Assembly: GCA_963760265.1 (NCBI GenBank) | Contig: CAVXCR010000029.1 | Coordinates: 46,779 to 110,778, forward strand | Length of the DNA stretch: 64,000 nucleotides | Source of the DNA: Terriglobia bacterium | Lineage (GTDB): Bacteria; Acidobacteriota; Terriglobia; Terriglobales; Acidobacteriaceae | Reading direction: 5' to 3' | Shown here: positions 1 through 64,000 of the stretch, in pieces | Numbering within the stretch: the first letter of the stretch is position 1 | Layout of the letters: each line of letters begins with the position of its first letter | Translations under genes and position numbers: made by a program | Notes under the pieces: generated by a model | The model's database searches: none | What the model was told of the DNA's origin: nothing | Seen by the model: the letters and a program-made list of their open reading frames with translations, nothing else

Positions 1-312
1 GATGCCGACGCAATCGGTGCAGAAGCCGACGTTTTCGCCGCGTCCCAATACCTGGTCCAGCAGCATGCGCAGGCGCTCCGCCACGGGACGCAAACTCATC
101 TTCGCGTTGGGCTTGCCCTTGGGACGGCCGAGATGCGAGGCCAGGATGAGGCGCGCGCCATGACGCAGGGCGTATTCGATGGTGGGCAGGGTCTCGCGAA
201 TGCGGGTGTCGTCGGTGATGCGGCCGCCGTCATCGAGCGGAACGTTGAAGTCCACGCGCATGAAGATACGATGATTGCTGAGCGGCAGATCGCGGATGGA
301 GAGCTTGGTCAT
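1..312 (-). CDS. pgk: phosphoglycerate kinase, N-terminal part (continues past window start)
   Basis: Reverse-strand translation from the ATG at 312 gives [68 protein letters not shown], a canonical PGK N-terminus. A GAGGGGG RBS lies upstream. Confidence 0.9.
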
Positions 313-385
313 CGTTACCCCCTCGACGCGCGCTGCAAATTCGGCCTGCATTAAGAACAGTTTCAGTTTCAATTTCGAGCGGTTG

Positions 386-433
386 CCCCACCCTTGTCTC
401 GCCCGGGTTTGGCGAGACAGGGTGGGGTTTTTT
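386..433. other. GC-rich hairpin in the gap-pgk spacer
   Basis: CCCCACCCTTGTCTCGCC (386-403) pairs with GGCGAGACAGGGTGGGG (411-427) with one bulge. The T6 run follows on the + strand only, so it is not a canonical terminator for the minus-strand operon. A CAGTTT-type tandem word array (362-380) precedes it. Confidence 0.6.
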
Positions 434-442
434 CCGGAGAGA

Positions 443-1597
<1,155 letters not shown>

Positions 1598-2018
1598 CTA
1601 CGCAGGTAACAAGGCTGAGGCGGCGCGTTGCCGAATGTCGGCCGGGTGTGTTCCAATCGCAGCATGCGCAAGTGGCAGCGCGACCGCATGAGGCGGCGCA
1701 AAGCGAAGCCGGAGGGGCCCTCGCAGCCGGCACAGCCGCAACCCGAACCGCTGCAGCCGGCGTATCCCGACATGGACCGTCCGCTGCAGATGTCGAAGCG
1801 CGAGCCGGAGGCGGCTCCCGAACCGCCGCCGGAGCCCGCGCCGGAATCAATTCCGGCCGAGGCCGGAGCAGTCCCGGCGTCCAGCGCGTGGCGGCCAGCG
1901 TCGCCGCAGCCGAGGAGGCCGGGGACGGCGTCGCACCGCCGCGCCAGCCAGGCCGCCGCTGCCTGCACCTGCACCGCCGGAAGCGCAGGAACCCGCGCCC
2001 AGTGAAGTTGCACCGGAA

Positions 2019-2567
2019 TTGCCGGCGGCCCCCGCGCCGCTGGAGCGTCGTCCACCGCAGCCGGCGCACCGTCCGCCGCGCCCGCCCAAGGGCGCCGTCG
2101 TACTCTCCATCGGACTGCCGGGGTCGGGGAAGAGCAGTTGGTTCAAGCGCCGCGGCGTGACGCCGTTGTCGAGCGACCTGCTGCGCAAACTTTTGTTCGA
2201 CGACACCACCGAGCAGCGCTACCAGGACCTGGTGTTCGGCACGCTGCGCTCGCTGTTGCGCGCCCGCTTGGTCGCCCGCATGCCGTGGAATTATGTGGAT
2301 GCCACCAACCTGTCGCCGCGCGAGCGTCATGGGTGGATCAAGATGGCGCGCGAGTTCGGCTACGACGTGCACGCCGTATTCTTCGACGTGCCGCTGCATG
2401 TCTGCATGGAGCGTAACCAGCGCCGCCAGCGCATAGTGCCGGAAGACGTGATGCAGCGCATGGCGGCCAAGCTCCGCCCGCCAACCTTCGACGAGGGATT
2501 CGCCAAAATCGTTGTGGTGCGCGTGAAGAAGAAAGAGCAGGCCCCAGAACAGCAGGGCGAGCCATAG
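2019..2567 (+). CDS. P-loop kinase-like ATPase (AAA_33 / polynucleotide-kinase-like); true 5' end unresolved
   Basis: Walker A GLPGSGKSS, then ...YVDATNLSPRERHGWIKMAREFGYDVHAVFFDVPLHVCMERNQRR... The frame stays open back to 1692 with no ATG/GTG/TTG before the TTG at 2019 (see finding). Confidence 0.65.
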   Translation: MPAAPAPLERRPPQPAHRPPRPPKGAVVLSIGLPGSGKSSWFKRRGVTPLSSDLLRKLLFDDTTEQRYQDLVFGTLRSLLRARLVARMPWNYVDATNLSPRERHGWIKMAREFGYDVHAVFFDVPLHVCMERNQRRQRIVPEDVMQRMAAKLRPPTFDEGFAKIVVVRVKKKEQAPEQQGEP

Positions 2568-2657
2568 CACGCGCCCGCCAGCTTCGTCGTTGACTTCACC
2601 CGAACCCCTTCCTATGATGCTCGCTCCCTGAACGAAAATTTTCCGCGGAGGCGAGCC

Positions 2658-4709
2658 ATGGCTTCGCCGCTCACATCCTTATTCCGTCCGTCTCGCATCG
2701 CCATGATCGGAGCGTCGGCCAACCCCGAGAAGCTCAGCTTCCAGATTTTCCGCAACCTGCGGGAAGCCGGGTTCGCCGGCGAGATCATCCCGGTCAATCC
2801 CAAGGGAGAAACGATCCTCGGGATTCCATCCCTGAAGTCAGCGACGGAGATCCCGGAGGGCACCGATCTCGCGGTCGTCATGATTCCCGCCAAGCTCGTG
2901 CCGGGCGCGATGCTGCAGCTTGGCGAGCGCAAGGTGAAGGCGGCGATCGTCATTACCGGGGGCTTTGCCGAGTCCGGCGAAGAGGGCGCCGCCCTGCAAC
3001 GGGAACTGGCGGAGAACGCCGCCCAGTGCGGCATCCGGGTGGTGGGGCCAAACTGCCAGGGGGTGAACTATCCCGATCACGGATTGTGCGCGTCGTGGCC
3101 GCTGCTGACGCGCCGTGGCGACATGGCGATCGTGTCGCAGAGCGGCACCGTCGGCGCCGCGCTGATTGACTGGGCTTCGCAGGACCGGCTCGGGTTCTCG
3201 GCCTTCGTCAGCCTGGGAAATCGCGCCGACGTGGACGAGGCGGACCTGATCTCCTTCTTTTCCGACGATCCCAACACCAAGGTCATCGCGCTCTATATCG
3301 AAGGCGTGAAAGACGCCGCCAAGTTCCTGGCCGCGGTAAAGGCTTGCCGCAAACCGTTGGTGATTCTGAAAGCGGGCCGCACGCAGCAGGGACGCAAAGC
3401 GGCGGAGTCGCACACCCGCTCGCTGGCGGGGCGAGACGAGATTTATGAAGCCGTCTTCCGCCAGTACCGCGTGCACCGCGCCTACACGCTGGAAGAACTC
3501 TACGATTACGCCAAGGCCCTGGCGTATGTACCCGCGCCGCAGGGAGAGCGGGTGCTGATCGTCACCAGTTCGGGCGGGTCCGCCATCCTCGCCACCGACG
3601 CGCTGGAAGAGGAGGGCTTCCGGCTGGCGCCTGTCCCGCCGGAACTCGCCCGGCAACTGCGCGAGTTTCTCCCCTCGCATTGTCCGATCGGCAATCCCAT
3701 TGACCTGACCGGCGATGCCACTGCGGCCTGGTATCGGAGAGTGCTGGAACTGGCTGACGGCCACTACGACCTGGTGGTGACGATATTCGGCGATCCCATC
3801 CCCGGCGCCAGCGAAGTGATACGGCCGGGGCGATGCGAGCTGGTCGCGTATCTCGGCGGCGCCGACGTCGAGCGCAAAGAGCGGGCGCGCATGGGCGAGA
3901 GGAAGATCGCCGTGTTTCCGACGCCGGAACGGGCGGTGAAAGCCATGGCGCGTCATACCTGCTTCCGCCGACAGAAGTTTGCCGGCGAAGCCGTACCGGC
4001 TACGGCCGCCGCTCAGGCGGCTGCGCCGGCGTCGCTCACTCCCGCCGACTCGATGGCTTTCCTAAAGCAAGCCGCGTTGCCGGTGACACCGTTCGCCGCC
4101 GCGGCGAATGAGGACGAGGCGGTGGCGGCGGCGCGCGACATCGGCTTTCCGGTCGCCGTCAAGATCAACTCACCGGACGTGACCCACAAGACCGATGTCG
4201 GCGGGGTCGTGCTCAACGTGCCCGACCAAGCCGGCGTGCGCGCCGCGTTTCGGCAGCTAGCGGCAGTGGAAACCGCCGGCGGCTTCCGTGCCGGCGGGGC
4301 GCTGGTTTGCGGCATGGCGGCCGCCGGGGTGGAAGTCATCATCGGGGTCACGCGCGACCTCCAGTTCGGCCATGCGGTCATGTTCGGCATGGGCGGGACC
4401 ATGGTTGAGGTGCTGCAGGACATCTCCTTCCGCATCGTGCCATTTTCGGAGCTGGACGCGGCCGAGATGATCGGGGAGGTCCGGGGCGCGCGCATTCTTC
4501 ATGGCGTTCGCGGCGCGAAACCGGCGGATGTTGCGGCCCTGAAAAAGCTGCTTGTCCAGGTGTCGGAACTGGTGACGCAGAATCCCGAGATCGAGGAGCT
4601 CGACCTCAATCCGATTTTCGTTTCTCCACGCGGGGTGCAGATCGCGGACGCGCGCATTGTGCTGGCGAGCGCCCGCGTGGCGGGCGCCGGAGGCGCTTCC
4701 GCCAAATAA
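2658..4709 (+). CDS. ADP-forming acetyl-/acyl-CoA synthetase family protein (fused CoA-binding and ATP-grasp domains)
   Basis: SRIAMIGASANPEKLSFQIFRNL (CoA-binding), ...SQSGTVGAALIDWA..., and a C-terminal ATP-grasp part with FPVAVKINSPDVTHKTDVGGV. GGAGG RBS. Confidence 0.9.
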   Translation: MASPLTSLFRPSRIAMIGASANPEKLSFQIFRNLREAGFAGEIIPVNPKGETILGIPSLKSATEIPEGTDLAVVMIPAKLVPGAMLQLGERKVKAAIVITGGFAESGEEGAALQRELAENAAQCGIRVVGPNCQGVNYPDHGLCASWPLLTRRGDMAIVSQSGTVGAALIDWASQDRLGFSAFVSLGNRADVDEADLISFFSDDPNTKVIALYIEGVKDAAKFLAAVKACRKPLVILKAGRTQQGRKAAESHTRSLAGRDEIYEAVFRQYRVHRAYTLEELYDYAKALAYVPAPQGERVLIVTSSGGSAILATDALEEEGFRLAPVPPELARQLREFLPSHCPIGNPIDLTGDATAAWYRRVLELADGHYDLVVTIFGDPIPGASEVIRPGRCELVAYLGGADVERKERARMGERKIAVFPTPERAVKAMARHTCFRRQKFAGEAVPATAAAQAAAPASLTPADSMAFLKQAALPVTPFAAAANEDEAVAAARDIGFPVAVKINSPDVTHKTDVGGVVLNVPDQAGVRAAFRQLAAVETAGGFRAGGALVCGMAAAGVEVIIGVTRDLQFGHAVMFGMGGTMVEVLQDISFRIVPFSELDAAEMIGEVRGARILHGVRGAKPADVAALKKLLVQVSELVTQNPEIEELDLNPIFVSPRGVQIADARIVLASARVAGAGGASAK

Positions 4710-4713
4710 GGCG

Positions 4714-5334
4714 TCATTTCAGGTGCTTCAGCATCTCCTTGAACGCCGCCGTTCCTGAGTTGTGCAGCAGCTCGTAGATGATCATCTCGGTGGACGAGAT
4801 CACGGCCCCGGCCGCTTCCATGCGCCGCAGCCCGACTTTCCAGTTCCACTCGGCGCGCGAACTGACCGCGTCGGATGCGACGTGCACCAGGTAGCCGCGA
4901 TTCAGTCCTTCCAGCGCCGTTTGCATCACGCAGATGTGGGTTTCCATGCCACACAGCAGCAGCGTGTTGCGGTTCTTGGGCATGGACTTGACCGCGTCGC
5001 AGAAGGCATCGGCGCCAAAGCAGTTGAACTCCATCTTGTCGTGGGGCTTGGAGGGCAGCAGGGAAGCGATCTCCGGCACCACCGGACCCAGGCCCTTGGT
5101 GTATTGCGTGGCCGCCATCACGGGCAGGTCGAGGATCTTCGCCAGCCGCAGCAGCAGTTGCGCGTTGCGCAGCAGGCGGTCTTTCTCAAAGATCGGGGGC
5201 AGCAGCTTTTCCTGGATGTCCACCACCACCAGGGCACATTGTTCCGCCTGCAAATGGCGGCGCGCGATTTCAGCACGATCCTGCAAGCTTTCCATCATGC
5301 CGGTTGGGGTTACCATGAGATTTTTCCTCTGCAC
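4714..5334 (-). CDS. isochorismatase-family hydrolase
   Basis: CALVVVDIQEKLLPPI..., ...LLLCGMETHICVMQTAL... Several in-frame Met codons, so the start is uncertain. Confidence 0.8.
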   Translation of the reverse strand: MQRKNLMVTPTGMMESLQDRAEIARRHLQAEQCALVVVDIQEKLLPPIFEKDRLLRNAQLLLRLAKILDLPVMAATQYTKGLGPVVPEIASLLPSKPHDKMEFNCFGADAFCDAVKSMPKNRNTLLLCGMETHICVMQTALEGLNRGYLVHVASDAVSSRAEWNWKVGLRRMEAAGAVISSTEMIIYELLHNSGTAAFKEMLKHLK

Positions 5335-5582
5335 AAATTGTAATCGCAGGATCGAGTATTTCAGTGGGTCAGTTCGTCAGTATTTCAATTCGCATCCTTC
5401 CAGTTCGGACCTGGGCCACACGTTACCGCAGACCCGGCGTAGAACGCTGCCACGCCGGCGAGATGCTGACGTCCTGAGAAATTTACCGTACTGACCCACT
5501 GACAAACTGATTTGACCGCAGTCCCGAACAGCCCCTAAAATCGAAGTGGGTCTGCAGTTCGGGACCTGCCAACCGCCGACGC

Positions 5583-5656
5583 TGCCCCCTCGTTCAATGG
5601 TAGGACAGCTGACTCTGGATCAGCATATCGGGGTTCGAATCCCTGGGGGGCAGCCA
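5583..5656 (+). tRNA. tRNA-Gln (anticodon CUG)
   Basis: Hand-folded cloverleaf: acceptor TGCCCCC/GGGGGCA, D arm GTTC-AATGGTA-GGAC, anticodon arm GCTGA-CTCTGGA-TCAGC, T arm CGGGG-TTCGAAT-CCCTG, then G-CCA. 74 nt. Confidence 0.9.
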
Positions 5657-5658
5657 AA
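5613..5658 (+). repeat. att-type direct repeat, copy 1 (3' half of tRNA-Gln plus 2 nt)
   Basis: CTCTGGATCAGCATATCGGGGTTCGAATCCCTGGGGGGCAGCCAAA recurs identically at 17715-17760 and 30904-30949. Confidence 0.9.
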
Positions 5659-5754
5659 ACAAGCTAAACCGTTTACCGCGCATTCCGCGAAACCCTCGCT
5701 GACGCCAGTGTGGTGGAAAATGTGGGTACCGATAACCCACGTGGAAGCGGCCAA

Positions 5755-6993
5755 ATGGTGAAAAACAGGTCCAAACCGGCCACCCCGGGAGTTCAGTACT
5801 CAAACCGCACCGGCCAAACAGAGCGGCCAAACAGGACAAAAGGTGCGGCCAAACAGGACAATTCAGGTCACGTCCCCGTAGCACAGAATGACTCGCTTTC
5901 GGCCGGCGAAGCCGCACGGGAGCTTGGTATTTCCGTGCGCACTTTGCGGCGCCTCTGTTCCATCGAGGGACTCCCCAGCTTCAAAACTCCGGGTGGACAA
6001 ATCCGTGTGCGGCGAAACGACGTTGACGCGTATCGCCAGGGAGCGGTTACTCAGACTGCGCCGATCGCGGGTGTTTCATCCGGTATCGTTGAGAGCAAGC
6101 GCGAGTCGGTGCAGGCGCTCAATCTGGAGGTGCAGGAGCGTCGCGTTAAGCGTGAACTGAAAAGGTTCGACGACGAGGATGCTGAAACTGAGCGCCGGCG
6201 CGAGACTTCGGACCGTATTGTTCTCGAACAGTTGCGCTTGCAACGCGAGCGCGAATCGCAATTGCGCGAGCAGGAACAGCAGAGAGCGGCGGCGGCCCGG
6301 CAGCGCAGGCAGTGGGTGGATGGGTGGATGCAATTTGCGCTTCAGTCGATTCCGCAGGACGCTCCACAGGACGTTGCCCTCGATGTACGGCAAGCTGTCG
6401 AGGAGACTCTCGAGGATCTTGTGCCGACGCAGCCACAAAGTGTTGTGCAGCGCCTGGTGCTCGCTGCAGTTGAAAGAGGGTTGAAGCCTTGGAGACGGCG
6501 CCAGGAAATCGAGCGCGCGTTTCGAGAAGCTCGGAAGCAATTGCCGGCACTTGCTCGGAGCATTATTCCTGAGATGGGCTCTGAGTTGACCGAATGGGAG
6601 ACGCGCGCGACCCAGGCAGCGCGTCAGGCGATTAGCTGTTTATCGGCCGATGCTTCGTTCGAAGAGATACGCGCAGCCGCGGTCGAAGCGGGAAGGCGAA
6701 TTGCGGCGGACTACCAGGCCGAGCAGGACCGAGCCCAAGCAGAACGCGCCCGGCAACAGCGCGAAAGCACCAAGAAATTCCTGATTGATTTTGGCGCGCG
6801 GGACGTATTTTTCTATTTGCAAAAACTGAGATTAGACGGGGAACTGTGGGACGAGGACCTGGAGCGGAAAACCGAACTAGAGCAGGCAGTCCGCAGCAAG
6901 CTGGAAGGAACGCTCGCAGGCACAGAGGGCTTTGAGGCTGTGCAGCGCATGGCTCGTGCAGTTGTGGATTCCGAGCTTGAGGAGGAGGTCTAA
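5755..6993 (+). CDS. excisionase-family HTH protein with a long charged coiled-coil C-terminal region
   Basis: SAGEAARELGISVRTLRRLCSIEGLPSFKTPGGQIRVRRNDVDAY, then E/R/Q-rich helical sequence. The ATG at 5755 was chosen because the upstream part of the ORF overlaps repeat motifs. Confidence 0.6.
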   Translation: MVKNRSKPATPGVQYSNRTGQTERPNRTKGAAKQDNSGHVPVAQNDSLSAGEAARELGISVRTLRRLCSIEGLPSFKTPGGQIRVRRNDVDAYRQGAVTQTAPIAGVSSGIVESKRESVQALNLEVQERRVKRELKRFDDEDAETERRRETSDRIVLEQLRLQRERESQLREQEQQRAAAARQRRQWVDGWMQFALQSIPQDAPQDVALDVRQAVEETLEDLVPTQPQSVVQRLVLAAVERGLKPWRRRQEIERAFREARKQLPALARSIIPEMGSELTEWETRATQAARQAISCLSADASFEEIRAAAVEAGRRIAADYQAEQDRAQAERARQQRESTKKFLIDFGARDVFFYLQKLRLDGELWDEDLERKTELEQAVRSKLEGTLAGTEGFEAVQRMARAVVDSELEEEV

Positions 6994-6998
6994 CCGAA

Positions 6999-7364
6999 GT
7001 GTTGCAGAGCAGAAGTTTGTTGCACACGAAGATTCGCCAGGCGCGGCGGGAAGTGGCAAAGAGAATTGAACGTGAACTGTCTAAGCTCTTGCTCGACTCG
7101 GGACGCGGTTACGATGAGATGCGTGTGCGTCACCCTGATTTCTTGGTGTTCCTGATCGCTCAGAAACACGACCAGGACCGCGTGCCGTTGGGTGACTTGA
7201 ACGAGTCCGAGATCATTCTGAAGGACGCGCTAAAGGAGTTGCCGGCGCACAGTCAACATCTTCGAGCTCTGGCAAGGGCATTTGTGGCGGCACAGTTTCA
7301 CGTCTCACCGGGCGCCGTCGCTAAAGACCTGTCCGTCCGTAAGCCGCGCAAAACCGGCTGCTAA
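6999..7364 (+). CDS. hypothetical protein
   Basis: 121-codon ORF with a GTG start 3 nt after the preceding stop, co-oriented with its neighbours. No recognisable motif. Confidence 0.4.
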   Translation: MLQSRSLLHTKIRQARREVAKRIERELSKLLLDSGRGYDEMRVRHPDFLVFLIAQKHDQDRVPLGDLNESEIILKDALKELPAHSQHLRALARAFVAAQFHVSPGAVAKDLSVRKPRKTGC

Positions 7365-7406
7365 ATAGTTCCTGTAATTTTCTCCCAAAATTCCATCAAC
7401 GTTCCC

Positions 7407-8156
7407 ATGGAGTACCGCGCTTCTCCGATCCACAATTGCGATATGTCACCGTTGATCAGAATCCACAATCCGTCACCACCGCGCGAGAGCAGACGGAAAA
7501 ACTTCTTTGGGTTTTCGGCTGGCGAGCAGGCGATTGATGCTGCTATCGCTGGAAAGAAACCGAGCGCAAAAGCTCGCGAATGGATGCGGGAGCACGGTGC
7601 GACAACCAAGAAGTTAAAGAAGAGCCTGCGGCGCTCGATGCAGGCAAGGAATCCGCGTCGCCCAAAGGAACTGACGCGCGATGAAGTTGCGCAGCGCCAG
7701 GACCTAGCGGTTGCATTCACAGCCAACGTCTTGGGCGATGAAGAGTTAGCCGACGAGTTGGACGGGCTGACTGTGGACGAGTATGCGGATCGGCGCGGAC
7801 TTCAATTGACGAATCCTGCCAAAAATCAAGGAGTGAAACGTATGGCGAAAAAGCAAGACGTTGTGAGCAAGCTCGACGAGCTGATTCAGACCATCAAGGA
7901 GCGCCGCCCGAACCCACCGGCACCGACCGCATCGCCGACTGTAGCGCCGGCAACCGGAGCGCCGCCGGCCGCGGTGATGTCGGCCAGAAAAAAGGCGTCG
8001 TCAGATGCTCCAGATGACGACGAGCGCGACGATCTGGTCAACACGATCGCTGAAATTCAAGAGGCCCTCGATGAAGGCCGAGTGGACCGCGCCCAGGAAA
8101 TCGCCGATGACATCCTCGACGAGTACGAGGAAGAGGAAGAAGAAAGCGACGACTAG
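7407..8156 (+). CDS. hypothetical protein with a strongly acidic C-terminus
   Basis: 249-codon ORF with a basic N-terminal half, a P/A-rich linker and a DDILDEYEEEEEESDD tail. Confidence 0.45.
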   Translation: MEYRASPIHNCDMSPLIRIHNPSPPRESRRKNFFGFSAGEQAIDAAIAGKKPSAKAREWMREHGATTKKLKKSLRRSMQARNPRRPKELTRDEVAQRQDLAVAFTANVLGDEELADELDGLTVDEYADRRGLQLTNPAKNQGVKRMAKKQDVVSKLDELIQTIKERRPNPPAPTASPTVAPATGAPPAAVMSARKKASSDAPDDDERDDLVNTIAEIQEALDEGRVDRAQEIADDILDEYEEEEEESDD

Positions 8157-8281
8157 CCTTGGTTGCGGTGCGGCTCTTTGATCGGGTCGCACCGCAACGC
8201 CCAAGGACGCAGTCGGGCACTCCCGTGTTTTTCCGGGACAACCTGGCGCAGACGAAAGGCCCCGAAGAGAGGGTCCCAAGA

Positions 8282-9458
8282 ATGACATCGAGAAGTGCAA
8301 GCGCAGCGGTACTGATCTTCGTTCTCGCCATGGCGTCTCTGGGGGCGCCGCGTGCGAGCGCGCAGTTCATCGGCTACACCTCGCCGCAATCGGCGCAGCA
8401 GAAAGTATTTTCCGGGCAAACGACGGCGCAGACAACGCCGGTTGCTACTGTCTCCTGCACGCCCGTCAACGGTACTCCGTGTGGAATTCCGAACATCGGG
8501 CAGACGGTGCACTTCCTGACGTACACCGTAGCCGGCAGCGCGACAGCGATTCAGATCCGCTTGGAAGGAAGCTCTGACGGCAGCATCTGGAGTCCGATTT
8601 CCGATGATGCAACCGACCTGACCCAGGGCGAGGTAGTGGCAGTCGGATACTATCCAGCACTTCGGGCGAATCTGGTGACGTGCGCCGGCTGTGGCGGCGG
8701 GGTGACGCTCACGGCAAACTATTCCGGTGTTTCGGCATCGCCCAGCGTTCCTTTCGGTTCATACAATCCGTCGCAGCAGTTTCGTAAAGTCCTGTGGACG
8801 CGACAGAACTGCTCCGCGAGCCCGAGCATCTCGCAGGTCGTTTCACCTTATGGGTCTACCTACGGAATGCTGATCCTGTTCTCAACCGGCAGCACTGGTG
8901 CAAGCCCGAGTTTTCATGTTACCCAGCATACAGGCGAGACGAGTGCAGATGTCTTTGATCCGACCGTCGCAAGCGGACTCGCTGGTTTACTGGACCTCAA
9001 TCGTTCCCCCTGCGCCTTCGACGGCTGTGGATGTCAGCTACACGGCTGGGGCCGGAGCCTCTGGCCTGTGCAGCGCCACTTATTTTTTTTATCCGCCAAA
9101 CAGCTTTCTGCCGGCTACTGGGCAGCCCCCCACGACAACAAATCAGCAGTCAATCTCAGCCGTCAATGCGAGCGTGGCAATCACTGTGGGTCCATCTTTT
9201 TCTCAGCGGGCACATTTGTATTCCGTTTCAGCCCGTTGTTCAGCTGGCACCGCAGGGCTAACTGTGACGGATTTTGGCACAACGATTTGGAGCAGCGCTG
9301 CCACCGAGGTGGGCACGACTTCATTCAACAAAGCTTGGAATCCTGGACTGGCTACGGCCCTTACCAACACTGCTCTTGGGGGAACGATGGTGGTGACGCT
9401 GACGACGTGTGGCGCCGGCAACACTGGCACCTTGGACGTACAGGCAAGTGTGTTCTGA
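8282..9458 (+). pseudogene. secreted Ser/Thr/Gly-rich protein, frame-shifted near 8980
   Basis: Signal peptide MTSRSASAAVLIFVLAMASLGAPRASAQ. Protein-like sequence continues to ...DPTVASG in one frame and resumes as SLVYWTSIVPPAPSTAVDVSYTAGAGASG...TLDVQASVF in the +1 frame (ORF 8898-9458). Confidence 0.6.
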
Positions 9459-9638
9459 GTCTCTGTCGAGCGACTCAGGCGGGAGTGGCAAGAAGGGAAG
9501 ATCAAGAAAGTCTCGCGGCGAGCGTACCTGGAACGACTCGCGGAGCGGATCGGCTACGATTGGCGCTGGCTTAATTATGACGAGGTGGACCAGGTCTTTC
9601 GCCGGCGGTGAAACGAGAGATTAGAAAGGTGAGGGCTA

Positions 9639-9938
9639 ATGAGAACCAACAGCTACTTCTCGCTCCCTACGGTTTCGGATTCTTACGGGCGCGTGCGGGC
9701 GATGCGACCGAGCACAATCGGGTACATCGGCCAGGATGAAACGTCGGCGCCGGTCGATTTGTCGCTGCTGTTCCCTGGCCTTGCATTGCTGGCCATCGGG
9801 ATGTTTTTTCTCGGCGGAAAACACGAACCGCAGCGCAAGTTAAGACGAAGTGCCAGGAAGCGCAAAGAAGAGGCTCGCGAACTTCGCAAGCGCGCAAAGG
9901 CTCTCGAAAGCGAGTCGGGAATTTTGGGATTTATCTAA
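9639..9938 (+). CDS. small membrane protein (one TM helix, basic tail)
   Basis: AGGTGAGGG RBS, hydrophobic stretch LSLLFPGLALLAIGMFFLGG, then a K/R-rich tail. Confidence 0.45.
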   Translation: MRTNSYFSLPTVSDSYGRVRAMRPSTIGYIGQDETSAPVDLSLLFPGLALLAIGMFFLGGKHEPQRKLRRSARKRKEEARELRKRAKALESESGILGFI

Positions 9939-10224
9939 GGGCGTCGCCGCCAGCGCGCAGCGGACACTGAAATGGCGGATTGGCTGCAACGGCCGTGACA
10001 GCGAGAAAATTGCTGTAGTGCAAAGTCATACAAAAGTCGTTTGGTACGGCGATTGCGATGTGCGCCTTTTATCCGCGCTCTCATGAGTTCGCCTGATTTC
10101 TCCGGTTTTTCTCCGTCTGACGTTGTAGTGCAACGTAATACATCGCTCGTTTCCAGAAAATTTATAGTTGTTCGTTCGGTGCGCAGTTCGCTGCTAATGT
10201 CGCGTCCAAAGGGGGAGACGAAAA

Positions 10225-11190
10225 ATGGACGCAACAGCATTCGCGCAGCTTCCTTTCTCTGACGCTTTCAATCTCTGGCTGTCAAGCCGCGTGCGCATCG
10301 CGCCTGGAACGCGCCGCGATTACCAGAACGATTTTCACCGGCTCTCGCCTTTTCTTGGACATGTTCGCTTGCGGGAAATCACGATTGACCACATCAATCG
10401 ATACCGCGCTGATCGTGCTCAAAAAGCAGGTCCTAACCGGATCAACAAAGAACTGAACCTACTTTCCCAGATCATGCGACGCGCTGGCGTGTGGGCGCCG
10501 ATTGCAGATTGGTACGAACCTCTGCCGCTGCCGAGATCTCGCGGCATTGCTCTGGAGCCGAAAGAAGAGGCGCATCTGTTTCGCCTGGCTGCCAGCCGGT
10601 CTCGCTGGATTGTCGCCTACTGCTGTTCGCTTATTGCGCGCAACACCTGTGCCTGTCCGGGTGAGCTGCGCGCGCTCACCTTGGCCGACTTCGATACGAA
10701 GAACTGCACCTGGATTCGCATCACCAAAGGAACGAAAAACAACTTCCGCGTCCGCTCGCTCTTCTGCAACCAGGACGCACAGTGGGCGCTTCGTACGCTG
10801 TACGTCCGCGCGCTAAAGAAGGGCGCCCACCTGCCGCAGCACTATCTCTTGCCGCACCGCGGCCCGGACGTGCATCGACCGATGTACGGCTGGCACAAGG
10901 CATGGAGCGCACTCCGGGCGGAAGCCGCGAACAAGTTTCCCCGACTCGCCCGGCTCAGGTTCTACGACTGCCGGCACACGGCATGTACTCGGATGCTGGA
11001 GAATCCAGAGATTCCTTACGGCGCTATTGAAGCGATGATGGGCCACGCAATCAATTCTCAGACGAAGCAGCTTTATTTTCACATTCGCAATGAGACGCTT
11101 GAGAAGGCAGCACGAGCGCTGTCGAGTGGTCACTACCAGAAGTTCGGACCGGGCACTAGCGGGAGAGTAGTCAGAGTTGGTGCTGCGTAA
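10225..11190 (+). CDS. tyrosine recombinase/integrase (possibly catalytically impaired)
   Basis: C-terminal box FYDCRHTACTRML...MMGHAINSQTKQLYFHI (R-H...H...Y). The position normally holding the first catalytic Arg reads TCACPGEL (Cys, TGT at 10654). Confidence 0.8.
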   Translation: MDATAFAQLPFSDAFNLWLSSRVRIAPGTRRDYQNDFHRLSPFLGHVRLREITIDHINRYRADRAQKAGPNRINKELNLLSQIMRRAGVWAPIADWYEPLPLPRSRGIALEPKEEAHLFRLAASRSRWIVAYCCSLIARNTCACPGELRALTLADFDTKNCTWIRITKGTKNNFRVRSLFCNQDAQWALRTLYVRALKKGAHLPQHYLLPHRGPDVHRPMYGWHKAWSALRAEAANKFPRLARLRFYDCRHTACTRMLENPEIPYGAIEAMMGHAINSQTKQLYFHIRNETLEKAARALSSGHYQKFGPGTSGRVVRVGAA

Positions 11191-11368
11191 AACGCGGGAG
11201 GTAAATCGCCAAATGAAAACTCCAGGTCGCTCCCAAACACCCAAAAGCAGGCGCAGTTCACATTCGAATCGAGCGCGGCCGCGGCGAGCGGTTCGCGTGC
11301 GATCCCTCAAAACTCGTTCCGGTACCTGCAGCGCTCACACCCTACGCGCGCGTGTGTTGCGGAAGGTG

Positions 11369-11530
11369 ATGGCCTGGCACCCGGACCAGGAGGACAAGAT
11401 TCTGATTAGCAAACTTCACAAGAAACTCGGTTTGAAGCCGTCTGAGATTTTGCGCCGCAGTGTGCAGCTCCTCGCTGAGGACCTGGGGTTTCAGAGAAAG
11501 GGATTGCGCCCGCGGCCGTTTCGTCGATAA
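11369..11530 (+). CDS. small putative ribbon-helix-helix-like protein
   Basis: The ATG at 11369 has a GGAAGG RBS. Product MAWHPDQEDKILISKLHKKLGLKPSEILRRSVQLLAEDLGF... Confidence 0.35.
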   Translation: MAWHPDQEDKILISKLHKKLGLKPSEILRRSVQLLAEDLGFQRKGLRPRPFRR

Positions 11531-11595
11531 TCAAAAGGGGGTCAGTATCTTGCGACGGGAGTTCCACAAAATGAAGGCTGACAAGAGCAGGCGTT

Positions 11596-11862
11596 CTAAG
11601 AATCAGATGACTGTTTCGGAATCCAGCGCTTCAGGGCCTGAACTACTGCAGCAAGGGCTTTCTGCTCTTCAGGACCTGGAGAACACGCCTGTTCGACCTG
11701 TCGAATCTGTTCTAGAAAACTTACTACTTCATCGTGGCCTGATCCGACAGCTCGAATCGCCATACAGCATTTCAGAACATCAATGGAAACGGTGAGCGTG
11801 TTGAGTTTATTGTGCAGTTCTAGGATAGCGGCCGTGAGTTGCGCGAGTTGCTGTTCTGTCAT
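11596..11862 (-). CDS. hypothetical helical protein, translationally coupled to the upstream zinc-ribbon gene
   Basis: 88-codon ORF whose start overlaps the stop of 11859-13019 by 4 nt. Confidence 0.45.
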   Translation of the reverse strand: MTEQQLAQLTAAILELHNKLNTLTVSIDVLKCCMAIRAVGSGHDEVVSFLEQIRQVEQACSPGPEEQKALAAVVQALKRWIPKQSSDS

Positions 11863-13019
11863 TGTGCGGCTCTTTCCCCCGCTAGGAGTGGGGCGCGATC
11901 TCGAACGTCACGGCTACGTTGTTCTGCGCGCCTCCGGTGCTGCGTAAGAAGTACGACGCCATTCGGCAGTTTCCAAACTGTTTTGTGCCGGCACTCATAT
12001 CTCACAACGACGATTTCTTTCGCGGGGAGGGAAGGCGTCACACACGCATCGATCTTTGCTCGGATCGCGGAAGGGACCCTTGCTCTAAAGCGGCGGTATC
12101 TGTGCAGATCAATTCGCCACGAGATCATCGTGTCTCCCTTTCGGCATATTGGGCGATTGTCATCCGCACGTGGGCCGCCGAGTTTCAGAGAGAAAAATCG
12201 ACCGAGTGATACGTCGAAGTAAAACACTCTCGGCTTCTTACAATCGCCCTTACAGCGAACCCTGATGAGTTCTCGCGGGACTCCATTTACCAAGCCCAGA
12301 TGTTTTCCGTTAGCGACTGTCTTGCCATTGCAGTGGGGGCACGTTCTGGCTTTGGGTGGGAGATTGCTGAACCGGCCGCGATGTTCGAGGTCCAACACCG
12401 CTTTTCCGTTCAGGCACTTCAGTCGCCTGCGGTAGTTTCGGCACTTGTGATTGAAACACCGAAAAATGTTGTAGGTCGTTCCCGTTTCGGATCCACGGTA
12501 GTGATGAGTATATTTTCCACCAGGAAGGCACATTCCCCCGCACTCAGGGCACCACACCCAGCCGTGGCGTCTTTCGTATGATGTTTTTACTCGCCGTCGC
12601 AGAGGCAGCAAAACTTCTTTCTGGGTGTTCGGATTCTTCGCGGCATCGAGCGGCTGCCATTCGGTTTCATGGGGCAGGATGCCGAAGCTGACTACCTGAT
12701 GCCGGCTTCCCGTCGTTCCTGAGCAGGTTGCGTGATCCTTCAGCCGGCCGTGGAACCAGTGCTTGAGATAATCGGATCTGAGCCTGGGGCGTGCGCCACA
12801 GCGTGGGCAAACTAGTTGAGTGACGGTCTCTTCATCCGTTGTTCTCTTTTTGCCTGCCTCCTGCCTAGTCACCTCCGCTATTCCTTGTTCGAACATGTAG
12901 GGTAGCGGCTTCTTGCTGCGAGAGTACGCAGACAGCCGCGAAGCAGAGCACTTAAATCTCTTCGCCGCCTCCCGTAAGCTGTATCCGAAGCGCTCGCAAA
13001 ATTCGAGAATCGGATTCAT
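11859..13019 (-). CDS. orphan HTH plus multi-zinc-ribbon protein
   Basis: The ATG at 13019 has a GAAGGTGG RBS. N-terminus MNPILEFCERFGYSLREAAKRF... Cys pairs CPRC, CPEC(GGMC), CFNHKC, CPHC and CKGDC are spread along the protein. The region is visibly lower in G+C. Confidence 0.6.
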   Translation of the reverse strand: MNPILEFCERFGYSLREAAKRFKCSASRLSAYSRSKKPLPYMFEQGIAEVTRQEAGKKRTTDEETVTQLVCPRCGARPRLRSDYLKHWFHGRLKDHATCSGTTGSRHQVVSFGILPHETEWQPLDAAKNPNTQKEVLLPLRRRVKTSYERRHGWVWCPECGGMCLPGGKYTHHYRGSETGTTYNIFRCFNHKCRNYRRRLKCLNGKAVLDLEHRGRFSNLPPKARTCPHCNGKTVANGKHLGLVNGVPRELIRVRCKGDCKKPRVFYFDVSLGRFFSLKLGGPRADDNRPICRKGDTMISWRIDLHRYRRFRARVPSAIRAKIDACVTPSLPAKEIVVVRYECRHKTVWKLPNGVVLLTQHRRRAEQRSRDVRDRAPLLAGERAAQ

Positions 13020-13103
13020 CCGTGCACCACCTTCAGACGGATTATGCACATCAAATCCATTCAGAATCAAGAGAAGTCGTATTTTATTGTCAAGAAATCT
13101 TTT

Positions 13104-13120
13104 TGTGCATATTCTGCACA
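13104..13120. promoter_or_regulatory. candidate operator palindrome in the divergent promoter region
   Basis: TGTGCA-TATTC-TGCACA lies between the divergent zinc-ribbon gene and the XRE gene. Further TGCAC words occur nearby. Confidence 0.3.
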
Positions 13121-13290
13121 GACTCGGCAAGCAGTGCCGATTTGTCTCAAATCGCTATCGCGAAACCCGCATTTTTTGCGGGGTGCGTTCAACTTAGACG
13201 TAAAGAGAACCGCATCGCGACGAGCTGCTGCTCTACAGCTGTCCCTCTCGCGAGTTGTGCACATTTTCTTGTGCTACAACAAATTGCACG

Positions 13291-13515
13291 ATGCTGCTCA
13301 GCCTGAAAGTCGTTTTGCTTCGTCGTGACATGTCGCAGCTGCAACTCGCACGTGCGCTGCGGATGTCTCCGGCCAAGGTATCCCGCATCATCCGCGGCCG
13401 GATCAAGGCCAAACCGCAGGACGTGGCAAAAATCGCTTCGTTCTTAGAGCTGCCAGCCTCGGCCCTTGCCTCGCTTGACCGCAGCAAAAAATCCAGTACA
13501 GGAGGAACACAGTGA
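13291..13515 (+). CDS. XRE-family HTH transcriptional regulator
   Basis: LRRDMSQLQLARALRMSPAKVSRIIRGRIK, a typical Cro/C1-type HTH. Confidence 0.7.
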   Translation: MLLSLKVVLLRRDMSQLQLARALRMSPAKVSRIIRGRIKAKPQDVAKIASFLELPASALASLDRSKKSSTGGTQ

Positions 13516-13913
13516 ATTCAACCGCAACTCGGTCAGACGTCGGCACTCGACGTGATGGCCGTCACGAACTCGAAGAAATCCTCGCTCCGGAAATGTTCAA
13601 CTTCTCGGCGCCGGGCGACTGCATCGCCGGCACGCTGCTCTCGATCGACAAGGTCATCGTGAAGGGCAAGCCGGTCACGCAATATCTCATGCGGCCTGAT
13701 GAGAGAGACCGGCGCGTGCGGTTCCTGGCCACGTACGACCTCGCCCAGAAGCTGCAGCCGGAACACATCGGCCGCTTTGTCGAGGTGACGTTTACCGGCG
13801 AGAACAAAGAGGTGAAGAAAGGCGACAACTACCTGCGGGAATTCCGGGTGCGAGTCGAGAAGGCTCGGGCCCAGAACAATTCCGAGATCACCGACGACGA
13901 TATTCCGTTCTGA
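13512..13913 (+). CDS. hypothetical protein
   Basis: 133-codon ORF with a GTG start overlapping the XRE stop by 4 nt and a beta-rich middle part. A hairpin follows. Confidence 0.5.
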   Translation: MNSTATRSDVGTRRDGRHELEEILAPEMFNFSAPGDCIAGTLLSIDKVIVKGKPVTQYLMRPDERDRRVRFLATYDLAQKLQPEHIGRFVEVTFTGENKEVKKGDNYLREFRVRVEKARAQNNSEITDDDIPF

Positions 13914-13921
13914 ACGCTTTA

Positions 13922-13955
13922 CCCCGTCACAGCGTTTGGATCCGCTGTGACGGGG
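13922..13955 (+). terminator. 13-bp perfect hairpin after 13512-13913
   Basis: CCCCGTCACAGCG-TTTGGATC-CGCTGTGACGGGG. No clear T-run. Confidence 0.45.
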
Positions 13956-14052
13956 GGTACGGGAATTGCGGTTGTCTTTCCGCGCAACCCGTTGTCCGTT
14001 TGCGCTTCTAGCCTACCGCAATTCCCTCCACACGCAAAAATAAAACGTTTCG

Positions 14053-14274
14053 ATGCAGGGACTTCCAATGCATGCGGAACTCACCGCGAAACTCAAAACC
14101 GCGCGCGTCCGTTACATCCAGGCCGTGGTCGATTACCGTCGCGAGCGCGACGCGGCAGAAGCCAAACTGCGCGCTGCCGAGCATGAATTTAGCCAGGCCA
14201 TGGCCGAATTGTTTTGTGGTCAGGCAGGCCAAGCCGTACCGGCCTCGACCGTCGTCTCGGGGGCTGGAAACTAA
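14053..14274 (+). CDS. small helical hypothetical protein
   Basis: 73-codon ORF upstream of the Rep gene. No motif recognised. Confidence 0.35.
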   Translation: MQGLPMHAELTAKLKTARVRYIQAVVDYRRERDAAEAKLRAAEHEFSQAMAELFCGQAGQAVPASTVVSGAGN

Positions 14275-14553
14275 ACCAAAGATCGCGCTCCCCAGTTCCT
14301 AGCCCGCTCTGGGTCGCGAGACTAACGCATGGTTCCAGCTTCCGAGAGAGCGGCCGCGCGACGAATGCGGCGCCAGGCCGGGGTCCCATCGCGCTGCTTT
14401 TGCGCGATGGGCGGCCTCTGGCGCCGCGCGCGCGGCCGGCATGCGAAGGGTTAAACAAAGCGGGCTCCGATGGCCGGGGCACAAGCCCCGGCGACGGGCT
14501 GCGAAGCGCAGCGAAGCAGTCCCCTTTTACTTGAGTCTCCGAATAACTGTGAA

Positions 14554-15795
14554 ATGGCAACTGCACCCAATTCGCCCGAACTGAACTGGAAAGACCCGCG
14601 CTTTGTCGAGCAGTGGAAACAGGAACGAAGGGAGCGGCACAAGAATGCCTGGTGGTCGCCGCTGTTTACCGGCATTCTGATAGTGGCCTCTCCAGATTCC
14701 GAGCTCGCCGGCATCGCAACGCGAACCGAATCGTACCTGGTGCGCGCGGGCGAAAGCCTGGTTGACCGCGCGCGGCGGCTTAACTCCGGCGACAAGCAAG
14801 CCAGCCGCAAGGCAAACGGCTATTCGATTCCAACCCTGATCACGCAAGAACCGGACGGCAGGTGGAATGTTTCACCGATCGCGGTCCGCGCCACTCAAGA
14901 AAAAATCGAAAAAGCACAGCACCTCTGCGAACTGGGGCTGGAGAAAAAAGCGCAGCGGGAATTGGCGTGCGGGGTGCTGGGCGGCGAGGTGGCTTGCCGC
15001 AATGGGCATTCGTTCCGCGTCGCCTACGAGTGCGGCAATCGTTACTGCGTCAACTGCGGTCCGCGTGCTGCGAACCGGCTGTTCGCTAAACATCACGCCC
15101 GCCTTGCCGGGGTCGTGCGCCGCCTGGTTCCCGACTGGCCGCCAGCGCCCGGCAAGAAGCCTGCGGTTGTAATCGCGAAGCTGGATTTCACGCTGCGGAA
15201 CACCGGACAGATGCCGTCGCCGGAGCTCATGCGCCGGCTGAACGGGTGCATCAAGCGTTTTTGCCGCGCCATCGAACGCCGCCATGGAATCAGCCGCCAG
15301 CAGTACGGATTGGCGTTCTGTGACGAGTTGGGCGGAAACAACACCAACGCTCACGCCCATGGTGTGTACGTTGGGCCCTGGCTGCCTCAGGAACGAAAGG
15401 AACTCTCCAGGCTGTGGGCGAAGATCACCGGGGATGGTTCTTTCATCATCAGCATCAAGTACGCCCGGAGTTTCGAGTCCGCTCTTTTCCACGCCGTCAA
15501 ATACCCGGCGAAGCTGATTCGCTCTTCCGATCCTAAGCGCCTGGCCGACCTGGAGGCCGTCTTTCATCGCGTGCGTCGCTTTCATACCCTGGCGGCTTTC
15601 TACAACGCCAAAGTGGATCCAGAGACTGAATCGCCGCCAGAGGTCTCGACGGTCGGGCGCAAATGCCCGCTGTGTGCCGAGGCGCTGTCGGAAATCACCC
15701 GCTGGGTGCCGATGGCGCAACTGGAATCCAGGGGTCTCCCTGACATTGCGCAGGTTCGAAGCGAGCAAGCGCGGGTGCGCATTTTCAGCGGGTGA
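14554..15795 (+). CDS. rolling-circle replication initiator (HUH Rep, pC194/pIJ101-like)
   Basis: Zinc module CRNGHSFRVAYECGNRYCVNCGPR, HUH-like NAHAHGVYVG, Tyr motif FHAVKYPAK, and a C-terminal CPLC. Confidence 0.6.
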   Translation: MATAPNSPELNWKDPRFVEQWKQERRERHKNAWWSPLFTGILIVASPDSELAGIATRTESYLVRAGESLVDRARRLNSGDKQASRKANGYSIPTLITQEPDGRWNVSPIAVRATQEKIEKAQHLCELGLEKKAQRELACGVLGGEVACRNGHSFRVAYECGNRYCVNCGPRAANRLFAKHHARLAGVVRRLVPDWPPAPGKKPAVVIAKLDFTLRNTGQMPSPELMRRLNGCIKRFCRAIERRHGISRQQYGLAFCDELGGNNTNAHAHGVYVGPWLPQERKELSRLWAKITGDGSFIISIKYARSFESALFHAVKYPAKLIRSSDPKRLADLEAVFHRVRRFHTLAAFYNAKVDPETESPPEVSTVGRKCPLCAEALSEITRWVPMAQLESRGLPDIAQVRSEQARVRIFSG

Positions 15796-15881
15796 GGCGT
15801 GGCCTTTCAATACGGATAAGTGTGTTCTCGGTTCGGAAGAGTTCGGAAAACATGGGGGTACGCGGAAGGCGCAAAGAGACG

Positions 15882-16082
15882 ATGGCGGGTGCAATACAAA
15901 AGCAGCTGCTCAGGCCGGATGAGACGGCACAGTTTCTCTGTGTTTCTGTAGAGACACTCGCCCAGTGGCGCTCTCAGCGACGTGGTCCGCCATACGTAAA
16001 GCTGGAATCTCGCCTCGTTCGATATCGCCTGAGGGAACTTGAAGCGTATCTGGAAGAGCGGCTGGTCGGAACTTCTGATTGA
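15882..16082 (+). CDS. excisionase / AlpA-type HTH DNA-binding protein
   Basis: LLRPDETAQFLCVSVETLAQWRSQRRGPPYVKLESRLVRYRLRELEAYL, positioned directly upstream of an integrase. Confidence 0.7.
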   Translation: MAGAIQKQLLRPDETAQFLCVSVETLAQWRSQRRGPPYVKLESRLVRYRLRELEAYLEERLVGTSD

Positions 16083-16118
16083 CGCGATGCGTGCTTAGCG
16101 GTAAGGTGTGTAGCACAT

Positions 16119-16328
16119 ATGGCAAAGAAACTTGCTGCTGCTGTTGAGTTGGGCCGTCGTGGTGGACGTGCTCGCGCTGAAAAACTCTCCAAAGATGAAC
16201 GGCAGCAAATCGCGAGGAAGGGCGCCCATGCTCGCGCGTCGAAACTCTCAGCGGAGCAGCGCAAGCAACTCGCCAAAAAAGCCGCTCAGTCGCGCTGGAA
16301 AAAGGGGAAGGGCAATGAGTCTGTTTAA
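16119..16328 (+). CDS. small Lys/Arg/Ala-rich basic protein
   Basis: 69 codons, repeated ...RGGRARAEKLS...KGAHARASKLS... Its end overlaps the integrase start. Confidence 0.4.
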   Translation: MAKKLAAAVELGRRGGRARAEKLSKDERQQIARKGAHARASKLSAEQRKQLAKKAAQSRWKKGKGNESV

Positions 16329-17409
16329 GCGGGCCAACTCGCCCTACTGGTGGTACGAGTTTCTGTTCGAGGGCGTGCGGTATCGGCGCACAACAAAGCT
16401 CAGGAACAAGAAAGCAGCGGCAACTGCTGAGGATATTCACCGTGCCCGCCTCGCTCAGTCGCGTGCTGGCATCGTGGAACGCCGGCCAGTTCCCCTGCTG
16501 AAGAGCTTCGCCAAGCAATTCCTCGAATCAGTAAAACTGGAGCGGAAGGCGAACACGCATCGCTGCTACTCGATTTCCGTTAAGAAGCTGCTGGAGTGGT
16601 TTGGTGCGAAGCGGCTGGATGAGATCACAGCTGATGAAATTCGCCAGTTCAAAGAGTCGCGCCTGAAAGACGGTCGGTCAGGTGCGACCGTCAATCGTGA
16701 CCTGGAATGCTTGCGACGGATGTTCTGCGTCGCGATGAAAACTGACGTGATTGTCACCAGTCCGTTTGCCGCCAGGAAAATTGAATTCCTCCCGGAGAAC
16801 GGGCGTGAACGCGTGCTGACGTTCACTGAGGAACGCGCGTACCTCAAGAACGCCAACTTGTTACTTCGCGACGTGGCGACCATCATCCTTGAGGTGGGCC
16901 TTCGACCCGAGGAAGTGTTTCGGATGCGCGGCCATGATGTGCACCTGACGGCTGCTACAGCGTTCGTGCACATACCTTGCGGGAAAACCGTGAACGCGCG
17001 GCGGGATGTTGCTGTAACTACGCGAGTGATGCCGATACTCAGTCGAAGGTTGAAAAAAGCGAAGGGTGAGTACCTGTTTCCATTCCGCGTCGGTGGCGGC
17101 CATGACTGGACACAGCCAATGAAACAACTTCAACCCGCGCATCGCAAGGCGCTAGAGGAAAGCGGGGTCAATCCGTTTCGTTTATACGATCTGCGTCACA
17201 CGTACGGGACGCGCGCAGCTGAGGCAGGTACGGATCCGCTCACGTTGGCAAAACTGATGGGTCACGCGGATCTGAAAACGACGCAGAGGTACGTGCATCT
17301 GTCGAAAGCTCATCTCGCCGAGGCGCAGAGTAAGATTGAGCAGTTCCGTGCTGCACGTGAAATAGCCGAAGCTGAAAAACTGCAGCGCTCTCCCGTTGCA
17401 ACGATGTGA
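16315..17409 (+). CDS. tyrosine recombinase/integrase
   Basis: MSLFKRANSPYWWYEF..., GLRPEE (Arg I), YDLRHTYGTRAAEAG, LMGHADLKTTQRYVHL. The 3' end faces att copy 2. Confidence 0.9.
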   Translation: MSLFKRANSPYWWYEFLFEGVRYRRTTKLRNKKAAATAEDIHRARLAQSRAGIVERRPVPLLKSFAKQFLESVKLERKANTHRCYSISVKKLLEWFGAKRLDEITADEIRQFKESRLKDGRSGATVNRDLECLRRMFCVAMKTDVIVTSPFAARKIEFLPENGRERVLTFTEERAYLKNANLLLRDVATIILEVGLRPEEVFRMRGHDVHLTAATAFVHIPCGKTVNARRDVAVTTRVMPILSRRLKKAKGEYLFPFRVGGGHDWTQPMKQLQPAHRKALEESGVNPFRLYDLRHTYGTRAAEAGTDPLTLAKLMGHADLKTTQRYVHLSKAHLAEAQSKIEQFRAAREIAEAEKLQRSPVATM

Positions 17410-17714
17410 GGGAGCCTGCCGCAACTTGGCGTTTAAGGTAAGCAGCAACCCTGCCCTGTTCGCCAGCGCGAGCCAGGGAAGCCCAACCATTCGCGTAGGA
17501 GTCCATCGTGGTGAGCGATTCAATCCGTGATTGCCGAAGCGCAGTTGTCCACTCGCTGCGCGTGTGGGGGATTGTGTGGGGAATGCACGGACAGCTTCAT
17601 ACATCTAGGCACATCTTGGCCCAGGCTGGTACACGTCGCGAACTGCTGCTGCGTCAGCCGCTTACGCCGGAAATGCGGGACAGGCAATGACTTACAGGAA
17701 ACGCTCAAAAACGG

Positions 17715-17760
17715 CTCTGGATCAGCATATCGGGGTTCGAATCCCTGGGGGGCAGCCAAA
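17715..17760 (+). repeat. att-type direct repeat, copy 2
   Basis: 46/46 identical to 5613-5658. It lacks the tRNA 5' half, so it is not a gene. Confidence 0.9.
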
Positions 17761-17972
17761 GATTTCAAAAGACTTACCTTTCCGGACTTCCTGAAAAACA
17801 CCGGAAAAATGCCGACCGGTAACAGAAACCGGTAACATTTGCTTCGCGAATACCCCGGAACGCCGATGGAGCTCCGTGGCAATCGCAACCATCGGCAACA
17901 GCAGTTTTCGCGCGGCGCGAGCCTTCGGCAGCGGTTTGACGAATTGGCTGAACTGGAGGAAAACCGTGCCCC

Positions 17973-19316
17973 ATGAAGGACAGCAAACGCACCAAGCTGC
18001 CTCGCGGCCTGCGCTGGAAAGCCGACTCCCCGTTCATCTGGTTCAGTTGGCGCAACGCGCGCGGCAAACAGCATCAGAAAAATACTGGGACCAATGACCC
18101 GGCGAAAGCCCTCGCCTTCAAGCTGGAGTTTCTTGCCAACGAGCACGAGGAAATCGCAGAGACTAAAACCCAGGCGGAGGACATGGGCAGGCTGCCACTG
18201 AGCCGCGTGGCGGAGCTCTACTTTGAGTGGAAAGCCGCCAGCAGCGCTGCCGTTACCATCGAACGCGAACGCCGCATTTTCAAGCCGGTCAGGAATTTCT
18301 TCGGCTCGCAGTTGCCGGTTAAGGCGATCAAGCTGCCGATGATGCAGCAGTATCAGCAGCAACGACGCCAGCACGTAAGCAAGAATATGAAGCAGCCCGT
18401 CACCGCGCGAACCGTGAACTACGAAATGCAACTGCTGCGCAACGTGCTCATGTTTGCCCATTGCTGGACGGGCGACCTGGCCGCGGGCTACAAGCCGCTG
18501 CGCCAGGTGAAGTCGCGCGCAGGCAAGTGCGCCGCCAAGGAACAGGTGATGACGATTATCGAGAAAGCGAAAGCAAACCCGTATTGGCAGCTGGCGATGT
18601 ATTGTGCCGCGGTCGCGATTGGCACTGGCTGCCGCGGCGGCGAGATTCGCCGGCTGCAGCTCGGCGACATTGATCTGGAGGGTGGCAAGCTGGCAATCCG
18701 GCGCGAGATCGCGAAGAACCGCAAGCAACGCGAACCGCGTCTGATGGCGCTCGCCGAATGGGGGCTGCGCCACCTGCTGGAGCGCGCTCACGCGCTGGGG
18801 GCAACTGAGCCTCAGCATTACCTGTTGCCGCTTCAGCTAACGCAGTCGCGCTATTACAACAAAGAGAAGGACGAGAAATGGGACCTGATCCGGCCCATGG
18901 CTTCCTGGACGCGCTCCTGGAGAAGGCTGGTGGCCGAATGCGGCATGAGTGGATTTCGTTTCCACGATCTCCGGCACACGTTTCGCACTTGGGGCGCCGA
19001 AGCGGGCGTGCCGCTGGAAGTGATGATGGCACAGCTGGGGCACATGGACCGCGAAACGTCCCTGGAGTACGTGCACATCCAGCAGCATGCCATGGAGCGC
19101 GCCCAGCAGTTGATCGAGTCCGAGCAGAAAGAGATCCTGGCGATCGCGGAAGGGCGAAAGCGGATACTCCGGGCCCGCCATGGCACCAGAAGAGCGGCTG
19201 CGAAGCCGGTGGTTGCAGTGTCTACGGCACTCCACGCGCCTTCGATCCGGCTGGCCGACACTGCTCGCAAGGCCGGCCTTTCGGGGCGGCAACTGGCTGC
19301 TGCCCCGGGACAATAA
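17973..19316 (+). CDS. tyrosine recombinase/integrase (5' end adjacent to att copy 2)
   Basis: GCRGGEIRRL (Arg I), FHDLRHTFRTWGAEAG, LGHMDRETSLEYVHI. Confidence 0.9.
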   Translation: MKDSKRTKLPRGLRWKADSPFIWFSWRNARGKQHQKNTGTNDPAKALAFKLEFLANEHEEIAETKTQAEDMGRLPLSRVAELYFEWKAASSAAVTIERERRIFKPVRNFFGSQLPVKAIKLPMMQQYQQQRRQHVSKNMKQPVTARTVNYEMQLLRNVLMFAHCWTGDLAAGYKPLRQVKSRAGKCAAKEQVMTIIEKAKANPYWQLAMYCAAVAIGTGCRGGEIRRLQLGDIDLEGGKLAIRREIAKNRKQREPRLMALAEWGLRHLLERAHALGATEPQHYLLPLQLTQSRYYNKEKDEKWDLIRPMASWTRSWRRLVAECGMSGFRFHDLRHTFRTWGAEAGVPLEVMMAQLGHMDRETSLEYVHIQQHAMERAQQLIESEQKEILAIAEGRKRILRARHGTRRAAAKPVVAVSTALHAPSIRLADTARKAGLSGRQLAAAPGQ

Positions 19317-19485
19317 GAACCCGTTTGCCGCCTGGCGCCACAGCCGCGAACCGAGGCCGTGGCGCTGGCGGGTTGACCAAATCGGCATTCGGAATTGAGA
19401 AAAAATTCTCAGATGTTGGAGCTCAAAGATGAGAACTTCAAACCGTGCTTTCCGGATCACGCCACCAGTTCACGCCCAACACGAA

Positions 19486-19764
19486 ATGAAAGAGCAGCCG
19501 CCCGCCGAGCCGGAAGCTGCTCGCAGCCGACCGCAGCCGCGGCTGTTGCGGCCAGCACACTCCGGCAACGGACACCAGGAAGAGCAACCTTTGCGCATGT
19601 ACACCGAAGTACAGGTCGGCGAGATGCTGCAGGTTTCGCTTTCGCAGCTGCGCAAATGGCGCATGAAGCAGTACGAGGGACAGCGGCAGGGGCCACCGTT
19701 CCGCAAGATTGGCCGCTTGGTGCGATATCCCGAAGCGGCGTTGCGGACTTACATCAATGGTTAA
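19486..19764 (+). CDS. AlpA/excisionase-type HTH protein
   Basis: MYTEVQVGEMLQVSLSQLRKWRMKQYEGQRQGPPFRKIGRLVRYPEAALRTYI. The start could be 19486 or the internal Met. Confidence 0.6.
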   Translation: MKEQPPAEPEAARSRPQPRLLRPAHSGNGHQEEQPLRMYTEVQVGEMLQVSLSQLRKWRMKQYEGQRQGPPFRKIGRLVRYPEAALRTYING

Positions 19765-19945
19765 TGAGCAACTCAAGTCCTGGTGATGTCGGACAATGAG
19801 TCTCCGAATCCACACGGAATCCAGTTGCAGGCCATCGAGCGCCAGTCAAGATGTAATTGGTGAAGAAAAGTTCGTGCTCCACGCTTTTCCTGGGGTGCGG
19901 TTTGTAAGGGATCGGAAGTTGCAGGCACGTGCGGCCTCCAGACCG

Positions 19946-20374
19946 TTAAGCGGTGATCACTTGCCAATGAAAAGTGCGGAATTCGGCGAGCCTTCTGAAG
20001 TCTCGTTCGTTGGCTGTGATCACTCTGATGCCCAGTCGCCCTGCGCTCATCGCAATCAGTGCGTCATTGGTTAGGCGTCCCTGTCCGATTTGTTCGTAGT
20101 TATACTTGGCGGCCAACCGAGCAAGCACTCTGCCGGCTTGAGTCCAGTCGCTGAGATTTGGCACCAGGATTCGCTTCGCCCTGTCAAAATCCCGCTCCAG
20201 GCGCTGCAGAACGTGCCGACCACTGTCGCCTGCGCCAGCATAGAGTTCTTCGAGTACCACCGCACTCAGCCAAAGTGGTGCATCGGTAGCCAGCCGTCTG
20301 AGCGCGAGGGCCGCATCGTCTCCCCGGCGCAATGCGGAAATGTAAATGGAAGAGTCGAAAAGCGCGGGCTGCAT
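19946..20374 (-). CDS. vapC: PIN-domain toxin, VapC-like
   Basis: ALFDSSIYISAL..., ...NDALIAMSAGRLGIRVITANERDF... It directly abuts the upstream antitoxin ORF. Confidence 0.8.
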   Translation of the reverse strand: MQPALFDSSIYISALRRGDDAALALRRLATDAPLWLSAVVLEELYAGAGDSGRHVLQRLERDFDRAKRILVPNLSDWTQAGRVLARLAAKYNYEQIGQGRLTNDALIAMSAGRLGIRVITANERDFRRLAEFRTFHWQVITA

Positions 20375-20602
20375 CTAACCGCCCAGCGTGCCATACACAT
20401 CTTTAATGTCAATGCCACTGTTGACAAATCGCTCAGTGGCTTCAAGAACCAATCGGTTCCTCTCGTGTTCGGCAATCGCTAAGTCCAATGCGCGCTCGAT
20501 GGCCTCGGTCTCGGTTTTGGCCCGCAATGCTTTTTGGGCACGCTTGATTTTCACCGAATCCAACTGAAAATGCTTGTGCGATCGACTCCTTGCAGTGGCC
20601 AT
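20375..20602 (-). CDS. vapB: VapB-type antitoxin
   Basis: 75 codons, ...LDSVKIKRAQKALRAKTETEAIERALDL... Its stop is adjacent to the vapC start. Confidence 0.7.
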   Translation of the reverse strand: MATARSRSHKHFQLDSVKIKRAQKALRAKTETEAIERALDLAIAEHERNRLVLEATERFVNSGIDIKDVYGTLGG

Positions 20603-20928
20603 CAGATCCCCCCTATTATCGTCAGAATATCACAGGATGTACATATACTCCATTTTTATGTACATTGCACACAAAGGACGAGGGCCAGAGACGGGCCCCC
20701 GGTGCCGAAGTCCTTCGTTGTCAAATTGTCGCGAGGGTGAACTCACCAGCGGGTGCAAGAAAAACTTCTCCCGCTTTCGCTCTTGGGTGACTTCTACAAC
20801 CAAGAAGCCAGCTTGCCTGATGATAAGTATGTACGATTGTCAATACAGTTCTGAAGTGGAGCAGGCTCTTCTAAGCATCTCGTAACCGCAGCGAATCATG
20901 GCAACATTCGGCTGAGACAAGAGTTCTT

Positions 20929-22863
20929 TTACGAATTGATACTACCGTCGCGTGCCGGAGGGCGCTGAAGCGGCACCGTGGCGGACTCTTTCACGAAATC
21001 TCGGCCACAGGTTCCGAGGTATTGCGGGTGTGGAACAGCGGTCGAAAGCATTTCCACAGGTATCAATTTCCCCTGTGCGAAGATTTTGTGCCGCCCATGC
21101 TTGTGATGCCAGGCCGCGAGCGATAGCGGGTGGAAGTTATGCTCGACGATCTGGCGCCATCCGGCGCCGTTGTAGGCGGAGAAGTCGATCTCCCCGTCCG
21201 GAGTGGCCACCGGCGTTGCCGAGGCCTGGGCATTGCTCGAATCGTAGTTAAACAGGTCTTGGAACCACTGGCCCTGAATTGTCATCCAAGTCCATTCACT
21301 CTCTTTACGCGTGACCTTGTGCCAGTCGGACCGGCTGCTGTCTAAGCAGCTCAACCCCTGGCGCACAATCTCTACAGCGTCCTTGGCGTGAAATCTGCTC
21401 GGCAATTCGCGAGGACGGATGTTCCTCGCCACTGCCAGTGCGAGCTGTACCTTTGTCAGCAGGGGTCCGCGCGCAGAATCGGTTATCACGGTTGCGTCCC
21501 TCGCAAACTGCTCGACGTCAAAGAACGAGAACAGCGGCACCACCTGCTTCGTGCGGCGGTTCACCAGCAACGGGCTCGAAATGCAGCAATCCGGGTGTGC
21601 GTCAGGGGAGACCACGCCCTTGGTCGCGTCGGGACCGTGCAACAGATCTACGATCCGCGATACCGCGGTGTAGACGGAAACCGGGACCCAATCTCTGAGA
21701 GGCTGCCAATCGAAGCATGCCTGCTCTTGAAGGTCTCGCACGAGGTGCGAAAGCGTGTAGCGGCGCTCGTACCGAGTTTCGTTATCGACCTGCTCGTCTC
21801 TGCCGGCGAACATGATCGGCTGGAAGAGCAACCCGTTTACCTTGTCGATGTGGCGGATCGCGAAATCAAGAATCGATCCGACCCCGTCGTTGTTGACCCC
21901 GTTGATTACGGTCACTTGGAGGGTAGTGCGCATGCCGGCTTCGGCGATGTTTTCGATCGCCTTCAGCTTCACCTCGAGCGAATTGCCGATATGGCGGTGC
22001 GTGTTATTTTGCTCGGTCGTGCCGTCGAACTGAAGGTAGACGCTGTGCAACCCAGCCTTTGCGGCTTGAGCCGCAAACGCACACTCCTGGGCAAACCGGA
22101 TTCCGTTCGTGGCGACGTGGAGGCGCTTAAATCCGAGGTCCGCTGCACAGCGCACCGCAGCAAGGAAATGCGGCGATAACGTCGGCTCGCCGCCAGAGAA
22201 GAGAATGTTTACCTCACGCTGCGGCTTGAACGACAACGCCCGCTCTAACGTCGACCGAATCTCGTCCAAGGTCAGCTCATTTACGTAAGCGAGCTGGTTT
22301 GCGTCCATGAAGCACGGATCGCATTTCATGTTGCAGCGATTGGTCAGATCGAACACGAGGAAGCTGCCGCGACCGAATCGTATTGTTGAGCAACCATGAT
22401 GGTGGACGGCAGCATCATCACGGCACCGGAAGTCCTGACCTTGGTAGAGGGACTCCATGCGCTTAAAGAAAGCAACGTTTTCAGATAGCAGGTCTTCGAA
22501 TGGCCCGTGTTTATCACAGATCTTTCGCATCAGAACGTGTCCGGCCTCCTCGACGATTTGTGCCTGAATTTGCTCATCGCCGGAATGAAAGGAATCGGTC
22601 CCGACCTTGGCGTTGAGCATTCGATCCCGTTTCTCGAGCACGCATTTCGGACAGAGGGAAGCCACGGATCTGGGGAGACCGAGCCGCAGGAAGGTTCGCT
22701 CGCTGCTCTTTAGCAATTTCGCCGGCGCCCATGATGGCTTCGGCTGCTGCGCTTGCGGTAGGCACCGATTAATGCCTTGCGCGATGCGCCAGGCAACATC
22801 AGCCACACGGACTGAGGATTTCCGGAGGGCATGTGAGAGCGGGAACGGGTTCTCTGCTGGCAT
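20929..22863 (-). CDS. large radical SAM protein with N-terminal Zn-ribbon and long C-terminal domain
   Basis: LCPKC near the N-terminus, the radical SAM cluster motif DLTNRCNMKCDPCF (CX3CX2C), and GGEPTL. 644 codons, in a visibly lower-G+C stretch. Confidence 0.85.
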   Translation of the reverse strand: MPAENPFPLSHALRKSSVRVADVAWRIAQGINRCLPQAQQPKPSWAPAKLLKSSERTFLRLGLPRSVASLCPKCVLEKRDRMLNAKVGTDSFHSGDEQIQAQIVEEAGHVLMRKICDKHGPFEDLLSENVAFFKRMESLYQGQDFRCRDDAAVHHHGCSTIRFGRGSFLVFDLTNRCNMKCDPCFMDANQLAYVNELTLDEIRSTLERALSFKPQREVNILFSGGEPTLSPHFLAAVRCAADLGFKRLHVATNGIRFAQECAFAAQAAKAGLHSVYLQFDGTTEQNNTHRHIGNSLEVKLKAIENIAEAGMRTTLQVTVINGVNNDGVGSILDFAIRHIDKVNGLLFQPIMFAGRDEQVDNETRYERRYTLSHLVRDLQEQACFDWQPLRDWVPVSVYTAVSRIVDLLHGPDATKGVVSPDAHPDCCISSPLLVNRRTKQVVPLFSFFDVEQFARDATVITDSARGPLLTKVQLALAVARNIRPRELPSRFHAKDAVEIVRQGLSCLDSSRSDWHKVTRKESEWTWMTIQGQWFQDLFNYDSSNAQASATPVATPDGEIDFSAYNGAGWRQIVEHNFHPLSLAAWHHKHGRHKIFAQGKLIPVEMLSTAVPHPQYLGTCGRDFVKESATVPLQRPPARDGSINS

Positions 22864-23094
22864 GGCAGCTTAGAGTACTCCTACAGAGTATTGGTTGCAG
22901 ACCATTTGCCCGTAGGTCCATCAGGTCTCAATGTCCAATTGCTTGACCTTGGTCCTGGCCACGCTGTTGTGATTGGTTCGGCACGAATGTGGGCCCGGTT
23001 TTCTGACACGCTCGGGCGTGCACGCGGGATTGTGGCAGCGCGAACAGTATTGCCGGTTGGTCTGGTCAGCGCATGCAACGGAACGGTGGCGCTT

Positions 23095-23737
23095 TCATGC
23101 CAAAAGGTAAGGCATCTCCCGCAGAAGAAACCGTTTAACCTCGTCCCACTCAAGCGATACCAGCATGTGGGGCATCGGGTCCTTTTCGGTATCCTCAAAA
23201 AACGTCAGTGACTTGAGAATGTGAAGCCTGTTGTACCGGGTTTGACTGTACTTTCGGTCAAAGAGTTCCAGGAGATCGCCAAGGCCGAACTGCCGGGCAC
23301 ACACGTAGAGGTCCACGAAATCGCGCTTGGTACCGCGACTCGCAATAGCGCTCACTTTCATGCACGCAATGTCGCGCGGATCAGCTATGGCAACATCAAG
23401 GAATCGGGTAGCGGGAAACAGCACGGGGTAATCGTAGCCAAGGAAACTCACCTTTGTCTTTTGGATCGTCGTATGCAGCGAATGCGGCGCTCTGGCGACA
23501 AGGGAAAACCCAGCCAACGCCTGGACACGCTGGAGGAGTGTTTCCTCATCGAAGAGATCGGCCGCAAAAAAGTCTAGATCCTGAGACAGCCGGTGGCCGA
23601 AGTGAAGGGCAAGCCCCGTCCCGCCGGCTGAGGTAAAAGCTGTCAAGCAGTCTGGCGTGAGAAAGGTTGCGGAGCGTTACTTCAGTGGAGGCGGTGATCA
23701 CCTCGCGGTGCCATACCCCAGATTCATGATTGGTCAT
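23095..23737 (-). pseudogene. AbiEii/AbiGii-type nucleotidyltransferase toxin, single-base frameshift near 23629
   Basis: Frame A ends ...HARLLDSFYL and frame B continues AGGTGLALHFGHRLSQDLDFF... Removing one base restores LLDSFYLAGGTGLALHFGHRLSQDLDFF. Confidence 0.75.
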
Positions 23738-23772
23738 GGCAGTTTTCTTTCTTTGATGAAAGAAGAATTAGG

Positions 23773-24039
23773 TTAGCGGCTCAGGTTGAGCGCCGCAACC
23801 TCGTGGAATGGAACCTTGTACAACAGCGCCCAGAAGTTGGCTGACTTTCGCGACAAACGGCCTTCCGTGCAGAGCACCCTTCGGATCTCGGACTCCGAAA
23901 AGGTCTCTCGCAACCACGCAACTGCCGGCCCGTCCCCGTACTCCAAGACCCGGTAGATCGTGTAGTCGGGATAGGCTTCTGGCTTGAAGTTGTCAAGGTT
24001 CGCGTCCCAGAATAGTGTCTGTAAGTGACTGGGAATCAT
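23773..24039 (-). CDS. small conserved protein upstream of the AbiEii-type gene (DUF6922-like by recollection)
   Basis: LFWDANLDNFKPEAYPDYTIYRVLEYGDGPAVAWLRETFSESEIRRVL...SANFWALLY. Confidence 0.55.
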   Translation of the reverse strand: MIPSHLQTLFWDANLDNFKPEAYPDYTIYRVLEYGDGPAVAWLRETFSESEIRRVLCTEGRLSRKSANFWALLYKVPFHEVAALNLSR

Positions 24040-24182
24040 ATTGTTACGAGTATAAGGGATGGAGCGTATAAGTCAACTCCACCCTCTGCGAGTATGGCGC
24101 GAAGCAGGCCTGCCAGTTCCTTCCTCCCCTTGCAGAACGCCGGACCGCCAACTACACCGCCATACTCGAAGGGGTTCTTCAT
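24036..24182 (-). pseudogene. N-terminal fragment of an AAA/ATP-binding protein (48 codons)
   Basis: MKNPFEYGGVVGGPAFCKGRKELAGLLRAILAEGGVDLYAP... stops before any Walker A motif. Its TGA overlaps the next ATG. Confidence 0.5.
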
Positions 24183-24354
24183 ACTCCTTGTTACACTTGA
24201 TGTTTACCGCAATCGTACGACTGTAAGCCGTTGAGGAGGTATTCGTCGATCAGCCGTTCGAGAATGGCGCCATGCGGGGGATCCCTCTCTCTTGTGGCCA
24301 AGGGATAAAATGACTATTATGACCATAATCTCTTGATCCTTGAGGAGGTAAGCC

Positions 24355-24609
24355 ATGGGCACGCATACATGGACCGTGGCAGAGGCCAAGGCAAAACTCA
24401 GCGAGTTGATCGACAAGGCGCAATCGGAGGGGCCGCAAAGAATCACCAAGCACGGTCGCACGACGGCGGTGGTAGTTGCGGCACAGGAATGGGAGCGGAA
24501 GGCCAAGCGCAAGGGCAATCTGGCCGCGTTCCTAACGGCATCACCACTTCGGGGCTCCGGGATACGGCTCAAACGTCTCCCAATGCACCTGCGTAAGGTC
24601 GATCTATGA
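24355..24609 (+). CDS. Phd/YefM-type antitoxin
   Basis: WTVAEAKAKLSELIDKAQSEGPQRITKHGRTTAVVVAAQEW, with a 4-nt ATGA overlap with the toxin. Confidence 0.8.
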   Translation: MGTHTWTVAEAKAKLSELIDKAQSEGPQRITKHGRTTAVVVAAQEWERKAKRKGNLAAFLTASPLRGSGIRLKRLPMHLRKVDL

Positions 24610-25025
24610 CTTATCTGCTGGACACCAATGTCATTTCAGAGCCTACGAAGCCACAGCCAAACGCAGGCGTGCTCGCTTGGCTGGCTGGGATTGACGAGGA
24701 CAGCGTTTTTATCAGCGTGGTAACGATCACCGAGCTACGCCATGGCGTTGAACGCCTTGCGGCTGGCGCCCGGCGCAAACGACTCGATGCCTGGTTGCAG
24801 CACGACTTGCCGCTGCGGTTTGCGGGAAGAATCCTGCCGATTGACGCCGTGGTAGCGGATGCGTGCGGAAAGCTTGTCGCCCGCAGCGAATCCCTGGGAC
24901 GCCCGATAGAGCCCCGGGATGCCTTCATTGCTGCCACTGCAGAGGTCCACGGTCTGACTCTCGTTACCCGCAATGCTTCTGACTTCCAGCCGACAATAAA
25001 AGCCATCGTCACACCTTGGACCTAG
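24606..25025 (+). CDS. vapC: PIN-domain toxin (VapC/FitB-like)
   Basis: MTYLLDTNVISEPTKPQPN..., ...DAFIAATAEVHGLTLVTRNASDF. Confidence 0.85.
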   Translation: MTYLLDTNVISEPTKPQPNAGVLAWLAGIDEDSVFISVVTITELRHGVERLAAGARRKRLDAWLQHDLPLRFAGRILPIDAVVADACGKLVARSESLGRPIEPRDAFIAATAEVHGLTLVTRNASDFQPTIKAIVTPWT

Positions 25026-25188
25026 CACAAATCGCCGGAGGGATCGAAGGTCCACCGCCAGCGACGGTGCGTGTTTAGCAAAGCTCACCATAGTTGCAAG
25101 CTATTGAGCGGGTGCGCCTCCTCAAAAATGGGGCGCATTCATAGTGCTGGGGGACGGCCGATCAAAGTGACCATTCGCGGAGGCGGAA

Positions 25189-25413
25189 ATGGAAGGACGA
25201 AGTCAATCCAAGTCGTCCCGGGATAAGGTCAGAGCGCATCGCCAGCGGCTGCGTCAACAGGGCTTGCGGCCTATCCAGATTTGGGTACCCGACATGCGGT
25301 CGCCTGCTTTTGTGACAGAGGCACACCGGCAGTCCCTCGCGGTCGCGAAAAGTCCCCGCGCCAAGCAGGATCAGGACTTTGTCGATGCTGTTTCTGGTTG
25401 CGGCGCAAAGTGA
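25189..25413 (+). CDS. MazE-family antitoxin (DUF3018-like)
   Basis: VRAHRQRLRQQGLRPIQIWVPDMRSPAFVTEAHRQS, with a GTGA overlap with the downstream toxin frame. Confidence 0.7.
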   Translation: MEGRSQSKSSRDKVRAHRQRLRQQGLRPIQIWVPDMRSPAFVTEAHRQSLAVAKSPRAKQDQDFVDAVSGCGAK

Positions 25414-25768
25414 AGCGCGGCGAGATCTGGGCCGTTGCGGGCGGTTAGGATTATGCGGGAAAGCCCCGTCCCGTTGTGATCCTTCAAGACGATCGTTTCG
25501 ACATGACGAATTCAGTCACGGTGTGCGCATTCACTACCGACCCAGCCGATGCTCCTCTGTTTCGGCTGCCTTTCGAGCCGAGCGAGGGCAATCGCCTGCG
25601 CACTGTCTGCCGATTGATAGTGGATAAGATCACGACCATTCCGAAGGCAAAGACGGCGGGCGTGTCGGCCGCCTTGCTGACGAAGATATGGTGCGGCTGA
25701 ATCGTGCCGTTCTGGTCTTCTTGGGCATCGCTGTCCCACCCAACAACCAGCAACTGGAATCGGCATAA
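25410..25768 (+). pseudogene. PemK/MazF-family toxin inactivated by an amber stop and a frameshift
   Basis: VKRGEIWAVAGG-TAG(25446)-DYAGKPRPVVILQDDRF...LIVDKITTIPKAK, then a frame change near 25655 into GGRVGRLADEDMVRLNRAVLVFLGIAV... Confidence 0.75.
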
Positions 25769-26188
25769 GGTCTTCCCTCTGCCACGCCGACAAGTCTCTC
25801 GCTTGAAAGGTGAGGCCAGGCAGCCTAATGAATGGAGCTGAACGGTTTCTTCTGGGTGTGACTGAGTTAGGTTTGGCCCCGCTCCGAACACCCAACCACG
25901 AGTCACCTCCGCAAAGTCGATCCGTTGTGGTTTCTGGACGTAATTACCAGAGGGCTCGCGTGCTCCGCATAACGGCCGCGGCCTGCGCATAGCAGCTCAG
26001 GTCTTCCCATACCAGCTTCTGAGCCCACTCCCTTCACGTTCGTAAGCCTTCACACCCGGAACGTCACCGCAAACATCAGACCGTCCTCCGAGGGCCAATA
26101 GCCAAGGGCGTTTCTTCTTGAGCTCTGATTGTCTGAATACGCGCCTGTGCCTTCACGTTCCACTTCCCACATTCGAGGTATTTTTGCC

Positions 26189-27163
26189 ATGAAAGCATCT
26201 GCGATCTTCGCCGCTCTCCGCGCACTTGTCTCCACACGGCAACCCGTCTTTATCTGGGGTGGGCCTGGTATCGGCAAATCCTCCATCGTCGACCAACTAG
26301 CCAGCTCCCTGAATCTTTCTTTACGAGACCTTCGCGCCCTGCTGCTCGATCCAGTCGATCTCCGAGGACTGCCTTATGTCGAAGACGGACGATCGAAGTG
26401 GGCCGTTCCCGACTTTTTGCCAAGCGATGGCGAAGGAATCCTGTTTCTAGACGAGTTGAACGCCGCTCCCGGCATGGTGCAGGTGGCGTTCTACCAACTC
26501 GTGCTGGACCGCAAGCTGGGCGAGTACACGCTCCCGGACGGCTGGGTCATTATTGCTGCCGGAAACCGGGAATCCGATCGTGCCCAGACCTCACGCATGC
26601 CCACGCCCCTGCGGAATCGCTTCGTTCATCTCGATTTCGAAGTCGATCAGCAAGAGTGGTCGGAGTGGGCGATCAATAGCGGCATACGCCCGGAAGTGAT
26701 TGCCTTTATCCGCTTCCGGCCCCAACTTCTCAGTGTTTTTGACCGGGACGCCAACGCCTTTCCTTCCCCGCGTTCCTGGCAATTCGTCTCTCGCATCCTG
26801 AATTGCGGTCCAGACAGCAGTGTCGAGTTCGAACTGTTCGCGGGCGCCGTGGGCAACGCAGCGGCAACCGAGTTTTGCGGATTCCTGAGGATGTTTCGCG
26901 AGCTTCCCAATATCGACGCCATTCTGCTCAATCCGACCGCCGAGCCTGTTCCCGAGTCGCCTGCGGCGCAATATGCGGTCGCATCGGCGCTGGCGCACCG
27001 GGCTTCCGATACCAATTTCGATCGGATCTGCCTCTATCTGGATCGGATGGCAACGGAGTTCCGGGTATTGTGCGTACGCGACGCCACCCTCCGCGACCAA
27101 AGCATCAAGCACACCGCGGGATACACCCGCTGGGCCATTCAAAACCATCACGTCCTGGCATAG
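26189..27163 (+). CDS. MoxR-like AAA+ ATPase (AAA_5 type)
   Basis: Walker A WGGPGIGKSS, Walker B ILFLDELNAA, and ...IIAAGNRESDRAQTSRMPTPLRNRF. Confidence 0.8.
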   Translation: MKASAIFAALRALVSTRQPVFIWGGPGIGKSSIVDQLASSLNLSLRDLRALLLDPVDLRGLPYVEDGRSKWAVPDFLPSDGEGILFLDELNAAPGMVQVAFYQLVLDRKLGEYTLPDGWVIIAAGNRESDRAQTSRMPTPLRNRFVHLDFEVDQQEWSEWAINSGIRPEVIAFIRFRPQLLSVFDRDANAFPSPRSWQFVSRILNCGPDSSVEFELFAGAVGNAAATEFCGFLRMFRELPNIDAILLNPTAEPVPESPAAQYAVASALAHRASDTNFDRICLYLDRMATEFRVLCVRDATLRDQSIKHTAGYTRWAIQNHHVLA

Positions 27164-27352
27164 TTGGTTCAAACGTTCGCTCCCATTGCTGGCATCACCG
27201 GCCGGCCAAATCCGCGGGTCATGTCGATTCCGGAAAACGGTCCGCAAGCTTTGGAAGCGGTTATTCTTTCGAAGATGTGCCCTGCATGGGAAGTGCTGTT
27301 GACAGGCACACGATGCCAACCGTACAGTCTAATTATCTGAACTGGAGAGTTT

Positions 27353-27631
27353 ATGAGCGACAGCATAGTCGTCAGTGCGTTGCATTTGCGTGCAAATCTC
27401 GGCAGGTTCCTTCGCCGGGTAGAGGATGAGGGCCGGTCCCTTGTCATCCAAAAGCGGGGTAGTCCGCGGGCCGTGCTGCTCAGCATCAGGGATTATGTGC
27501 GTCTCGCGGTTCCCGAACCCGACGTCCTTCAAATCATCGGCAAAGAATCCAAACGCAAGGGGACTCATAGACTCAGCTCGAAACAGATCGACCAAATCGT
27601 TAAAGCCGCCCGCCGATCGAAGAGCCGATGA
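27353..27631 (+). CDS. Phd/YefM-type antitoxin
   Basis: ALHLRANLGRFLRRVEDEGRSLVIQKRGSPRAVLLSIRDY, with a 4-nt overlap with the toxin. Confidence 0.75.
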   Translation: MSDSIVVSALHLRANLGRFLRRVEDEGRSLVIQKRGSPRAVLLSIRDYVRLAVPEPDVLQIIGKESKRKGTHRLSSKQIDQIVKAARRSKSR

Positions 27632-28050
27632 TCCCGCTTCGGCTCGTCCTTGACACGAACGTTGTTGTGTCTGCGGCACTCAAACCTGAAGGGCTACAGC
27701 GAACGGTACTGTTGCTCGCGATTACCAAGCCAGCCCGGTTGTATGTTTCGGATGCCATTGTGTCGGAATACTCTACGGTCCTGGCGCGCCCTGAACTCAA
27801 GATTCGATGGGGCCTCCGGCAACAATTCCTTCACCTGATCAAGAGCCATTCTCGGGTTGTCGTTCCATCGCGCTTGCCTGAAGTTACAACGGATCCCGCT
27901 GACAACATCTTTGTTGAATGCGCTGATGCCGCCCGCGCCGACTACCTGGTGACCGGGAACGAACGTCATTTCCCGAAGTTCTGGAAGAGCACCAAAATCA
28001 TCAACTCACGTGAGTTTCTCAACATCATAGGTCCCCACCTCATTAAGTAA
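27628..28050 (+). CDS. PIN-family toxin component
   Basis: LVLDTNVVVSAALKPEG..., ...DPADNIFVECADAARADYLVTGNERHF. Confidence 0.8.
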   Translation: MIPLRLVLDTNVVVSAALKPEGLQRTVLLLAITKPARLYVSDAIVSEYSTVLARPELKIRWGLRQQFLHLIKSHSRVVVPSRLPEVTTDPADNIFVECADAARADYLVTGNERHFPKFWKSTKIINSREFLNIIGPHLIK

Positions 28051-28214
28051 ACGCCTCACGAGCGGCGGCCCCCGGCCGATGCTGCACGGTCCCAGAAGAC
28101 TACCGCCACTGCGCCGTTTCTCGACTCTTCTTCTGATCACGACACTGAGACGACATCGGCCGCCGAACGCCAAATACAGAACGTTACTGACCCGTTCCCA
28201 GCCCCTGATTACGC

Positions 28215-29514
28215 ATCACTGCTGTCCGGCTAAAGGAGGAAGTGCCGACCGCAAGTGATGGGCAGAGGGTGAGTTGAGTCCGTTCCGGGCTTGCCGCGAT
28301 TTGAAAGCGAGGAGAGCAGACAATGGCTCATGAATCAGGGCCGCACCGTCTTCTCGCAATTGATCAGCTTCCTTCCCGACCGGGAGTTTCGCCGTTGTGT
28401 CGAGCGCTATCAGGGCGACATCCGGCTGCGAGGATTTTCCTGCTGGGATTAGTATCTGGCGATGGCCTTCGCGCAGTTGACCTATCGCGAGAGCCTGCGT
28501 GACATCGAGGCCTGTCTGGGTTCGATGCAGAGCAAGCTGTACCACCTGGGATTTCGCGGCAAGGTGGCGCGCTCGACGCTGGCCGACGCGAACGAATCTC
28601 ATGATTGGAGGATCTTCGCCGATTTCGCGCAGGTGTTGATTGGCATCGCCCGGCCGCTGCATGCTCGCGATCCGATGGGCGTCGATCTGCAGCAGAGTTT
28701 GTATGCTCTGGATTCGACCACGATCGACCTGTGCCTGTCGCTGTTTCCGTGGGCGAGGTTTCGCCGGCGCAAGGCCGCCGTCAAGATGCACACTCTGCTG
28801 GACCTGCACGGCAACATTCCCACGTTTATCCGCGTCACCAGCGGGGATGTGCATGATGTGAACCTCCTCGACGAGATCCTGCCGGAGGCGGGGGCCTTCT
28901 ACGTGATGGACCGGGGCTACATCGATTTTCAGCGGCTCTTCGTGTTTACGCTCAGCTCGGCCTTCTTTGTCGTGCGCACCAAGTCGAACGTGCTGCTCGA
29001 ACGGCGCTACTCGCATCCGGTGGACAAGAGCACGGGCGTGCGCTCGGATCAGACGGTGATTCTGGCGTCGTTCGAATCGGCCTCGGTCTATCCGGATGCG
29101 CTGCGGCGTGTGAGTTACTTCGACACGGAGACCAACCAGTGGCTGAAGTTCCTGACCAACAACTTCACGCTCCCGGCACTGACCATCGCGCAAATCTACA
29201 AGTGTCGCTGGCAGGTGGAACTCTTCTTCAAATGGATCAAGCAGCACCTGAGAATCAAGGCGTTCTATGGGACCAGCGAGAACGCGGTGAAGACCCAGAT
29301 CTGGATCGCGGTGTCGGTGTACGTGCTGGTGGCAATCGTGCGCAAGCGGTTGGAACTGAACGCCAGCTTGTATCAAATTCTACAGATTCTCAGCCTCACG
29401 CTTTTCGAGAAAACGCCCATTTTATGCGCCCTTCAGGCCATCGATGAGGACGCCAGTTTCGCCAAAAACGTCAACCAACTGATTCTCTTCGAGTTTTAAC
29501 CGGACAGCAGTGAT
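28215..29514 (+). mobile_element. IS4-family insertion sequence (~1.3 kb)
   Basis: Terminal inverted repeats ATCACTGCTGTCCGGCTAAA (28215-28234) and TTTAACCGGACAGCAGTGAT (29495-29514) match 19/20. A single DDE transposase frame lies inside. No clear target duplication was seen. Confidence 0.8.
28330..29499 (+). pseudogene. IS4-family DDE transposase with in-frame amber codon at 28450
   Basis: MNQGRTVFSQLISFLPDREFRRCVERYQGDIRLRGFSCWD-TAG-YLAMAFAQLTYRESLRDIE... and ...YKCRWQVELFFKWIKQHL... The TAG sits where related transposases have Gln (CAG). Confidence 0.8.
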
Positions 29515-30135
29515 TATTTTCGACTTCTTCTCCAATTCAGCTCTTGTTTTGTCTCTCTCCTGCAAGTAGCGATCTCTCTCCTCGCTGGCACGGTGCAGTT
29601 CGACTTTGAGCGCCTCCACACCCGAATCAACCGCAGACATGGCGGTCCCCTGTACGGCAGCTTCGATCGCGCGGTTGCAGCCATCGATGTGATCGTTGTA
29701 TTTCTGGATCGCTTGTTTTGCGACGTCCCGCGAGTACTGGTCGTGGTTGTATAGATCCGCCATCATTTCCGCAGTGATCCACATGGTGCGCCGGTGATCG
29801 ATCCATTGCTTGGCGTACAGCACCGTCACCATCAGCAGCGCAATCGTTACACCCAAGCTGTACTGGAAGTACGGGTTCCGCGCGCTAGCATCCAAAAAGG
29901 CCCGGCGTCGTTGTTCCATCCAGTATCCGTAGTCCAGATTGTCGGGATTGAATTGCTTGAGCAGGAACTCGTACCAGGTGTCACGGCGGTGATACAAGGG
30001 TCGAGCGGGCTGCACGTGCGGTTGCGCTTGCCGTGGGCGAGACTGCGGTCGTTGTTGCGCCGTTGCAGGACCAGTGCTCACCAGCCACAGCGCCGCGAGC
30101 ATGACCATTCCGATCGTCTGTTTCATATGCGCCAA
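29422..30135 (-). CDS. signal-peptide/TM coiled-coil protein whose 3' end now reads into the IS
   Basis: MKQTIGMVMLAALWLVSTGPATAQ, a TM helix LGVTIALLMVTVLY and a coiled coil. From 29514 downward the ORF is IS sequence (...SKII|TAVRLKLEE...). Confidence 0.55.
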   Translation of the reverse strand: MAHMKQTIGMVMLAALWLVSTGPATAQQRPQSRPRQAQPHVQPARPLYHRRDTWYEFLLKQFNPDNLDYGYWMEQRRRAFLDASARNPYFQYSLGVTIALLMVTVLYAKQWIDHRRTMWITAEMMADLYNHDQYSRDVAKQAIQKYNDHIDGCNRAIEAAVQGTAMSAVDSGVEALKVELHRASEERDRYLQERDKTRAELEKKSKIITAVRLKLEENQLVDVFGETGVLIDGLKGA

Positions 30136-30903
30136 CGTTCTTAACCACGGCGACCAACCGATTCGCCGCGGCCACCGTCGGCCACCTTTCGGGCGTGAAC
30201 ACTACACCGGAATCGTTTCTTTTGCATTCGCGGGCCATGCGTCTTTTGTAGAGTGAAGCACTAGGCCTGGTTTGTGGTCTGCTATCGGAAAAGCGGTGGC
30301 ACCGTGTTTCTGCTGTCAACGCGGAGAGTCTATATCAATGAGATGGACTCCTTTGCTGAAAGTGGGGCCTCTGAGGACTCTCTGGATCGTCATACTCGGC
30401 GCGCAGGCGAGGGCAGCACAAATATTTTCACCGATTACACATTGACTGGTCGGAGGCACCGGGATCGTCATTATCCGTGGGGCCAAAAATCGGCGCTCCC
30501 GGTTGCCGGAATGGGTCCATCCCATTAGGTCAACCGCTCCTGCATTTCTTCATTTTAGAGAGCGACGTGCATGTTCATGGTCCCTCCAGTATGGGGGGAG
30601 CTCGAACAATATTCGTGTTCTATTCGCTCTCGCGCGCCTTCCACGTGGGGTAGCTGATCGGCAATTAGCTGATCCGAGAAAATGCACTGAAAATTGTGCA
30701 GGAAATGCACTGAATGTGGTGCAAAATCGGTAACAGAACTCGGTAAACATTTTTTCGAATTTGACCTGTTTTTCTGGGTTAGTATAGGATGTCCGTAGTA
30801 GTTGCCAAGAGTTCCTCAATCCTGAGTAACCATTTCAAAAGAAAGGAGATCCTCTAGTAGCCAGTCAACCCGCAGGAACTCCGCTAAAGGTAAGTAGGGC
30901 AGC

Positions 30904-30949
30904 CTCTGGATCAGCATATCGGGGTTCGAATCCCTGGGGGGCAGCCAAA
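30904..30949 (+). repeat. att-type direct repeat, copy 3 (right end of the island array)
   Basis: 46/46 identical to 5613-5658. Confidence 0.9.
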
Positions 30950-30975
30950 AATCTACGCGACCACGCCACCGCTTG

Positions 30976-31386
30976 CTACTCAGCTTTGGTGGTCAGCGGT
31001 TTGCCTTTCTCGGCAACGAACACGGCCGCGAGCTTCACGGTTTCGTTGCCTTTGTTGATCGCCTGATGAATCTGGCCGGGAGCGACGTAGAAAGTGTCGC
31101 CGGCTTTCAGGGTTTCGTCGGGCTTGCCTGCGGCCTGCTGCAGGATCGTGCCTTGTAACACGAATACGTATACTTCCGCAGGGTGTGTGTGCCTGCCCTC
31201 GGCGGTGCCGGGAGGCAATTCGACCAGGGCCATCACCGCTTCGTGGCCCGGGAAGATCATGTCCTGCTTGAAGACGATGTTGCGTTTGACAGCGGCAGGC
31301 GCTTGGCTGTTCTGCGCGTACATGGCAAAGGCGGCGGCGACTGCCGCCAGCAGGAAAGCTGCAGCAACGAAACGAGTGTTTCTCAT
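30976..31386 (-). CDS. secreted cupin-domain protein
   Basis: Signal peptide MRNTRFVAAAFLLAAVAAAFA and the cupin motif GRHTHPAEVYVFVLQG...GDTFYVAPGQIHQ. GAGGAG RBS. Confidence 0.8.
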   Translation of the reverse strand: MRNTRFVAAAFLLAAVAAAFAMYAQNSQAPAAVKRNIVFKQDMIFPGHEAVMALVELPPGTAEGRHTHPAEVYVFVLQGTILQQAAGKPDETLKAGDTFYVAPGQIHQAINKGNETVKLAAVFVAEKGKPLTTKAE

Positions 31387-31529
31387 GTCTGTCTCCTCGG
31401 CGAATGAGCTGCGGTGCGGCACGGCGCACGCGACCAGATTGTATGCGAGCCGGCCGGCTGCGATTCAACAAATCCGCTTGCGAGGCGGTCCGCTTTCATC
31501 GAAATCAGCGTAAAGGTGAGCCACAGGAT

Positions 31530-31916
31530 CTAAATCGTTGCGACCAGCCGGTATTTAGCTGCCCGAGGCTCGACCACTCTCCGTTTGCCATGTCCGGGGT
31601 TTCTCTCGTATCGAGAACATAGCAGTCCGAAATGCTGCAGCAGGTCTACGTCACGGCTCACCGCACGCGTATCGCGATTGAGCCCGGCAGCGAGGACTGA
31701 AATCGGAGATGGTTTTTGCCTTGCAACCCGCAGCAGGCGAATTCTCTCAGGGGAAAGAACTCGCATCATGTCGCCCGGACTTTCGAATGAAACCGTGATT
31801 TCGGGAGCAAGCTCTTCGCCACGGTCTAGCTTACGAGCACGCTCACGGGCACGCTCGAAAAACCCCTTAGCTCCATCGGCGGTCACTCTAAATCTAACGT
31901 TTCTGTTCATCTTCAA
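31530..31916 (-). CDS. HTH antitoxin-like DNA-binding protein (TumA / HVO_A0114-like by recollection)
   Basis: ...MMRVLSPERIRLLRVARQKPSPISVLAAGLNRDTRAVSRDVDLL... It overlaps the upstream toxin-like ORF. Confidence 0.55.
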   Translation of the reverse strand: MKMNRNVRFRVTADGAKGFFERARERARKLDRGEELAPEITVSFESPGDMMRVLSPERIRLLRVARQKPSPISVLAAGLNRDTRAVSRDVDLLQHFGLLCSRYERNPGHGKRRVVEPRAAKYRLVATI

Positions 31917-32247
31917 GTCTCCACAACCCCGTGACCTCTTCTTCGAAACGGTCTACTAATGCCTCGTAACCGGGGAAATCGATCTCTTCTATGTCTCCCT
32001 TAAAGTGCCTGTGGTGATAATCGTGAGTGTTGTCATATCCAAGTACGCGCCCGTTGTCCCCGCCATAAACCTTGTGGTTGATGTATGCGAGACTGTACTT
32101 CACGACGTCGTGGCCGTCGTACCAGACTTCTTCTTTCAGCACAGCACCGTGTCTGTTCCCTGTAAGATAGGATGTGTCATCGACCCTTTTTTCCCACTGT
32201 GCAGATCTCTTCTGTTTCGGCTTTGCACGGTTCTTTTTCACGGGCAT
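31894..32247 (-). CDS. TumE-family (DUF6516-like) toxin-like protein
   Basis: ...KEEVWYDGHDVVKYSLAYINHKVYGGDNGRVLGYDNTHDYHHRHFKGDIEEIDF... Confidence 0.55.
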   Translation of the reverse strand: MPVKKNRAKPKQKRSAQWEKRVDDTSYLTGNRHGAVLKEEVWYDGHDVVKYSLAYINHKVYGGDNGRVLGYDNTHDYHHRHFKGDIEEIDFPGYEALVDRFEEEVTGLWRLEDEQKR

Positions 32248-32249
32248 CT

Positions 32250-32304
32250 AGGATGCCATACATCCTATCTGAATTCAGCAAGGATGTCCACTATCCTGTC
32301 TGAA
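32250..32304. promoter_or_regulatory. two tandem AGGAT-N7-ATCCT palindromes (candidate operator)
   Basis: AGGATGCCATACATCCTATCTGAA (32250-32273) and AGGATGTCCACTATCCTGTCTGAA (32281-32304), immediately upstream of the TumE-like start. Confidence 0.45.
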
Positions 32305-32332
32305 CGTTCGGCTGGCATATAAGGAAGTCACC

Positions 32333-34159
<1,827 letters not shown>

Positions 34160-34469
34160 CCTCGAAATTCCACAGGCACTAGGGTGAAATGAGATCAGGG
34201 GTTAAGGTTTCCGGTCTAGTTGTCCGCCTGTCGGATGCGTTACCCTCAACGCAACCGTCTTCGTCTGGCCAGTTCGAGGGCCACCGCGGGCGCGTAAACC
34301 GGCGCGCGAGCGGAACGCTCGGGGCAGACGGACGAGGCAACCCTACGGCCGTCTGCTCCATCTCTTAATCATCGTCATTCGTGTCCTGTGGAGGTAGTCC
34401 ATGGCCACGGTGTCCCGTCCAAACCATCCGGCAAAATCTGCAGAGGCTCAACGTTCGTAACGAGGCGTT

Positions 34470-36857
34470 ATGCGTATTGTGGCGCGGCTGATCGGCTGCC
34501 TGGTGCTCTGCGTTCTGCTGGTGTCGGTGTTCTCGTCGTACTACCAGGCGGAGCGGGAAAGGTTGGTGCTGCGCCGGGAACTGGAGCAGCGCGCCGATGC
34601 GCTGGCGGAGAGCCTGCAGCCGCGGGTCGAATCCATGTTGCACCGCGGCGACCACGCCGGCATCCAGCGGCTGGCGGAGCGATTTGCCGACAAGAAGCAA
34701 CTCGCCGGACTTGCGGTGTACGGCGACGACGGCAGCCTGGTGGCGATCTCGAAGTCCCTTGTGGGGCAGGTTACGGGGCGACCCGAAACGCTTTCCCGCG
34801 CCATGCAGGAAGACGCGCCGCGGGGAGCGTTCCTGCGCCTCAACGGCCATCCGGTCCACTTCCGCGCTATACCGCTGCACGAGGACGACCATGTGATCGG
34901 CGGGTTGCTGGTGGTGCACGACGCCGCCTACATCGTCGCCGCGCGATGGCAGGCATGGCGGGACATGTCGTGGCGCGTCCTGGCGCAGGTGCTCCTGATC
35001 ATCCTGACCACGGTGGTCATGTTCCAGCGCAGCGTGGTGAAACCCATTGCGCGCACCGCGGCCTGGATGCGCGAACTGCGCCACGGACGCAATCCCGGCG
35101 CGTCGGGTCTGGCCGGCTCCGATGTTCTGAAGCCCCTTGCCAACGAGGCGCATAGCTTTGCGCGCAGCCTGGCGGAGGCGCGCGCCTCGGCGGAGCAGGA
35201 GGCCCGGATGCGCGAAACCGCGGAATCCTCGTGGACGGCGGAACGCCTGGCGGTCTCGCTGCGCACCCGGTTGCAGGGAAGCCGCCTGTTCGTCATCTCC
35301 AACCGCGAGCCCTACATGCACACGCGCAAAGGGAACATGCTGCAGACGATGGTGCCGGCCAGCGGCCTGGTCACCGCGCTGGAGCCCATCCTGCGCGCCT
35401 GCGACGGTACCTGGATCGCCCACGGCAGCGGCGACGCCGACCGGGAGACGGTGGACGCCAACCAATGCGTCCGCGTCCCGCCGGAGGAACCGCATTACAC
35501 GCTGCGGCGGGTGTGGCTGACGAAAGAGGAGGAAGAACGCTATTACTACGGGTTTTCCAATGAGGGGCTATGGCCGCTTTGTCATATCGCGCATACCCGG
35601 CCGACGTTTCGCGCCGCCGATTTTGAGGAGTACCAGCGCGTCAACCAGAAATTCGCCGACGCTCTCTGGGACGAGATGCGCGGCGTGGAGCAACCGATCG
35701 TGGTCGTCCAGGATTATCACTTCGCGTTGCTGCCGCGGATGATCAAGCAGCGCCGTCCGGACGCGCGCGTCGGCGTGTTCTGGCATATCCCGTGGCCGAA
35801 CCCGGAAGCGTTCGGCATTTGTCCGTGGCAAGGCGAGTTGCTCGACGGACTGCTGGGAGCGGACCTGGTCGGGTTCCATATCCAGGCGCACTGCGACAAT
35901 TTCCTGGAGACCGTGGACCGCGTCCTGGAATCGCGCATCGAGTGGGACCGCAGGAACGTGAATCGCGGCGAGCACATGACCATGGTGCGGCCGTTTCCCA
36001 TCAGCATCGTGATGCCTCCGGTAACCGAGCAGGAGGAGAAGCCCAACCCGCATAAGCAGCAGGCGGCGCTGCTGCAGGAAATCGGCGCGGACGCGCTCTA
36101 CATGGGTCTCGGCGTGGACCGCATGGATTACACCAAGGGCATCTTGGAACGCATGCTGGCCGTGGAACGGTTCCTGGAGAAGTACGCGCAGTACCAGGGG
36201 CGGTTCAGCTTCGTGCAGATCGGCGCTCCCAGCCGCACCCACATCCAGCGGTACCACGATTTCATGGGCGAGGTGGCGGCCACGGCGGAGCGCATCAACC
36301 GGCGGTTCCGGTCGGGAAAATGGCAGCCCATCGTTCTCCGCGACCGCCACCACACCCACGCCGAACTGGAGCGGTACTACCGCGCTGCCGACGTTTGCCT
36401 GGTTACTTCGCTGCACGACGGCATGAACCTGGTGGCCAAGGAATATATCGCGTCACGAGATGACGACGAGGGTGTGCTTGTCCTGAGCCCCTTCACCGGG
36501 GCGGCGCGCGAGCTGCCCGACGCCCTCATCGTCAACCCCTACGACACCGAGAAGCTTGCCGACGCCATCTACCAGGCGCTGGAGATGGAAGGCACGGAAC
36601 GGCGGGCGCGCATGCGCCGCATGCGCCAGGTGGTGCGGCAGCACAACGTGTACCGCTGGGCCGCCAACCTGATCGGCGAGTTGTGCGACGTGCGCCTGGA
36701 CCTGGCCGCTCCGCCGCGAAAGCCGGCGCTAGCCACGGGTGTGGCGCAGGGCGTAGCGCCCGAGGTCGTTGTCGAGAAGCTGCCCGATCAGCTCCGCCAC
36801 TCCGGCGCCATGAGCGGAAGCGGTGACCAGGTCGGCGTTGCGCTTGATCTGCGGTAG
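34470..36857 (+). CDS. otsA: trehalose-6-phosphate synthase (GT20) with an N-terminal membrane/sensor extension
   Basis: An N-terminal TM helix plus ~270 extra residues, then ...ISNREPY..., [15 protein letters not shown] and [10 protein letters not shown]. The tail overlaps the convergent HAD gene. Confidence 0.85.
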
Positions 36858-37430
36858 GGCGTTGTCCACCGCCGCGGCACAGCCGCACGCGGCCAGCATG
36901 CTGGCGTCGTTTTCCGCGTCGCCGATTCCGACCACGTTGGCGGGCGCCAGTTGCAGCTCGGCGAGCGCCGCTTCCAGGCCCGTCTTTTTGTCCACGCCCG
37001 TGGGAAGAATCATCAGGGAGCCCTTGTTCAGGATGATGTGGACGTCGAGGGCGAGATTCAGTTCGTGAATCGCCGAGGCCACCGCGGCGTGGTGGGCGTC
37101 GTCGGTGGCAATGATCGCGCGCCCGGTAGAGAACGGAACCCCGCGGCCGCGCAACGCGGCCAGCAGCCTGGGATCCGGCGGGCCGCATAACGCGATTTCC
37201 TCGTTCGACGAAGGCCGGAACAGCAGCGCGCCGTTCTCGGCGATGACGCGGTCAAAGAACGCTGCTTCCGGGAAAACATTCTGCAGGTCGTGGAGCTCGC
37301 GTCCGGTCACCAGCAAGAGCTTGCGGCCGGAGGCGCGCAGCCGTTCCAGCGCCGGGAGCACGAGACCGTCCACGCGCCCGTGGGTGGCCAGGGTTCCATC
37401 GTAATCAGCGGCAAGGGCAAGAAAGCGCAC
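36729..37430 (-). CDS. HAD-IIB family phosphatase (Cof / trehalose-phosphatase-like)
   Basis: The GTG at 37430 has an AGGAG RBS. FLALAADYDGTLA (DxD motif) and GIGDAENDASML. Confidence 0.75.
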   Translation of the reverse strand: MRFLALAADYDGTLATHGRVDGLVLPALERLRASGRKLLLVTGRELHDLQNVFPEAAFFDRVIAENGALLFRPSSNEEIALCGPPDPRLLAALRGRGVPFSTGRAIIATDDAHHAAVASAIHELNLALDVHIILNKGSLMILPTGVDKKTGLEAALAELQLAPANVVGIGDAENDASMLAACGCAAAVDNALPQIKRNADLVTASAHGAGVAELIGQLLDNDLGRYALRHTRG

Positions 37431-37510
37431 CGGGACTCCTAATCTGAACGACAAGTATGAGTGTGATGCGTTTACTATCGTAAGCGAAACCCGGTTTCGA
37501 GGAGCAAGGG

Positions 37511-37915
37511 ATGGTAACGGCAAGCGCATCGTGGACCGATGGGGAACGATTCGTAGGGGTCGCGAGCAGCGGGCACGCCATTGTCGTGGACGCCGCCAAG
37601 GACAAGACCGGACCGAGCCCGATGGAACTGGTGCTCATCGGCCTGTGCGGCTGCACCGCCAGCGATGTCGTCGGCATCCTGCGCAAGAAGCGCGAGCCGT
37701 TCACGCGCCTGGAGGTCAGCGCCGAGGCGGAGCGCGCGCCCGAGCCTCCGGCGGTCTACACCTCCATCAAATTGCGCTACCGCGTCGCCGGCAAGGTCTC
37801 GCGCAAGTCGGTCGAGGACGCGGTGCGCCTGTCCCAAGAGAAGTACTGTTCGGTCTCGCAAATGCTGGGCAAGACGGCGAGGATTACGTCGGAAATCGAG
37901 CTGCTTCCGGGGTGA
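37511..37915 (+). CDS. OsmC-family protein
   Basis: ...GPSPMELVLIGLCGCTASDVV...EKYCSVSQML... GAGGAG RBS. Confidence 0.85.
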   Translation: MVTASASWTDGERFVGVASSGHAIVVDAAKDKTGPSPMELVLIGLCGCTASDVVGILRKKREPFTRLEVSAEAERAPEPPAVYTSIKLRYRVAGKVSRKSVEDAVRLSQEKYCSVSQMLGKTARITSEIELLPG

Positions 37916-38025
37916 GTTCCTGCCCTCTCGGTGTGCTCGGCGCCTCGGCGGTGAATCCTTCCTGACTTGTGCATCCACAACGAAAATATTGCAGCTTCGA
38001 GGCGGCAAACTGCGTCTTAGGCTGC

Positions 38026-38262
38026 ATGCCGAAAAATGTCGTCATCTTCACGCAACCGGGTTGACCACCGTGCCGCACCGCCAAGGCCTACCTCTCGGCG
38101 AGAGGTATCGAGTACGAGGACCGCGATGTTTCCGTAGATGCGCAGGCGGTGAACGACCTGGTCCACAGGTACCAGAGCCGCTCGACGCCAACGCTCGTCA
38201 TTGGCGAAGAGGTGATGGTCGGATTCGATCCCGACCGCCTGGACGAGTTGATGCGCGACTAG
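38026..38262 (+). CDS. glutaredoxin/NrdH-like small redoxin with in-frame TGA at the first CxxC position (candidate selenoprotein, or a nonsense pseudogene)
   Basis: MPKNVVIFTQPG-TGA(38062)-PPCRTAKAYLSARGIEYEDRDV...SRSTPTLVIGEEVMVGFDPDRLDELMRD. Thioredoxin-fold landmarks (xPPC, TP cis-Pro, GF) are all in frame. 8-bp hairpin at 38089-38107. Confidence 0.6.
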
Positions 38263-38287
38263 CCGCGGATTTGGATGAGGGACACGG

Positions 38288-38317
38288 AGGCACGGTGTGA
38301 GCCGTGCCTTTTGTGTT
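38288..38317 (+). terminator. rho-independent terminator after the redoxin gene
   Basis: AGGCACGG-TGTGAG-CCGTGCCT followed by TTTGTGTT. Confidence 0.7.
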
Positions 38318-38475
38318 GAACGCGGTCGACGGCCGATGGTCGATGGTCGGCGGCCGCCCTCGCGTGCGCCGGTGGAAGCCGCCCGGGCCGGTGTGGCACA
38401 CGCGCCCCCGCGTGTGCGATCTGCTGCTCCCTAATTGCACACGCCCCGCTTCAGATAAACTGCAAACCATTGTCC

Positions 38476-39454
38476 ATGGCTGTGCCAGCACAAATCGAGA
38501 ACCGCGAATCGGCCACTCATGCCGCCCACCCCGTTCGCGGCTACGTGTTCATCGCGGCGGCGGCGTTGTGTTGGGGAATCTCGGCATCGCTGGGTCGAGC
38601 GGCGTTTACCGGCCGGCTGGTCACGGGGCAGGCGCTGCCGCCGATCGGACCGCTGATTCTGGCGCAGACGCGCGTCACGCTGGCCTTGTTCGTGCTCGCA
38701 CCCGTTCTGCTGGCGCGGCGGCAAGCGGCGGGACTGAAGATGTCGCGCGCCGACCTGGTGCGCGCGCTGCTGATCGGCGTCCTGGGCGTGGCGGCGTCGA
38801 ATTATTTCTATTACCTCGCGATCCAGAAGACCAACGTCGCCACCGCCATCATCCTGCAATACACCGCGCCGGTGTTGCGTACTGCTTTACATGGTGGCGC
38901 GCGGCGTGCAGAAGGCGACGGCCTCGCGCGTATTCTCCGTCGCGCTGGCGGTGGTGGGCAGCGCTCTCGCCATCGGCGCCGTGGGCACAGGCCAGTTCCG
39001 CATCAATCCGATCGGGGTAGCGGCGGGCATGGCGGCGGCGCTGTCGTTCGCCTACTACAACATTTTTATTCCGCCCCTGCTCAAGCGGCACGACCGTTGG
39101 AAGGTGCTGCTCTACATTCTCATCGGCTCGGCGCTGTGCTGGCTGGTGATCAACCCACCTTGGCGAATCATCGCCGGGCACTATTCGCGCGCGCAGTGGG
39201 CATTCCTGGCGGTGTTCTCGGTGACCTCGGTGCTGCTGCCGTTTTCGTTTTACATCGCAGGCTTGCAGCATCTGGATGCCACCCGCGCCATCGTGACCAG
39301 TTGCCTGGAGCCGGTGTTCTCCATCCTGATCGCCGCCATGACGCTGGGCGAACTGGTGCGGCCGGTGCAGGTGGTGGGAATCGTGGTGGTGCTGACGGCG
39401 ACGGTGCTGGTGCAACTCTCGGGGAAAGAGGAGATGGTCGAACCCATCGAATAG
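38476..39454 (+). pseudogene. EamA/DMT-family transporter, frame disrupted near 38878 (or assembly indel)
   Basis: ...YYLAIQKTNVATAIILQYTAPV in one frame, continued by (V)LLYMVARGVQKATASRVFSVALAV... in ORF 38891-39454. Confidence 0.75.
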
Positions 39455-39560
39455 ATTTCGTAATTTCGTAAGTTGGTAATTTGGCAATTGTTAGGCGAGA
39501 GCAAATCGGCCCGGAAGATTTGAAATTACCAATTTACAAAAATACCAAATTACTAAATCG
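39455..39560. repeat. AT-rich imperfect inverted repeat built from GTAATTT/TTGGTAA words, between convergent genes
   Basis: Left arm ATTTCGTAATTTCGTAAGTTGGTAATTTGGCAATTG. Right arm TTTGAAATTACCAATTTACAAAAATACCAAATTACTAAATCG. Confidence 0.6.
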
Positions 39561-39564
39561 TCCA

Positions 39565-40816
39565 TCAGTCCACAGCGTGCAGTTCCTTCCCCCTCGTTTC
39601 CGGCAGGAACACAACCGCTACGATCATCAGCAGGTACGCGGACAGGGAAAACGCGGCGATCGCAGCCCCCAGCGAGATGCGCACGCTGAGGTAGCCGACC
39701 AGAGCGGGGAACAGGGCGCCGATGCCGCGGCCGAAATTATAGGAAAAGCCCTGGCCGGAGCCGCGCACGCGGCTGGGGAAAAGTTCGGTCAGGAACGCTC
39801 CCATGGGGCCAAACGATCCCGAGGCAAAAAATCCCAGCGGAAATCCCAGCACCAGCATGACGTGGTTGCCGATGGGGAGATAGGTGTAGGCGGCGACGGC
39901 CACCAACGAGCACACGGCGAAGAGGATGAGCGTGCGCCGCCGGCCGAGCCGGTCCGTCAGCCAGGCGCTGACCATGTATCCGGCAAACGATCCCACGATC
40001 ACCACCAGCAGGTACGCGCCCGTATTCAGCACCGACAGGCCGCGCGCCGTCTTCAGGTAGGTGGGCAGCCAGGTGGTGATCGCGTAGTACCCGCCCTGCG
40101 CCCCGGTCGCCATCAGCGAGGTCAGCACCGTGACGCGCAGCAGCGAGGGCGAGAAAATTTCCAGGAACCGGCTGCCATCGCCGGATGCGGCCAATTCCAC
40201 CCGGGTGCGGCTATAGACCTCGGGCTCCGGCACGTAGCGCCGGATGTAAAAGACCAGCAGCGCCGGCAGGATCCCGACCCAGAACATCGCGCGCCACGCC
40301 AGTGTCGGCGGCAGGGCGGAAAACAGCACGGCATAGAAAATCGCCGCTATTCCCCACCCGATCGCCCATCCGCCCTGGACGGTGCCGACGGCCTTGCCGC
40401 GATGCTGGGCGCGGATGGTCTCACCCATCAACACCGAGCCGACCGCCCATTCGCCGCCAAATCCCAGCCCCTGGAGGCCGCGCGTGACCAGCAATTGCCA
40501 AAACGAATTGGTAAAGCCGCTGAGAAACGTGAACAGCGCGAACCAGGCAATGGTGATCTGCAGCACGCGGGCGCGTCCGTAGCGGTCGGCCAGCAAGTCC
40601 GGCGAGCCAGCCGCCGACGGCGGAGATGATCAGCGTGGCGGCGGCCAGAATCCCAGCGCGTCCTTTGCTGATATGCCACAGCGTAATCAGGGTCGGAATC
40701 GCGAAGCTGTACACCATGACGTCCATGCCGTCGAGCGCCCATCCGCCAAAGGTGGCGATGAGCGTGGAGCGCTCGTGGGGAGCGAGATCGAGGAGCCAGG
40801 GCTTGCGCGCGGGCAT
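39565..40816 (-). pseudogene. MFS transporter, frame disrupted at ~40597 (or assembly indel)
   Basis: MPARKPWLLDLAPHERSTLIATFGGWALDGMDV...SAVGGWLAG, then one extra base, then LLADRYGRARVLQITIAWFALFTFLSG... (ORF 39565-40596). Confidence 0.8.
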
Positions 40817-41083
40817 GGTGGCGGGATTATAGAGCCGGAGTGACAAATGCAGATTGACGATTGACGATTGAAAAAGATCAACACAGAGGGCGCGAAGGGA
40901 TCGCAGGGTTCGCATAAGTGCCGCGCCGCTGGCGCTCCCGCCAAGTTTCTCGCAGCCTACCCACCGCTGCCGCGGTGGGCTAACGAATGCCGCGCCTCCG
41001 GCGCTGCACACGCGAGGGCGCGTGTGCCACATCGTTCGTCTATTCAGTTGAATCAGCGTTTATCTGCGTGCATCAGCGGCTAA

Positions 41084-42325
41084 TTATTCGTACCGCAGCG
41101 CTTCGATGGGATCGAGGTTGGCGGCGCGGATGGCGGGGAACATGCCGCTGGCGAGTCCAACAAAAGCGAGGATGGCGGTGGCGATGGCCAGGATACGCGG
41201 TTGGATGAGTAGGGTGATGTCGCCGGCTTCAGCGTGCGAGGCCAGCGCGCTGTACAGGGTGATGCGCCCGACCCCGAGCGAGACCAGGTACGACATGACA
41301 ACGCCGCAGACCCCGCCCACCGCGGTGATCACCAAAGCCTCAGCCAGAAACTGGAACAGGATGTCGCGTTTGCGGGCGCCGAGCGCTTTCTCCACACCGA
41401 TCTCGCGGGTGCGCTGCGTCACCGACACCAGCATGATGTTCATTAGGCCCACGCCGCCGATCCCCAGCGTGAGCGTGCCGATGAAGCCCATCAGGATCTT
41501 GATGCCGAGGGTGATGATTTCAAATTGCGCGAGCTGCTTTTGCGCGTCGAACACAAAGATGGCGCGCTGGTCCTCGGGATTGAAGCTGTGCGCCATGGCC
41601 ATGGTTTCGCGGATGGTCTTGGTCACCTTGTCGTGGTCGAGCGCCTCGTAATCCAGCCAGATGCTGCCGACATAATGCGTGTCCTTTAGCAGGCCCATGG
41701 TGTTGTAAGGGATGTAGACAACGCGGTTGATGTCGTCGTCGCCCTCCTGCATGCGCGCATTGAGCACCCCGACAACCTCAAAGGTCACGCCGCCCAGCCG
41801 CACACGCTGGCCCACCGCGGGCGCTCCCGAGAACAGCTTTTGCTTGGCTTCCCAGGCGAGGACCGCGACCCGCGCGTGAGAGAAATTGTCTTCATCGGTG
41901 AGCAGGCGGCCGGATTCGGTGTTCAGGTTCCAGATATTCTGTGCCGGTGGATCGATGCCCTGAACGTCGAAATTGAACGCGCGCTCCTCGCGCTGCACGG
42001 GAACGGTCTTGCCGTTGGCACGGGCCATATGGCGCACCAGCGGCACCACGTTGCGCAAACGCTCCAGGTCGTCGTCGGTGAATCGAGTCTCCACGCCCGC
42101 CTTGTTGCCGCCCGCCTGCATCGAGGTGCGCCCGGGAAATACGCCGACCGCTTTCGCGCCAAAATTGTTGAAGATGGCATATATAGCGCGGCCGAAGCCG
42201 TCGCCGTAGGCGAGCAGCAGCACCACGGTGGCGATGCCCCATGCCATGCCGAGCATGGTGAGGAGCGTGCGTCGCCGGTTGTGGCGCATGGCCTCGTACG
42301 CCATCTTGAGCAGGTCGCCGCTCAC
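41084..42325 (-). CDS. ABC transporter permease, MacB/FtsX-like
   Basis: MacB-type N-terminal TM helix (RRRTLLTMLGMAWGIATVV), a large periplasmic domain and C-terminal FtsX-type helices. Confidence 0.85.
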   Translation of the reverse strand: MSGDLLKMAYEAMRHNRRRTLLTMLGMAWGIATVVLLLAYGDGFGRAIYAIFNNFGAKAVGVFPGRTSMQAGGNKAGVETRFTDDDLERLRNVVPLVRHMARANGKTVPVQREERAFNFDVQGIDPPAQNIWNLNTESGRLLTDEDNFSHARVAVLAWEAKQKLFSGAPAVGQRVRLGGVTFEVVGVLNARMQEGDDDINRVVYIPYNTMGLLKDTHYVGSIWLDYEALDHDKVTKTIRETMAMAHSFNPEDQRAIFVFDAQKQLAQFEIITLGIKILMGFIGTLTLGIGGVGLMNIMLVSVTQRTREIGVEKALGARKRDILFQFLAEALVITAVGGVCGVVMSYLVSLGVGRITLYSALASHAEAGDITLLIQPRILAIATAILAFVGLASGMFPAIRAANLDPIEALRYE

Positions 42326-43576
42326 TTATTCCCTCCTCAACGCTTCCACCGGCTGCAGCATGGCGGCTTTGCGCGCCGGATATAGGCCGGCGATGATGCC
42401 CGCCAGCGCCAAACTTCCGATCGCAATGGCTGCCGATGAAGGCACGATTTTGGGCGTGTCCCATCCCGGCGGCGAGGGCAGCTTGCCCAGCGCGGCACAC
42501 AATGCGGCGGCCACGGCCATGCCAAACCCGCCGCTGAGCAGGGTCAGGAACGCGCCCTCGGCAAAAAACTGGAACATGACGCTGCGATTGGTGGCGCCCA
42601 GCGCCTTGCGCAGTCCGATCTCCGGGGTGCGCTCCGCCACCGCCACCAGCATGATGTTGATGATTCCGATGGCGCCCAGTGCCAGCGTCACCAGGCCGAC
42701 GGTGCCGAGAAACATGTCCATGGCGTCAAAGATCTTGCCCACCATGTCGTAGGTCTGGATCGAGTCCCACTCGTCAAAGGCGTCTTTGTTGGTCCAGTCG
42801 AACTGGTGATTCCGGCCCACGATCTTGTGCACCTGCAGGCGAGCGAGTTCGTGCAGCGCGTGCACCCGCGGCTGGTAATTGATAAACGAGATCGCGTCCG
42901 GCACCTCGCCGGTGTCCTTGCGGGGGAAGAACATGCGCATGGTCTCGAAGGGGATCATGATGCGCAGGTTCATGGTGTTGTTATCGCCGTGCCCGATGCG
43001 TTCGACGGTGCCGATCACCTCGAAGCGGACGCCGTTGAGCAGGATGGTGCTGCCGACGGCGGGTTGACCCTGGAACAGGATTCGGCGGGCTTCATCGCCG
43101 AGCACAACCACCGAGTGGCGATCGGCGTTGTCGCCGTCGTTCAGCCAGCGGCCGGTTTTGATGGGGATATAGCGAATCTGGTTGTAATTCGGCGTCACGC
43201 CCATGAGCTGGCCGGAGGAACTGTTGAACGCGCTCACCGCGCGGATGTCACCGCGAAAAATTCCAGGCGCGGCAGCGCGACACTCGTTGCATTCGCGAAC
43301 GATATCTTCCCAGTCGCGAACCGTGAGGTAGTACTGGCGCATGCCGTTGAAGTTGCCTTCAATCGCCGGCACGCGCCCGCCCCAGATGAACAAGACGTCT
43401 TCGCCCAGCGTCGAGAGCTGCTTTTTCTGACCGGTGCGGAAGCCTTCCCCGAGGCCCACCAGCAGCAGCAGCGAACCCACGCCCCACGCGATGCCGAACA
43501 TGGTGAGAAACGAGCGCATTTTGTGCGCCCACAGGGTACGCAGCATCTGGACGAAAATGTCGAGCAGCATGCGCAT
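42326..43576 (-). CDS. ABC transporter permease, MacB/FtsX-like (paralogue of the adjacent gene)
   Basis: Same architecture (HKMRSFLTMFGIAWGVGSLLLLV...). Its stop abuts the next start. Confidence 0.85.
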   Translation of the reverse strand: MRMLLDIFVQMLRTLWAHKMRSFLTMFGIAWGVGSLLLLVGLGEGFRTGQKKQLSTLGEDVLFIWGGRVPAIEGNFNGMRQYYLTVRDWEDIVRECNECRAAAPGIFRGDIRAVSAFNSSSGQLMGVTPNYNQIRYIPIKTGRWLNDGDNADRHSVVVLGDEARRILFQGQPAVGSTILLNGVRFEVIGTVERIGHGDNNTMNLRIMIPFETMRMFFPRKDTGEVPDAISFINYQPRVHALHELARLQVHKIVGRNHQFDWTNKDAFDEWDSIQTYDMVGKIFDAMDMFLGTVGLVTLALGAIGIINIMLVAVAERTPEIGLRKALGATNRSVMFQFFAEGAFLTLLSGGFGMAVAAALCAALGKLPSPPGWDTPKIVPSSAAIAIGSLALAGIIAGLYPARKAAMLQPVEALRRE

Positions 43577-43858
43577 GTTGCTGTACCGGTATAGACGGGG
43601 CGGACGGAGCTTGGTTATCGCCCCTGTCTACACATACGCCAGAGTAAGCGGAAATGTTCCCGGGGGATGATGCGAAACGTGGAATTTACAACGTTTCACA
43701 AGGGTGTCGGCTTTTGGTGCTGAGGGTGATAGTGCTTGCCTGCGACCCTGAAGGGCGGTACTCGTTATACGGGCTGGTCGTCCCGTTTCAGCTGTAACTT
43801 GTGATAAGGGCTGTTCACGCCAATTACACGGGAGCATACTGCGGTTTGAGGGACTGGC

Positions 43859-44104
43859 ATGAGGCTTTTGAAAGTAATATCCATAATGGTAATCGGCCCT
43901 GCTTTGGGTATTTTGGTGGGCTTTATTGTCGGTGGCGCTTTACTCCCGCCAGACCCCACCGGGCGGGGCGCTCCCGGCGACGGCTTTCTGATTCTTTACT
44001 GCGTGCTCGTCGCGCTTGCTGTGTCTACTGTGGGTTCTGTGCTGTTGGCGATCAAAAGTTGGCGTAGCTCGGCTAGTCTGAAGACGCAAGCAAACCCAAA
44101 CTGA
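43859..44104 (+). CDS. small two-TM membrane protein
   Basis: Two hydrophobic segments (ISIMVIGPALGILVGFIVGGALL and FLILYCVLVALAVSTVGSVLLAI) in a lower-G+C spacer. Confidence 0.4.
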   Translation: MRLLKVISIMVIGPALGILVGFIVGGALLPPDPTGRGAPGDGFLILYCVLVALAVSTVGSVLLAIKSWRSSASLKTQANPN

Positions 44105-44196
44105 GCCACTCTTCGTTCCCCCGCCCAGCGTAATTGTCGTGAAATCCCCTTATCACCGACAACCCGCCGCTAAGCCAACCACCGAATCCCTTACCC

Positions 44197-45138
44197 TTAG
44201 CCCCTCCCCGCCAAATGGAAGTACCTTCGCGCGCGCTTCACGTCATGCGCGATCTGCTCCCGCAGCGCTTCCACATTGGGAAACTTCTGTTCGTCTCGCA
44301 GGCGCTGCAGGAAGAAGAGCTCGACCTCCGTCTGCGCGGTCAGGGAAATGGGATGGAAGTTGAGCAGGTGGCTCTCGATGGCGAAGGAGTCAGGGCCGAA
44401 GGTGGGACGGACGCCGACATTGGTGACCGAGTCGAAGGTCTCTCCGTTGACCCGCGTGCGCGTGACGTACACGCCGTTGCGCGGGACCATCTCGTCGTAG
44501 CGGCTCAGATTGATGGTCGGGACGGTGTACTTGTGGCCGTAGCCGCGGCCGCGGCCCGGCGTGGAGACGATGCTGAACACGCGGTCCAGCAGATGTCGCG
44601 CGCGGCTCGCATTGCCCGCGGCCAGCAGTTCCCGGATGCGCGAGCTGGAAACCACTTCGCCGCGGATGGTGAGCGCGGGGTAGATTTTCACCTCAAACCC
44701 GAACTCGCGTCCGAACTCGGCCAAGCGGTCCACGTTCCCCTGCGCGCGGTGTCCGAAGTGGAAATTGAAGCCCTCGTGAACTTCGCGCGCGTGCAGTGCG
44801 CGCACCATCACCTGCTCGACAAATTCCAGCGGCGTCATCAGCGACAGGTCGCGTGTGAATGGGAGCACGAGCACGGCATCCACGCCGGTTTCCTGCAGCA
44901 GCCGCAGCATGACCGGCAAGGGCGTGAGCAGGCGCGGCGCCACATCGGGGCGCAGCACGCGCATGGGATGCGGGTCGAAGGTGACCACAATCGAGCTGCC
45001 GCCGATCTCTCGCGCGCGACGTACCAGTTCGCTCACCACCCGCCGATGTGCCCGGTGCACGCCATCGAAATTGCCGACCGAGGCGATGGTAGGTCCGTGG
45101 TCGGCCGGAACTTCGTCGAGATGTCGGAAAATTTTCAT
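44197..45138 (-). CDS. ribF: bifunctional riboflavin kinase / FAD synthetase
   Basis: ASVGNFDGVHRAHRRV..., ...TFDPHPMRVL..., ...GRGRGYGHKYTVPTINL... Confidence 0.95.
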   Translation of the reverse strand: MKIFRHLDEVPADHGPTIASVGNFDGVHRAHRRVVSELVRRAREIGGSSIVVTFDPHPMRVLRPDVAPRLLTPLPVMLRLLQETGVDAVLVLPFTRDLSLMTPLEFVEQVMVRALHAREVHEGFNFHFGHRAQGNVDRLAEFGREFGFEVKIYPALTIRGEVVSSSRIRELLAAGNASRARHLLDRVFSIVSTPGRGRGYGHKYTVPTINLSRYDEMVPRNGVYVTRTRVNGETFDSVTNVGVRPTFGPDSFAIESHLLNFHPISLTAQTEVELFFLQRLRDEQKFPNVEALREQIAHDVKRARRYFHLAGRG

Positions 45139-45173
45139 TCAGGTGCGACTTGCCACTCACGAGCAGAAAGCTG

Positions 45174-45246
45174 AACCGCAAAGGACGCCAAGGACGCAAA
45201 GAAGGAAGAACAAAATCCTTTGCGTCCCTTCGCGTCCTTTGCGGTT
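45174..45246. repeat. ~28-bp-arm inverted repeat built from AAGGACGC words
   Basis: AACCGCAAAGGACGCCAAGGACGCAAAG ... CTTTGCGTCCCTTCGCGTCCTTTGCGGTT, between ribF and the MBL gene. Confidence 0.75.
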
Positions 45247-45272
45247 GACTCTTTTTCGATTCTCAAATTCAT

Positions 45273-46043
45273 TCAAATCTCAAACTCCAGCTTCATCCCA
45301 TCATGCGAAAGCCGCACGTGCTCCGGCAGCCTGGCATTGGTTTCTTCGTGCCCGAGGTCGTGGGAGATGTGGGTGAAAAATGCCCGCCGTGGATGGAGCC
45401 GCTCGATCAACTCCAGCGAATTCGCAACCGTCGAGTGCGTCGGGTGTGGCTTGTGGCGCAACGCGTCCAGGAACAGGATGTCCAGGCCTCCCAGTCGTTC
45501 CATCGAGCGCTCGGGAATTTCGCTGAAGTCGGTGAGATAGGCGGCCGAACCGAAGCGGAAGCCGCAAATTTCGGCGTCGCCGTGCATCACCGGGATGGGA
45601 TCGAAGCAAACGCCGTGCAGTTCCAACGGTCCGTCCAGCGTATTCAGTTCCACCTGCGCGATGCCGCCGTACTTGTAATTACCCGCGAAGATATAGCTGA
45701 ACATTTCGCGGATGCGGCCAATCGCCGATGCCTGCGCATACAGCGGGATCTTGCCGGCGCTGTGAAAGGTCAGCGGGCGAAGGTCGTCGAGGCCGAGGAT
45801 GTGATCGGCGTGAGCATGGGTGTAGAGCACGGCGTCGAGGTGGCGGATGCCTTCGCGGATGGCCTGCTCGCGAAAATCCGGCGTGGAGTCGATCAGCACG
45901 CGGTGCTCGCCGTAGTCCACCAGGACGGACGGCCGCGTGCGGCGGTCGTGCGGGTCGGTCGAGGTGCACACCGCGCAGCGGCAGCCGACGGTGGGCACGC
46001 CCATCGACGTCCCGCTGCCGAGCACGGTCAGGATGGCTTTCAT
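45273..46043 (-). CDS. MBL-fold metallo-hydrolase (PhnP-like)
   Basis: VLGSGTSMGVPTVGCRCAVC...LYTHAHADHILGLDDLR. Confidence 0.85.
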   Translation of the reverse strand: MKAILTVLGSGTSMGVPTVGCRCAVCTSTDPHDRRTRPSVLVDYGEHRVLIDSTPDFREQAIREGIRHLDAVLYTHAHADHILGLDDLRPLTFHSAGKIPLYAQASAIGRIREMFSYIFAGNYKYGGIAQVELNTLDGPLELHGVCFDPIPVMHGDAEICGFRFGSAAYLTDFSEIPERSMERLGGLDILFLDALRHKPHPTHSTVANSLELIERLHPRRAFFTHISHDLGHEETNARLPEHVRLSHDGMKLEFEI

Positions 46044-46660
46044 TTGATGTTGAGTCCACCTGGTGGCGGCGGCGCGCCCGGCGTCTGTGGGCCGCGCGCG
46101 ATCGCATTGGTGACCTCGACGTACGCCATGCGCAGCTCGTAGAGGACGTTCTGCATCAGGTTGTCTTCCGTCATCGTGAGATTGCCCCTGGTTTTGTCGG
46201 CCAGCATCCCCAGCGTGTCAATGGTCTGGCGCGCGCCCAGCAGGTCCACCCCCGCCTGGCCTCCCTGCTCTTGCATCAAGCCCAATTGCATGAGAGCGCT
46301 CATGTACAGCGAGGCGATGAAGCGCTCGAAGTTCATCTCGAAGTCCTGCACGCGGCGTCCGCCGAGTTCGGACTGGATCTGTGCATCGAGCTTCTTCGAC
46401 GTTTCCTTGAAGGCATCGTGCTGCGCCTGGCGGTCGGCCGCGCTCGGCGGCGGCGGGACGTTGCCCTCGTCCTGGCGCTCTTCCTGCTTCGGCGGTTTTG
46501 GTGGCGGCGGCTCGGGCGCTACCGGCGCCACGGCCTGTGGCGGCTCCGCAGGGCGCGCTTCCGGCGCCTCCTCGAGCGGCGGTTCGGGTGCAGTTTCGCC
46601 TTCCGACGTGAAGCGCCGGCGGTCGGTTACGGTGAACTCTGATTCTCTTTTTTCAGGCAT
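46040..46660 (-). CDS. DUF1844-like protein (Pro-rich N-terminal half, conserved C-terminal half)
   Basis: FTVTDRRRF..., ...FERFIASLYMSALMQLGLM... ATGA overlap with the MBL gene. Confidence 0.65.
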   Translation of the reverse strand: MPEKRESEFTVTDRRRFTSEGETAPEPPLEEAPEARPAEPPQAVAPVAPEPPPPKPPKQEERQDEGNVPPPPSAADRQAQHDAFKETSKKLDAQIQSELGGRRVQDFEMNFERFIASLYMSALMQLGLMQEQGGQAGVDLLGARQTIDTLGMLADKTRGNLTMTEDNLMQNVLYELRMAYVEVTNAIARGPQTPGAPPPPGGLNIK

Positions 46661-46684
46661 AGCTGTTACCAAGTTCTGTCTCTC

Positions 46685-46755
46685 GGTCTTTCGGTCCATC
46701 GGTCTTTCGGACGTGTGCGATCAGAATGACCGAAAGACTGATCGACCGATAGACC
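46685..46755. repeat. inverted repeat built from GGTCTTTCGG words
   Basis: GGTCTTTCGGTCCATCGGTCTTTCGG ... GACCGAAAGACTGATCGACCGATAGACC. Confidence 0.7.
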
Positions 46756-46761
46756 AATTCT

Positions 46762-47832
46762 TCATGCCGCCAGCTCCTTGTAGGGCAGCAGTTGGGCAAT
46801 GGCGCGCGCGCCGTCAACGCTGAACTCCGTGCCGGTAGCGAGGGCATCCGTGCGCACATAGCCGAGCGCGAGCGTGCGGTCGCCACTGCTGCCGGGAACC
46901 GTGAGCGCGCTGGTTACCTCGCCCACTTGCTTGCCGTCCTGCTGGATCTTGGCGCCGGGTACGGGCGGTGGGCCATCCACCACAAACCCGGTCAGCTTGC
47001 GATGGAGCAGCGCGCGCGAGTGGATGCGTTCCACGATTTCCTGCCCAATGTAGCAGCCTTTCTTGAAATTGAGTGCCTGCCCCTGATCGGTTTCCTGCGG
47101 CAGGTAGCGCTCGCTGATGTCCTGGCCGTAGCGCGGAATGCCGGCGGCGAGCCGGAACATCTCCAGCGCCTCGGTGCCGACCGGCTTGGCTCCGCTGCGC
47201 ACCAGCGCATCCCACGCGGCGCCGGCGTTGGCGGGCGCGAGCCAGATTTCATAGGTGGGCGAGATGTCGCCGGCCTCGCGCGTGACCGAAAGCCCGATGT
47301 CGTTCCAGGCGATGTCCTGCACCTGAAGCTGCTCCACGTCGGCCAATTTGAAGCCGAATCCGGCATCGCCGAGCACCTCGCGCGCGCGCGGCCCCTGAAC
47401 CGCGAGCGAGGTGAGCTTGTCGCTGATCTCGGTGAGCTCGACATCATCCATGATGATGTATTTGTTCATCACTTCCAGCAGCTTGGGCGCCTGCCAGCGC
47501 GCCGTGTCCATCAGCAGGTAGTCGCCGCGATTGTAGATGTACATGTCCGCCAGGATGCGCCCCTGCGCGTTGAGCAGGAAATTGTAATTGCCTTGACCCG
47601 CGGGGAGGTCGCGGACGTTGTTGGTCACCATGCCATTCATCCAGCGGACGCGGTCGGCGCCGGTGGCCACGATCTTGGCGCGCCAACCCAGGTCGTAGAT
47701 GCCGCAGCCGGAGCGCAGTTCCACGTATTCGCGCCGGGCATCGCCGAAGGCGGCGGCGGTTTCCGCGCCCAGGTAGTCGCTCAAGCGCGCGCCGGCGGCG
47801 GCAAGCCGGTCATGGAGTGGAGTCGTGGGCAT
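46762..47832 (-). CDS. folate-binding YgfZ/GcvT-like aminomethyltransferase-family protein
   Basis: ...LRSGCGIYDLGWRAKIVATGADRVRWMNGMVTNNV..., ...KGCYIGQEIVERI... Confidence 0.8.
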   Translation of the reverse strand: MPTTPLHDRLAAAGARLSDYLGAETAAAFGDARREYVELRSGCGIYDLGWRAKIVATGADRVRWMNGMVTNNVRDLPAGQGNYNFLLNAQGRILADMYIYNRGDYLLMDTARWQAPKLLEVMNKYIIMDDVELTEISDKLTSLAVQGPRAREVLGDAGFGFKLADVEQLQVQDIAWNDIGLSVTREAGDISPTYEIWLAPANAGAAWDALVRSGAKPVGTEALEMFRLAAGIPRYGQDISERYLPQETDQGQALNFKKGCYIGQEIVERIHSRALLHRKLTGFVVDGPPPVPGAKIQQDGKQVGEVTSALTVPGSSGDRTLALGYVRTDALATGTEFSVDGARAIAQLLPYKELAA

Positions 47833-47851
47833 GGTCGAACTGATAATTATA

Positions 47852-48041
47852 GTCGACGGTCGGCGGTCGACGGCTGACGGCCCCCACAACAACGGATGTC
47901 ATCCCGAGCGAGCGCCGCCCGATGTTGGCGGCGCGAGTCGAGGGACCTTGTGTCTGCCATCGACCATCGACCAACGGCCATCGACCAACGACCATCGACT
48001 AGCGACCAACGACCGATCCGCCATCGACCATCGACCGTCGA
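47852..48041. repeat. divergent-promoter spacer filled with CGAC-type heptamer tandem repeats in inverted orientation
   Basis: GTCGACGGTCGGCGGTCGACGGCTGACGG (47852-47880) faces CCATCGACCATCGACCAACGGCCATCGACCAACGACCATCGAC...CCATCGACCATCGACCGTCGAC (47957-48041). Confidence 0.75.
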
Positions 48042-48060
48042 CTCCTGTATCGTGTCACCC

Positions 48061-49108
48061 GTGAGCGACAAAAAGAGGATTGCCGTTGTCCCCGGCGACG
48101 GCATCGGCAAAGAAGTCATTGCCGAGGCGCTGAAGGTGGTGCGCGCCAGCGGAGCGCCGGTGGACCTGTACCGAGTTCGACTGGAGCGCCGATCGCTACC
48201 TGCGCGATGGCACCACCATCCCAGCCGACGGATTCGAGATGCTGGCGCACGATTTCGACGCCATCCTGGTCGGCGCCCTCGGCGATCCGCGCGTTCCCAG
48301 CAACATCCATGCCAAGGAAATCCTGCTCGGCATGCGCTTCAAAATGGACCTCTACGCCAACGTCCGCCCGGTGCGCCTGCTCGACGAAAGTCTCTGCCCG
48401 CTCAAGAACGTGAAGCCCGAGGACGTGAACTTCACCGTCATTCGCGAGAACACCGAGGGCGTGTACATGGACATGGGCGGTACGTTCAAGCAGGGCACGC
48501 CCGATGAGGTCGCGACGCAAGAGGACATCAACACGCGCAAGGGCGTGGAGCGCGTGATCCGCTTCGCGTTCGACTATGCGCGGCGCCACGCGCGCAAGAA
48601 GGTGCTGATGGCGGACAAGTCCAACGTCATGACCTACGCCGGGGGGCTCTGGCAGCGCGTCTTCAAGGAAGTCGCGACAGAATTTCCGGAGATCGCGGCG
48701 CAGCACATGTTCGTGGACGCGCTCTGCCCTGCGATGGTGCGCGAGCCGCGGCAGTTCGAGGTGATCGTCACCAACAACATGTTCGGCGACATCCTCACCG
48801 ACCTTGCCGCCGCGCTGCAGGGCGGGCTGGGCATGGCCGCAAGCGGAAACATTCATCCCGGCCGCACGTCCATGTTCGAGCCGGTGCACGGGTCGGCGCC
48901 GCTGCTGGCAGGAAAGAACGTGGCCAACCCGCTGGGTGCCATCCAGAGCGCGGCCATGATGCTGGCACACCTCGGACTCCAGGAGCATGCCGGCCGCATC
49001 GATGCCGCGGTGCTGGCGGCGGTGCGGGCACAGCAGTTGACCCAGGACGTCGGCGGAAACATGGGCACGCGAGAGGTCGGAGATTGGGTGGCGAAGCGGG
49101 TGAGCTGA
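48061..49108 (+). pseudogene. isopropylmalate/tartrate dehydrogenase-family enzyme, frame disrupted near 48169 (or assembly indel)
   Basis: VSDKKRIAVVPGDGIGKEVIAEALKVVRASGAPVDL, then a frame change, then TEFDWSADRYLRDGTTIPADGFEMLAHDFDAILVGALGDPRVP...[12 protein letters not shown]... Confidence 0.8.
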
Positions 49109-49118
49109 TCCACAATTC

Positions 49119-49206
49119 AGTCCCGCAGGGACGGCAGTACTTAGCCCGGCACGTCAGTGCCGGGATTGCATGCATTAGAAATGGTCGGAGTCCCGTAGGG
49201 ACGGCA
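49119..49206. repeat. cluster of three short GC hairpins
   Basis: AGTCCCGCAGGGACGGCA (49119), CCCGGCACGTCAGTGCCGGG (49145) and AGTCCCGTAGGGACGGCA (49189). The first and third are near-identical direct repeats. Confidence 0.65.
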
Positions 49207-49271
49207 CGCAAGAGTTCTGGTGATCCGAAAATTTTATGACGTGTCATTCCGAGCGCAGCGAGGAACCTGCT

Positions 49272-50780
49272 TTGTTGAAATCCCGGCTTCCGATCGTCAA
49301 TTGCCGCGTTTTGGCGCGACTTGTTGCGCTTGCGGCCATACTCGCTTCTTTCGCGCTCGCGCAGGCACCGCCCCAGGCTCAGCCCACGCCGCCGCAGCCC
49401 GACGTCTATCTTCAACAACCGCAGCAACCGGCAACGGCACAGGCGCCGCCAGAGCCCGCGCCAAAACCCCAGAGGAAACAGTCTCAAGCTCCCGCGCAGG
49501 CCACTCCCGAGCACCGCATCACGCCCGAGGAAGCCAAAGAACTGCTCAACGCGGTTGATGAGGTACTGAAGTTCGACAGCGGCGACACCGGCCTGCGCAT
49601 CAAGCATGAGATCAAGCGCCAGCTTGCCGACCGCGAGCAGGTGCAGACCTACATCGAGGCGCGGCTGAAAGACGATGAAGACACGCAGCGGCTCCAGCGC
49701 TCCGAAGTCGTGCTCAAGAAATTGGGTTTGCTGCCGCGCGATTTCGATTTGCAGACCTTTCTTGTCGAATTGTTGCGCGAGCAGGTGGCCGGCTATTACG
49801 ACACCAAGACCAAGACCGTGTACCTGCTCGACTGGCTGCAGCCGGCGTCGCAACTGACGGTGATGGCGCATGAGCTGACGCACGCCTTACAGGACCAGAA
49901 TTTCGGACTGGAGAAGTGGATCGAGAAGGGAACCTCGGAGAAGACGCCGACGGAGGAGGCGCGCGGTGACGAGGAGATCGCGGCGCGCCACGCCGTGGTC
50001 GAGGGCCAGGCGATGGCGGTCATGATCGATTACCTGCTGGCGCCCACCGGCAACTCGGTCGTGAACTCGCCGACCATCACGCAGGCGATCCAGCAGGGCA
50101 TGATGGAGAGCGACGATTCCCCGGTGTTCAACCGCGCGCCGCTGTTCCTCAAGCGCGTGCTGCTGTTTCCTTACCGCGAAGGGCTCAATTTCGAGCGCGA
50201 GTTGCTGGTCAAGGGCGGCAAAGACAAGGCTTTCGCCGGCGTGTTCAAGTCACCGCCGCAAAACACGCGCCAGGTGATGGAGCCCGCAACCTATCTCGCC
50301 GGTGAAAATCTCCCGCAAATGCCGGTGCCCGATATCGCCAGGCTGCTGGGAAAAGATTGGGAGAAGTATGACGTGGGCTCGATTGGCGAGTTCGACGTCG
50401 CGGTGATGGCGGAGATTTATTCCGGCGCTGACGCGGCCAAGAAAATCTATCCGCAGTGGCGCGGCGGCTGGTATTACGCGGTCAAGCGGAAGAACGGCGG
50501 TGAGTTGGCGCTGGTGATGGTGACGAAGTGGGCGAATGGGATAGCAGCGGACGATTTCTATGGCCTGTACGGTCGTTACGTCCCCAAGCGCTACCAGACG
50601 CTCCCGGCGCCATTGCCCGCTCCTCCCGTGCTTTCAGGACCAGCGCCTCGTTCCGCCGAGCTCTGGAACACCGCCGATGGCCCGGTGGAAATCAGGCTGA
50701 CCGGCGACACCGTCATCGCGATTGAAAGCGTGCCCGCAGAGATGGTCGACAAAGTTCGTCAGGCAGTGCTGGGCAAGTGA
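49272..50780 (+). CDS. secreted HExxH zinc-metalloprotease-like protein
   Basis: Signal-like LARLVALAAILASFALAQA, a P/Q-rich linker and VMAHELTHALQDQNF. The start is uncertain: the first 27 nt of the ORF-track ORF are a repeat element. Confidence 0.65.
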   Translation: MLKSRLPIVNCRVLARLVALAAILASFALAQAPPQAQPTPPQPDVYLQQPQQPATAQAPPEPAPKPQRKQSQAPAQATPEHRITPEEAKELLNAVDEVLKFDSGDTGLRIKHEIKRQLADREQVQTYIEARLKDDEDTQRLQRSEVVLKKLGLLPRDFDLQTFLVELLREQVAGYYDTKTKTVYLLDWLQPASQLTVMAHELTHALQDQNFGLEKWIEKGTSEKTPTEEARGDEEIAARHAVVEGQAMAVMIDYLLAPTGNSVVNSPTITQAIQQGMMESDDSPVFNRAPLFLKRVLLFPYREGLNFERELLVKGGKDKAFAGVFKSPPQNTRQVMEPATYLAGENLPQMPVPDIARLLGKDWEKYDVGSIGEFDVAVMAEIYSGADAAKKIYPQWRGGWYYAVKRKNGGELALVMVTKWANGIAADDFYGLYGRYVPKRYQTLPAPLPAPPVLSGPAPRSAELWNTADGPVEIRLTGDTVIAIESVPAEMVDKVRQAVLGK

Positions 50781-50906
50781 AGCGAATTTCTGATTACCGA
50801 TTTGCGATTGTCGATTGGCACACGCGAGGGCTCGTGTGCTGCACCAACCCCCAGCCAGTAGCCACTGTTTTATAATCCACGATTCACCCTTCATCAGGAG
50901 TTTCGT

Positions 50907-51779
50907 TTGGCGGAAGCGGAAATTGGAATCATCGGCGGCAGCGGCCTGTACCAGATGCCCGGCCTGACCGACACGCGCGAACTGCGCCAGGACACCCCCT
51001 TCGGCGATCCTTCGGACAAGTACATCCTGGGTACGCTCGAGGGCCGCAAGGTGGCTTTTCTTTCGCGGCACGGGCGCGGGCACCGCGTCATGCCCAGCGA
51101 GCTGAATTTCCGCGCCAACATTTACGGCTTTAAACAGCTCGGGGTGGAGCGCATCGTGTCGCTTTCGGCGGTGGGATCGCTGAAGGAAGAGCACAAGCCG
51201 CTGGAGTTCGTTATCCCCGACCAGTTCTACGACCGCACCCGGCGGCGCGTTTCCACGTTCTTCGGCGATGGCGTAGTGGTGCACGTTGCCTTCGCCGATC
51301 CGGTCTGTCCCGAGGTCGCGGTCGCAATGCAGCAGGCCTGTGGCGCGGCCGGCGTTGTCGGCAAGCGCGGCGGGACCTACCTGTGCATCGAGGGCCCGCA
51401 GTTTTCCACCAAGGCGGAGTCCAACCTGTACCGCTCCTGGGGCATGGACGTGATCGGCATGACCAACCTGCAGGAGGCCAAGCTGGCCCGCGAGGCGGAG
51501 ATCTGCTACGCGACGTTAGCCATGGTCACGGATTACGACTGCTGGCATCCGGCGCACGATTCCGTCACCGTGGACCAGATCGTCGCCGTGCTGGTGAAAA
51601 ACGCGGCCAACGCCTGCAACGTGGTGCGCGAGGCGGTGAAGGTGATGCCGAAACAACGCAAATGCCATTGCGGTTCGGCGCTGGCCTCGGCGATTATTTC
51701 CGACCCCAAGCTGATTCCGGCGGCAACGCGCGAGCGGCTGAAGCTGATCCTGGACAAGTATCTGGGAGAGAGGCGTTAG
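50907..51779 (+). CDS. mtnP: S-methyl-5'-thioadenosine phosphorylase
   Basis: IGIIGGSGLY..., ...FLSRHGRGHRVMPSELNFRANI..., ...GMTNLQEAKLAREAEICYA... TTG start with an AGGAG RBS. Confidence 0.9.
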   Translation: MAEAEIGIIGGSGLYQMPGLTDTRELRQDTPFGDPSDKYILGTLEGRKVAFLSRHGRGHRVMPSELNFRANIYGFKQLGVERIVSLSAVGSLKEEHKPLEFVIPDQFYDRTRRRVSTFFGDGVVVHVAFADPVCPEVAVAMQQACGAAGVVGKRGGTYLCIEGPQFSTKAESNLYRSWGMDVIGMTNLQEAKLAREAEICYATLAMVTDYDCWHPAHDSVTVDQIVAVLVKNAANACNVVREAVKVMPKQRKCHCGSALASAIISDPKLIPAATRERLKLILDKYLGERR

Positions 51780-51980
51780 TGGCCAGAACTGGTTTCAAAA
51801 CTCGGTTTTTGGGTAGGGCACGGCTTCAGCCGTGCCGATCGAGGCCGCAAGAATAGTGGGCTTTAGCCCCTGAGGGATATTTTCCCTACAGCGAAAATTT
51901 ATTTGTGGTCAGCGTTCAGCAATACAGATTCCTCGCTGCGCTCGGAATGACAAATTGTTATTTTTAGTTTTGGGGGGTTA

Positions 51981-52908
51981 ATGGCTATTCTGGTTGTAGG
52001 CTCGGTCGCGTTCGACACCATCCAAAGTTCTTTCGGCAAAGCGGAAAAAATCCTGGGCGGATCGGCGACCTACTTCTCTCTCGCCGCCAGTTATTTCACC
52101 GACGTGCGCATTGTCGCCGTGGTGGGCGACGATTTCACGCGCGAGCACGAAGACGTGCTGCGCCGGCGCGGCGTTTGCCTCAAAGGCCTGCAGCGCGCCC
52201 CGGGCAAGACTTTTCACTGGGGCGGCGAGTACGGCGAGAACATCAACGAGGCCAAGACGCACTTCACCGACCTCAACGTCTTCGAAAAATTCCAGCCGCG
52301 GATTCCCGCCGAATACTTCGACTCGGAATTTCTCTTTCTCGCCAACATTGATCCCGTGCTGCAGGCGCAGGTGCGGCGCGAGTTGAAGCTGGTGCGCCTG
52401 GTTGGCGGCGACACCATGAATTTCTGGATCAACGGCAAGCGCCGCGAGTTGCTGGATACGCTCAAGCTCATGGACCTGCTGCTGATCAACGACACCGAAG
52501 CCAAGATGCTGGCTGGCGAGTCCAACCTGTTGCGCGCGGCCAACAAGGTGATGGTCGATGGGCCCCAAGGCGCTGGTCATCAAGCACGGCGAGTACGGCG
52601 CCACCATTTTCTTCGGCGACCGCATGTTCGGCGGCATCGGCCACCATCCGTTCCGTGCGCCCGCGCTGCCGCTGGCCGAAGTCCGCGATCCCACCGGCGC
52701 CGGCGATTCCTTTGCCGGCGGATTCATGGGCTACATCGCCTCGCAGGGCGAATTGAACCGTGAAGTGCTGAAACGCGCCATGTTCTATGGCGGCGTTATG
52801 GGATCGTTCGCCGTGGAACGCTTCGGCCCGGAACGCCTGCAGAACCTAACGCGGGAAGAGATCGAGGCGCGGTTCGAGATCTTCCGCGAGCTGACACATC
52901 TGGAATAA
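51981..52908 (+). pseudogene. PfkB-family sugar kinase, frame disrupted near 52557 (or assembly indel)
   Basis: MAILVVGSVAFDTI...LLINDTEAKMLAGESNLLRAANKVM, then a frame change, then MGPKALVIKHGEYGA...DPTGAGDSFAGGFMGY. Confidence 0.8.
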
Positions 52909-52921
52909 TCCGGAGCTGCTT

Positions 52922-53060
52922 CACCACGGAGACACGGAGTCACGGAGAAATTAAGAATCCGAGTCAGAATGACGAATGATTCTCGGTTCTTCGATCATTC
53001 TTAATTCTGACTTCTTCATTCTGACTTTGATGTTCTCCGTGCCTCCGTGTCTCCGTGGTG
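52922..53060. repeat. ~140-nt nested inverted repeat (CACGGAG words outside, AT-rich GTCAGAATGA words inside)
   Basis: CACCACGGAGACACGGAGTCACGGAGAA ... TTCTCCGTGCCTCCGTGTCTCCGTGGTG, with an inner palindromic AT-rich core. Confidence 0.8.
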
Positions 53061-53110
53061 ACGCATGATGTAATCTGCTCCCATGGCCGATCGCGCCGAA
53101 AAACTGGAGT

Positions 53111-54787
53111 GTGCGCCAGGAACGCGCCGAGCGCCTGCGCGAACGCGGCGTCGGCATCGGCGAGGTGCAGGTGCTGGCGCTGGCCGCGATTGCGCTCTCC
53201 GTGGCCTCGGTCGCGCACTACTACAAGTGGGGCCAGATCCTGCTTTCCGGCGACGCCGTGGCGCACATCAACATCGCCCGCCGCGTCTTCGATTCGCGCA
53301 CGCCCGGCTTGCAGCAACTCGGCACCGTATGGCTGCCGCTGCAACATCTCCTCACCATTCCATTCATCATCTCCGACGCCGGCTGGAGCAGCGGCGTCGG
53401 CGGCGCCATTCCCTCGATGGCCGCGTTCGTTCTCGGCGCGCTCGGGATGTTTCGCCTGGTGCGCTCCGGACTCGCTTGGATTGGCGGCGAGGATGGCCCC
53501 GCGCGCGTGGCCGCCTGGATTGCCGCCGGCATCTTCGCCGCCAATCCCAACCTGATTTATCTCCAGACCACGGCGCTCAACGAGCCGCTCAGCCTGGCGC
53601 TGCTGATCTGGGCCACGGCGTTCTTTACCGACTTCGCGCAGTTCGCCCTCCACGGTGAAGACGAGGAAGCGGCGCGGCATTTGAAGTGGTGCGGCTGGCT
53701 GCTGATGTGCGACATGCTGGTCCGCTATGACGGCTGGTTCTATGGCGCGGCATTCGTCGCGGCGGCAGCGGGGGTCGTTTTGGTTGCTTCGCGCACGCGC
53801 CTGCGCCGCAACCTGCTGGGCAATCTCGGTCGCGCGCTCGCCACTTTCGTTCTCATCAATGCGCTCGCGCCCGCGCTCTGGTTCGGCTACAACGCGTTTC
53901 TCTGGGGGAACCCTCTGGAATTCGCCACCGGCCGGTATTCGGCCAAGGCCATTGCGTTGCGCTCGCGCCACGCCGGCGATCCGCATCATCCCGGCTGGCA
54001 CAGCCCGACCGTCGCCACGCAACATTTTGTCCGCAACGCAACCCTGACGCTCGCTGAAACGCGCCGAGATCCGCGCTCTCCATCATCGTGGATGGAGAAA
54101 ACCTGGGTGTTGCTCGCGATTGCGTCAATCGGTCTTGTCCTGGTCCGCCGCAGGGGACTGTTGCCGTGGCTGCTGCTCTGGATTCCATGGCCGTTTTACG
54201 CCATCGCCATCGCCTGGGGCGCAGTGCCCATCTTCATTCCGCAGTGGTGGCCGTTTTCGTATTACAACACGCGCTACGGGCTGCAATTGTTGCCGGCCGC
54301 CGCCGCCTTTGTCGCGCTGCTGGTGTATTTCGCCATGACCCGGGATCGTTCGCCAGTGTGGCGCGCGGGCGTGGCGGTAGTGGTGTGCGCCTTCGTCGCA
54401 CTCAGCTACGCCTCCGTTTGGCGAAATGTGCCGATCTGCCTGCGCGAAATCAGGGTCAACGGCGGCCCGCGGTACGCCTTGGATGGGCGCCTGGGATCGC
54501 TGCTGGAGAGCCTGCCGCCTTCTTCGACCCTGCTGATGTTCCTCGGCGACCATGGTGGCGCGCTCGAGCGGGCCGCGATCCCACTGAAGCGCACGATTAA
54601 CGAAGGGAATTCCAAGTCGTGGGATGCCGCCCTGCGCGCGCCCGCCGCGAATGCGGATTTCGTGATTGCCGGTGCGGGCGACCCGGTGGCACAGGCGGTG
54701 GCGCTGCATCACGAAAATTTGGAATTGCTGATCGTGGTGCAGACCGCGGGCCAATTGCCGGTGAGAATCTATAGGAGCAGGCGTTAG
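53111..54787 (+). CDS. GT39/ArnT-like membrane glycosyltransferase
   Basis: Polytopic membrane protein, ...GDAVAHINIARRVFDSRTPGLQQLGTVWLPLQHLL... GTG start, uncertain. Confidence 0.7.
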   Translation: MRQERAERLRERGVGIGEVQVLALAAIALSVASVAHYYKWGQILLSGDAVAHINIARRVFDSRTPGLQQLGTVWLPLQHLLTIPFIISDAGWSSGVGGAIPSMAAFVLGALGMFRLVRSGLAWIGGEDGPARVAAWIAAGIFAANPNLIYLQTTALNEPLSLALLIWATAFFTDFAQFALHGEDEEAARHLKWCGWLLMCDMLVRYDGWFYGAAFVAAAAGVVLVASRTRLRRNLLGNLGRALATFVLINALAPALWFGYNAFLWGNPLEFATGRYSAKAIALRSRHAGDPHHPGWHSPTVATQHFVRNATLTLAETRRDPRSPSSWMEKTWVLLAIASIGLVLVRRRGLLPWLLLWIPWPFYAIAIAWGAVPIFIPQWWPFSYYNTRYGLQLLPAAAAFVALLVYFAMTRDRSPVWRAGVAVVVCAFVALSYASVWRNVPICLREIRVNGGPRYALDGRLGSLLESLPPSSTLLMFLGDHGGALERAAIPLKRTINEGNSKSWDAALRAPAANADFVIAGAGDPVAQAVALHHENLELLIVVQTAGQLPVRIYRSRR

Positions 54788-54882
54788 GTTTTAGGCTTTA
54801 GGTTTTAGGCGTTCGGCTTTAGGCTGTAGCGCTGGGGAGGAGCACTGGCCTTAAGCCTAAAACCTAAAGCCTAAAGCCTAAG
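54784..54882. repeat. inverted repeat built from TTAGGCTTTAGG words
   Basis: TTAGGTTTTAGGCTTTAGGTTTTAGGCGTTCGGCTTTAGGC ... GCCTTAAGCCTAAAACCTAAAGCCTAAAGCCTAAG. Confidence 0.8.
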
Positions 54883-54892
54883 ACCCAAAATT

Positions 54893-55678
54893 ATGGCTTC
54901 CATTCCATTTACGAAGGCTCACGCATGCGGCAACGACTTCCTGCTCATTGAGGGCAAGCACGCCCCCAAGGACCTGAAGGCGTTTACGGTTAAGATCTGC
55001 GACCGGCATTCAGGTGTCGGCGCCGATGGGGTGGAATGGGTCTTTTCCGACCCGCAGGCTGACGCCCGCGCGCGCCTGTTCAACGCCGACGGCTCCGAGG
55101 CCGAAATCTCCGGCAACGGGACGCGCTGCGTCGCCGCCCATCTGGTGGCACAGAAAAAATGCGACAAGCTGACCATCCGTACCGGCGCGGGCATCAAGAC
55201 CTGCACCCTCATCCGGCACGAAGGCCATCATTTCGAATTCGAAACCGTCATGGGTGAGCCCCAGGTCGGCGATCCGTTTTCCCTCAAGATGGCTTTCGGC
55301 GAGCAGCTTGGCATTCCGGTCTCGATGGGCAACCCGCACTTCGTGTTTTTCGTGGATGAATTTGTCCCCGGATGGCAGGCGGAGGCGAGCGAAATCGAGC
55401 ACCATCACGACTTCAGGTTTGGCACGAATGTTGAGCTGGTACGTGTTCTAGCCAAAGGAGAAATTGAAATCCGAATTTTCGAGCGTGGGGTGGGCGAAAC
55501 GCGCTCCTCGGGTACCGGATCGTGCGCCGCCGCCGTGGCCGCAATCGCCCGTGGACGGGCGCAGTCGCCGGTGCGCGTGACATCACCCGGCGGCTCGCAG
55601 ACCGTGCGCTGGGAACGCGAGGTCTTCCTCACCGGCCCGGCGGAGATTGTGTGCCGGGGAGAATTTCTCTCCCCGTGA
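54893..55678 (+). CDS. dapF: diaminopimelate epimerase
   Basis: FTKAHACGNDFLLIE..., ...ISGNGTRCVAAHL..., ...SSGTGSCAAAVAA... Confidence 0.95.
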   Translation: MASIPFTKAHACGNDFLLIEGKHAPKDLKAFTVKICDRHSGVGADGVEWVFSDPQADARARLFNADGSEAEISGNGTRCVAAHLVAQKKCDKLTIRTGAGIKTCTLIRHEGHHFEFETVMGEPQVGDPFSLKMAFGEQLGIPVSMGNPHFVFFVDEFVPGWQAEASEIEHHHDFRFGTNVELVRVLAKGEIEIRIFERGVGETRSSGTGSCAAAVAAIARGRAQSPVRVTSPGGSQTVRWEREVFLTGPAEIVCRGEFLSP

Positions 55679-55681
55679 AGT

Positions 55682-55763
55682 TGGAGCGCGCTCGCCCTCG
55701 AGCGCGACGGTGCGGGCTTGAGCCCCGGCAAAATCGGCAATCGACAATCGACAATCGAAAATG
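55682..55763 (+). repeat. intergenic repeat element, copy 1 (GC palindrome plus CAATCGA heptamer array)
   Basis: TGGAGCGCGCTCGCCCTCGAGCGC ... ATCGGCAATCGACAATCGACAATCGAAAATG. The same ends occur at 56792-56889. Confidence 0.75.
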
Positions 55764-55780
55764 TTCTGATAGTCACGCCG

Positions 55781-56755
55781 ATGCCCGACATCCTCCGCCA
55801 ATCCCAACCCTTGCTCAAGCCCCCCGCGCTCCGTCCCGGCGACCGCGTCGGCATTGTCGCGCCCGCCAGCTATTTCAAGCGCGAGTTATTCGATCACGGC
55901 GTGGCGGCGCTGCGCCGGATGGGATACGAGCCCGTATTCCTCGACACCATCTTCGACCGCGATCTCTATTTTGCCGGCTCGGCCGCAAGGCGGGCTCGCG
56001 AACTGGAAGGCATGTTCTCCAGCGATGACATCCGCGCCATCCTCTGCGTGCGCGGCGGCTACGGCGCCAATTACCTGTTGCCGCACATTGACCTGGATAT
56101 CATCCGCAAGCATCCGAAAATTTTCGCCGGTTACAGCGACGTCACCTGCCTGCTCACCTGGTTCCACGATGCTGCCGGCCTGGTGACGTTTCACGGTCCC
56201 ATGATCACCGGCGATTTCGCCCGCGAGCACGGCGTCAACGAAATGTCGTGGCAGGCGGCGACGGCGGGGAACTTCAACTGGGAACTGGCCTCGCACCAGG
56301 TGTTCGGACTCAATCCGATGGTGCCGGGCCGCGCCGATGGCGTGCTCTATGGCGGCTGCCTTTCCATCCTGGTGGCGTCGCTCGGCACGCCCTACGAAGC
56401 GCAGACGGAAGGCAAGCTGCTTTTTCTGGAAGACATCGGCGCCAAGCCGTACCAGATCGATCGCATGCTGATGCAGATGAAGTTCGCGGGAAAGTTCCGC
56501 GACGTGCGCGGCATCATCTTCGGCGAGATGATGGACTGCATCCAGTCGCCCGACCAGCCCTACACCTTGCAGGAAATCGTGCAAAGAATAGTCGGTGATC
56601 TCGCGATTCCCATCGCGTATGGCTTGAGATCGGGACACGTCTCGCGCGAAAATGCCACCTTGCCTTTTGGGGTGAAAGTGGCGCTCACCGTGACCGCGGA
56701 AACCGTCCGCCTCGAGTTTCTGGAAAGTGCGGTCGCGGCGCGGGGAATTGCATGA
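55781..56755 (+). CDS. ldcA: LD-carboxypeptidase (peptidase S66)
   Basis: LRPGDRVGIVAPAS..., ...ILCVRGGYGANYLL..., ...FAGYSDVTCLL... Confidence 0.85.
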   Translation: MPDILRQSQPLLKPPALRPGDRVGIVAPASYFKRELFDHGVAALRRMGYEPVFLDTIFDRDLYFAGSAARRARELEGMFSSDDIRAILCVRGGYGANYLLPHIDLDIIRKHPKIFAGYSDVTCLLTWFHDAAGLVTFHGPMITGDFAREHGVNEMSWQAATAGNFNWELASHQVFGLNPMVPGRADGVLYGGCLSILVASLGTPYEAQTEGKLLFLEDIGAKPYQIDRMLMQMKFAGKFRDVRGIIFGEMMDCIQSPDQPYTLQEIVQRIVGDLAIPIAYGLRSGHVSRENATLPFGVKVALTVTAETVRLEFLESAVAARGIA

Positions 56756-56791
56756 TCGGGTGATCGGATCGGGCGATCTGAAAACTAACGA

Positions 56792-56889
56792 TGGAGCGCG
56801 CTCGCCCTCGCCCGGGGTCCCCTGCGGGCAGGGGTTGGCCCGCAGGGGTGGTCGAGCGCGTTTCAATCGGCAATCGACAATCGAAAATG
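56792..56889 (+). repeat. intergenic repeat element, copy 2, with a nested extra palindrome
   Basis: TGGAGCGCGCTCGCCCTCG-[CCCGGGGTCCCCTGCGGGCAGGGGTTGGCCCGCAGGGGTGGT]-CGAGCGC ... ATCGGCAATCGACAATCGAAAATG. Confidence 0.75.
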
Positions 56890-56904
56890 GTTTTGCATTA
56901 ACTC

Positions 56905-58323
56905 ATGTCCAAGCACATTCATCTGATCGGTATCTGCGGCACCGCCATGGCGTCGCTGGCGGGCATGCTGAAGCAGCGCGGCTTCGATGTCCGCGGCTCC
57001 GACACCGCCGTCTATCCGCCGATGTCGGATTTCCTCGCCTCGCTCAACATTCGAGTTGCGCAGCCCTACGCCGCCCAGAACCTCGATCCACGCCCTGACC
57101 TGGTCATTGTCGGGAATGCCATCTCCCGCGGAAACCCTGAGCTGGAGCGCGTGTTGAACGACCGCATCCCGTTCCAGTCCATGGCCCAGTTGCTGTACGA
57201 CGAATTCCTCCGCGGCCGCGAAGTCATCAGCGTCGCGGGCACGCACGGCAAGACGACCACCACCTCCATGCTGGCGTGGATCTTCGAAGCCGCCGGCCGC
57301 CGCCCGTCGTTCCTCATCGGCGGCATCGCGGAAAATTTCGGCGCCAGCTTCAAACTGGACGACGGACGCCACTTCATCATCGAGGGCGACGAGTACGACA
57401 CCGCCTTCTTCGACAAGGGCCCGAAGTTCCTGCACTATTTTCCCGACGCCGTCGTGCTCACTTCTGTCGAGTTCGATCACGCCGACATCTACAAGGACCT
57501 TGACTCGGTGAAGACCGCCTTCAAGCGCCTGGTCAACCTGGTGCCGCAGCGCGGGCGCATCATCGCCTGGGACGGCGCGCCCGAGGTGGACGAATGTGTC
57601 GCGCGCGCCTTCTGCCCCGTCGAGCGCTACGGCTTTGCCGACGAGTCGCACTGGCGCGTCACCGGCGTCCGCTACGACACCGACCGCACGCGCTGGTCGG
57701 TGCTGCGCGAAGGGAAGCCTTGGGCGGAGTTCGATTTCGCGCTTGCCGGCGAGTACAACGTGCTCAACGCCACCGCCGCCGCGGCCATGGCGTCCACTTC
57801 CGGTATTGACGCCGCGCAGATCGCCGAAGCGCTGAGCACCTTCCAGAGCGTGAAGCGCCGCCTGGAGGTGAAGGCCGAAATCGGCGGCATCACCATCATT
57901 GACGATTTCGCGCACCATCCCACTGCCATCGCCGAAGCCTTGAAGGCGCTGCACACCCGCTATCCCGGACGCCGCTTGTGGGCCATTCTGGAGCCGCGCT
58001 CGAACACGCTGCGGCGCAACGTCTTCCACCACGCTCTTGCGGCCAGCCTCGGGATGGCCGATGAGGTAATCGTAGCCGGCATCTTCAAGTCGGAAGCGAT
58101 TCCGCCGACCGAGCGGCTCGACTTGGAGGAGGTCGTAATGGCAATTCGCCGCCATGGCACGTCGGCGCGGCAATTGCCCGACGCTGACGCCATTGTCAGC
58201 GCCATCGTCCCCGAACTGCGCTCCGGCGATGTGGTCGCCATTCTTTCCAATGGCGGCTTCGGCGGCATCTATGAGAAGCTTCCGCGTTCGCTGAAAAATC
58301 GCGAGGTCTCCGCGAAAGCGTGA
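56905..58323 (+). CDS. mpl: UDP-N-acetylmuramate:L-alanyl-gamma-D-glutamyl-meso-DAP ligase
   Basis: IHLIGICGTAMASLAGMLKQRGFDVRGSD..., ...VAGTHGKTTTTSMLAWIF... Confidence 0.9.
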   Translation: MSKHIHLIGICGTAMASLAGMLKQRGFDVRGSDTAVYPPMSDFLASLNIRVAQPYAAQNLDPRPDLVIVGNAISRGNPELERVLNDRIPFQSMAQLLYDEFLRGREVISVAGTHGKTTTTSMLAWIFEAAGRRPSFLIGGIAENFGASFKLDDGRHFIIEGDEYDTAFFDKGPKFLHYFPDAVVLTSVEFDHADIYKDLDSVKTAFKRLVNLVPQRGRIIAWDGAPEVDECVARAFCPVERYGFADESHWRVTGVRYDTDRTRWSVLREGKPWAEFDFALAGEYNVLNATAAAAMASTSGIDAAQIAEALSTFQSVKRRLEVKAEIGGITIIDDFAHHPTAIAEALKALHTRYPGRRLWAILEPRSNTLRRNVFHHALAASLGMADEVIVAGIFKSEAIPPTERLDLEEVVMAIRRHGTSARQLPDADAIVSAIVPELRSGDVVAILSNGGFGGIYEKLPRSLKNREVSAKA

Positions 58324-58367
58324 AACATTCCTGTCGGAAAAGACCCACATCTGCCAAACGCGGGCAG

Positions 58368-60134
58368 ATGTGGGCCACCCTCGTTTTTATCCTTGCATGT
58401 AGCTGGCCGGCGCTGGCGCAGACCCCGTCAGTGCAGTACACCGTCTCGTTGGCCGATCCGGCCCGCCACCTCGTGCGCGTGACGATGCACGTGCATCCGC
58501 TCCCCGATCTCTAAGTTGCAACTGCCGGTGTGGAACGCGCTCTACCAGGTTCGCGACTTTTCGCAGTCCGTGCGCGCGATCAAAGCACGAGATCGGGACG
58601 GCAACCCTGTGCGTGCGCGCAGTCGACAAGACGACGTGGGCGGCGCCCAACGCGCAGGAGATCGAGTACGAGCTGCTCGCCGACGTACCCGGACCATTCG
58701 GCGCACAATTCAACACCGAGCATGCGTTCTTCAATCTTGCGCGAAATTCTGATGTATGTTGTCGGGCAAAAAGCCATCCAGTCTCCCTCCGTTCAGCAGA
58801 TCTTCCGCCTGAATGGATGATCGCGACGCCCATGGCGCGCGACCAGGTGACAGGTTTACTGCACGCAGTTACGACGAGATGGTGGATTCGCCAGTCGAGC
58901 TCGGCAGATTTTCAGGTGCCGCGATCGAGCAGAATGAAGGCGATCAGGCCCGCGAAATTCTGGCTGGTTTTTGATGCCAACCGGGCGATTACGACACGAG
59001 CGCAATCACCGGCATGGTCCATAAGCTCGCAATCACAGAGGTTGAATGGATGCAGGACCGTCCGTTCGACCAGTACTTTTCATCTACCATTTTCCGCGCC
59101 ACCCCGCGGGCGGCGGCATGGAGCACGCCTACTCCACGGCGATCGACGCCTCCGCCGACCGCGTCAAGAGCAACCCGCTGTCGCTCGCCGACGTCACCGC
59201 CCACGAATTTTTTCACCTGTGGAACGTGAAGCGCATTCGTCCGCAGTCGCTGGAACCGGTGGACTACACCCAAGAGCAGTACACGCGCGCGCTGTGGTTC
59301 AGCGAAGGCGTCACCTCCACCGTCGCCGACTACATGCGGGTGCGCGCCGGCTATCTCGACGAGAAAGGATTCCTCGCCGAACTCGCCGCCGACATCCGTT
59401 TCCTGGAGTCCCGCCCGGCGCGGCTGACCCAATCGGTGGAAGAATCCAGTCTCGATGCCTGGCTGGAGAAATATCCGCAGTACGAGTCACCGCAGCGCTC
59501 GATTTCCTACTACAACAAGGGCGAGATCCTCGGCATGCTGCTCGACTTGCAAATGCGCGAGGCGAGCGCCGGCAAGCGGTCGTTGCGCGATCTTTTTCTC
59601 TGGATGAACGACCATTACGCCAGGCAGGGCAAGTTCTTTCCCGATTCCCGCGGTGTTGAGGAAGCCGCGGAGGCGGTCACGGGCGCCGACTTCCACGAAT
59701 TTTTCGCGCGCTACGTCGCCGGCGCCGATGCCATTCCGTACGACAAGTTTTTCGCGACTGTCGGTCTTCGTCTCGACAAGCAAACCATCGTGCTCCCCGA
59801 CCCCGGTTTCCGCACCGTCCGCCGCCCGGCCAACGCCGCGATCGTTGTATCGGTGGGTGCCGGCAGCGAAGCCGAAAAGGCGGGCCTGCGCCCCGGCGAC
59901 ATCATTCAGCAGGTCAACGGCAGGGCGCCCGGCGAGGCGCCGGAGAATAACCTGATGATCCTGCGCATCGGCGACAACGTGGACCTGCGCGTTTCCGGCG
60001 CCACCGGCCCGCGTCGCGTGAAGTTCAAGCTCGCCGGCACGCCGGCTGAGAACTACGCGCTGGTGGAGCGCGCAGGCGTTACCGAGGCCCAGCGCGCCCG
60101 CCGCGCCGCCTGGATCCGCGGCGACTCGGAATAA
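58368..60134 (+). pseudogene. M61 glycyl-aminopeptidase with C-terminal PDZ domain; N-terminal third carries multiple frame disruptions
   Basis: Signal MWATLVFILACSWPALAQ. Recognisable pieces (LQLPVWNALYQVRDF; AVDKTTWAAPNAQEIEYELLADVPGPFGAQFNTEHAFFNLA; YTARSYDEMVDSPVELG; PGDYDTSAITGMVHKLAITEVEWMQDRPF) lie in alternating frames over 58505-59075. The frame is intact from ...GGGMEHAYSTAI...HEFFHLWN to the end. Confidence 0.8.
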
Positions 60135-60183
60135 ACAGTTTCAGTTTCAGTTTCGAGTTTCAGAAGGCCGGACCTGATAGCCA

Positions 60184-60891
60184 ATGCGCACGCTGCTCAT
60201 CCTCGCCTGGTGGACGCTGATGACGCCCATCACTGCTCTGCTGACGCTGCCGGTTGCGCTGCTCACCGGCAACAGCGATTTCCTCTATCGCGCCAGCATG
60301 TGGGTGGTGCGCGTCGGCGTCAGGCTCGCCGGCGTCCGCGTCCAGATCATCGGACGCGACCAGCTCGACCCCGCCCGAACCTACATCTTCATGTCGAACC
60401 ATGTCTCCAATCTTGACCCGCCGGTGCTCATCCCGCTTCTGCCCGGCCGCACTTCGGTGCTGGTCAAAAAAGAGTTGTTCCGCATTCCGATCCTCGGGTT
60501 CGCGATGCGCGTCGCCCGCCTTGTCCCGGTGGACCGCCGCAATCGCGACGCCGCCATCGCCAGCGTGCGCGCCGCCGCCGACGTGATCCGCTCCGGCCTG
60601 AGCATGACCATCTTTCCCGAAGGCACCCGCTCGTTGGATGGCCGCCTGCAGCCGCTCAAGAAAGGTCCGTTCTATCTCGCCATCGAATCCGGTTGCCCGA
60701 TCGTGCCGGTCACGCTGCTCGGCACCTACGAAATCCTGCCGAAAGGGAAGCGGCTGATCGCGCCGGAGAAGGCAGTGGCGCAGATCGTTTTTCACCCGCC
60801 GGTCTCACCCCAGGATTTTCCGGATCGCGACGCCCTCATCGCCGCGGTTCGCGATTCCATCGCCAGCGCGCTGCCGCCAGAACGAAAGTGA
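60184..60891 (+). CDS. plsC: 1-acyl-sn-glycerol-3-phosphate acyltransferase
   Basis: NHVSNLD (HX4D) and FPEGTRS motifs. Confidence 0.9.
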   Translation: MRTLLILAWWTLMTPITALLTLPVALLTGNSDFLYRASMWVVRVGVRLAGVRVQIIGRDQLDPARTYIFMSNHVSNLDPPVLIPLLPGRTSVLVKKELFRIPILGFAMRVARLVPVDRRNRDAAIASVRAAADVIRSGLSMTIFPEGTRSLDGRLQPLKKGPFYLAIESGCPIVPVTLLGTYEILPKGKRLIAPEKAVAQIVFHPPVSPQDFPDRDALIAAVRDSIASALPPERK

Positions 60892-60915
60892 AAACAGTAT
60901 CTCAGTGCTTCCGTC

Positions 60916-61821
60916 TCATGGTTTCTCCTTGTTGATTGGCACAGTTTTCGAACGACTCTGTGGGACCGGCTTCTGTAGAGCGCGTGAACTCGCGCTGGCG
61001 GCGGCGTAGCTGGATGCGGATTGGCGCCAGTTTGGAAACGGGTTGACGGTTGAGTGTTCCAGGTCCGCGATGATGCGACGGAGATATCGCTGCCGGAGTA
61101 TCAACTGACTGACAAGTTGCGCGAGACCAAGTTCGTCGTGGTCGTACCAGACCGGAGATGCGCTGTTAGCAATTTCCCAGAGTTCCTGTGCATCCAGCGT
61201 TTCCACGCACGTCAGCCAGGGCTCAAAGCTTTCCCAGCTTGTCACCTGCAAATAAACGTCGCGCGAGCCATAGAGGCCGTACAGCGGCGAGTCTGGAAAA
61301 TTCCAGTTCGTGGCGTTGAAGCAGTGTCCTTGATCGATAAGTACCGCCGAATACCCGGCGCTGTCATCCGTGCGCACGTATACGGCTTGGCGTCTATCGG
61401 TATTGCATGTCCACTTGTCGAGAACCAAAGCACCGATGAATGCAGCGAGGTTCGTGACTCGCGGCAAGCATGCAGCCGGAAGGAGATCGGTAACAATGCC
61501 ATCCTGCGGATTTACCGCGAAGCGAGAACCGAAATGAACGCCTTCGTTGCACGCAGCTCTGCCGCTGGATAGTTCGAAAAACAGTTCAGGAGTCGAACGG
61601 ATCAACCAGGGCGAAATTTCGACTGCGGCGACCTCGGGCACCGGCAGTTCGATCCGCCGAGCTAACCGAGACGCAATCCAGTCATTCGCCAGGATCCGCA
61701 CACCCTGTGGGTTGTTAGTAAATTTCACAACATAAAGGTGAGAATCGCTCGCTCGAAGAAGCTGTGCTTGCGATCCACCTCGCATTCGGCGCACGTGCTG
61801 CGCGGCAGTCAGTGGCTTCAT
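60916..61821 (-). CDS. HipA-like kinase-family protein (distant; by motif recollection)
   Basis: MRGGSQAQLLRASDSHLYVVKFTNNPQGVRILANDWIASRLA..., ...LVLDKWTCNTDRRQ..., ...LIDQGHCF... Lower-G+C patch. Confidence 0.55.
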   Translation of the reverse strand: MKPLTAAQHVRRMRGGSQAQLLRASDSHLYVVKFTNNPQGVRILANDWIASRLARRIELPVPEVAAVEISPWLIRSTPELFFELSSGRAACNEGVHFGSRFAVNPQDGIVTDLLPAACLPRVTNLAAFIGALVLDKWTCNTDRRQAVYVRTDDSAGYSAVLIDQGHCFNATNWNFPDSPLYGLYGSRDVYLQVTSWESFEPWLTCVETLDAQELWEIANSASPVWYDHDELGLAQLVSQLILRQRYLRRIIADLEHSTVNPFPNWRQSASSYAAASASSRALQKPVPQSRSKTVPINKEKP

Positions 61822-62301
61822 GTTCTAGATTTCCGGTGGACACGAGATGCAAATGGCTGGCCACGTACCGCAAGACGTTTCGCGGTCGAACTCTCAGCGG
61901 GTCGCAAGGTGGAATTTGCTTGTCCGGCTAGATCTGTTCTATGGGCGCGGGAAGAAACACTTGGCGCAGTTCTTGCAGCCTTGCCTTGGCCAATCGGCGC
62001 CATTGAGTCGGTAGTGGAGGAGCGCTGCACCGCATACGAGAAATACCACGCACCGAGTGAGAAGGAGGCGGAGTAAGGATACCTGGATATTAGGTGTTGT
62101 GCCGTTTTGGCGCGCGTTCCAAAATAGTCAAAAAAGGCAATGCGAGCATACTGCAATTCGTCCCGAAATTAGGAGTTCGCCGCCCCCGCCCGCTGGATAA
62201 GGTTCCATACTGTAACGCGACAGCGTCGCGCGAGGATTCGCCCTTCAACTTGATTACAGGGTTTTGTTACAGACTCTAAGGTACAAGTGGTTGGGTGGGA
62301 T

Positions 62302-62955
62302 TTACTTGCTGAACAGGTGCCCCATCTTCTCTTTCTTGGTCCTGAGGTACCGCTTGGAGTGCGCTGACCGCGGCTCCGGCTCGCACGGCACGCGCTCCTG
62401 CACCGCGATCCCTCCCGCCTCCACCGCCGCCACTTTGTCAGGATTATTTGACAGGAGCTTGATTTCCTTCAGATCCAGCGCCTTCAGCACCTCGACCGGC
62501 AGCGCATACAGGCGGCAGTCGGCGGCGAACCCCAGCTTCTCGTTCGCCTCCACCGTGTCCAGGCCGCGGTCCTGCAGTTCGTAGGCCTGCAGCTTCGCCA
62601 TCAGCCCGATGCCGCGCCCCTCCTGCTGCTCATAGACCAGGACGCCGCAACCGGCCGCGGCGATCATCTCCAGCGCCATCTCCAGTTGCTGGCGGCAATC
62701 GCAGCGCAGCGATCCGAAGACGTCGCCGGTCAGGCACTGCGAGTGGATCCGCACCAGCGGTGCGCGCGCGTGAATGTCGCCCATGACCAGCGCGACCGCG
62801 GTTTCCTTGCGGCGCTCGCCGCTTCCGTTCGACCCCGCGGGGAACTGGCCTTCGAACCCGACGATGCGGAATTGTCCCCAGCGGGTGGGAAAATCCGCTT
62901 CGGCGACCTTGCGCACATGTTTCGATGGCGTCACAGCTTCATTATATTCGCCCAA
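62302..62955 (-). CDS. ribA: GTP cyclohydrolase II
   Basis: ...FPTRWGQFRIVGFEG..., ...VRIHSQCLTGDVFGSLRCDCRQQL..., ...EGRGIGLMAKLQAY... TTG start. Confidence 0.9.
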   Translation of the reverse strand: MGEYNEAVTPSKHVRKVAEADFPTRWGQFRIVGFEGQFPAGSNGSGERRKETAVALVMGDIHARAPLVRIHSQCLTGDVFGSLRCDCRQQLEMALEMIAAAGCGVLVYEQQEGRGIGLMAKLQAYELQDRGLDTVEANEKLGFAADCRLYALPVEVLKALDLKEIKLLSNNPDKVAAVEAGGIAVQERVPCEPEPRSAHSKRYLRTKKEKMGHLFSK

Positions 62956-63089
62956 GCTGGGGCACGGCGGCGCGGAACCCGGTCACACTGCGCTGTGATG
63001 GAGATGGCCGCCCGAGATTGGTTACGCGTGCTCACGCGCTACTTGACTGGCGGGGCTCGGCGCGCTGCTGCTAAAATGAATTTACTCGT

Positions 63090-63165
63090 GGGCCTGTAGC
63101 TCAGCTGGGAGAGCGCATCGTTCGCAACGATGAGGTCGGCAGTTCGAGCCTGCCCAGGTCCACCA
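63090..63165 (+). tRNA. tRNA-Ala (anticodon CGC)
   Basis: GGGCCTG/CAGGTCC acceptor with the G3:U70 pair, anticodon arm CATCG-TTCGCAA-CGATG, T arm GGCAG-TTCGAGC-CTGCC, then A-CCA. 76 nt. Confidence 0.9.
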
Positions 63166-63278
63166 TTTCGACCCACCCAGGACACCCCTTGGGGGATTCC
63201 CAACGGTACGTCACACTCGGCCAGGTTGCATTCGGCGGACGATGGTTTCCGAGTGGGCGTCCTTGGCTCGCGGGTTGG

Positions 63279-64000
63279 TCAGACGATGCGCTCGTGTTCG
63301 TAGCCTGCTTCCTCGAGGGCGCGGATCAGTTGATCGCAGTGCTCATGGCCGCGTGTTTCCATCGTCAGATCGATCACCGTGTGGCTGAGCTTGGCGCCAT
63401 GAAAGGCGCGGTGGTAGCTGGTCTCGACGATGTTGACGCGGTTGCGAGCGATCACCTCGGTCAAGCGGTGCAGTGCGCCGGGATGATCGGGCAGGGGAAT
63501 TCTCAGCCGCACCAGCCGCCCGTCCTTGACCAGGCCGCGCTCGATAATGCGGGAAAGCAGGGTGACGTCCATGTTGCCGCCCGAGACGATGGCGGCTACC
63601 CGTTGGCCGGCCAGTGACAGCTTGCCATGCATCAGCGCCGCCACCGCGACTGCGCCCGCGCCTTCCGCCAGTGTCTTTTCACGTTCCAGCAGCAGCAGCA
63701 CGGCGGCCGCGATCTCTTCCTCGTCCACCAGCACCAGATCGTCGACCAGGCGCGCGACAATCGGCATGGTCTTCTCGCCTGCCGATCGAACCGCAATGCC
63801 GTCTGCGATGGTCGATTTACCGGCTAAATTGACAGGCTTGCCTTGCTTCACCGCCTCCAGCATCGAGGGCAGCAGGGCCGTCTGAACACCGATCACCTGA
63901 ATCGACGGATTGGTTTCCTTGAGCGCCACGGCCATGCCCGCAATCAGCCCTCCGCCACCGACCGGAACCACAACCGCGTCGAGGTTCGACAGTTGATCCA
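63279..64000 (-). CDS. ilvA: threonine ammonia-lyase (threonine dehydratase), C-terminal part with ACT-like domain; continues past window end
   Basis: ...VPVGGGGLIAGMAVALKE..., ...AEGAGAVAVAAL..., ...SGGNMD..., and a C-terminal regulatory domain. Confidence 0.8.
   Translation of the reverse strand, partial: DQLSNLDAVVVPVGGGGLIAGMAVALKETNPSIQVIGVQTALLPSMLEAVKQGKPVNLAGKSTIADGIAVRSAGEKTMPIVARLVDDLVLVDEEEIAAAVLLLLEREKTLAEGAGAVAVAALMHGKLSLAGQRVAAIVSGGNMDVTLLSRIIERGLVKDGRLVRLRIPLPDHPGALHRLTEVIARNRVNIVETSYHRAFHGAKLSHTVIDLTMETRGHEHCDQLIRALEEAGYEHERIV

Follow-up and report, generated by a model that had tools for sequence, protein, structure and literature searches.

Islands inserted at tRNA genes, as catalogued in the work of K. 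Williams and the Islander database, reportedly have att repeats that cover the gene from its anticodon loop to its 3' end, and include tandem islands at tRNA and tmRNA genes. Actinomycete integrative elements of the pSAM2 type (AICEs) integrate in a tRNA gene and have the order rep-xis-int-attP. Tandem accretion of ICEs, IMEs and CIMEs has been described for ICESt1/ICESt3 of Streptococcus thermophilus and for IME_Sag2603_tRNAlys with a decayed ICE in S. agalactiae, and the elements involved can have integrases that share one specificity but are distant relatives of each other (PMC5704250). IMEs may also encode rolling-circle initiators, which act in maintenance and/or as non-canonical relaxases (PMC5704250). 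That integrative elements accrete in tandem is known, and the phylum Acidobacteriota is little studied. We have analysed a stretch of 64,000 nucleotides (the window) from an uncultured soil acidobacterium of the Terriglobales, and consider it highly probable that the 25.3 kb between the first and third copies of a direct repeat consists of two unrelated site-specific integrative elements, arrayed in tandem at the 3' end of tRNA-Gln(CUG). It is a clean but ordinary case of the well-known stacking of foreign DNA; its particular integrase families and cargo are not known to have been described before.

As in ICE/IME accretion, att occurs in three direct copies, the target is the 3' end of a tRNA gene, each of two adjacent units has a tyrosine integrase, and the incoming element would have used the att site of the resident; as in the S. 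agalactiae case, one target is shared by distant integrases (26 % identical here; <30 % there) (PMC5704250). Unlike those systems, the host is an acidobacterium, no conjugation or mobilisation genes are recognisable in either unit, excision is a prediction, and the array has three identical att cores instead of chimeric sites that differ in sequence (PMC5704250). From tRNA islands of the Islander type there is no fundamental difference: the identity block reaches from within the anticodon loop to a little beyond CCA, the tRNA would be restored on integration, an integrase gene adjoins an att end, composition is atypical (GC ~0.54-0.62 across 5-33 kb, compared with ~0.64-0.67 in the immediate flanks), and the same tRNA serves several element types, a prophage-like region being found at this tRNA-Gln in the relative L002.

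The tRNA-Gln target, its att copies and its occupancy in relatives

The framework of the locus is as follows.

5583-5656, + strand: intact tRNA-Gln(CUG), the integration target (ARAGORN)
5613-5658, + strand: att copy 1, attL of island 1 (tRNA 5' half, core, island-1 P' arm; exact 46-mer)
5659-17714, + strand: island 1, integrative element with Int364-type integrase and rolling-circle replication module (12,056 bp)
17715-17760, + strand: att copy 2, a hybrid (island-1 P arm, core, island-2 P' arm; exact 46-mer)
17761-30903, + strand: island 2, integrative element with Int447-type integrase and toxin-antitoxin/defence-like cargo (13,143 bp)
30904-30949, + strand: att copy 3, attR of island 2 (island-2 P arm, core, chromosomal flank; exact 46-mer)
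30976-31422, - strand: cupin gene
31530-32247, - strand: TumE/HVO_A0114 pair, absent in L003
32333-34159, + strand: typA

An exact match search returned the 46-mer CTCTGGATCAGCATATCGGGGTTCGAATCCCTGGGGGGCAGCCAAA three times in direct orientation with 0 mismatches, starting at 5613, 17715 and 30904 as the first-pass annotation had claimed, with start-to-start distances of 12,102 nt (copies 1 to 2) and 13,189 nt (copies 2 to 3); 100 shuffles of the sequence gave 0 matches, and a scan of both strands that tolerated as many as 14 mismatches over the 46 nt, or 5 over either half, found no further degenerate copy in the window. The repeat extends from 2 nt before the tRNA-Gln anticodon to 2 nt past CCA, i.e. 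44 tRNA nucleotides plus 2. The 5' half of the tRNA is present at copy 1 only, also as annotated, so that copy 1 alone is part of a complete tRNA, the sequence of which is identical in the relatives L002, L003, L004 and L088.

Comparison with relatives, proposed in the first-pass annotation as a way to see whether the locus is unoccupied elsewhere, gave an empty site in L003, which is ~94 % identical to the window in both flanks and in which tRNA-Gln is joined directly to cupin/typA (window 1-5658 corresponds to L003 7358-12985, and window 30894-31489 to L003 12927-13528). Sequence to the right of copy 1 is unlike this empty-site flank, and sequence to the right of copy 3 matches it. In a second relative, L093, window 4685-5658 (95.8 % identity) is followed directly by window 17715-20705 (92.5 %); this strain has the same left flank and an island-2 variant (~92 % identical) directly at the intact tRNA. 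Island 1 is missing from both relatives and island 2 from L003, so the 25 kb is not a core region conserved among relatives, and two tandem islands of about 12.1 and 13.1 kb, as originally proposed, are supported, each having its own integrase. Resumption of typical core genes right after copy 3 held for the cupin gene; the TumE/HVO_A0114 pair that precedes typA is missing from L003.

Elements of the two types were also found separately in other Acidobacteriota genomes. The left flank of copy 2 matches L091/L092, where the P arm and core that follow Int364 in island 1 also follow its 77 % identical homologue, and a JGI contig encoding P0242 has an 84 % Int364 homologue and the island-1 gene order with different cargo. 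The right flank of copy 2 matches L088, L089, L090 and L093; in L088 and L089, which have the same P' arm, Int447 homologues (78-79 %) lie ~210 nt past an intact tRNA-Gln(CUG), and L090 has the same Int447-type element as L089 behind a tRNA fragment, another non-first position. Because each interval has its own integrase, with homologues that elsewhere lie beside the same core and conserved arms, the two are separate units. No attL of the L091 element was found within 10 kb, and the limits of island-1-type elements are therefore defined in the window alone.

Gene content of the two islands

Island 1 has the following features.

5746-5856, + strand: CGGCCAAA(CAG), directly repeated four times within the P' arm; may serve as arm-type or iteron sites (k-mer analysis)
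5755-6993 (ORF 5710-6993), + strand: backbone protein with N-terminal HTH_17 and long charged coiled-coil (start codon inferred)
6999-9938, + strand: cargo block with ORFs of 121 and 249 aa and genes for a secreted beta-rich protein and a membrane protein of 99 aa
10225-11190, + strand: third tyrosine-recombinase gene, 321 aa, in the cargo region (Pfam Phage_integrase E 9e-12)
13255-13515, + strand: XRE-type HTH regulator (Pfam HTH_31 and HTH_3)
13512-13913, + strand: SSB-like protein, 133 aa, C-terminal DDDIPF
13961-14026, + strand: imperfect hairpin upstream of rep, candidate double-strand origin (inverted repeat)
14554-15795, + strand: HUH rolling-circle Rep, 413 aa, N-terminal zinc ribbon
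15852-16082 (ORF 15792-16082), + strand: Xis/AlpA-type HTH_17 gene, candidate recombination directionality factor
16315-17409 (ORF 16132-17409), + strand: integrase Int364, 364 aa, reading toward att copy 2

The backbone, comprising the HTH_17 coiled-coil protein, the XRE regulator, the SSB-like N-terminus, Xis and Int, is common to L091/L092. Its first protein matches Pfam HTH_17 (E 3e-11) and phrog_66, 'excisionase and transcriptional regulator', and has a homologue in L091 and a 437-aa HTH_17 counterpart in the P0242 contig. The cargo at 6999-9938 had no match in Pfam, PHROG or PADLOC, and the gene for the secreted beta-rich protein (8282-9458) contains an apparent +1 frameshift at a C5 run near 9003. 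All three tyrosine integrases of the first-pass annotation are Phage_integrase proteins (10225-11190, 16132-17409 and 17973-19316). The one in the cargo region belongs to a family with 121 representatives at E<1e-30 that has G or C at Arg-I and mostly Tyr at His-II, with Arg-II, His-III and Tyr kept; this family is non-canonical and lacks a canonical catalytic arginine.

At the right end of island 1 the order is SSB-like gene, hairpin, HUH Rep, Xis, Int, att. The XRE regulator has homologues at the same position in L087 and L091. The SSB-like protein is 68 % identical to a homologue in L087 and 31 % identical to homologues in the circular replicons L083-L086, and its ITDDDIPF C-terminus aligns with the ITDEDIPF tail of a Pfam-SSB protein in L082. 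The hairpin (DNA fold z = -2.56) is kept in L087, where one change in the stem is compensatory and a segment CGCTTCTAGCYTA is conserved, and may be the double-strand origin. The annotated Rep gene was confirmed as an HUH Rep: the Cys cluster, H-A-H and YxxK motifs are invariant across 30 homologues, the best Foldseek matches of its AF2 model (pLDDT 84) are HUH nucleases, namely MVM NS1 (E 4e-4), RepB and the circovirus and Vientovirus Rep, and the family member P0101 matches PF23343 REP_ORF2-G2P just under the cut-off. The family had no plasmid match and is uncharacterised. The Xis-type gene (Pfam HTH_17 E 7e-9) corresponds to a 76-aa gene call in L096 and has a homologue upstream of the integrase in L091. 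Int364 matches Pfam Phage_integrase (E 2e-20) and SAM-like domains; its start (~16315) and 364-aa length are taken from P0241.

Island 1 thus ordered (Rep, Xis, Int, att), with a rolling-circle-type Rep and a tRNA 3' end as target, resembles pSAM2-type AICEs in organisation only, since no FtsK/TraB-like transfer protein was found in it with Pfam or PHROG, its zinc-ribbon Rep is of an uncharacterised family that had no plasmid match, and the host is not an actinomycete. Similarly, it shares with IMEs that encode rolling-circle initiators a small size, an integrase alongside such an initiator, and toxin-antitoxin/defence cargo nearby, but its Rep is not Rep_trans, Rep_2 or PHA00330, and no coupling protein or helper conjugative element was identified here (PMC5704250).

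Island 2 has the following features.

17815-17840, + strand: ACCGGTAACA repeat pair in the P' arm, with a matching pair in the P arm at 30727-30750
17973-19316, + strand: integrase Int447, 447 aa, reading away from att copy 2 (Pfam E 3e-19)
19395-20482, + strand: three small genes after int, all conserved in L093
20929-22863, - strand: radical-SAM protein with N-terminal zinc ribbon, cargo (Pfam Radical_SAM E 9e-21, Zn_ribbon_HMPTM)
23095-23646, - strand: AbiEii (Pfam; PADLOC AbiEii weak)
23773-24039, - strand: DUF6922 (Pfam)
24355-25025, + strand: Phd/PIN pair (Pfam)
25189-25413, + strand: MazE-like gene (Pfam)
26129-27163, + strand: AAA_5 (MoxR-like) ATPase (Pfam)
27353-28050, + strand: Phd/PIN_3 pair (Pfam)
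28215-29514, + strand: IS with DDE_Tnp_1/DUF4372 transposase and 20-nt terminal inverted repeats (inverted repeat, Pfam)
30677-30903, + strand: P arm with two copies of AAATGCACTGAA, a CGGTAAC pair and a 10-nt sequence inverted relative to the P' arm

At its left end, island 2 begins with Int447 and then an HTH gene, immediately behind att. The ACCGGTAACA pairs in both arms are candidate arm-type integrase sites; GGTAACA pairs also occur in L093 and L095, and a degenerate trace of the tRNA 5' part adjoins the core in the P arm. The first gene after Int447 (19395-19799, 134 aa) is 48 % identical to the HTH_17-matching L088 11461-11820, and its product is a candidate Xis. Three of the four Xis/AlpA-type HTH genes claimed for the islands were recovered as HTH_17-type (the N-terminus of 5710-6993, 15792-16082 and 19395-19799); a fourth was not, the islands having in addition one XRE-type HTH gene, and ten further small ORFs gave no match. 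The radical-SAM protein had generic pVip-level matches only in PADLOC. Toxin-antitoxin modules were present as annotated (the two Phd/PIN pairs, the MazE-like gene and AbiEii/DUF6922), as was one IS, at the ends of which inspection revealed no evident target duplication.

Probable tandem accretion and its alternatives

From the known mechanism of such elements, each attP would carry the 3'-terminal 44 nt of the tRNA and 2 nt more, the tyrosine integrase would recombine it with the matching chromosomal sequence, and integration would rebuild the tRNA, with part of it duplicated at the other end of the element. Entry of another element into an att copy of the first would give the order observed, tRNA-core, island 1, core, island 2, core.

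The same arrangement might be left by fixed, decayed remnants, cis-mobilisable or immobile, in which att sites and integrase genes persist, excision has ceased and the array is stable in the chromosome. Signs of decay are present: the apparent frameshift in the cargo at 8282-9458, the IS without target duplication, which hints at rearrangement, and the lack in either island of any transfer gene, relaxase, capsid or terminase recognised by Pfam, PHROG or PADLOC. The five toxin-antitoxin-type modules would stabilise the DNA, and two junction-pattern scans of viral contigs returned no attP circular junction or excision product, one metagenome scan finding integrated forms only and no attP. We nevertheless regard this explanation as unlikely, because both terminal integrases have the full length of their respective families, with every catalytic residue in place (Arg-I, HxxR, His and Tyr in Int364; Arg, HxxR, His and Tyr in Int447), Xis-type genes are present, and copies 2 and 3, under no tRNA constraint, show 0 changes in 92 nt where the island-2 DNA of L093 differs by ~7.5 %. 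Furthermore, near-identical elements from other samples are joined to different sequence on the other side of the core: between L091 and L092 identity is 99.98 % as far as the final base of the core, with unrelated sequence beyond it, and L089 and L090 agree at 100 % starting 4 nt ahead of the core, with unrelated sequence on the left, which shows recent activity of both integrase families. These catalytic residues, Xis-type genes, perfect att copies and core-exact breaks make present-day excision of the islands plausible.

Transfer of a whole tandem has been documented for other systems (PMC5704250; PMC13651849), and the 25 kb could accordingly be one composite element moving as a unit via copies 1 and 3, the middle copy being left over from an earlier accretion in a different host. 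Identity between copies 1 and 3 does extend over 47 nt, with A at nucleotide 47 where copy 2 has G, but in copy 3 this position belongs to the chromosomal flank, for which L003 carries C. As L093 has an island-2 variant alone in the same chromosomal flank, the two element types occur apart in other genomes and neither island has transfer genes to move the pair, we consider a composite element improbable.

Islands 1 and 2 might instead come from different strains and have been merged at the 46-nt repeat during assembly, but we consider this very improbable. In its favour, the window lies on a 125,912-bp contig assembled from a metagenome, contigs of other assemblies have an end at the repeat (L001 begins 4 nt inside copy 3, and L096, a second assembly, ends inside the copy-2 core, short of the island-1/island-2 junction), and strains with an island-2 variant alone exist (L093). 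Against it, modern assemblers usually employ k-mers longer than 46 nt, so that each junction must be carried by real reads (this contig's assembler may differ), L090 independently has a non-first island behind a tRNA fragment, and every junction type has an independent counterpart elsewhere.

For the tandem array of two elements, which we prefer, an order of arrival can be suggested: in L093, which shares the flank, the tRNA is occupied by an island-2 variant on its own, and so island 2 probably arrived before island 1, which would then have entered the att site of island 2 nearest the tRNA. Once excised, island 1 would probably replicate as a rolling-circle episome, and its Rep might also serve as relaxase. 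The left-flank neighbour in the window is an isochorismatase-family gene, and the island on the P0242 contig adjoins an isochorismatase-family gene that resembles it.

Three att copies at a polymorphic tRNA-Gln site

The 46-nt string proposed as the att core occurs in the window as exactly three exact copies (5613-5658, 17715-17760 and 30904-30949, all on the plus strand with 0 mismatches), as the first-pass annotation had it, and gave 0 matches in 100 shuffled sequences. ARAGORN places tRNA-Gln(CUG) at 5583-5656, so that the repeat runs from 2 nt 5' of the anticodon through the encoded CCA and 2 nt beyond, and this placement bears out the claim that the 5' half of the tRNA is present at copy 1 only. 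The array thus consists of three repeats in direct orientation, one of them formed by the 3' end of a complete tRNA gene, that bound two adjacent units with core-to-core intervals of 12,056 and 13,143 bp. The GC fraction is ~0.54-0.62 across 5-33 kb versus ~0.64-0.67 in the sequence directly flanking it. A scan of both strands of the window with far more mismatch allowed gave no further degenerate or fourth att copy, and we therefore rejected the idea that the region of Int321, the tyrosine recombinase in the cargo of island 1, is a nested element bounded by degenerate att sites.

The comparison with related genomes proposed at first pass, which supplies the decisive evidence here, found the tRNA-Gln locus unoccupied in a close relative, Terriglobales SPRUCE 72 (L003), which has ~94% nucleotide identity to the window in both flanks. 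Positions 7358-12985 of L003 correspond to window 1-5658 and positions 12927-13528 to window 30894-31489, so that tRNA-Gln is followed by the cupin/typA flank and the whole 25.3 kb is absent, with the junction exactly at the repeat core. Other occupants were seen elsewhere. The metagenome contig L093 carries the left flank of the window at 95.8% identity and then a 92.5%-identical variant of island 2 without island 1. In L002 (97% at the protein level) tRNA-Gln is followed by genes for an HK97-type capsid, a tape-measure protein and a P4-type integrase, an occupant that is prophage-like. The contig of P0242, compared as a gene list only, without DNA, encodes an integrase 84% identical to Int364 of island 1 and an isochorismatase-family gene like the left-flank neighbour in the window; its island keeps the island-1 backbone order with different cargo (HEPN, HNH and an MmeI-type enzyme). 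Each unit is thus found separately at this site, island 2 as the L093 variant and the island-1 type by the P0242 gene list, and the Int364 and Int447 families are each separately linked to the tRNA-Gln core. As the occupancies of L003, L093, L002 and P0242 differ, the site is polymorphic and serves several element types. A further candidate for an occupied site, L004, was set aside, as its downstream gas-vesicle and regulatory genes more likely reflect a chromosomal synteny difference.

The left flank encodes GAPDH, a kinase, an ADP-forming acyl-CoA ligase and an isochorismatase-family hydrolase, and the right flank a cupin, a TumE/HVO_A0114 pair, TypA and a trehalose-phosphate synthase-like protein. 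The genomes with the closest acyl-CoA ligase are Terriglobia/Terriglobales MAGs, which identifies the host as an uncultured acidobacterium. The suggestion that core genes resume directly after copy 3 holds for the cupin gene, but the TumE-type pair, which is absent from L003, precedes typA. This low-GC pair of the TumE toxin and HVO_A0114 (31530-32247, minus strand) lies between the cupin gene and typA in a stretch (window 31490-32320) that is replaced in L003 by ~18 nt, a small indel of its own that falls beyond the att-bounded array. The cupin beside copy 3 (30976-31422) has 79% protein identity to its L003 counterpart versus 93-98% for TypA and the next gene; by these identities, divergence appears locally higher at the integration site. 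A contig from another MAG (L001; GCA_049696215.1), 99.6% identical to the right flank, begins 4 nt into att copy 3 (its positions 1-45 match window 30908-30952). This start fits an assembly-graph branch at the core and may reflect mixed site occupancy in that population. The window also holds a tRNA-Ala(CGC) gene at 63090-63165.

Gene content and integration modules of the islands

Features of island 1, in window coordinates
5659-17714: island 1, recombination end toward copy 2
left end: P' arm, four CGGCCAAA(CAG) repeats
after the P' arm: backbone protein, HTH_17 N-terminus and long charged coiled coil
8282-9458: secreted beta-rich protein, part of the unannotated cargo
10225-11190: Int321 tyrosine recombinase, 321 aa, in the cargo
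between Int321 and the SSB-like gene: XRE regulator
from 13512: SSB-like protein, 133 aa, ending in DDDIPF
13961-14026: hairpin, candidate replication origin, conserved in L087
3' of the hairpin: Rep, 413 aa (gene order rep-xis-int spans 14554-17409)
15852-16082: HTH_17 protein (Xis-type), 76 aa
ending 305 nt before copy 2: Int364, 364 aa, reading toward copy 2

Features of island 2, in window coordinates
17761-30903: island 2, starting at its P' arm
P' arm: GATTTCAAAAGACTTACCTTTCCGGACTTCCTG…, conserved beside every Int447 homologue examined (L088, L089, L090, L093, L095)
from 212 nt after the copy-2 core: Int447, 447 aa
19395-19799: gene after int447 (candidate Xis), 48% identical to an HTH_17 protein of L088
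cargo: radical-SAM protein, AbiEii/DUF6922, two Phd/PIN pairs, MazE-like gene, AAA_5 ATPase
28215-29514: IS with DDE_Tnp_1/DUF4372 transposase and perfect-looking 20-nt terminal inverted repeats

The Rep gene, toxin-antitoxin modules and IS ascribed to the islands were all identified, and so were three tyrosine integrases, although Int321 is non-canonical and lies in cargo, not at an att end. Three of the four Xis/AlpA-type HTH genes counted earlier are of HTH_17 type; a fourth was not recovered, and none was found among ten small ORFs. Int364 and Int447 are only 26% identical to each other, yet both have Pfam matches, are full length relative to their own families and retain the catalytic Arg, HxxR, His and Tyr, so that an integrase gene with its catalytic residues intact adjoins an att end in each island. 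Searches of the remaining island genes against PHROGs and PADLOC returned almost nothing beyond an HTH match, generic radical-SAM (pVip-model) matches and weak AbiEii matches.

The integration module of island 1 is shared with the contigs L091 and L092, which have its backbone (HTH_17 coiled-coil protein, XRE, SSB-like N-terminus, Xis and, at 77%, Int) and the same P arm (…GTGACTTACAAGAAAGGCCGAAAAACGA) 5' of the core; an attL of the L091 element was not found within 10 kb upstream. For island 2, homologues of Int447 at 78-79% in L088 and L089 start ~210 nt after an intact tRNA-Gln(CUG), and each arm has two CGGTAACA repeats, while a 10-nt sequence recurs in inverted orientation on the other side of the core; these matches tie the two ends to one attP. 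Elements elsewhere change partner exactly at the core: L091 and L092 agree at 99.98% as far as its last base and are unrelated beyond it, and L089 and L090 agree at 100% from 4 nt 5' of the core onward and are unrelated to its left. L090 carries a tRNA fragment and not a tRNA, which indicates another tandem or non-first position. Near-identical elements from different samples that swap partner at the core point to recent site-specific recombination by both integrase families, at the population level and not as direct proof for the copies in the window.

Cargo varies around these modules. In L091 (11224-14558) int and att are separated by a RelA_SpoT-domain gene, and in L088 (14808-18801) the Int447 relative stands beside SLT and CagX(VirB9)-like genes, which suggests that the L088 element is conjugative; from the cargo of these two contigs, the integration modules are common to differing element types. 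The L088 genes also raised the idea that island 2 is a decayed ICE, which was rejected because no gene other than the integrase and its immediate downstream neighbour is shared with the window. No recognisable target-site duplication was found for the IS at 28215-29514, and a 237-aa ORF (29422-30135, minus strand) extends into its right end, an overlap that suggests IS-mediated deletion or gene disruption. The cargo protein at 8282-9458 reads through in two frames, with an apparent +1 switch at a C5 run near 9003, and is either a pseudogene or the product of a homopolymer sequencing error.

The island-1 Rep and its circular relatives

The Rep of island 1 belongs to a large, unannotated family with an invariant Cys cluster, H267-A-H269, Y317 and K320 (YxxK). 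A tblastn search of PLSDB plasmids gave no match, and the family profile gave chance matches only against PDB sequences, for which reason a fold search was needed. With a confident structure model (pLDDT 84), the best structural matches were HUH nucleases: the first-ranked Foldseek match and a sizeable part of the top 34 were HUH-type domains or related origin-binding domains of replication initiators, with unrelated folds among them; the TM scores are low because the matches are to a single domain. With an HUH metal-binding motif, a catalytic Tyr in YxxK and an HUH fold, the protein qualifies by motif and model as an HUH rolling-circle Rep, with nicking activity predicted. No relatives of Rep, Int364 or Int447 were found in viral contigs of IMG/VR.

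A Rep at ~50% identity and an SSB-like neighbour at 31% (window 13512-15795) also occur on 16-18 kb contigs from many metagenomes (L082-L086). The DDDIPF terminus of the 133-aa island protein is an SSB-type tail also found on the Pfam-SSB protein of L082. The ends of L083 (16,361 bp) overlap by 127 bp, and its circular permutations are found as L084 and L086, which makes this a circular replicon of ~16.2 kb. Its small ORFs form a long block on one strand, and it encodes an Ig-like (He_PIG) protein as well as one of 253 aa that matches a PHROG named 'terminase large subunit' at E 1e-23. By gene content, the ~16-kb circles resemble small circular viruses, or virus-like plasmids, of soil bacteria and would form a family not described so far. 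In L087 (5554-6952) a 73%-identical Rep stands in the same XRE/SSB-like/small ORF/Rep order as in island 1 and is coupled to an unrelated 421-aa integrase, which lies next to tRNA-Ala(CGC); evidently, this replication module has joined up with more than one kind of integration module. The candidate origin hairpin differs from that of L087 by one compensatory stem change, and its CGCTTCTAGCYTA segment is conserved.

Island 1 and the ~16-18 kb circles have in common a replication module of zinc-ribbon HUH Rep and SSB-like protein, and the island is without the packaging-ATPase and structural gene block of the circles; it could thus exploit the circles for its replication and perhaps for its packaging. 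We consider it rather unlikely that island 1 is an integrative satellite or plasmid-like relative of such undescribed circular virus-like replicons of soil Acidobacteriota. If it were, the tRNA-Gln array would be a meeting point of a virus-derived replicon and a defence/TA island.

Element class, order of arrival and activity

Neither island qualifies as an ICE, as no Pfam, PHROG or NCBIfam match to type IV secretion, coupling protein or relaxase genes was obtained in either. Nor does either qualify as a prophage: no capsid, terminase, portal or tail genes were found in the scanned ORFs of both islands (Pfam, with PHROGs on the island-1 unknowns), unlike in L002 with its capsid and tape-measure genes at the same tRNA. 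Of the hallmarks of an IME the integration module is present, and oriT, coupling protein and helper were not identified; RCR initiators can also act as relaxases in IMEs (PMC5704250), and by analogy the HUH Rep of island 1 could take on that function. Island 1 resembles a pSAM2-type AICE in its rep-xis-int-attP module, with the core at 17715, whereas such elements have an FtsK/TraB-like dsDNA translocase, spread genes and an actinomycete host, and island 1 has no FtsK-type match and a Terriglobales host.

In elements of this class, attP recombines with the tRNA 3' end, restoring the tRNA and leaving a partial copy at the distal end. Here this recombination would have taken place twice, each time with the attP of one element, giving B-core-P1' … P1-core-P2' … P2-core-B' (B, chromosomal flanks; P1 and P2, arms of islands 1 and 2), which is the order observed and the very tandem arrangement described in a review (PMC5704250). 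Island 2 probably came first, since L093 has its variant alone on the same flank, and island 1 would have entered second, into the tRNA-proximal att. The observation of the array is confirmed, and the interpretation that integrative elements accreted in tandem at a tRNA gene, in this case in Terriglobales, is supported. A chimeric assembly join at copy 2 would produce the same order: the window is part of a 125,912-bp metagenome contig, contigs of other assemblies start or stop at the repeat (L001, L096) and the copy-2 junction is known from this assembly alone. We regard such a join as highly improbable, as junctions of every type have counterparts elsewhere and L090 shows an island in a non-first position.

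Once excised, island 1 could be maintained by rolling-circle replication through Rep, the SSB-like protein and the candidate origin. Intact integrases and Xis-type genes speak for present activity, as do the perfect cores of copies 2 and 3, free of tRNA constraint, against a ~7.5% difference between the island-2 DNA and L093. Against it stand the frameshift at 8282-9458 (possibly a homopolymer error), the IS without duplication, the many addiction modules and the lack of an attP contig, no attP junction form having been found in a metagenome scan or in two junction-pattern scans of viral contigs. On balance we lean slightly towards at least one island being able to excise today.

Acidobacteriota are a dominant, mostly uncultured soil phylum whose mobile elements are poorly charted. 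Tandem accretion at a tRNA gene is itself textbook, and the value of the locus is descriptive and not conceptual: it is a fully delimited example, with exact att core, arms, two integrase families, an empty site and a single-island intermediate, in which one tRNA-Gln gene is the shared landing pad of at least three element types in one lineage. It could seed searches for such elements and att-based genetic tools in Acidobacteriota. The more unusual side points are the link of Rep to ~16-kb circular virus-like replicons and an integrase family without Arg-I. In this Int321 family (121 representatives at E<1e-30) the Arg-I position is Gly or Cys and the His of HxxR is mostly Tyr, with Arg-II, His-III and the Tyr nucleophile conserved, a catalytic pattern that by this comparison is family-wide and not a private mutation.

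Follow-up and report, generated by a model that had tools for sequence, protein, structure and literature searches.

The 64-kb stretch of DNA analysed here, hereafter the window, carries on its forward strand a short redoxin gene (grx) whose 78-codon frame at 38026-38262 is interrupted by a single in-frame TGA. Translation of the window DNA gives MPKNVVIFTQPG*PPCRTAKAYLSARGIEYEDRDVSVDAQAVNDLVHRYQSRSTPTLVIGEEVMVGFDPDRLDELMRD* for this frame, or in short form MPKNVVIFTQPG-TGA-PPCRTAKAYLSARG…LMRD-TAG. The TGA at 38062-38064 is the sole interruption and occupies the first position of the CxxC active site. The features of the locus are as follows.

37511..37915, + strand: OsmC/YhfA-family gene, the upstream neighbour, whose stop is an ordinary TGA (Pfam OsmC 2.7e-19; NCBIfam PRK10738 113.7 bits)
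38026..38262, + strand: predicted Sec-containing glutaredoxin-like redoxin CDS, 78 residues, ~8.8 kDa, active site U13-P-P-C16, stop TAG at 38260-38262
38062..38064, + strand: in-frame UGA, predicted from comparative alignment to be the selenocysteine codon, residue 13, first position of UxxC
38089..38107, + strand: putative bacterial SECIS-type hairpin inside the CDS, TACCTCTC-GGC-GAGAGGTA, 8-bp stem with the GGC apical loop at 38097-38099
38289..38318, + strand: intrinsic-terminator-like hairpin GGCACGG-TGTGAG-CCGTGCC followed by TTTTGTGTTG, 27 nt past the stop codon

Much of this layout had been proposed in the initial annotation and was reproduced when the DNA was read again. This included the redoxin frame broken solely by the TGA, which matches PF00462, the preceding OsmC-family gene, the perfect 8-bp hairpin with its GGC loop about 32 nt past the UGA, which is exact in the DNA, and a terminator belonging to the gene itself, found as a hairpin and T-run at about 38289-38318. 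The terminator stem was called by the program at 38294-38308, and a longer 7-bp stem was read directly from the sequence. The ORF track does miss the gene, as had been said, and the window ORF list holds no ORF of at least 40 aa in the 38026-38262 frame. No terminator or sigma-70 promoter was found in the 110-nt spacer between the OsmC gene and grx and, more speculatively, the two genes are probably co-transcribed.

TGA is also the commonest ordinary stop in the window, ending 16/33 long ORFs, the adjacent OsmC gene among them, and a genome-wide reassignment of TGA (code 4 or 25) was therefore ruled out. A GC3-based screen for further in-frame TGAs in the window returned three weak, unconvincing candidates (29795, 62449 and 63615). 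This screen was insensitive, since it missed the grx gene too, and it allows no conclusion on other selenoproteins in the window.

Protein family and fold

With Cys substituted for Sec, the product matched the Pfam Glutaredoxin model PF00462 (E 1.1e-14, 54.9 bits, cutoff 22.9), and the best NCBIfam model was TIGR02196 (YruB-family), which scored 87.8 bits, slightly under its cutoff of 88.55. Three other assignments were rejected. Scores for an NrdH-redoxin were 46.6 bits for TIGR02194 (cutoff 85.75) and 27.1 bits for PRK10329 (cutoff 131). NrdH-redoxins have a C-[VM]-Q-C active site and a WSGFRP motif; the window protein has UPPC and VGFDPD instead. The classical bacterial glutaredoxin model GRX_bact TIGR02181 gave 43.5 bits vs 90, the site being of the CPPC type and not the CPYC type. 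Membership of the Uxx-star group was likewise rejected (NF041212, 59.3 vs 66 bits; subfamily models, 30.1 vs 72 and 43.6 vs 100). Of the label 'glutaredoxin/NrdH-like' first given to this gene, the glutaredoxin fold (PF00462) was retained and the NrdH part was dropped, being well under the model cutoff; the closest proteins are YruB/BC3987-type CPPC redoxins and cGrx1.

Structure was modelled on a Cys relative, P0001, which is 74-76% identical to the window protein. The AlphaFold2 model of P0001 (pLDDT 96.2) has the fold b1-a1-b2-a2-b3-b4-a3, with helix a1 beginning at residue 14 and residue 13 lying immediately before it. Its structural neighbours were 3ZIJ/3ZIT (TM 0.88-0.91) and 7C10 (TM 0.90), and the PDB matches of the window protein itself were 3ZIJ (E 4e-17) and 7C10 (E 2e-13). 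The layout Thr9-Gln10-x-x-U13-P-P-C16 is kept in the window protein, the T-P and G-F-D-P motifs are invariant, and T54, P55, G66 and F67 are invariant in the alignment. On these comparisons the product is assigned as a predicted glutaredoxin/thioredoxin-fold redoxin of the YruB/BC3987/cGrx1 type.

The protein behind 3ZIJ/3ZIT is BC3987 of Bacillus cereus, an 8.7-kDa CPPC thioredoxin-like protein with a conserved [ST]-x3-C-x-x-C threonine, and proteins of this class usually have thioredoxin reductase as their reductant (PMC3720550). BC3987 was both the best sequence match and the best structural match, with 47-49% identity to the modelled P0001, and it shares with the window protein its length of 78 aa, the x-P-P-C site and the [ST]-x3-C-x-x-C threonine followed by Gln. 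Unlike the window protein, BC3987 and the described YruB-family members have Cys rather than Sec.

The second match, 7C10, is the Sec-to-Cys form of cGrx1, a native selenoprotein of Clostridium oremlandii with a U(C)PxC site (PMC7642778), and Sec-glutaredoxins (Sec-Grx) with UxxC (PF00462) are an experimentally verified bacterial selenoprotein family (PMC13188914). The window protein resembles cGrx1 and the Geobacter sulfurreducens Grx WP_010943784.1 in its small Grx fold and in the predicted placement of Sec as the first residue of U-P-x-C, at the N-terminus of helix a1, and the gene resembles those of the Sec-Grx family in having a UGA followed by an in-frame hairpin. It differs from these two proteins in sequence (~30-35% identity) and in motif, being UPPC where theirs is UPWC or UPYC. 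It differs from cGrx1 also in its setting: the window gene comes from an aerobic soil Terriglobales and lies in an OsmC-Grx-EamA context, whereas cGrx1 is proposed to reduce selenoprotein MsrA. The NCBIfam Uxx-star families (NF041212, NF041114, NF041211) are YruB-related Grx-like selenoproteins to which the window protein gave partial HMM matches. Their motif is UxxT, and they contain two Sec residues (PMC13188914), in contrast to the single Sec and UPPC motif of the window protein, which scores under their cutoffs.

Conservation of the UGA among relatives

At the DNA level, TGA was found at the identical codon in 19/19 of the closest species-representative genomes, all of them Terriglobales or Terriglobia MAGs. 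A scan of species-representative genomes and metagenomes yielded 50 distinct TGA-form and 35 distinct Cys-form genes. The entropy of the TGA column was zero across the 50 unique Sec-form genes, all of one Terriglobales clade, and the TGA-form orthologues span protein identities between 95% and about 57-60%. TGT/TGC stands in the same column in the sister clade and in the more remote homologues of Acidobacteriota, Bacillaceae and Chloroflexota. The column also lines up with the residue that is Sec in known Sec-Grx proteins (~30% identity to two such sequences). An alignment with Cys- and Sec-containing homologues, proposed in the initial annotation, thus placed the UGA on both the redox Cys column and the known Sec column. 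The gene order OsmC-Grx-EamA, often followed by an MFS gene, was conserved at TGA and Cys loci alike, and the Sec vs Cys comparison is therefore one between orthologues.

Protein-coding constraint was apparent on both sides of the codon. In the Sec forms, entropy over the eight codons 5' of the TGA was 0.51 bits at first, 0.20 at second and 1.32 at third positions. The variation is concentrated at third positions, in the manner of coding sequence, and both flanks of the UGA evolve as one frame. Between the window gene and its counterpart in a near-identical assembly (L122, GCA_049696215.1, 97-99% identical), 12 nt differences were found, 10 synonymous and 2 conservative, with zero differences between the TGA and the hairpin. 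No indels were found in the window grx gene relative to its relatives.

These data bear directly on whether the TGA is a TGC/TGT-to-TGA nonsense change in an ordinary Cys-glutaredoxin, i.e. a pseudogene or a sequencing error in the window genome or assembly. This explanation draws on the absence of Sec machinery within the 64-kb window and on other lesions there, namely the 1-nt insertions that split the EamA and MFS genes. The initial annotation had cited 'other nonsense lesions' in the window; those checked proved to be 1-nt insertion frameshifts, different in kind from the TGA at 38062-38064. True lesions do occur in the family. One Cys-clade orthologue (L096) has a TGA together with a second in-frame stop (TAG) and has no hairpin, which is the picture of a real TGA/TAG pseudogene among these glutaredoxins and serves as an internal control. 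Against a lesion at the window locus are the recurrence of the same TGA in 50 distinct genes from independent assemblies and metagenomes, the coding-type constraint on both sides of it and the intact length of the gene. A non-functional TGA allele that had spread only recently is excluded by the identities down to 57-60%.

Public records treat the gene differently. The closest database entries (79-95% identity) were nearly all ~60-aa calls starting just past the TGA site ("M/V-KAYLSARG…"), and the public gene calls for the TGA-form gene are fragments of 51-61 aa. Full-length 78-aa database calls had ≤76% identity to the window protein, and GCA_049696215.1 carries no call for the grx gene. The many short calls would agree with two separate products, a 12-residue peptide ending at the TGA and an internally started, truncated redoxin. 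However, the earliest in-frame start codon past the TGA in the window would leave just 37 residues, and the 60-aa calls are without strand b1 and the first active-site residue, both of which the fold needs. The 12 upstream codons are moreover under constraint at the amino-acid level, with FTQPG, which lies within them, nearly invariant. We regard two products as exceedingly unlikely.

The hairpin downstream of the UGA

In the published model of bacterial SECIS elements (bSECIS), a loop of 3-9 nt sits on a stem of 4-16 bp, G stands in the first two loop positions, the distance from UGA to loop is 16-37 nt and the minimum free energy (MFE) is ≤ -7.5 kcal/mol (PMC13188914). The window hairpin agrees with every one of these rules, having a GGC loop, 8 bp, exactly 32 nt from the UGA to the first loop base and an energy of -9.9 kcal/mol. 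The spacing, which had been described as within the bacterial SECIS range, does lie there, near the upper end. The hairpin is like the E. coli fdhF-type SECIS and the bSECIS consensus in being a stem-loop in the coding sequence 3' of the UGA with a small loop beginning G-G. Unlike the fdhF-type element, it is a short 8-bp hairpin separated from the UGA by 24 nt instead of following it at once, and it has no evident bulged U or lower stem. Rfam gave no match for the element at the gathering threshold in the window nor, bar two noise-level hits, any at E ≤ 10 over 37900-38400 or at E ≤ 1 over 38300-38520.

Folding of the window sequence by itself (38055-38125, 71 nt) gave z = +0.59, no more stable than shuffled sequence, and the hairpin was therefore judged on comparative data. 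In a gap-free alignment of 20 sequences, the 8-bp helix was paired in 95.6% of cells, vs 37-61% when the pairing was slid by 1-3 columns. Double changes occurred in 4/8 pairs (U·A to G·C, C·G to A·U, C·G to U·A and A·U to U·A), and the observed covariation score was reached by 0/500 shuffles, which ignore kinship among the sequences. RNAalifold recovered the inner six pairs unaided, and the first two loop bases (G42 and G43) were invariant.

The hairpin was largely confined to Sec forms. The best rule-compliant hairpin at 32 nt with a 3-nt GGN loop was found in 48/50 Sec forms vs 2/35 Cys forms, and a hairpin with ≥6 in-register pairs lay within the 60-nt MFE fold in 42/50 vs 2/35. All four bSECIS rules held together for 22/50 Sec forms vs 1/35 Cys forms; -7.5 kcal/mol was reached by only 22/50 Sec forms, counting the uninterrupted stem alone. 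Cys forms had 3-6 of the 8 pairs in register, and no SECIS was found in the Bacillaceae homologues (3/8 in-register pairs).

Part of this conservation is due to protein constraint, because the hairpin overlaps the conserved peptide AYLSARG, and synonymous sites were therefore examined too. Third-position entropy in the Sec forms was 0.67 in the hairpin codons vs 1.36 in the remaining gene, while the Cys forms had no such drop (1.46 in the hairpin codons vs 1.27 elsewhere). The first loop G is the third base of a Ser/Glu/Ala codon, which invariably ended in G in the Sec forms and had a free third base in the Cys forms. Taken across the alignment, these patterns show that selection on the RNA maintains the hairpin, and does so in the UGA forms only.

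This confinement of a conserved, covarying hairpin to TGA forms likewise weighs against a nonsense lesion or sequencing error. The initial annotation had named close relatives with TGC/TGT and an unconserved hairpin as the pattern that would mark this copy as a pseudogene. No such pattern was found; all 50 distinct orthologues of the clade have TGA, and the hairpin is kept with compensatory changes. The comparative data effectively refute the nonsense mutation it had set out as its alternative, and we consider it hardly credible here. The UGA conservation, the coding constraint on both sides and the Sec-form-specific hairpin with its covariation instead support the selenocysteine-redoxin reading with which that annotation had begun. 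We conclude that 38026-38262 is very probably a genuine selenoprotein gene, encoding a YruB/BC3987/cGrx1-type redoxin with active site U13-P-P-C16.

Proposed selenocysteine insertion and Sec/Cys exchange

No tRNA-Sec was found in the 64-kb window (ARAGORN, Rfam) or, in a tRNA scan alone, in the 6-kb loci of the relatives L001-L019, and no SelA, SelB or SelD was found among about 40 window ORFs (Pfam). The gene at 32333-34159 was considered as SelB and rejected, being the translational GTPase BipA with BipA_C and EFG_C domains. Three selenoprotein families have been attributed to Acidobacteria (PMC1794560). Within Terriglobales, the isolate Occallatibacter riparius appears among listed Sec users; its selenoproteins are FdhA, an AhpD-like and a deiodinase-like protein, and no Sec-Grx is among them (PMC12013277). 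Solely from this literature at the level of the order, we infer that the organism of the window has Sec machinery.

The 38089-38107 hairpin would then act as a bacterial SECIS during translation. SelB·GTP·Sec-tRNA(Sec) would bind its apical loop and bring selenocysteine to the ribosome as the UGA occupies the A site, and translation would proceed past the UGA to the TAG at 38260. In the folded protein, U13 would lie at the N-terminus of helix a1, and its selenolate would be the nucleophile attacking substrate disulfides, sulfenates or selenenylsulfides. C16 would resolve the intermediate, and the conserved Thr9 and Gln10 would presumably tune its thiolate, as they do in BC3987. By analogy with BC3987, the oxidised Se-S form would probably be re-reduced via thioredoxin reductase and not glutathione. 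More speculatively, the conserved neighbourhood suggests the OsmC/YhfA protein as a candidate redox partner in a peroxide or thiol stress module. Homology and synteny are the sole basis of the links to OsmC and to thioredoxin reductase.

In a neighbour-joining tree, for which the U/C column was masked, the Sec forms fell in one clade whose sister was an all-Cys clade, with three Cys lineages nested within the Sec clade. The active-site motif was QPD-C-PPC in the all-Cys sister clade vs QPG-U-PPC in the Sec clade. The nested Cys lineages differed in the state of their hairpins. In L037 (TGC) the hairpin was perfect, although a read error is possible there because the sequence is a 798-bp contig at 1.27× coverage. 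In L056/L041 (TGT) it was weakened, and in L038/L039 (TGT) it had been lost via synonymous changes, the peptide being nearly unchanged. This topology fits a history in which Cys was exchanged for Sec once, at the base of the clade, and a few lineages later returned to Cys with their SECIS remnants decaying. [quoted passage not shown] The conversion in Terriglobales was evidently independent of the cGrx1-type Sec-Grx, since the sister clade is all-Cys.

Sequence data by themselves do not reach the identity of the inserted residue, and recoding of the UGA as Cys or Ser, in place of Sec or alongside it, was weighed as well, either by a selC*-type tRNA-Cys acting via SelB or by an acidobacterial allo-tRNA opal suppressor. 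Allo-tRNAs with a possible nonsense-suppressor function are known from Acidobacteria, and selC* tRNA-Cys mimics tRNA-Sec in other phyla; however, selC* has been reported in Firmicutes, Thermodesulfobacteria, Nitrospirae and Proteobacteria and not in Acidobacteria (PMC5389517). An opal suppressor would need no position-specific hairpin and would misread the ordinary TGA stops that end 16/33 long ORFs in the window. The UGA also falls where UxxC redoxins canonically have Sec, and a native selenoprotein is the closest characterised relative. The neighbouring residue has moreover shifted from D to G along with the codon, which suggests that the site adapted to a new residue and did not merely change its spelling of Cys. 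Recoding as Cys or Ser is thus improbable, and selenocysteine is the residue we favour. We give a similarly small chance to a conditional codon, read as Sec when selenium is available and as Cys when it is scarce, through a tRNA-Sec-like tRNA-Cys or a mis-acylated tRNA-Sec. If true, this would make the gene a facultative selenoprotein sustaining OsmC-linked peroxide/thiol defence in selenium-poor soils.

Sec-glutaredoxins were already known as a family; what is well supported as new is a predicted clade-wide member in aerobic soil Terriglobales. Also new are its BC3987/YruB-type UPPC site, a conserved SECIS-type hairpin of its own, its fixed OsmC context and its systematic mis-annotation. The gene is conserved in widespread soil bacteria and is systematically missed or truncated in public records, and a description of its alignment and SECIS would help pipelines recover it. 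The family also offers a natural series for studying Sec/Cys exchange, with one apparent conversion, a coupled D-to-G change and revertants whose hairpins are intact, weakened or lost. Selenoprotein-based thiol-redox defence is usually associated with anaerobes, e.g. Deltaproteobacteria and Clostridia. The gene described here would extend this use of selenoproteins to aerobic soil Terriglobales, and would imply a selenium requirement for an OsmC-linked stress module.

Apparent frame lesions in genes of the window

Comparison with the orthologous locus L001 located single-nucleotide insertions in both transporter genes listed below.

Genes with disrupted or incomplete frames
38470-39454 (+), EamA-family transporter gene, downstream of the Sec-glutaredoxin-like gene grx, in two frames
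39565-~41030 (-), MFS transporter gene, N-terminus out of frame
48239-49108 (+), isocitrate/isopropylmalate dehydrogenase ORF (Pfam Iso_dh)

Relative to the intact L001 orthologue, the EamA-family gene is split by a 1-nt insertion (GGTG-T-TGCG) at ~38875; the gene may truly be frameshifted, or else the extra base is an artefact of the assembly. A 1-nt insertion at ~40594 shifts the frame of the MFS gene, whose Pfam match begins only at profile position 55; the in-frame N-terminus is absent, and the N-terminal part of the transporter is readable in ORF 40421-41032 (-). The Iso_dh match of the dehydrogenase ORF covers profile position 63 onward only. Its N-terminus is missing or frameshifted, possibly through another indel like those in the EamA and MFS genes.

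A candidate mobile element and structured RNAs

Third-position GC was reduced between ~5600 and 31000, a stretch that begins just past tRNA-Gln (5583-5656) and contains many ORFs without a Pfam match, in addition to the following genes.

Features inside the low-GC3 stretch
17973-19316, tyrosine integrase
20929-22863, radical-SAM protein
23095-23646, AbiEii toxin fragment
28462-29499, DDE transposase

This stretch is probably an integrated mobile element. Structured elements were also identified elsewhere in the window.

RNAs and hairpins
38395-38417, GC-rich palindromic hairpin GCACACGCG-N5-CGCGTGTGC, between the grx terminator and the EamA-family gene
40960-41005 (+), Acido-Lenti-1 RNA (RF01687), copy 1, 56.1 bits (gathering score 37)
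41007-41029, second copy of the palindromic hairpin, in the opposite orientation, directly after Acido-Lenti-1 copy 1
49119-49164 (-), Acido-Lenti-1 RNA (RF01687), copy 2, 59.9 bits (gathering score 37)

The presence of two Acido-Lenti-1 copies is consistent with an acidobacterial origin. An Rfam search with the palindromic hairpin returned no match.

Annotation, possible decay and apparent reversion among grx homologues

In public annotation, the grx locus either lacks a gene call or is represented by fragments of 51-61 aa that begin past the TGA (L122 in GCA_049696215.1, JBAVTN010000717.1; database proteins P0010, P0013, P0018, P0048, P0053 and P0103), one of which bears the name 'glutaredoxin family protein'.

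L096 (1497-1605), a member of the sister all-Cys clade used as a negative control for the TGA-form genes, has TGA as its active-site codon and an additional in-frame TAG at the Tyr position of its relatives; it has no hairpin. This locus is either a genuine pseudogene or lies on an error-laden contig. The N-terminal third of L023, L113 and L114 is out of frame (e.g. NPG*LFLPNPIARPVR) and the C-terminal part intact, reflecting either frameshifted copies or assembly indels.

L030 and L116, on Deltaproteobacteria-type contigs, are small Grx genes with a TGA at the column matching that of the window (TPT-U-PYC and TPT-U-PHC). However, they form a lineage separate from the Terriglobales Sec-Grx, with a different downstream structure, and are probably members of the Sec-Grx group previously recognised in Deltaproteobacteria.

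Nested within the Sec clade were orthologues with a Cys codon, in which the SECIS hairpin was intact (L037, 517-753, TGC codon, coverage 1.27×), weakened (L041/L056) or lost (L038/L039). These forms look like steps in a Sec-to-Cys reversion.
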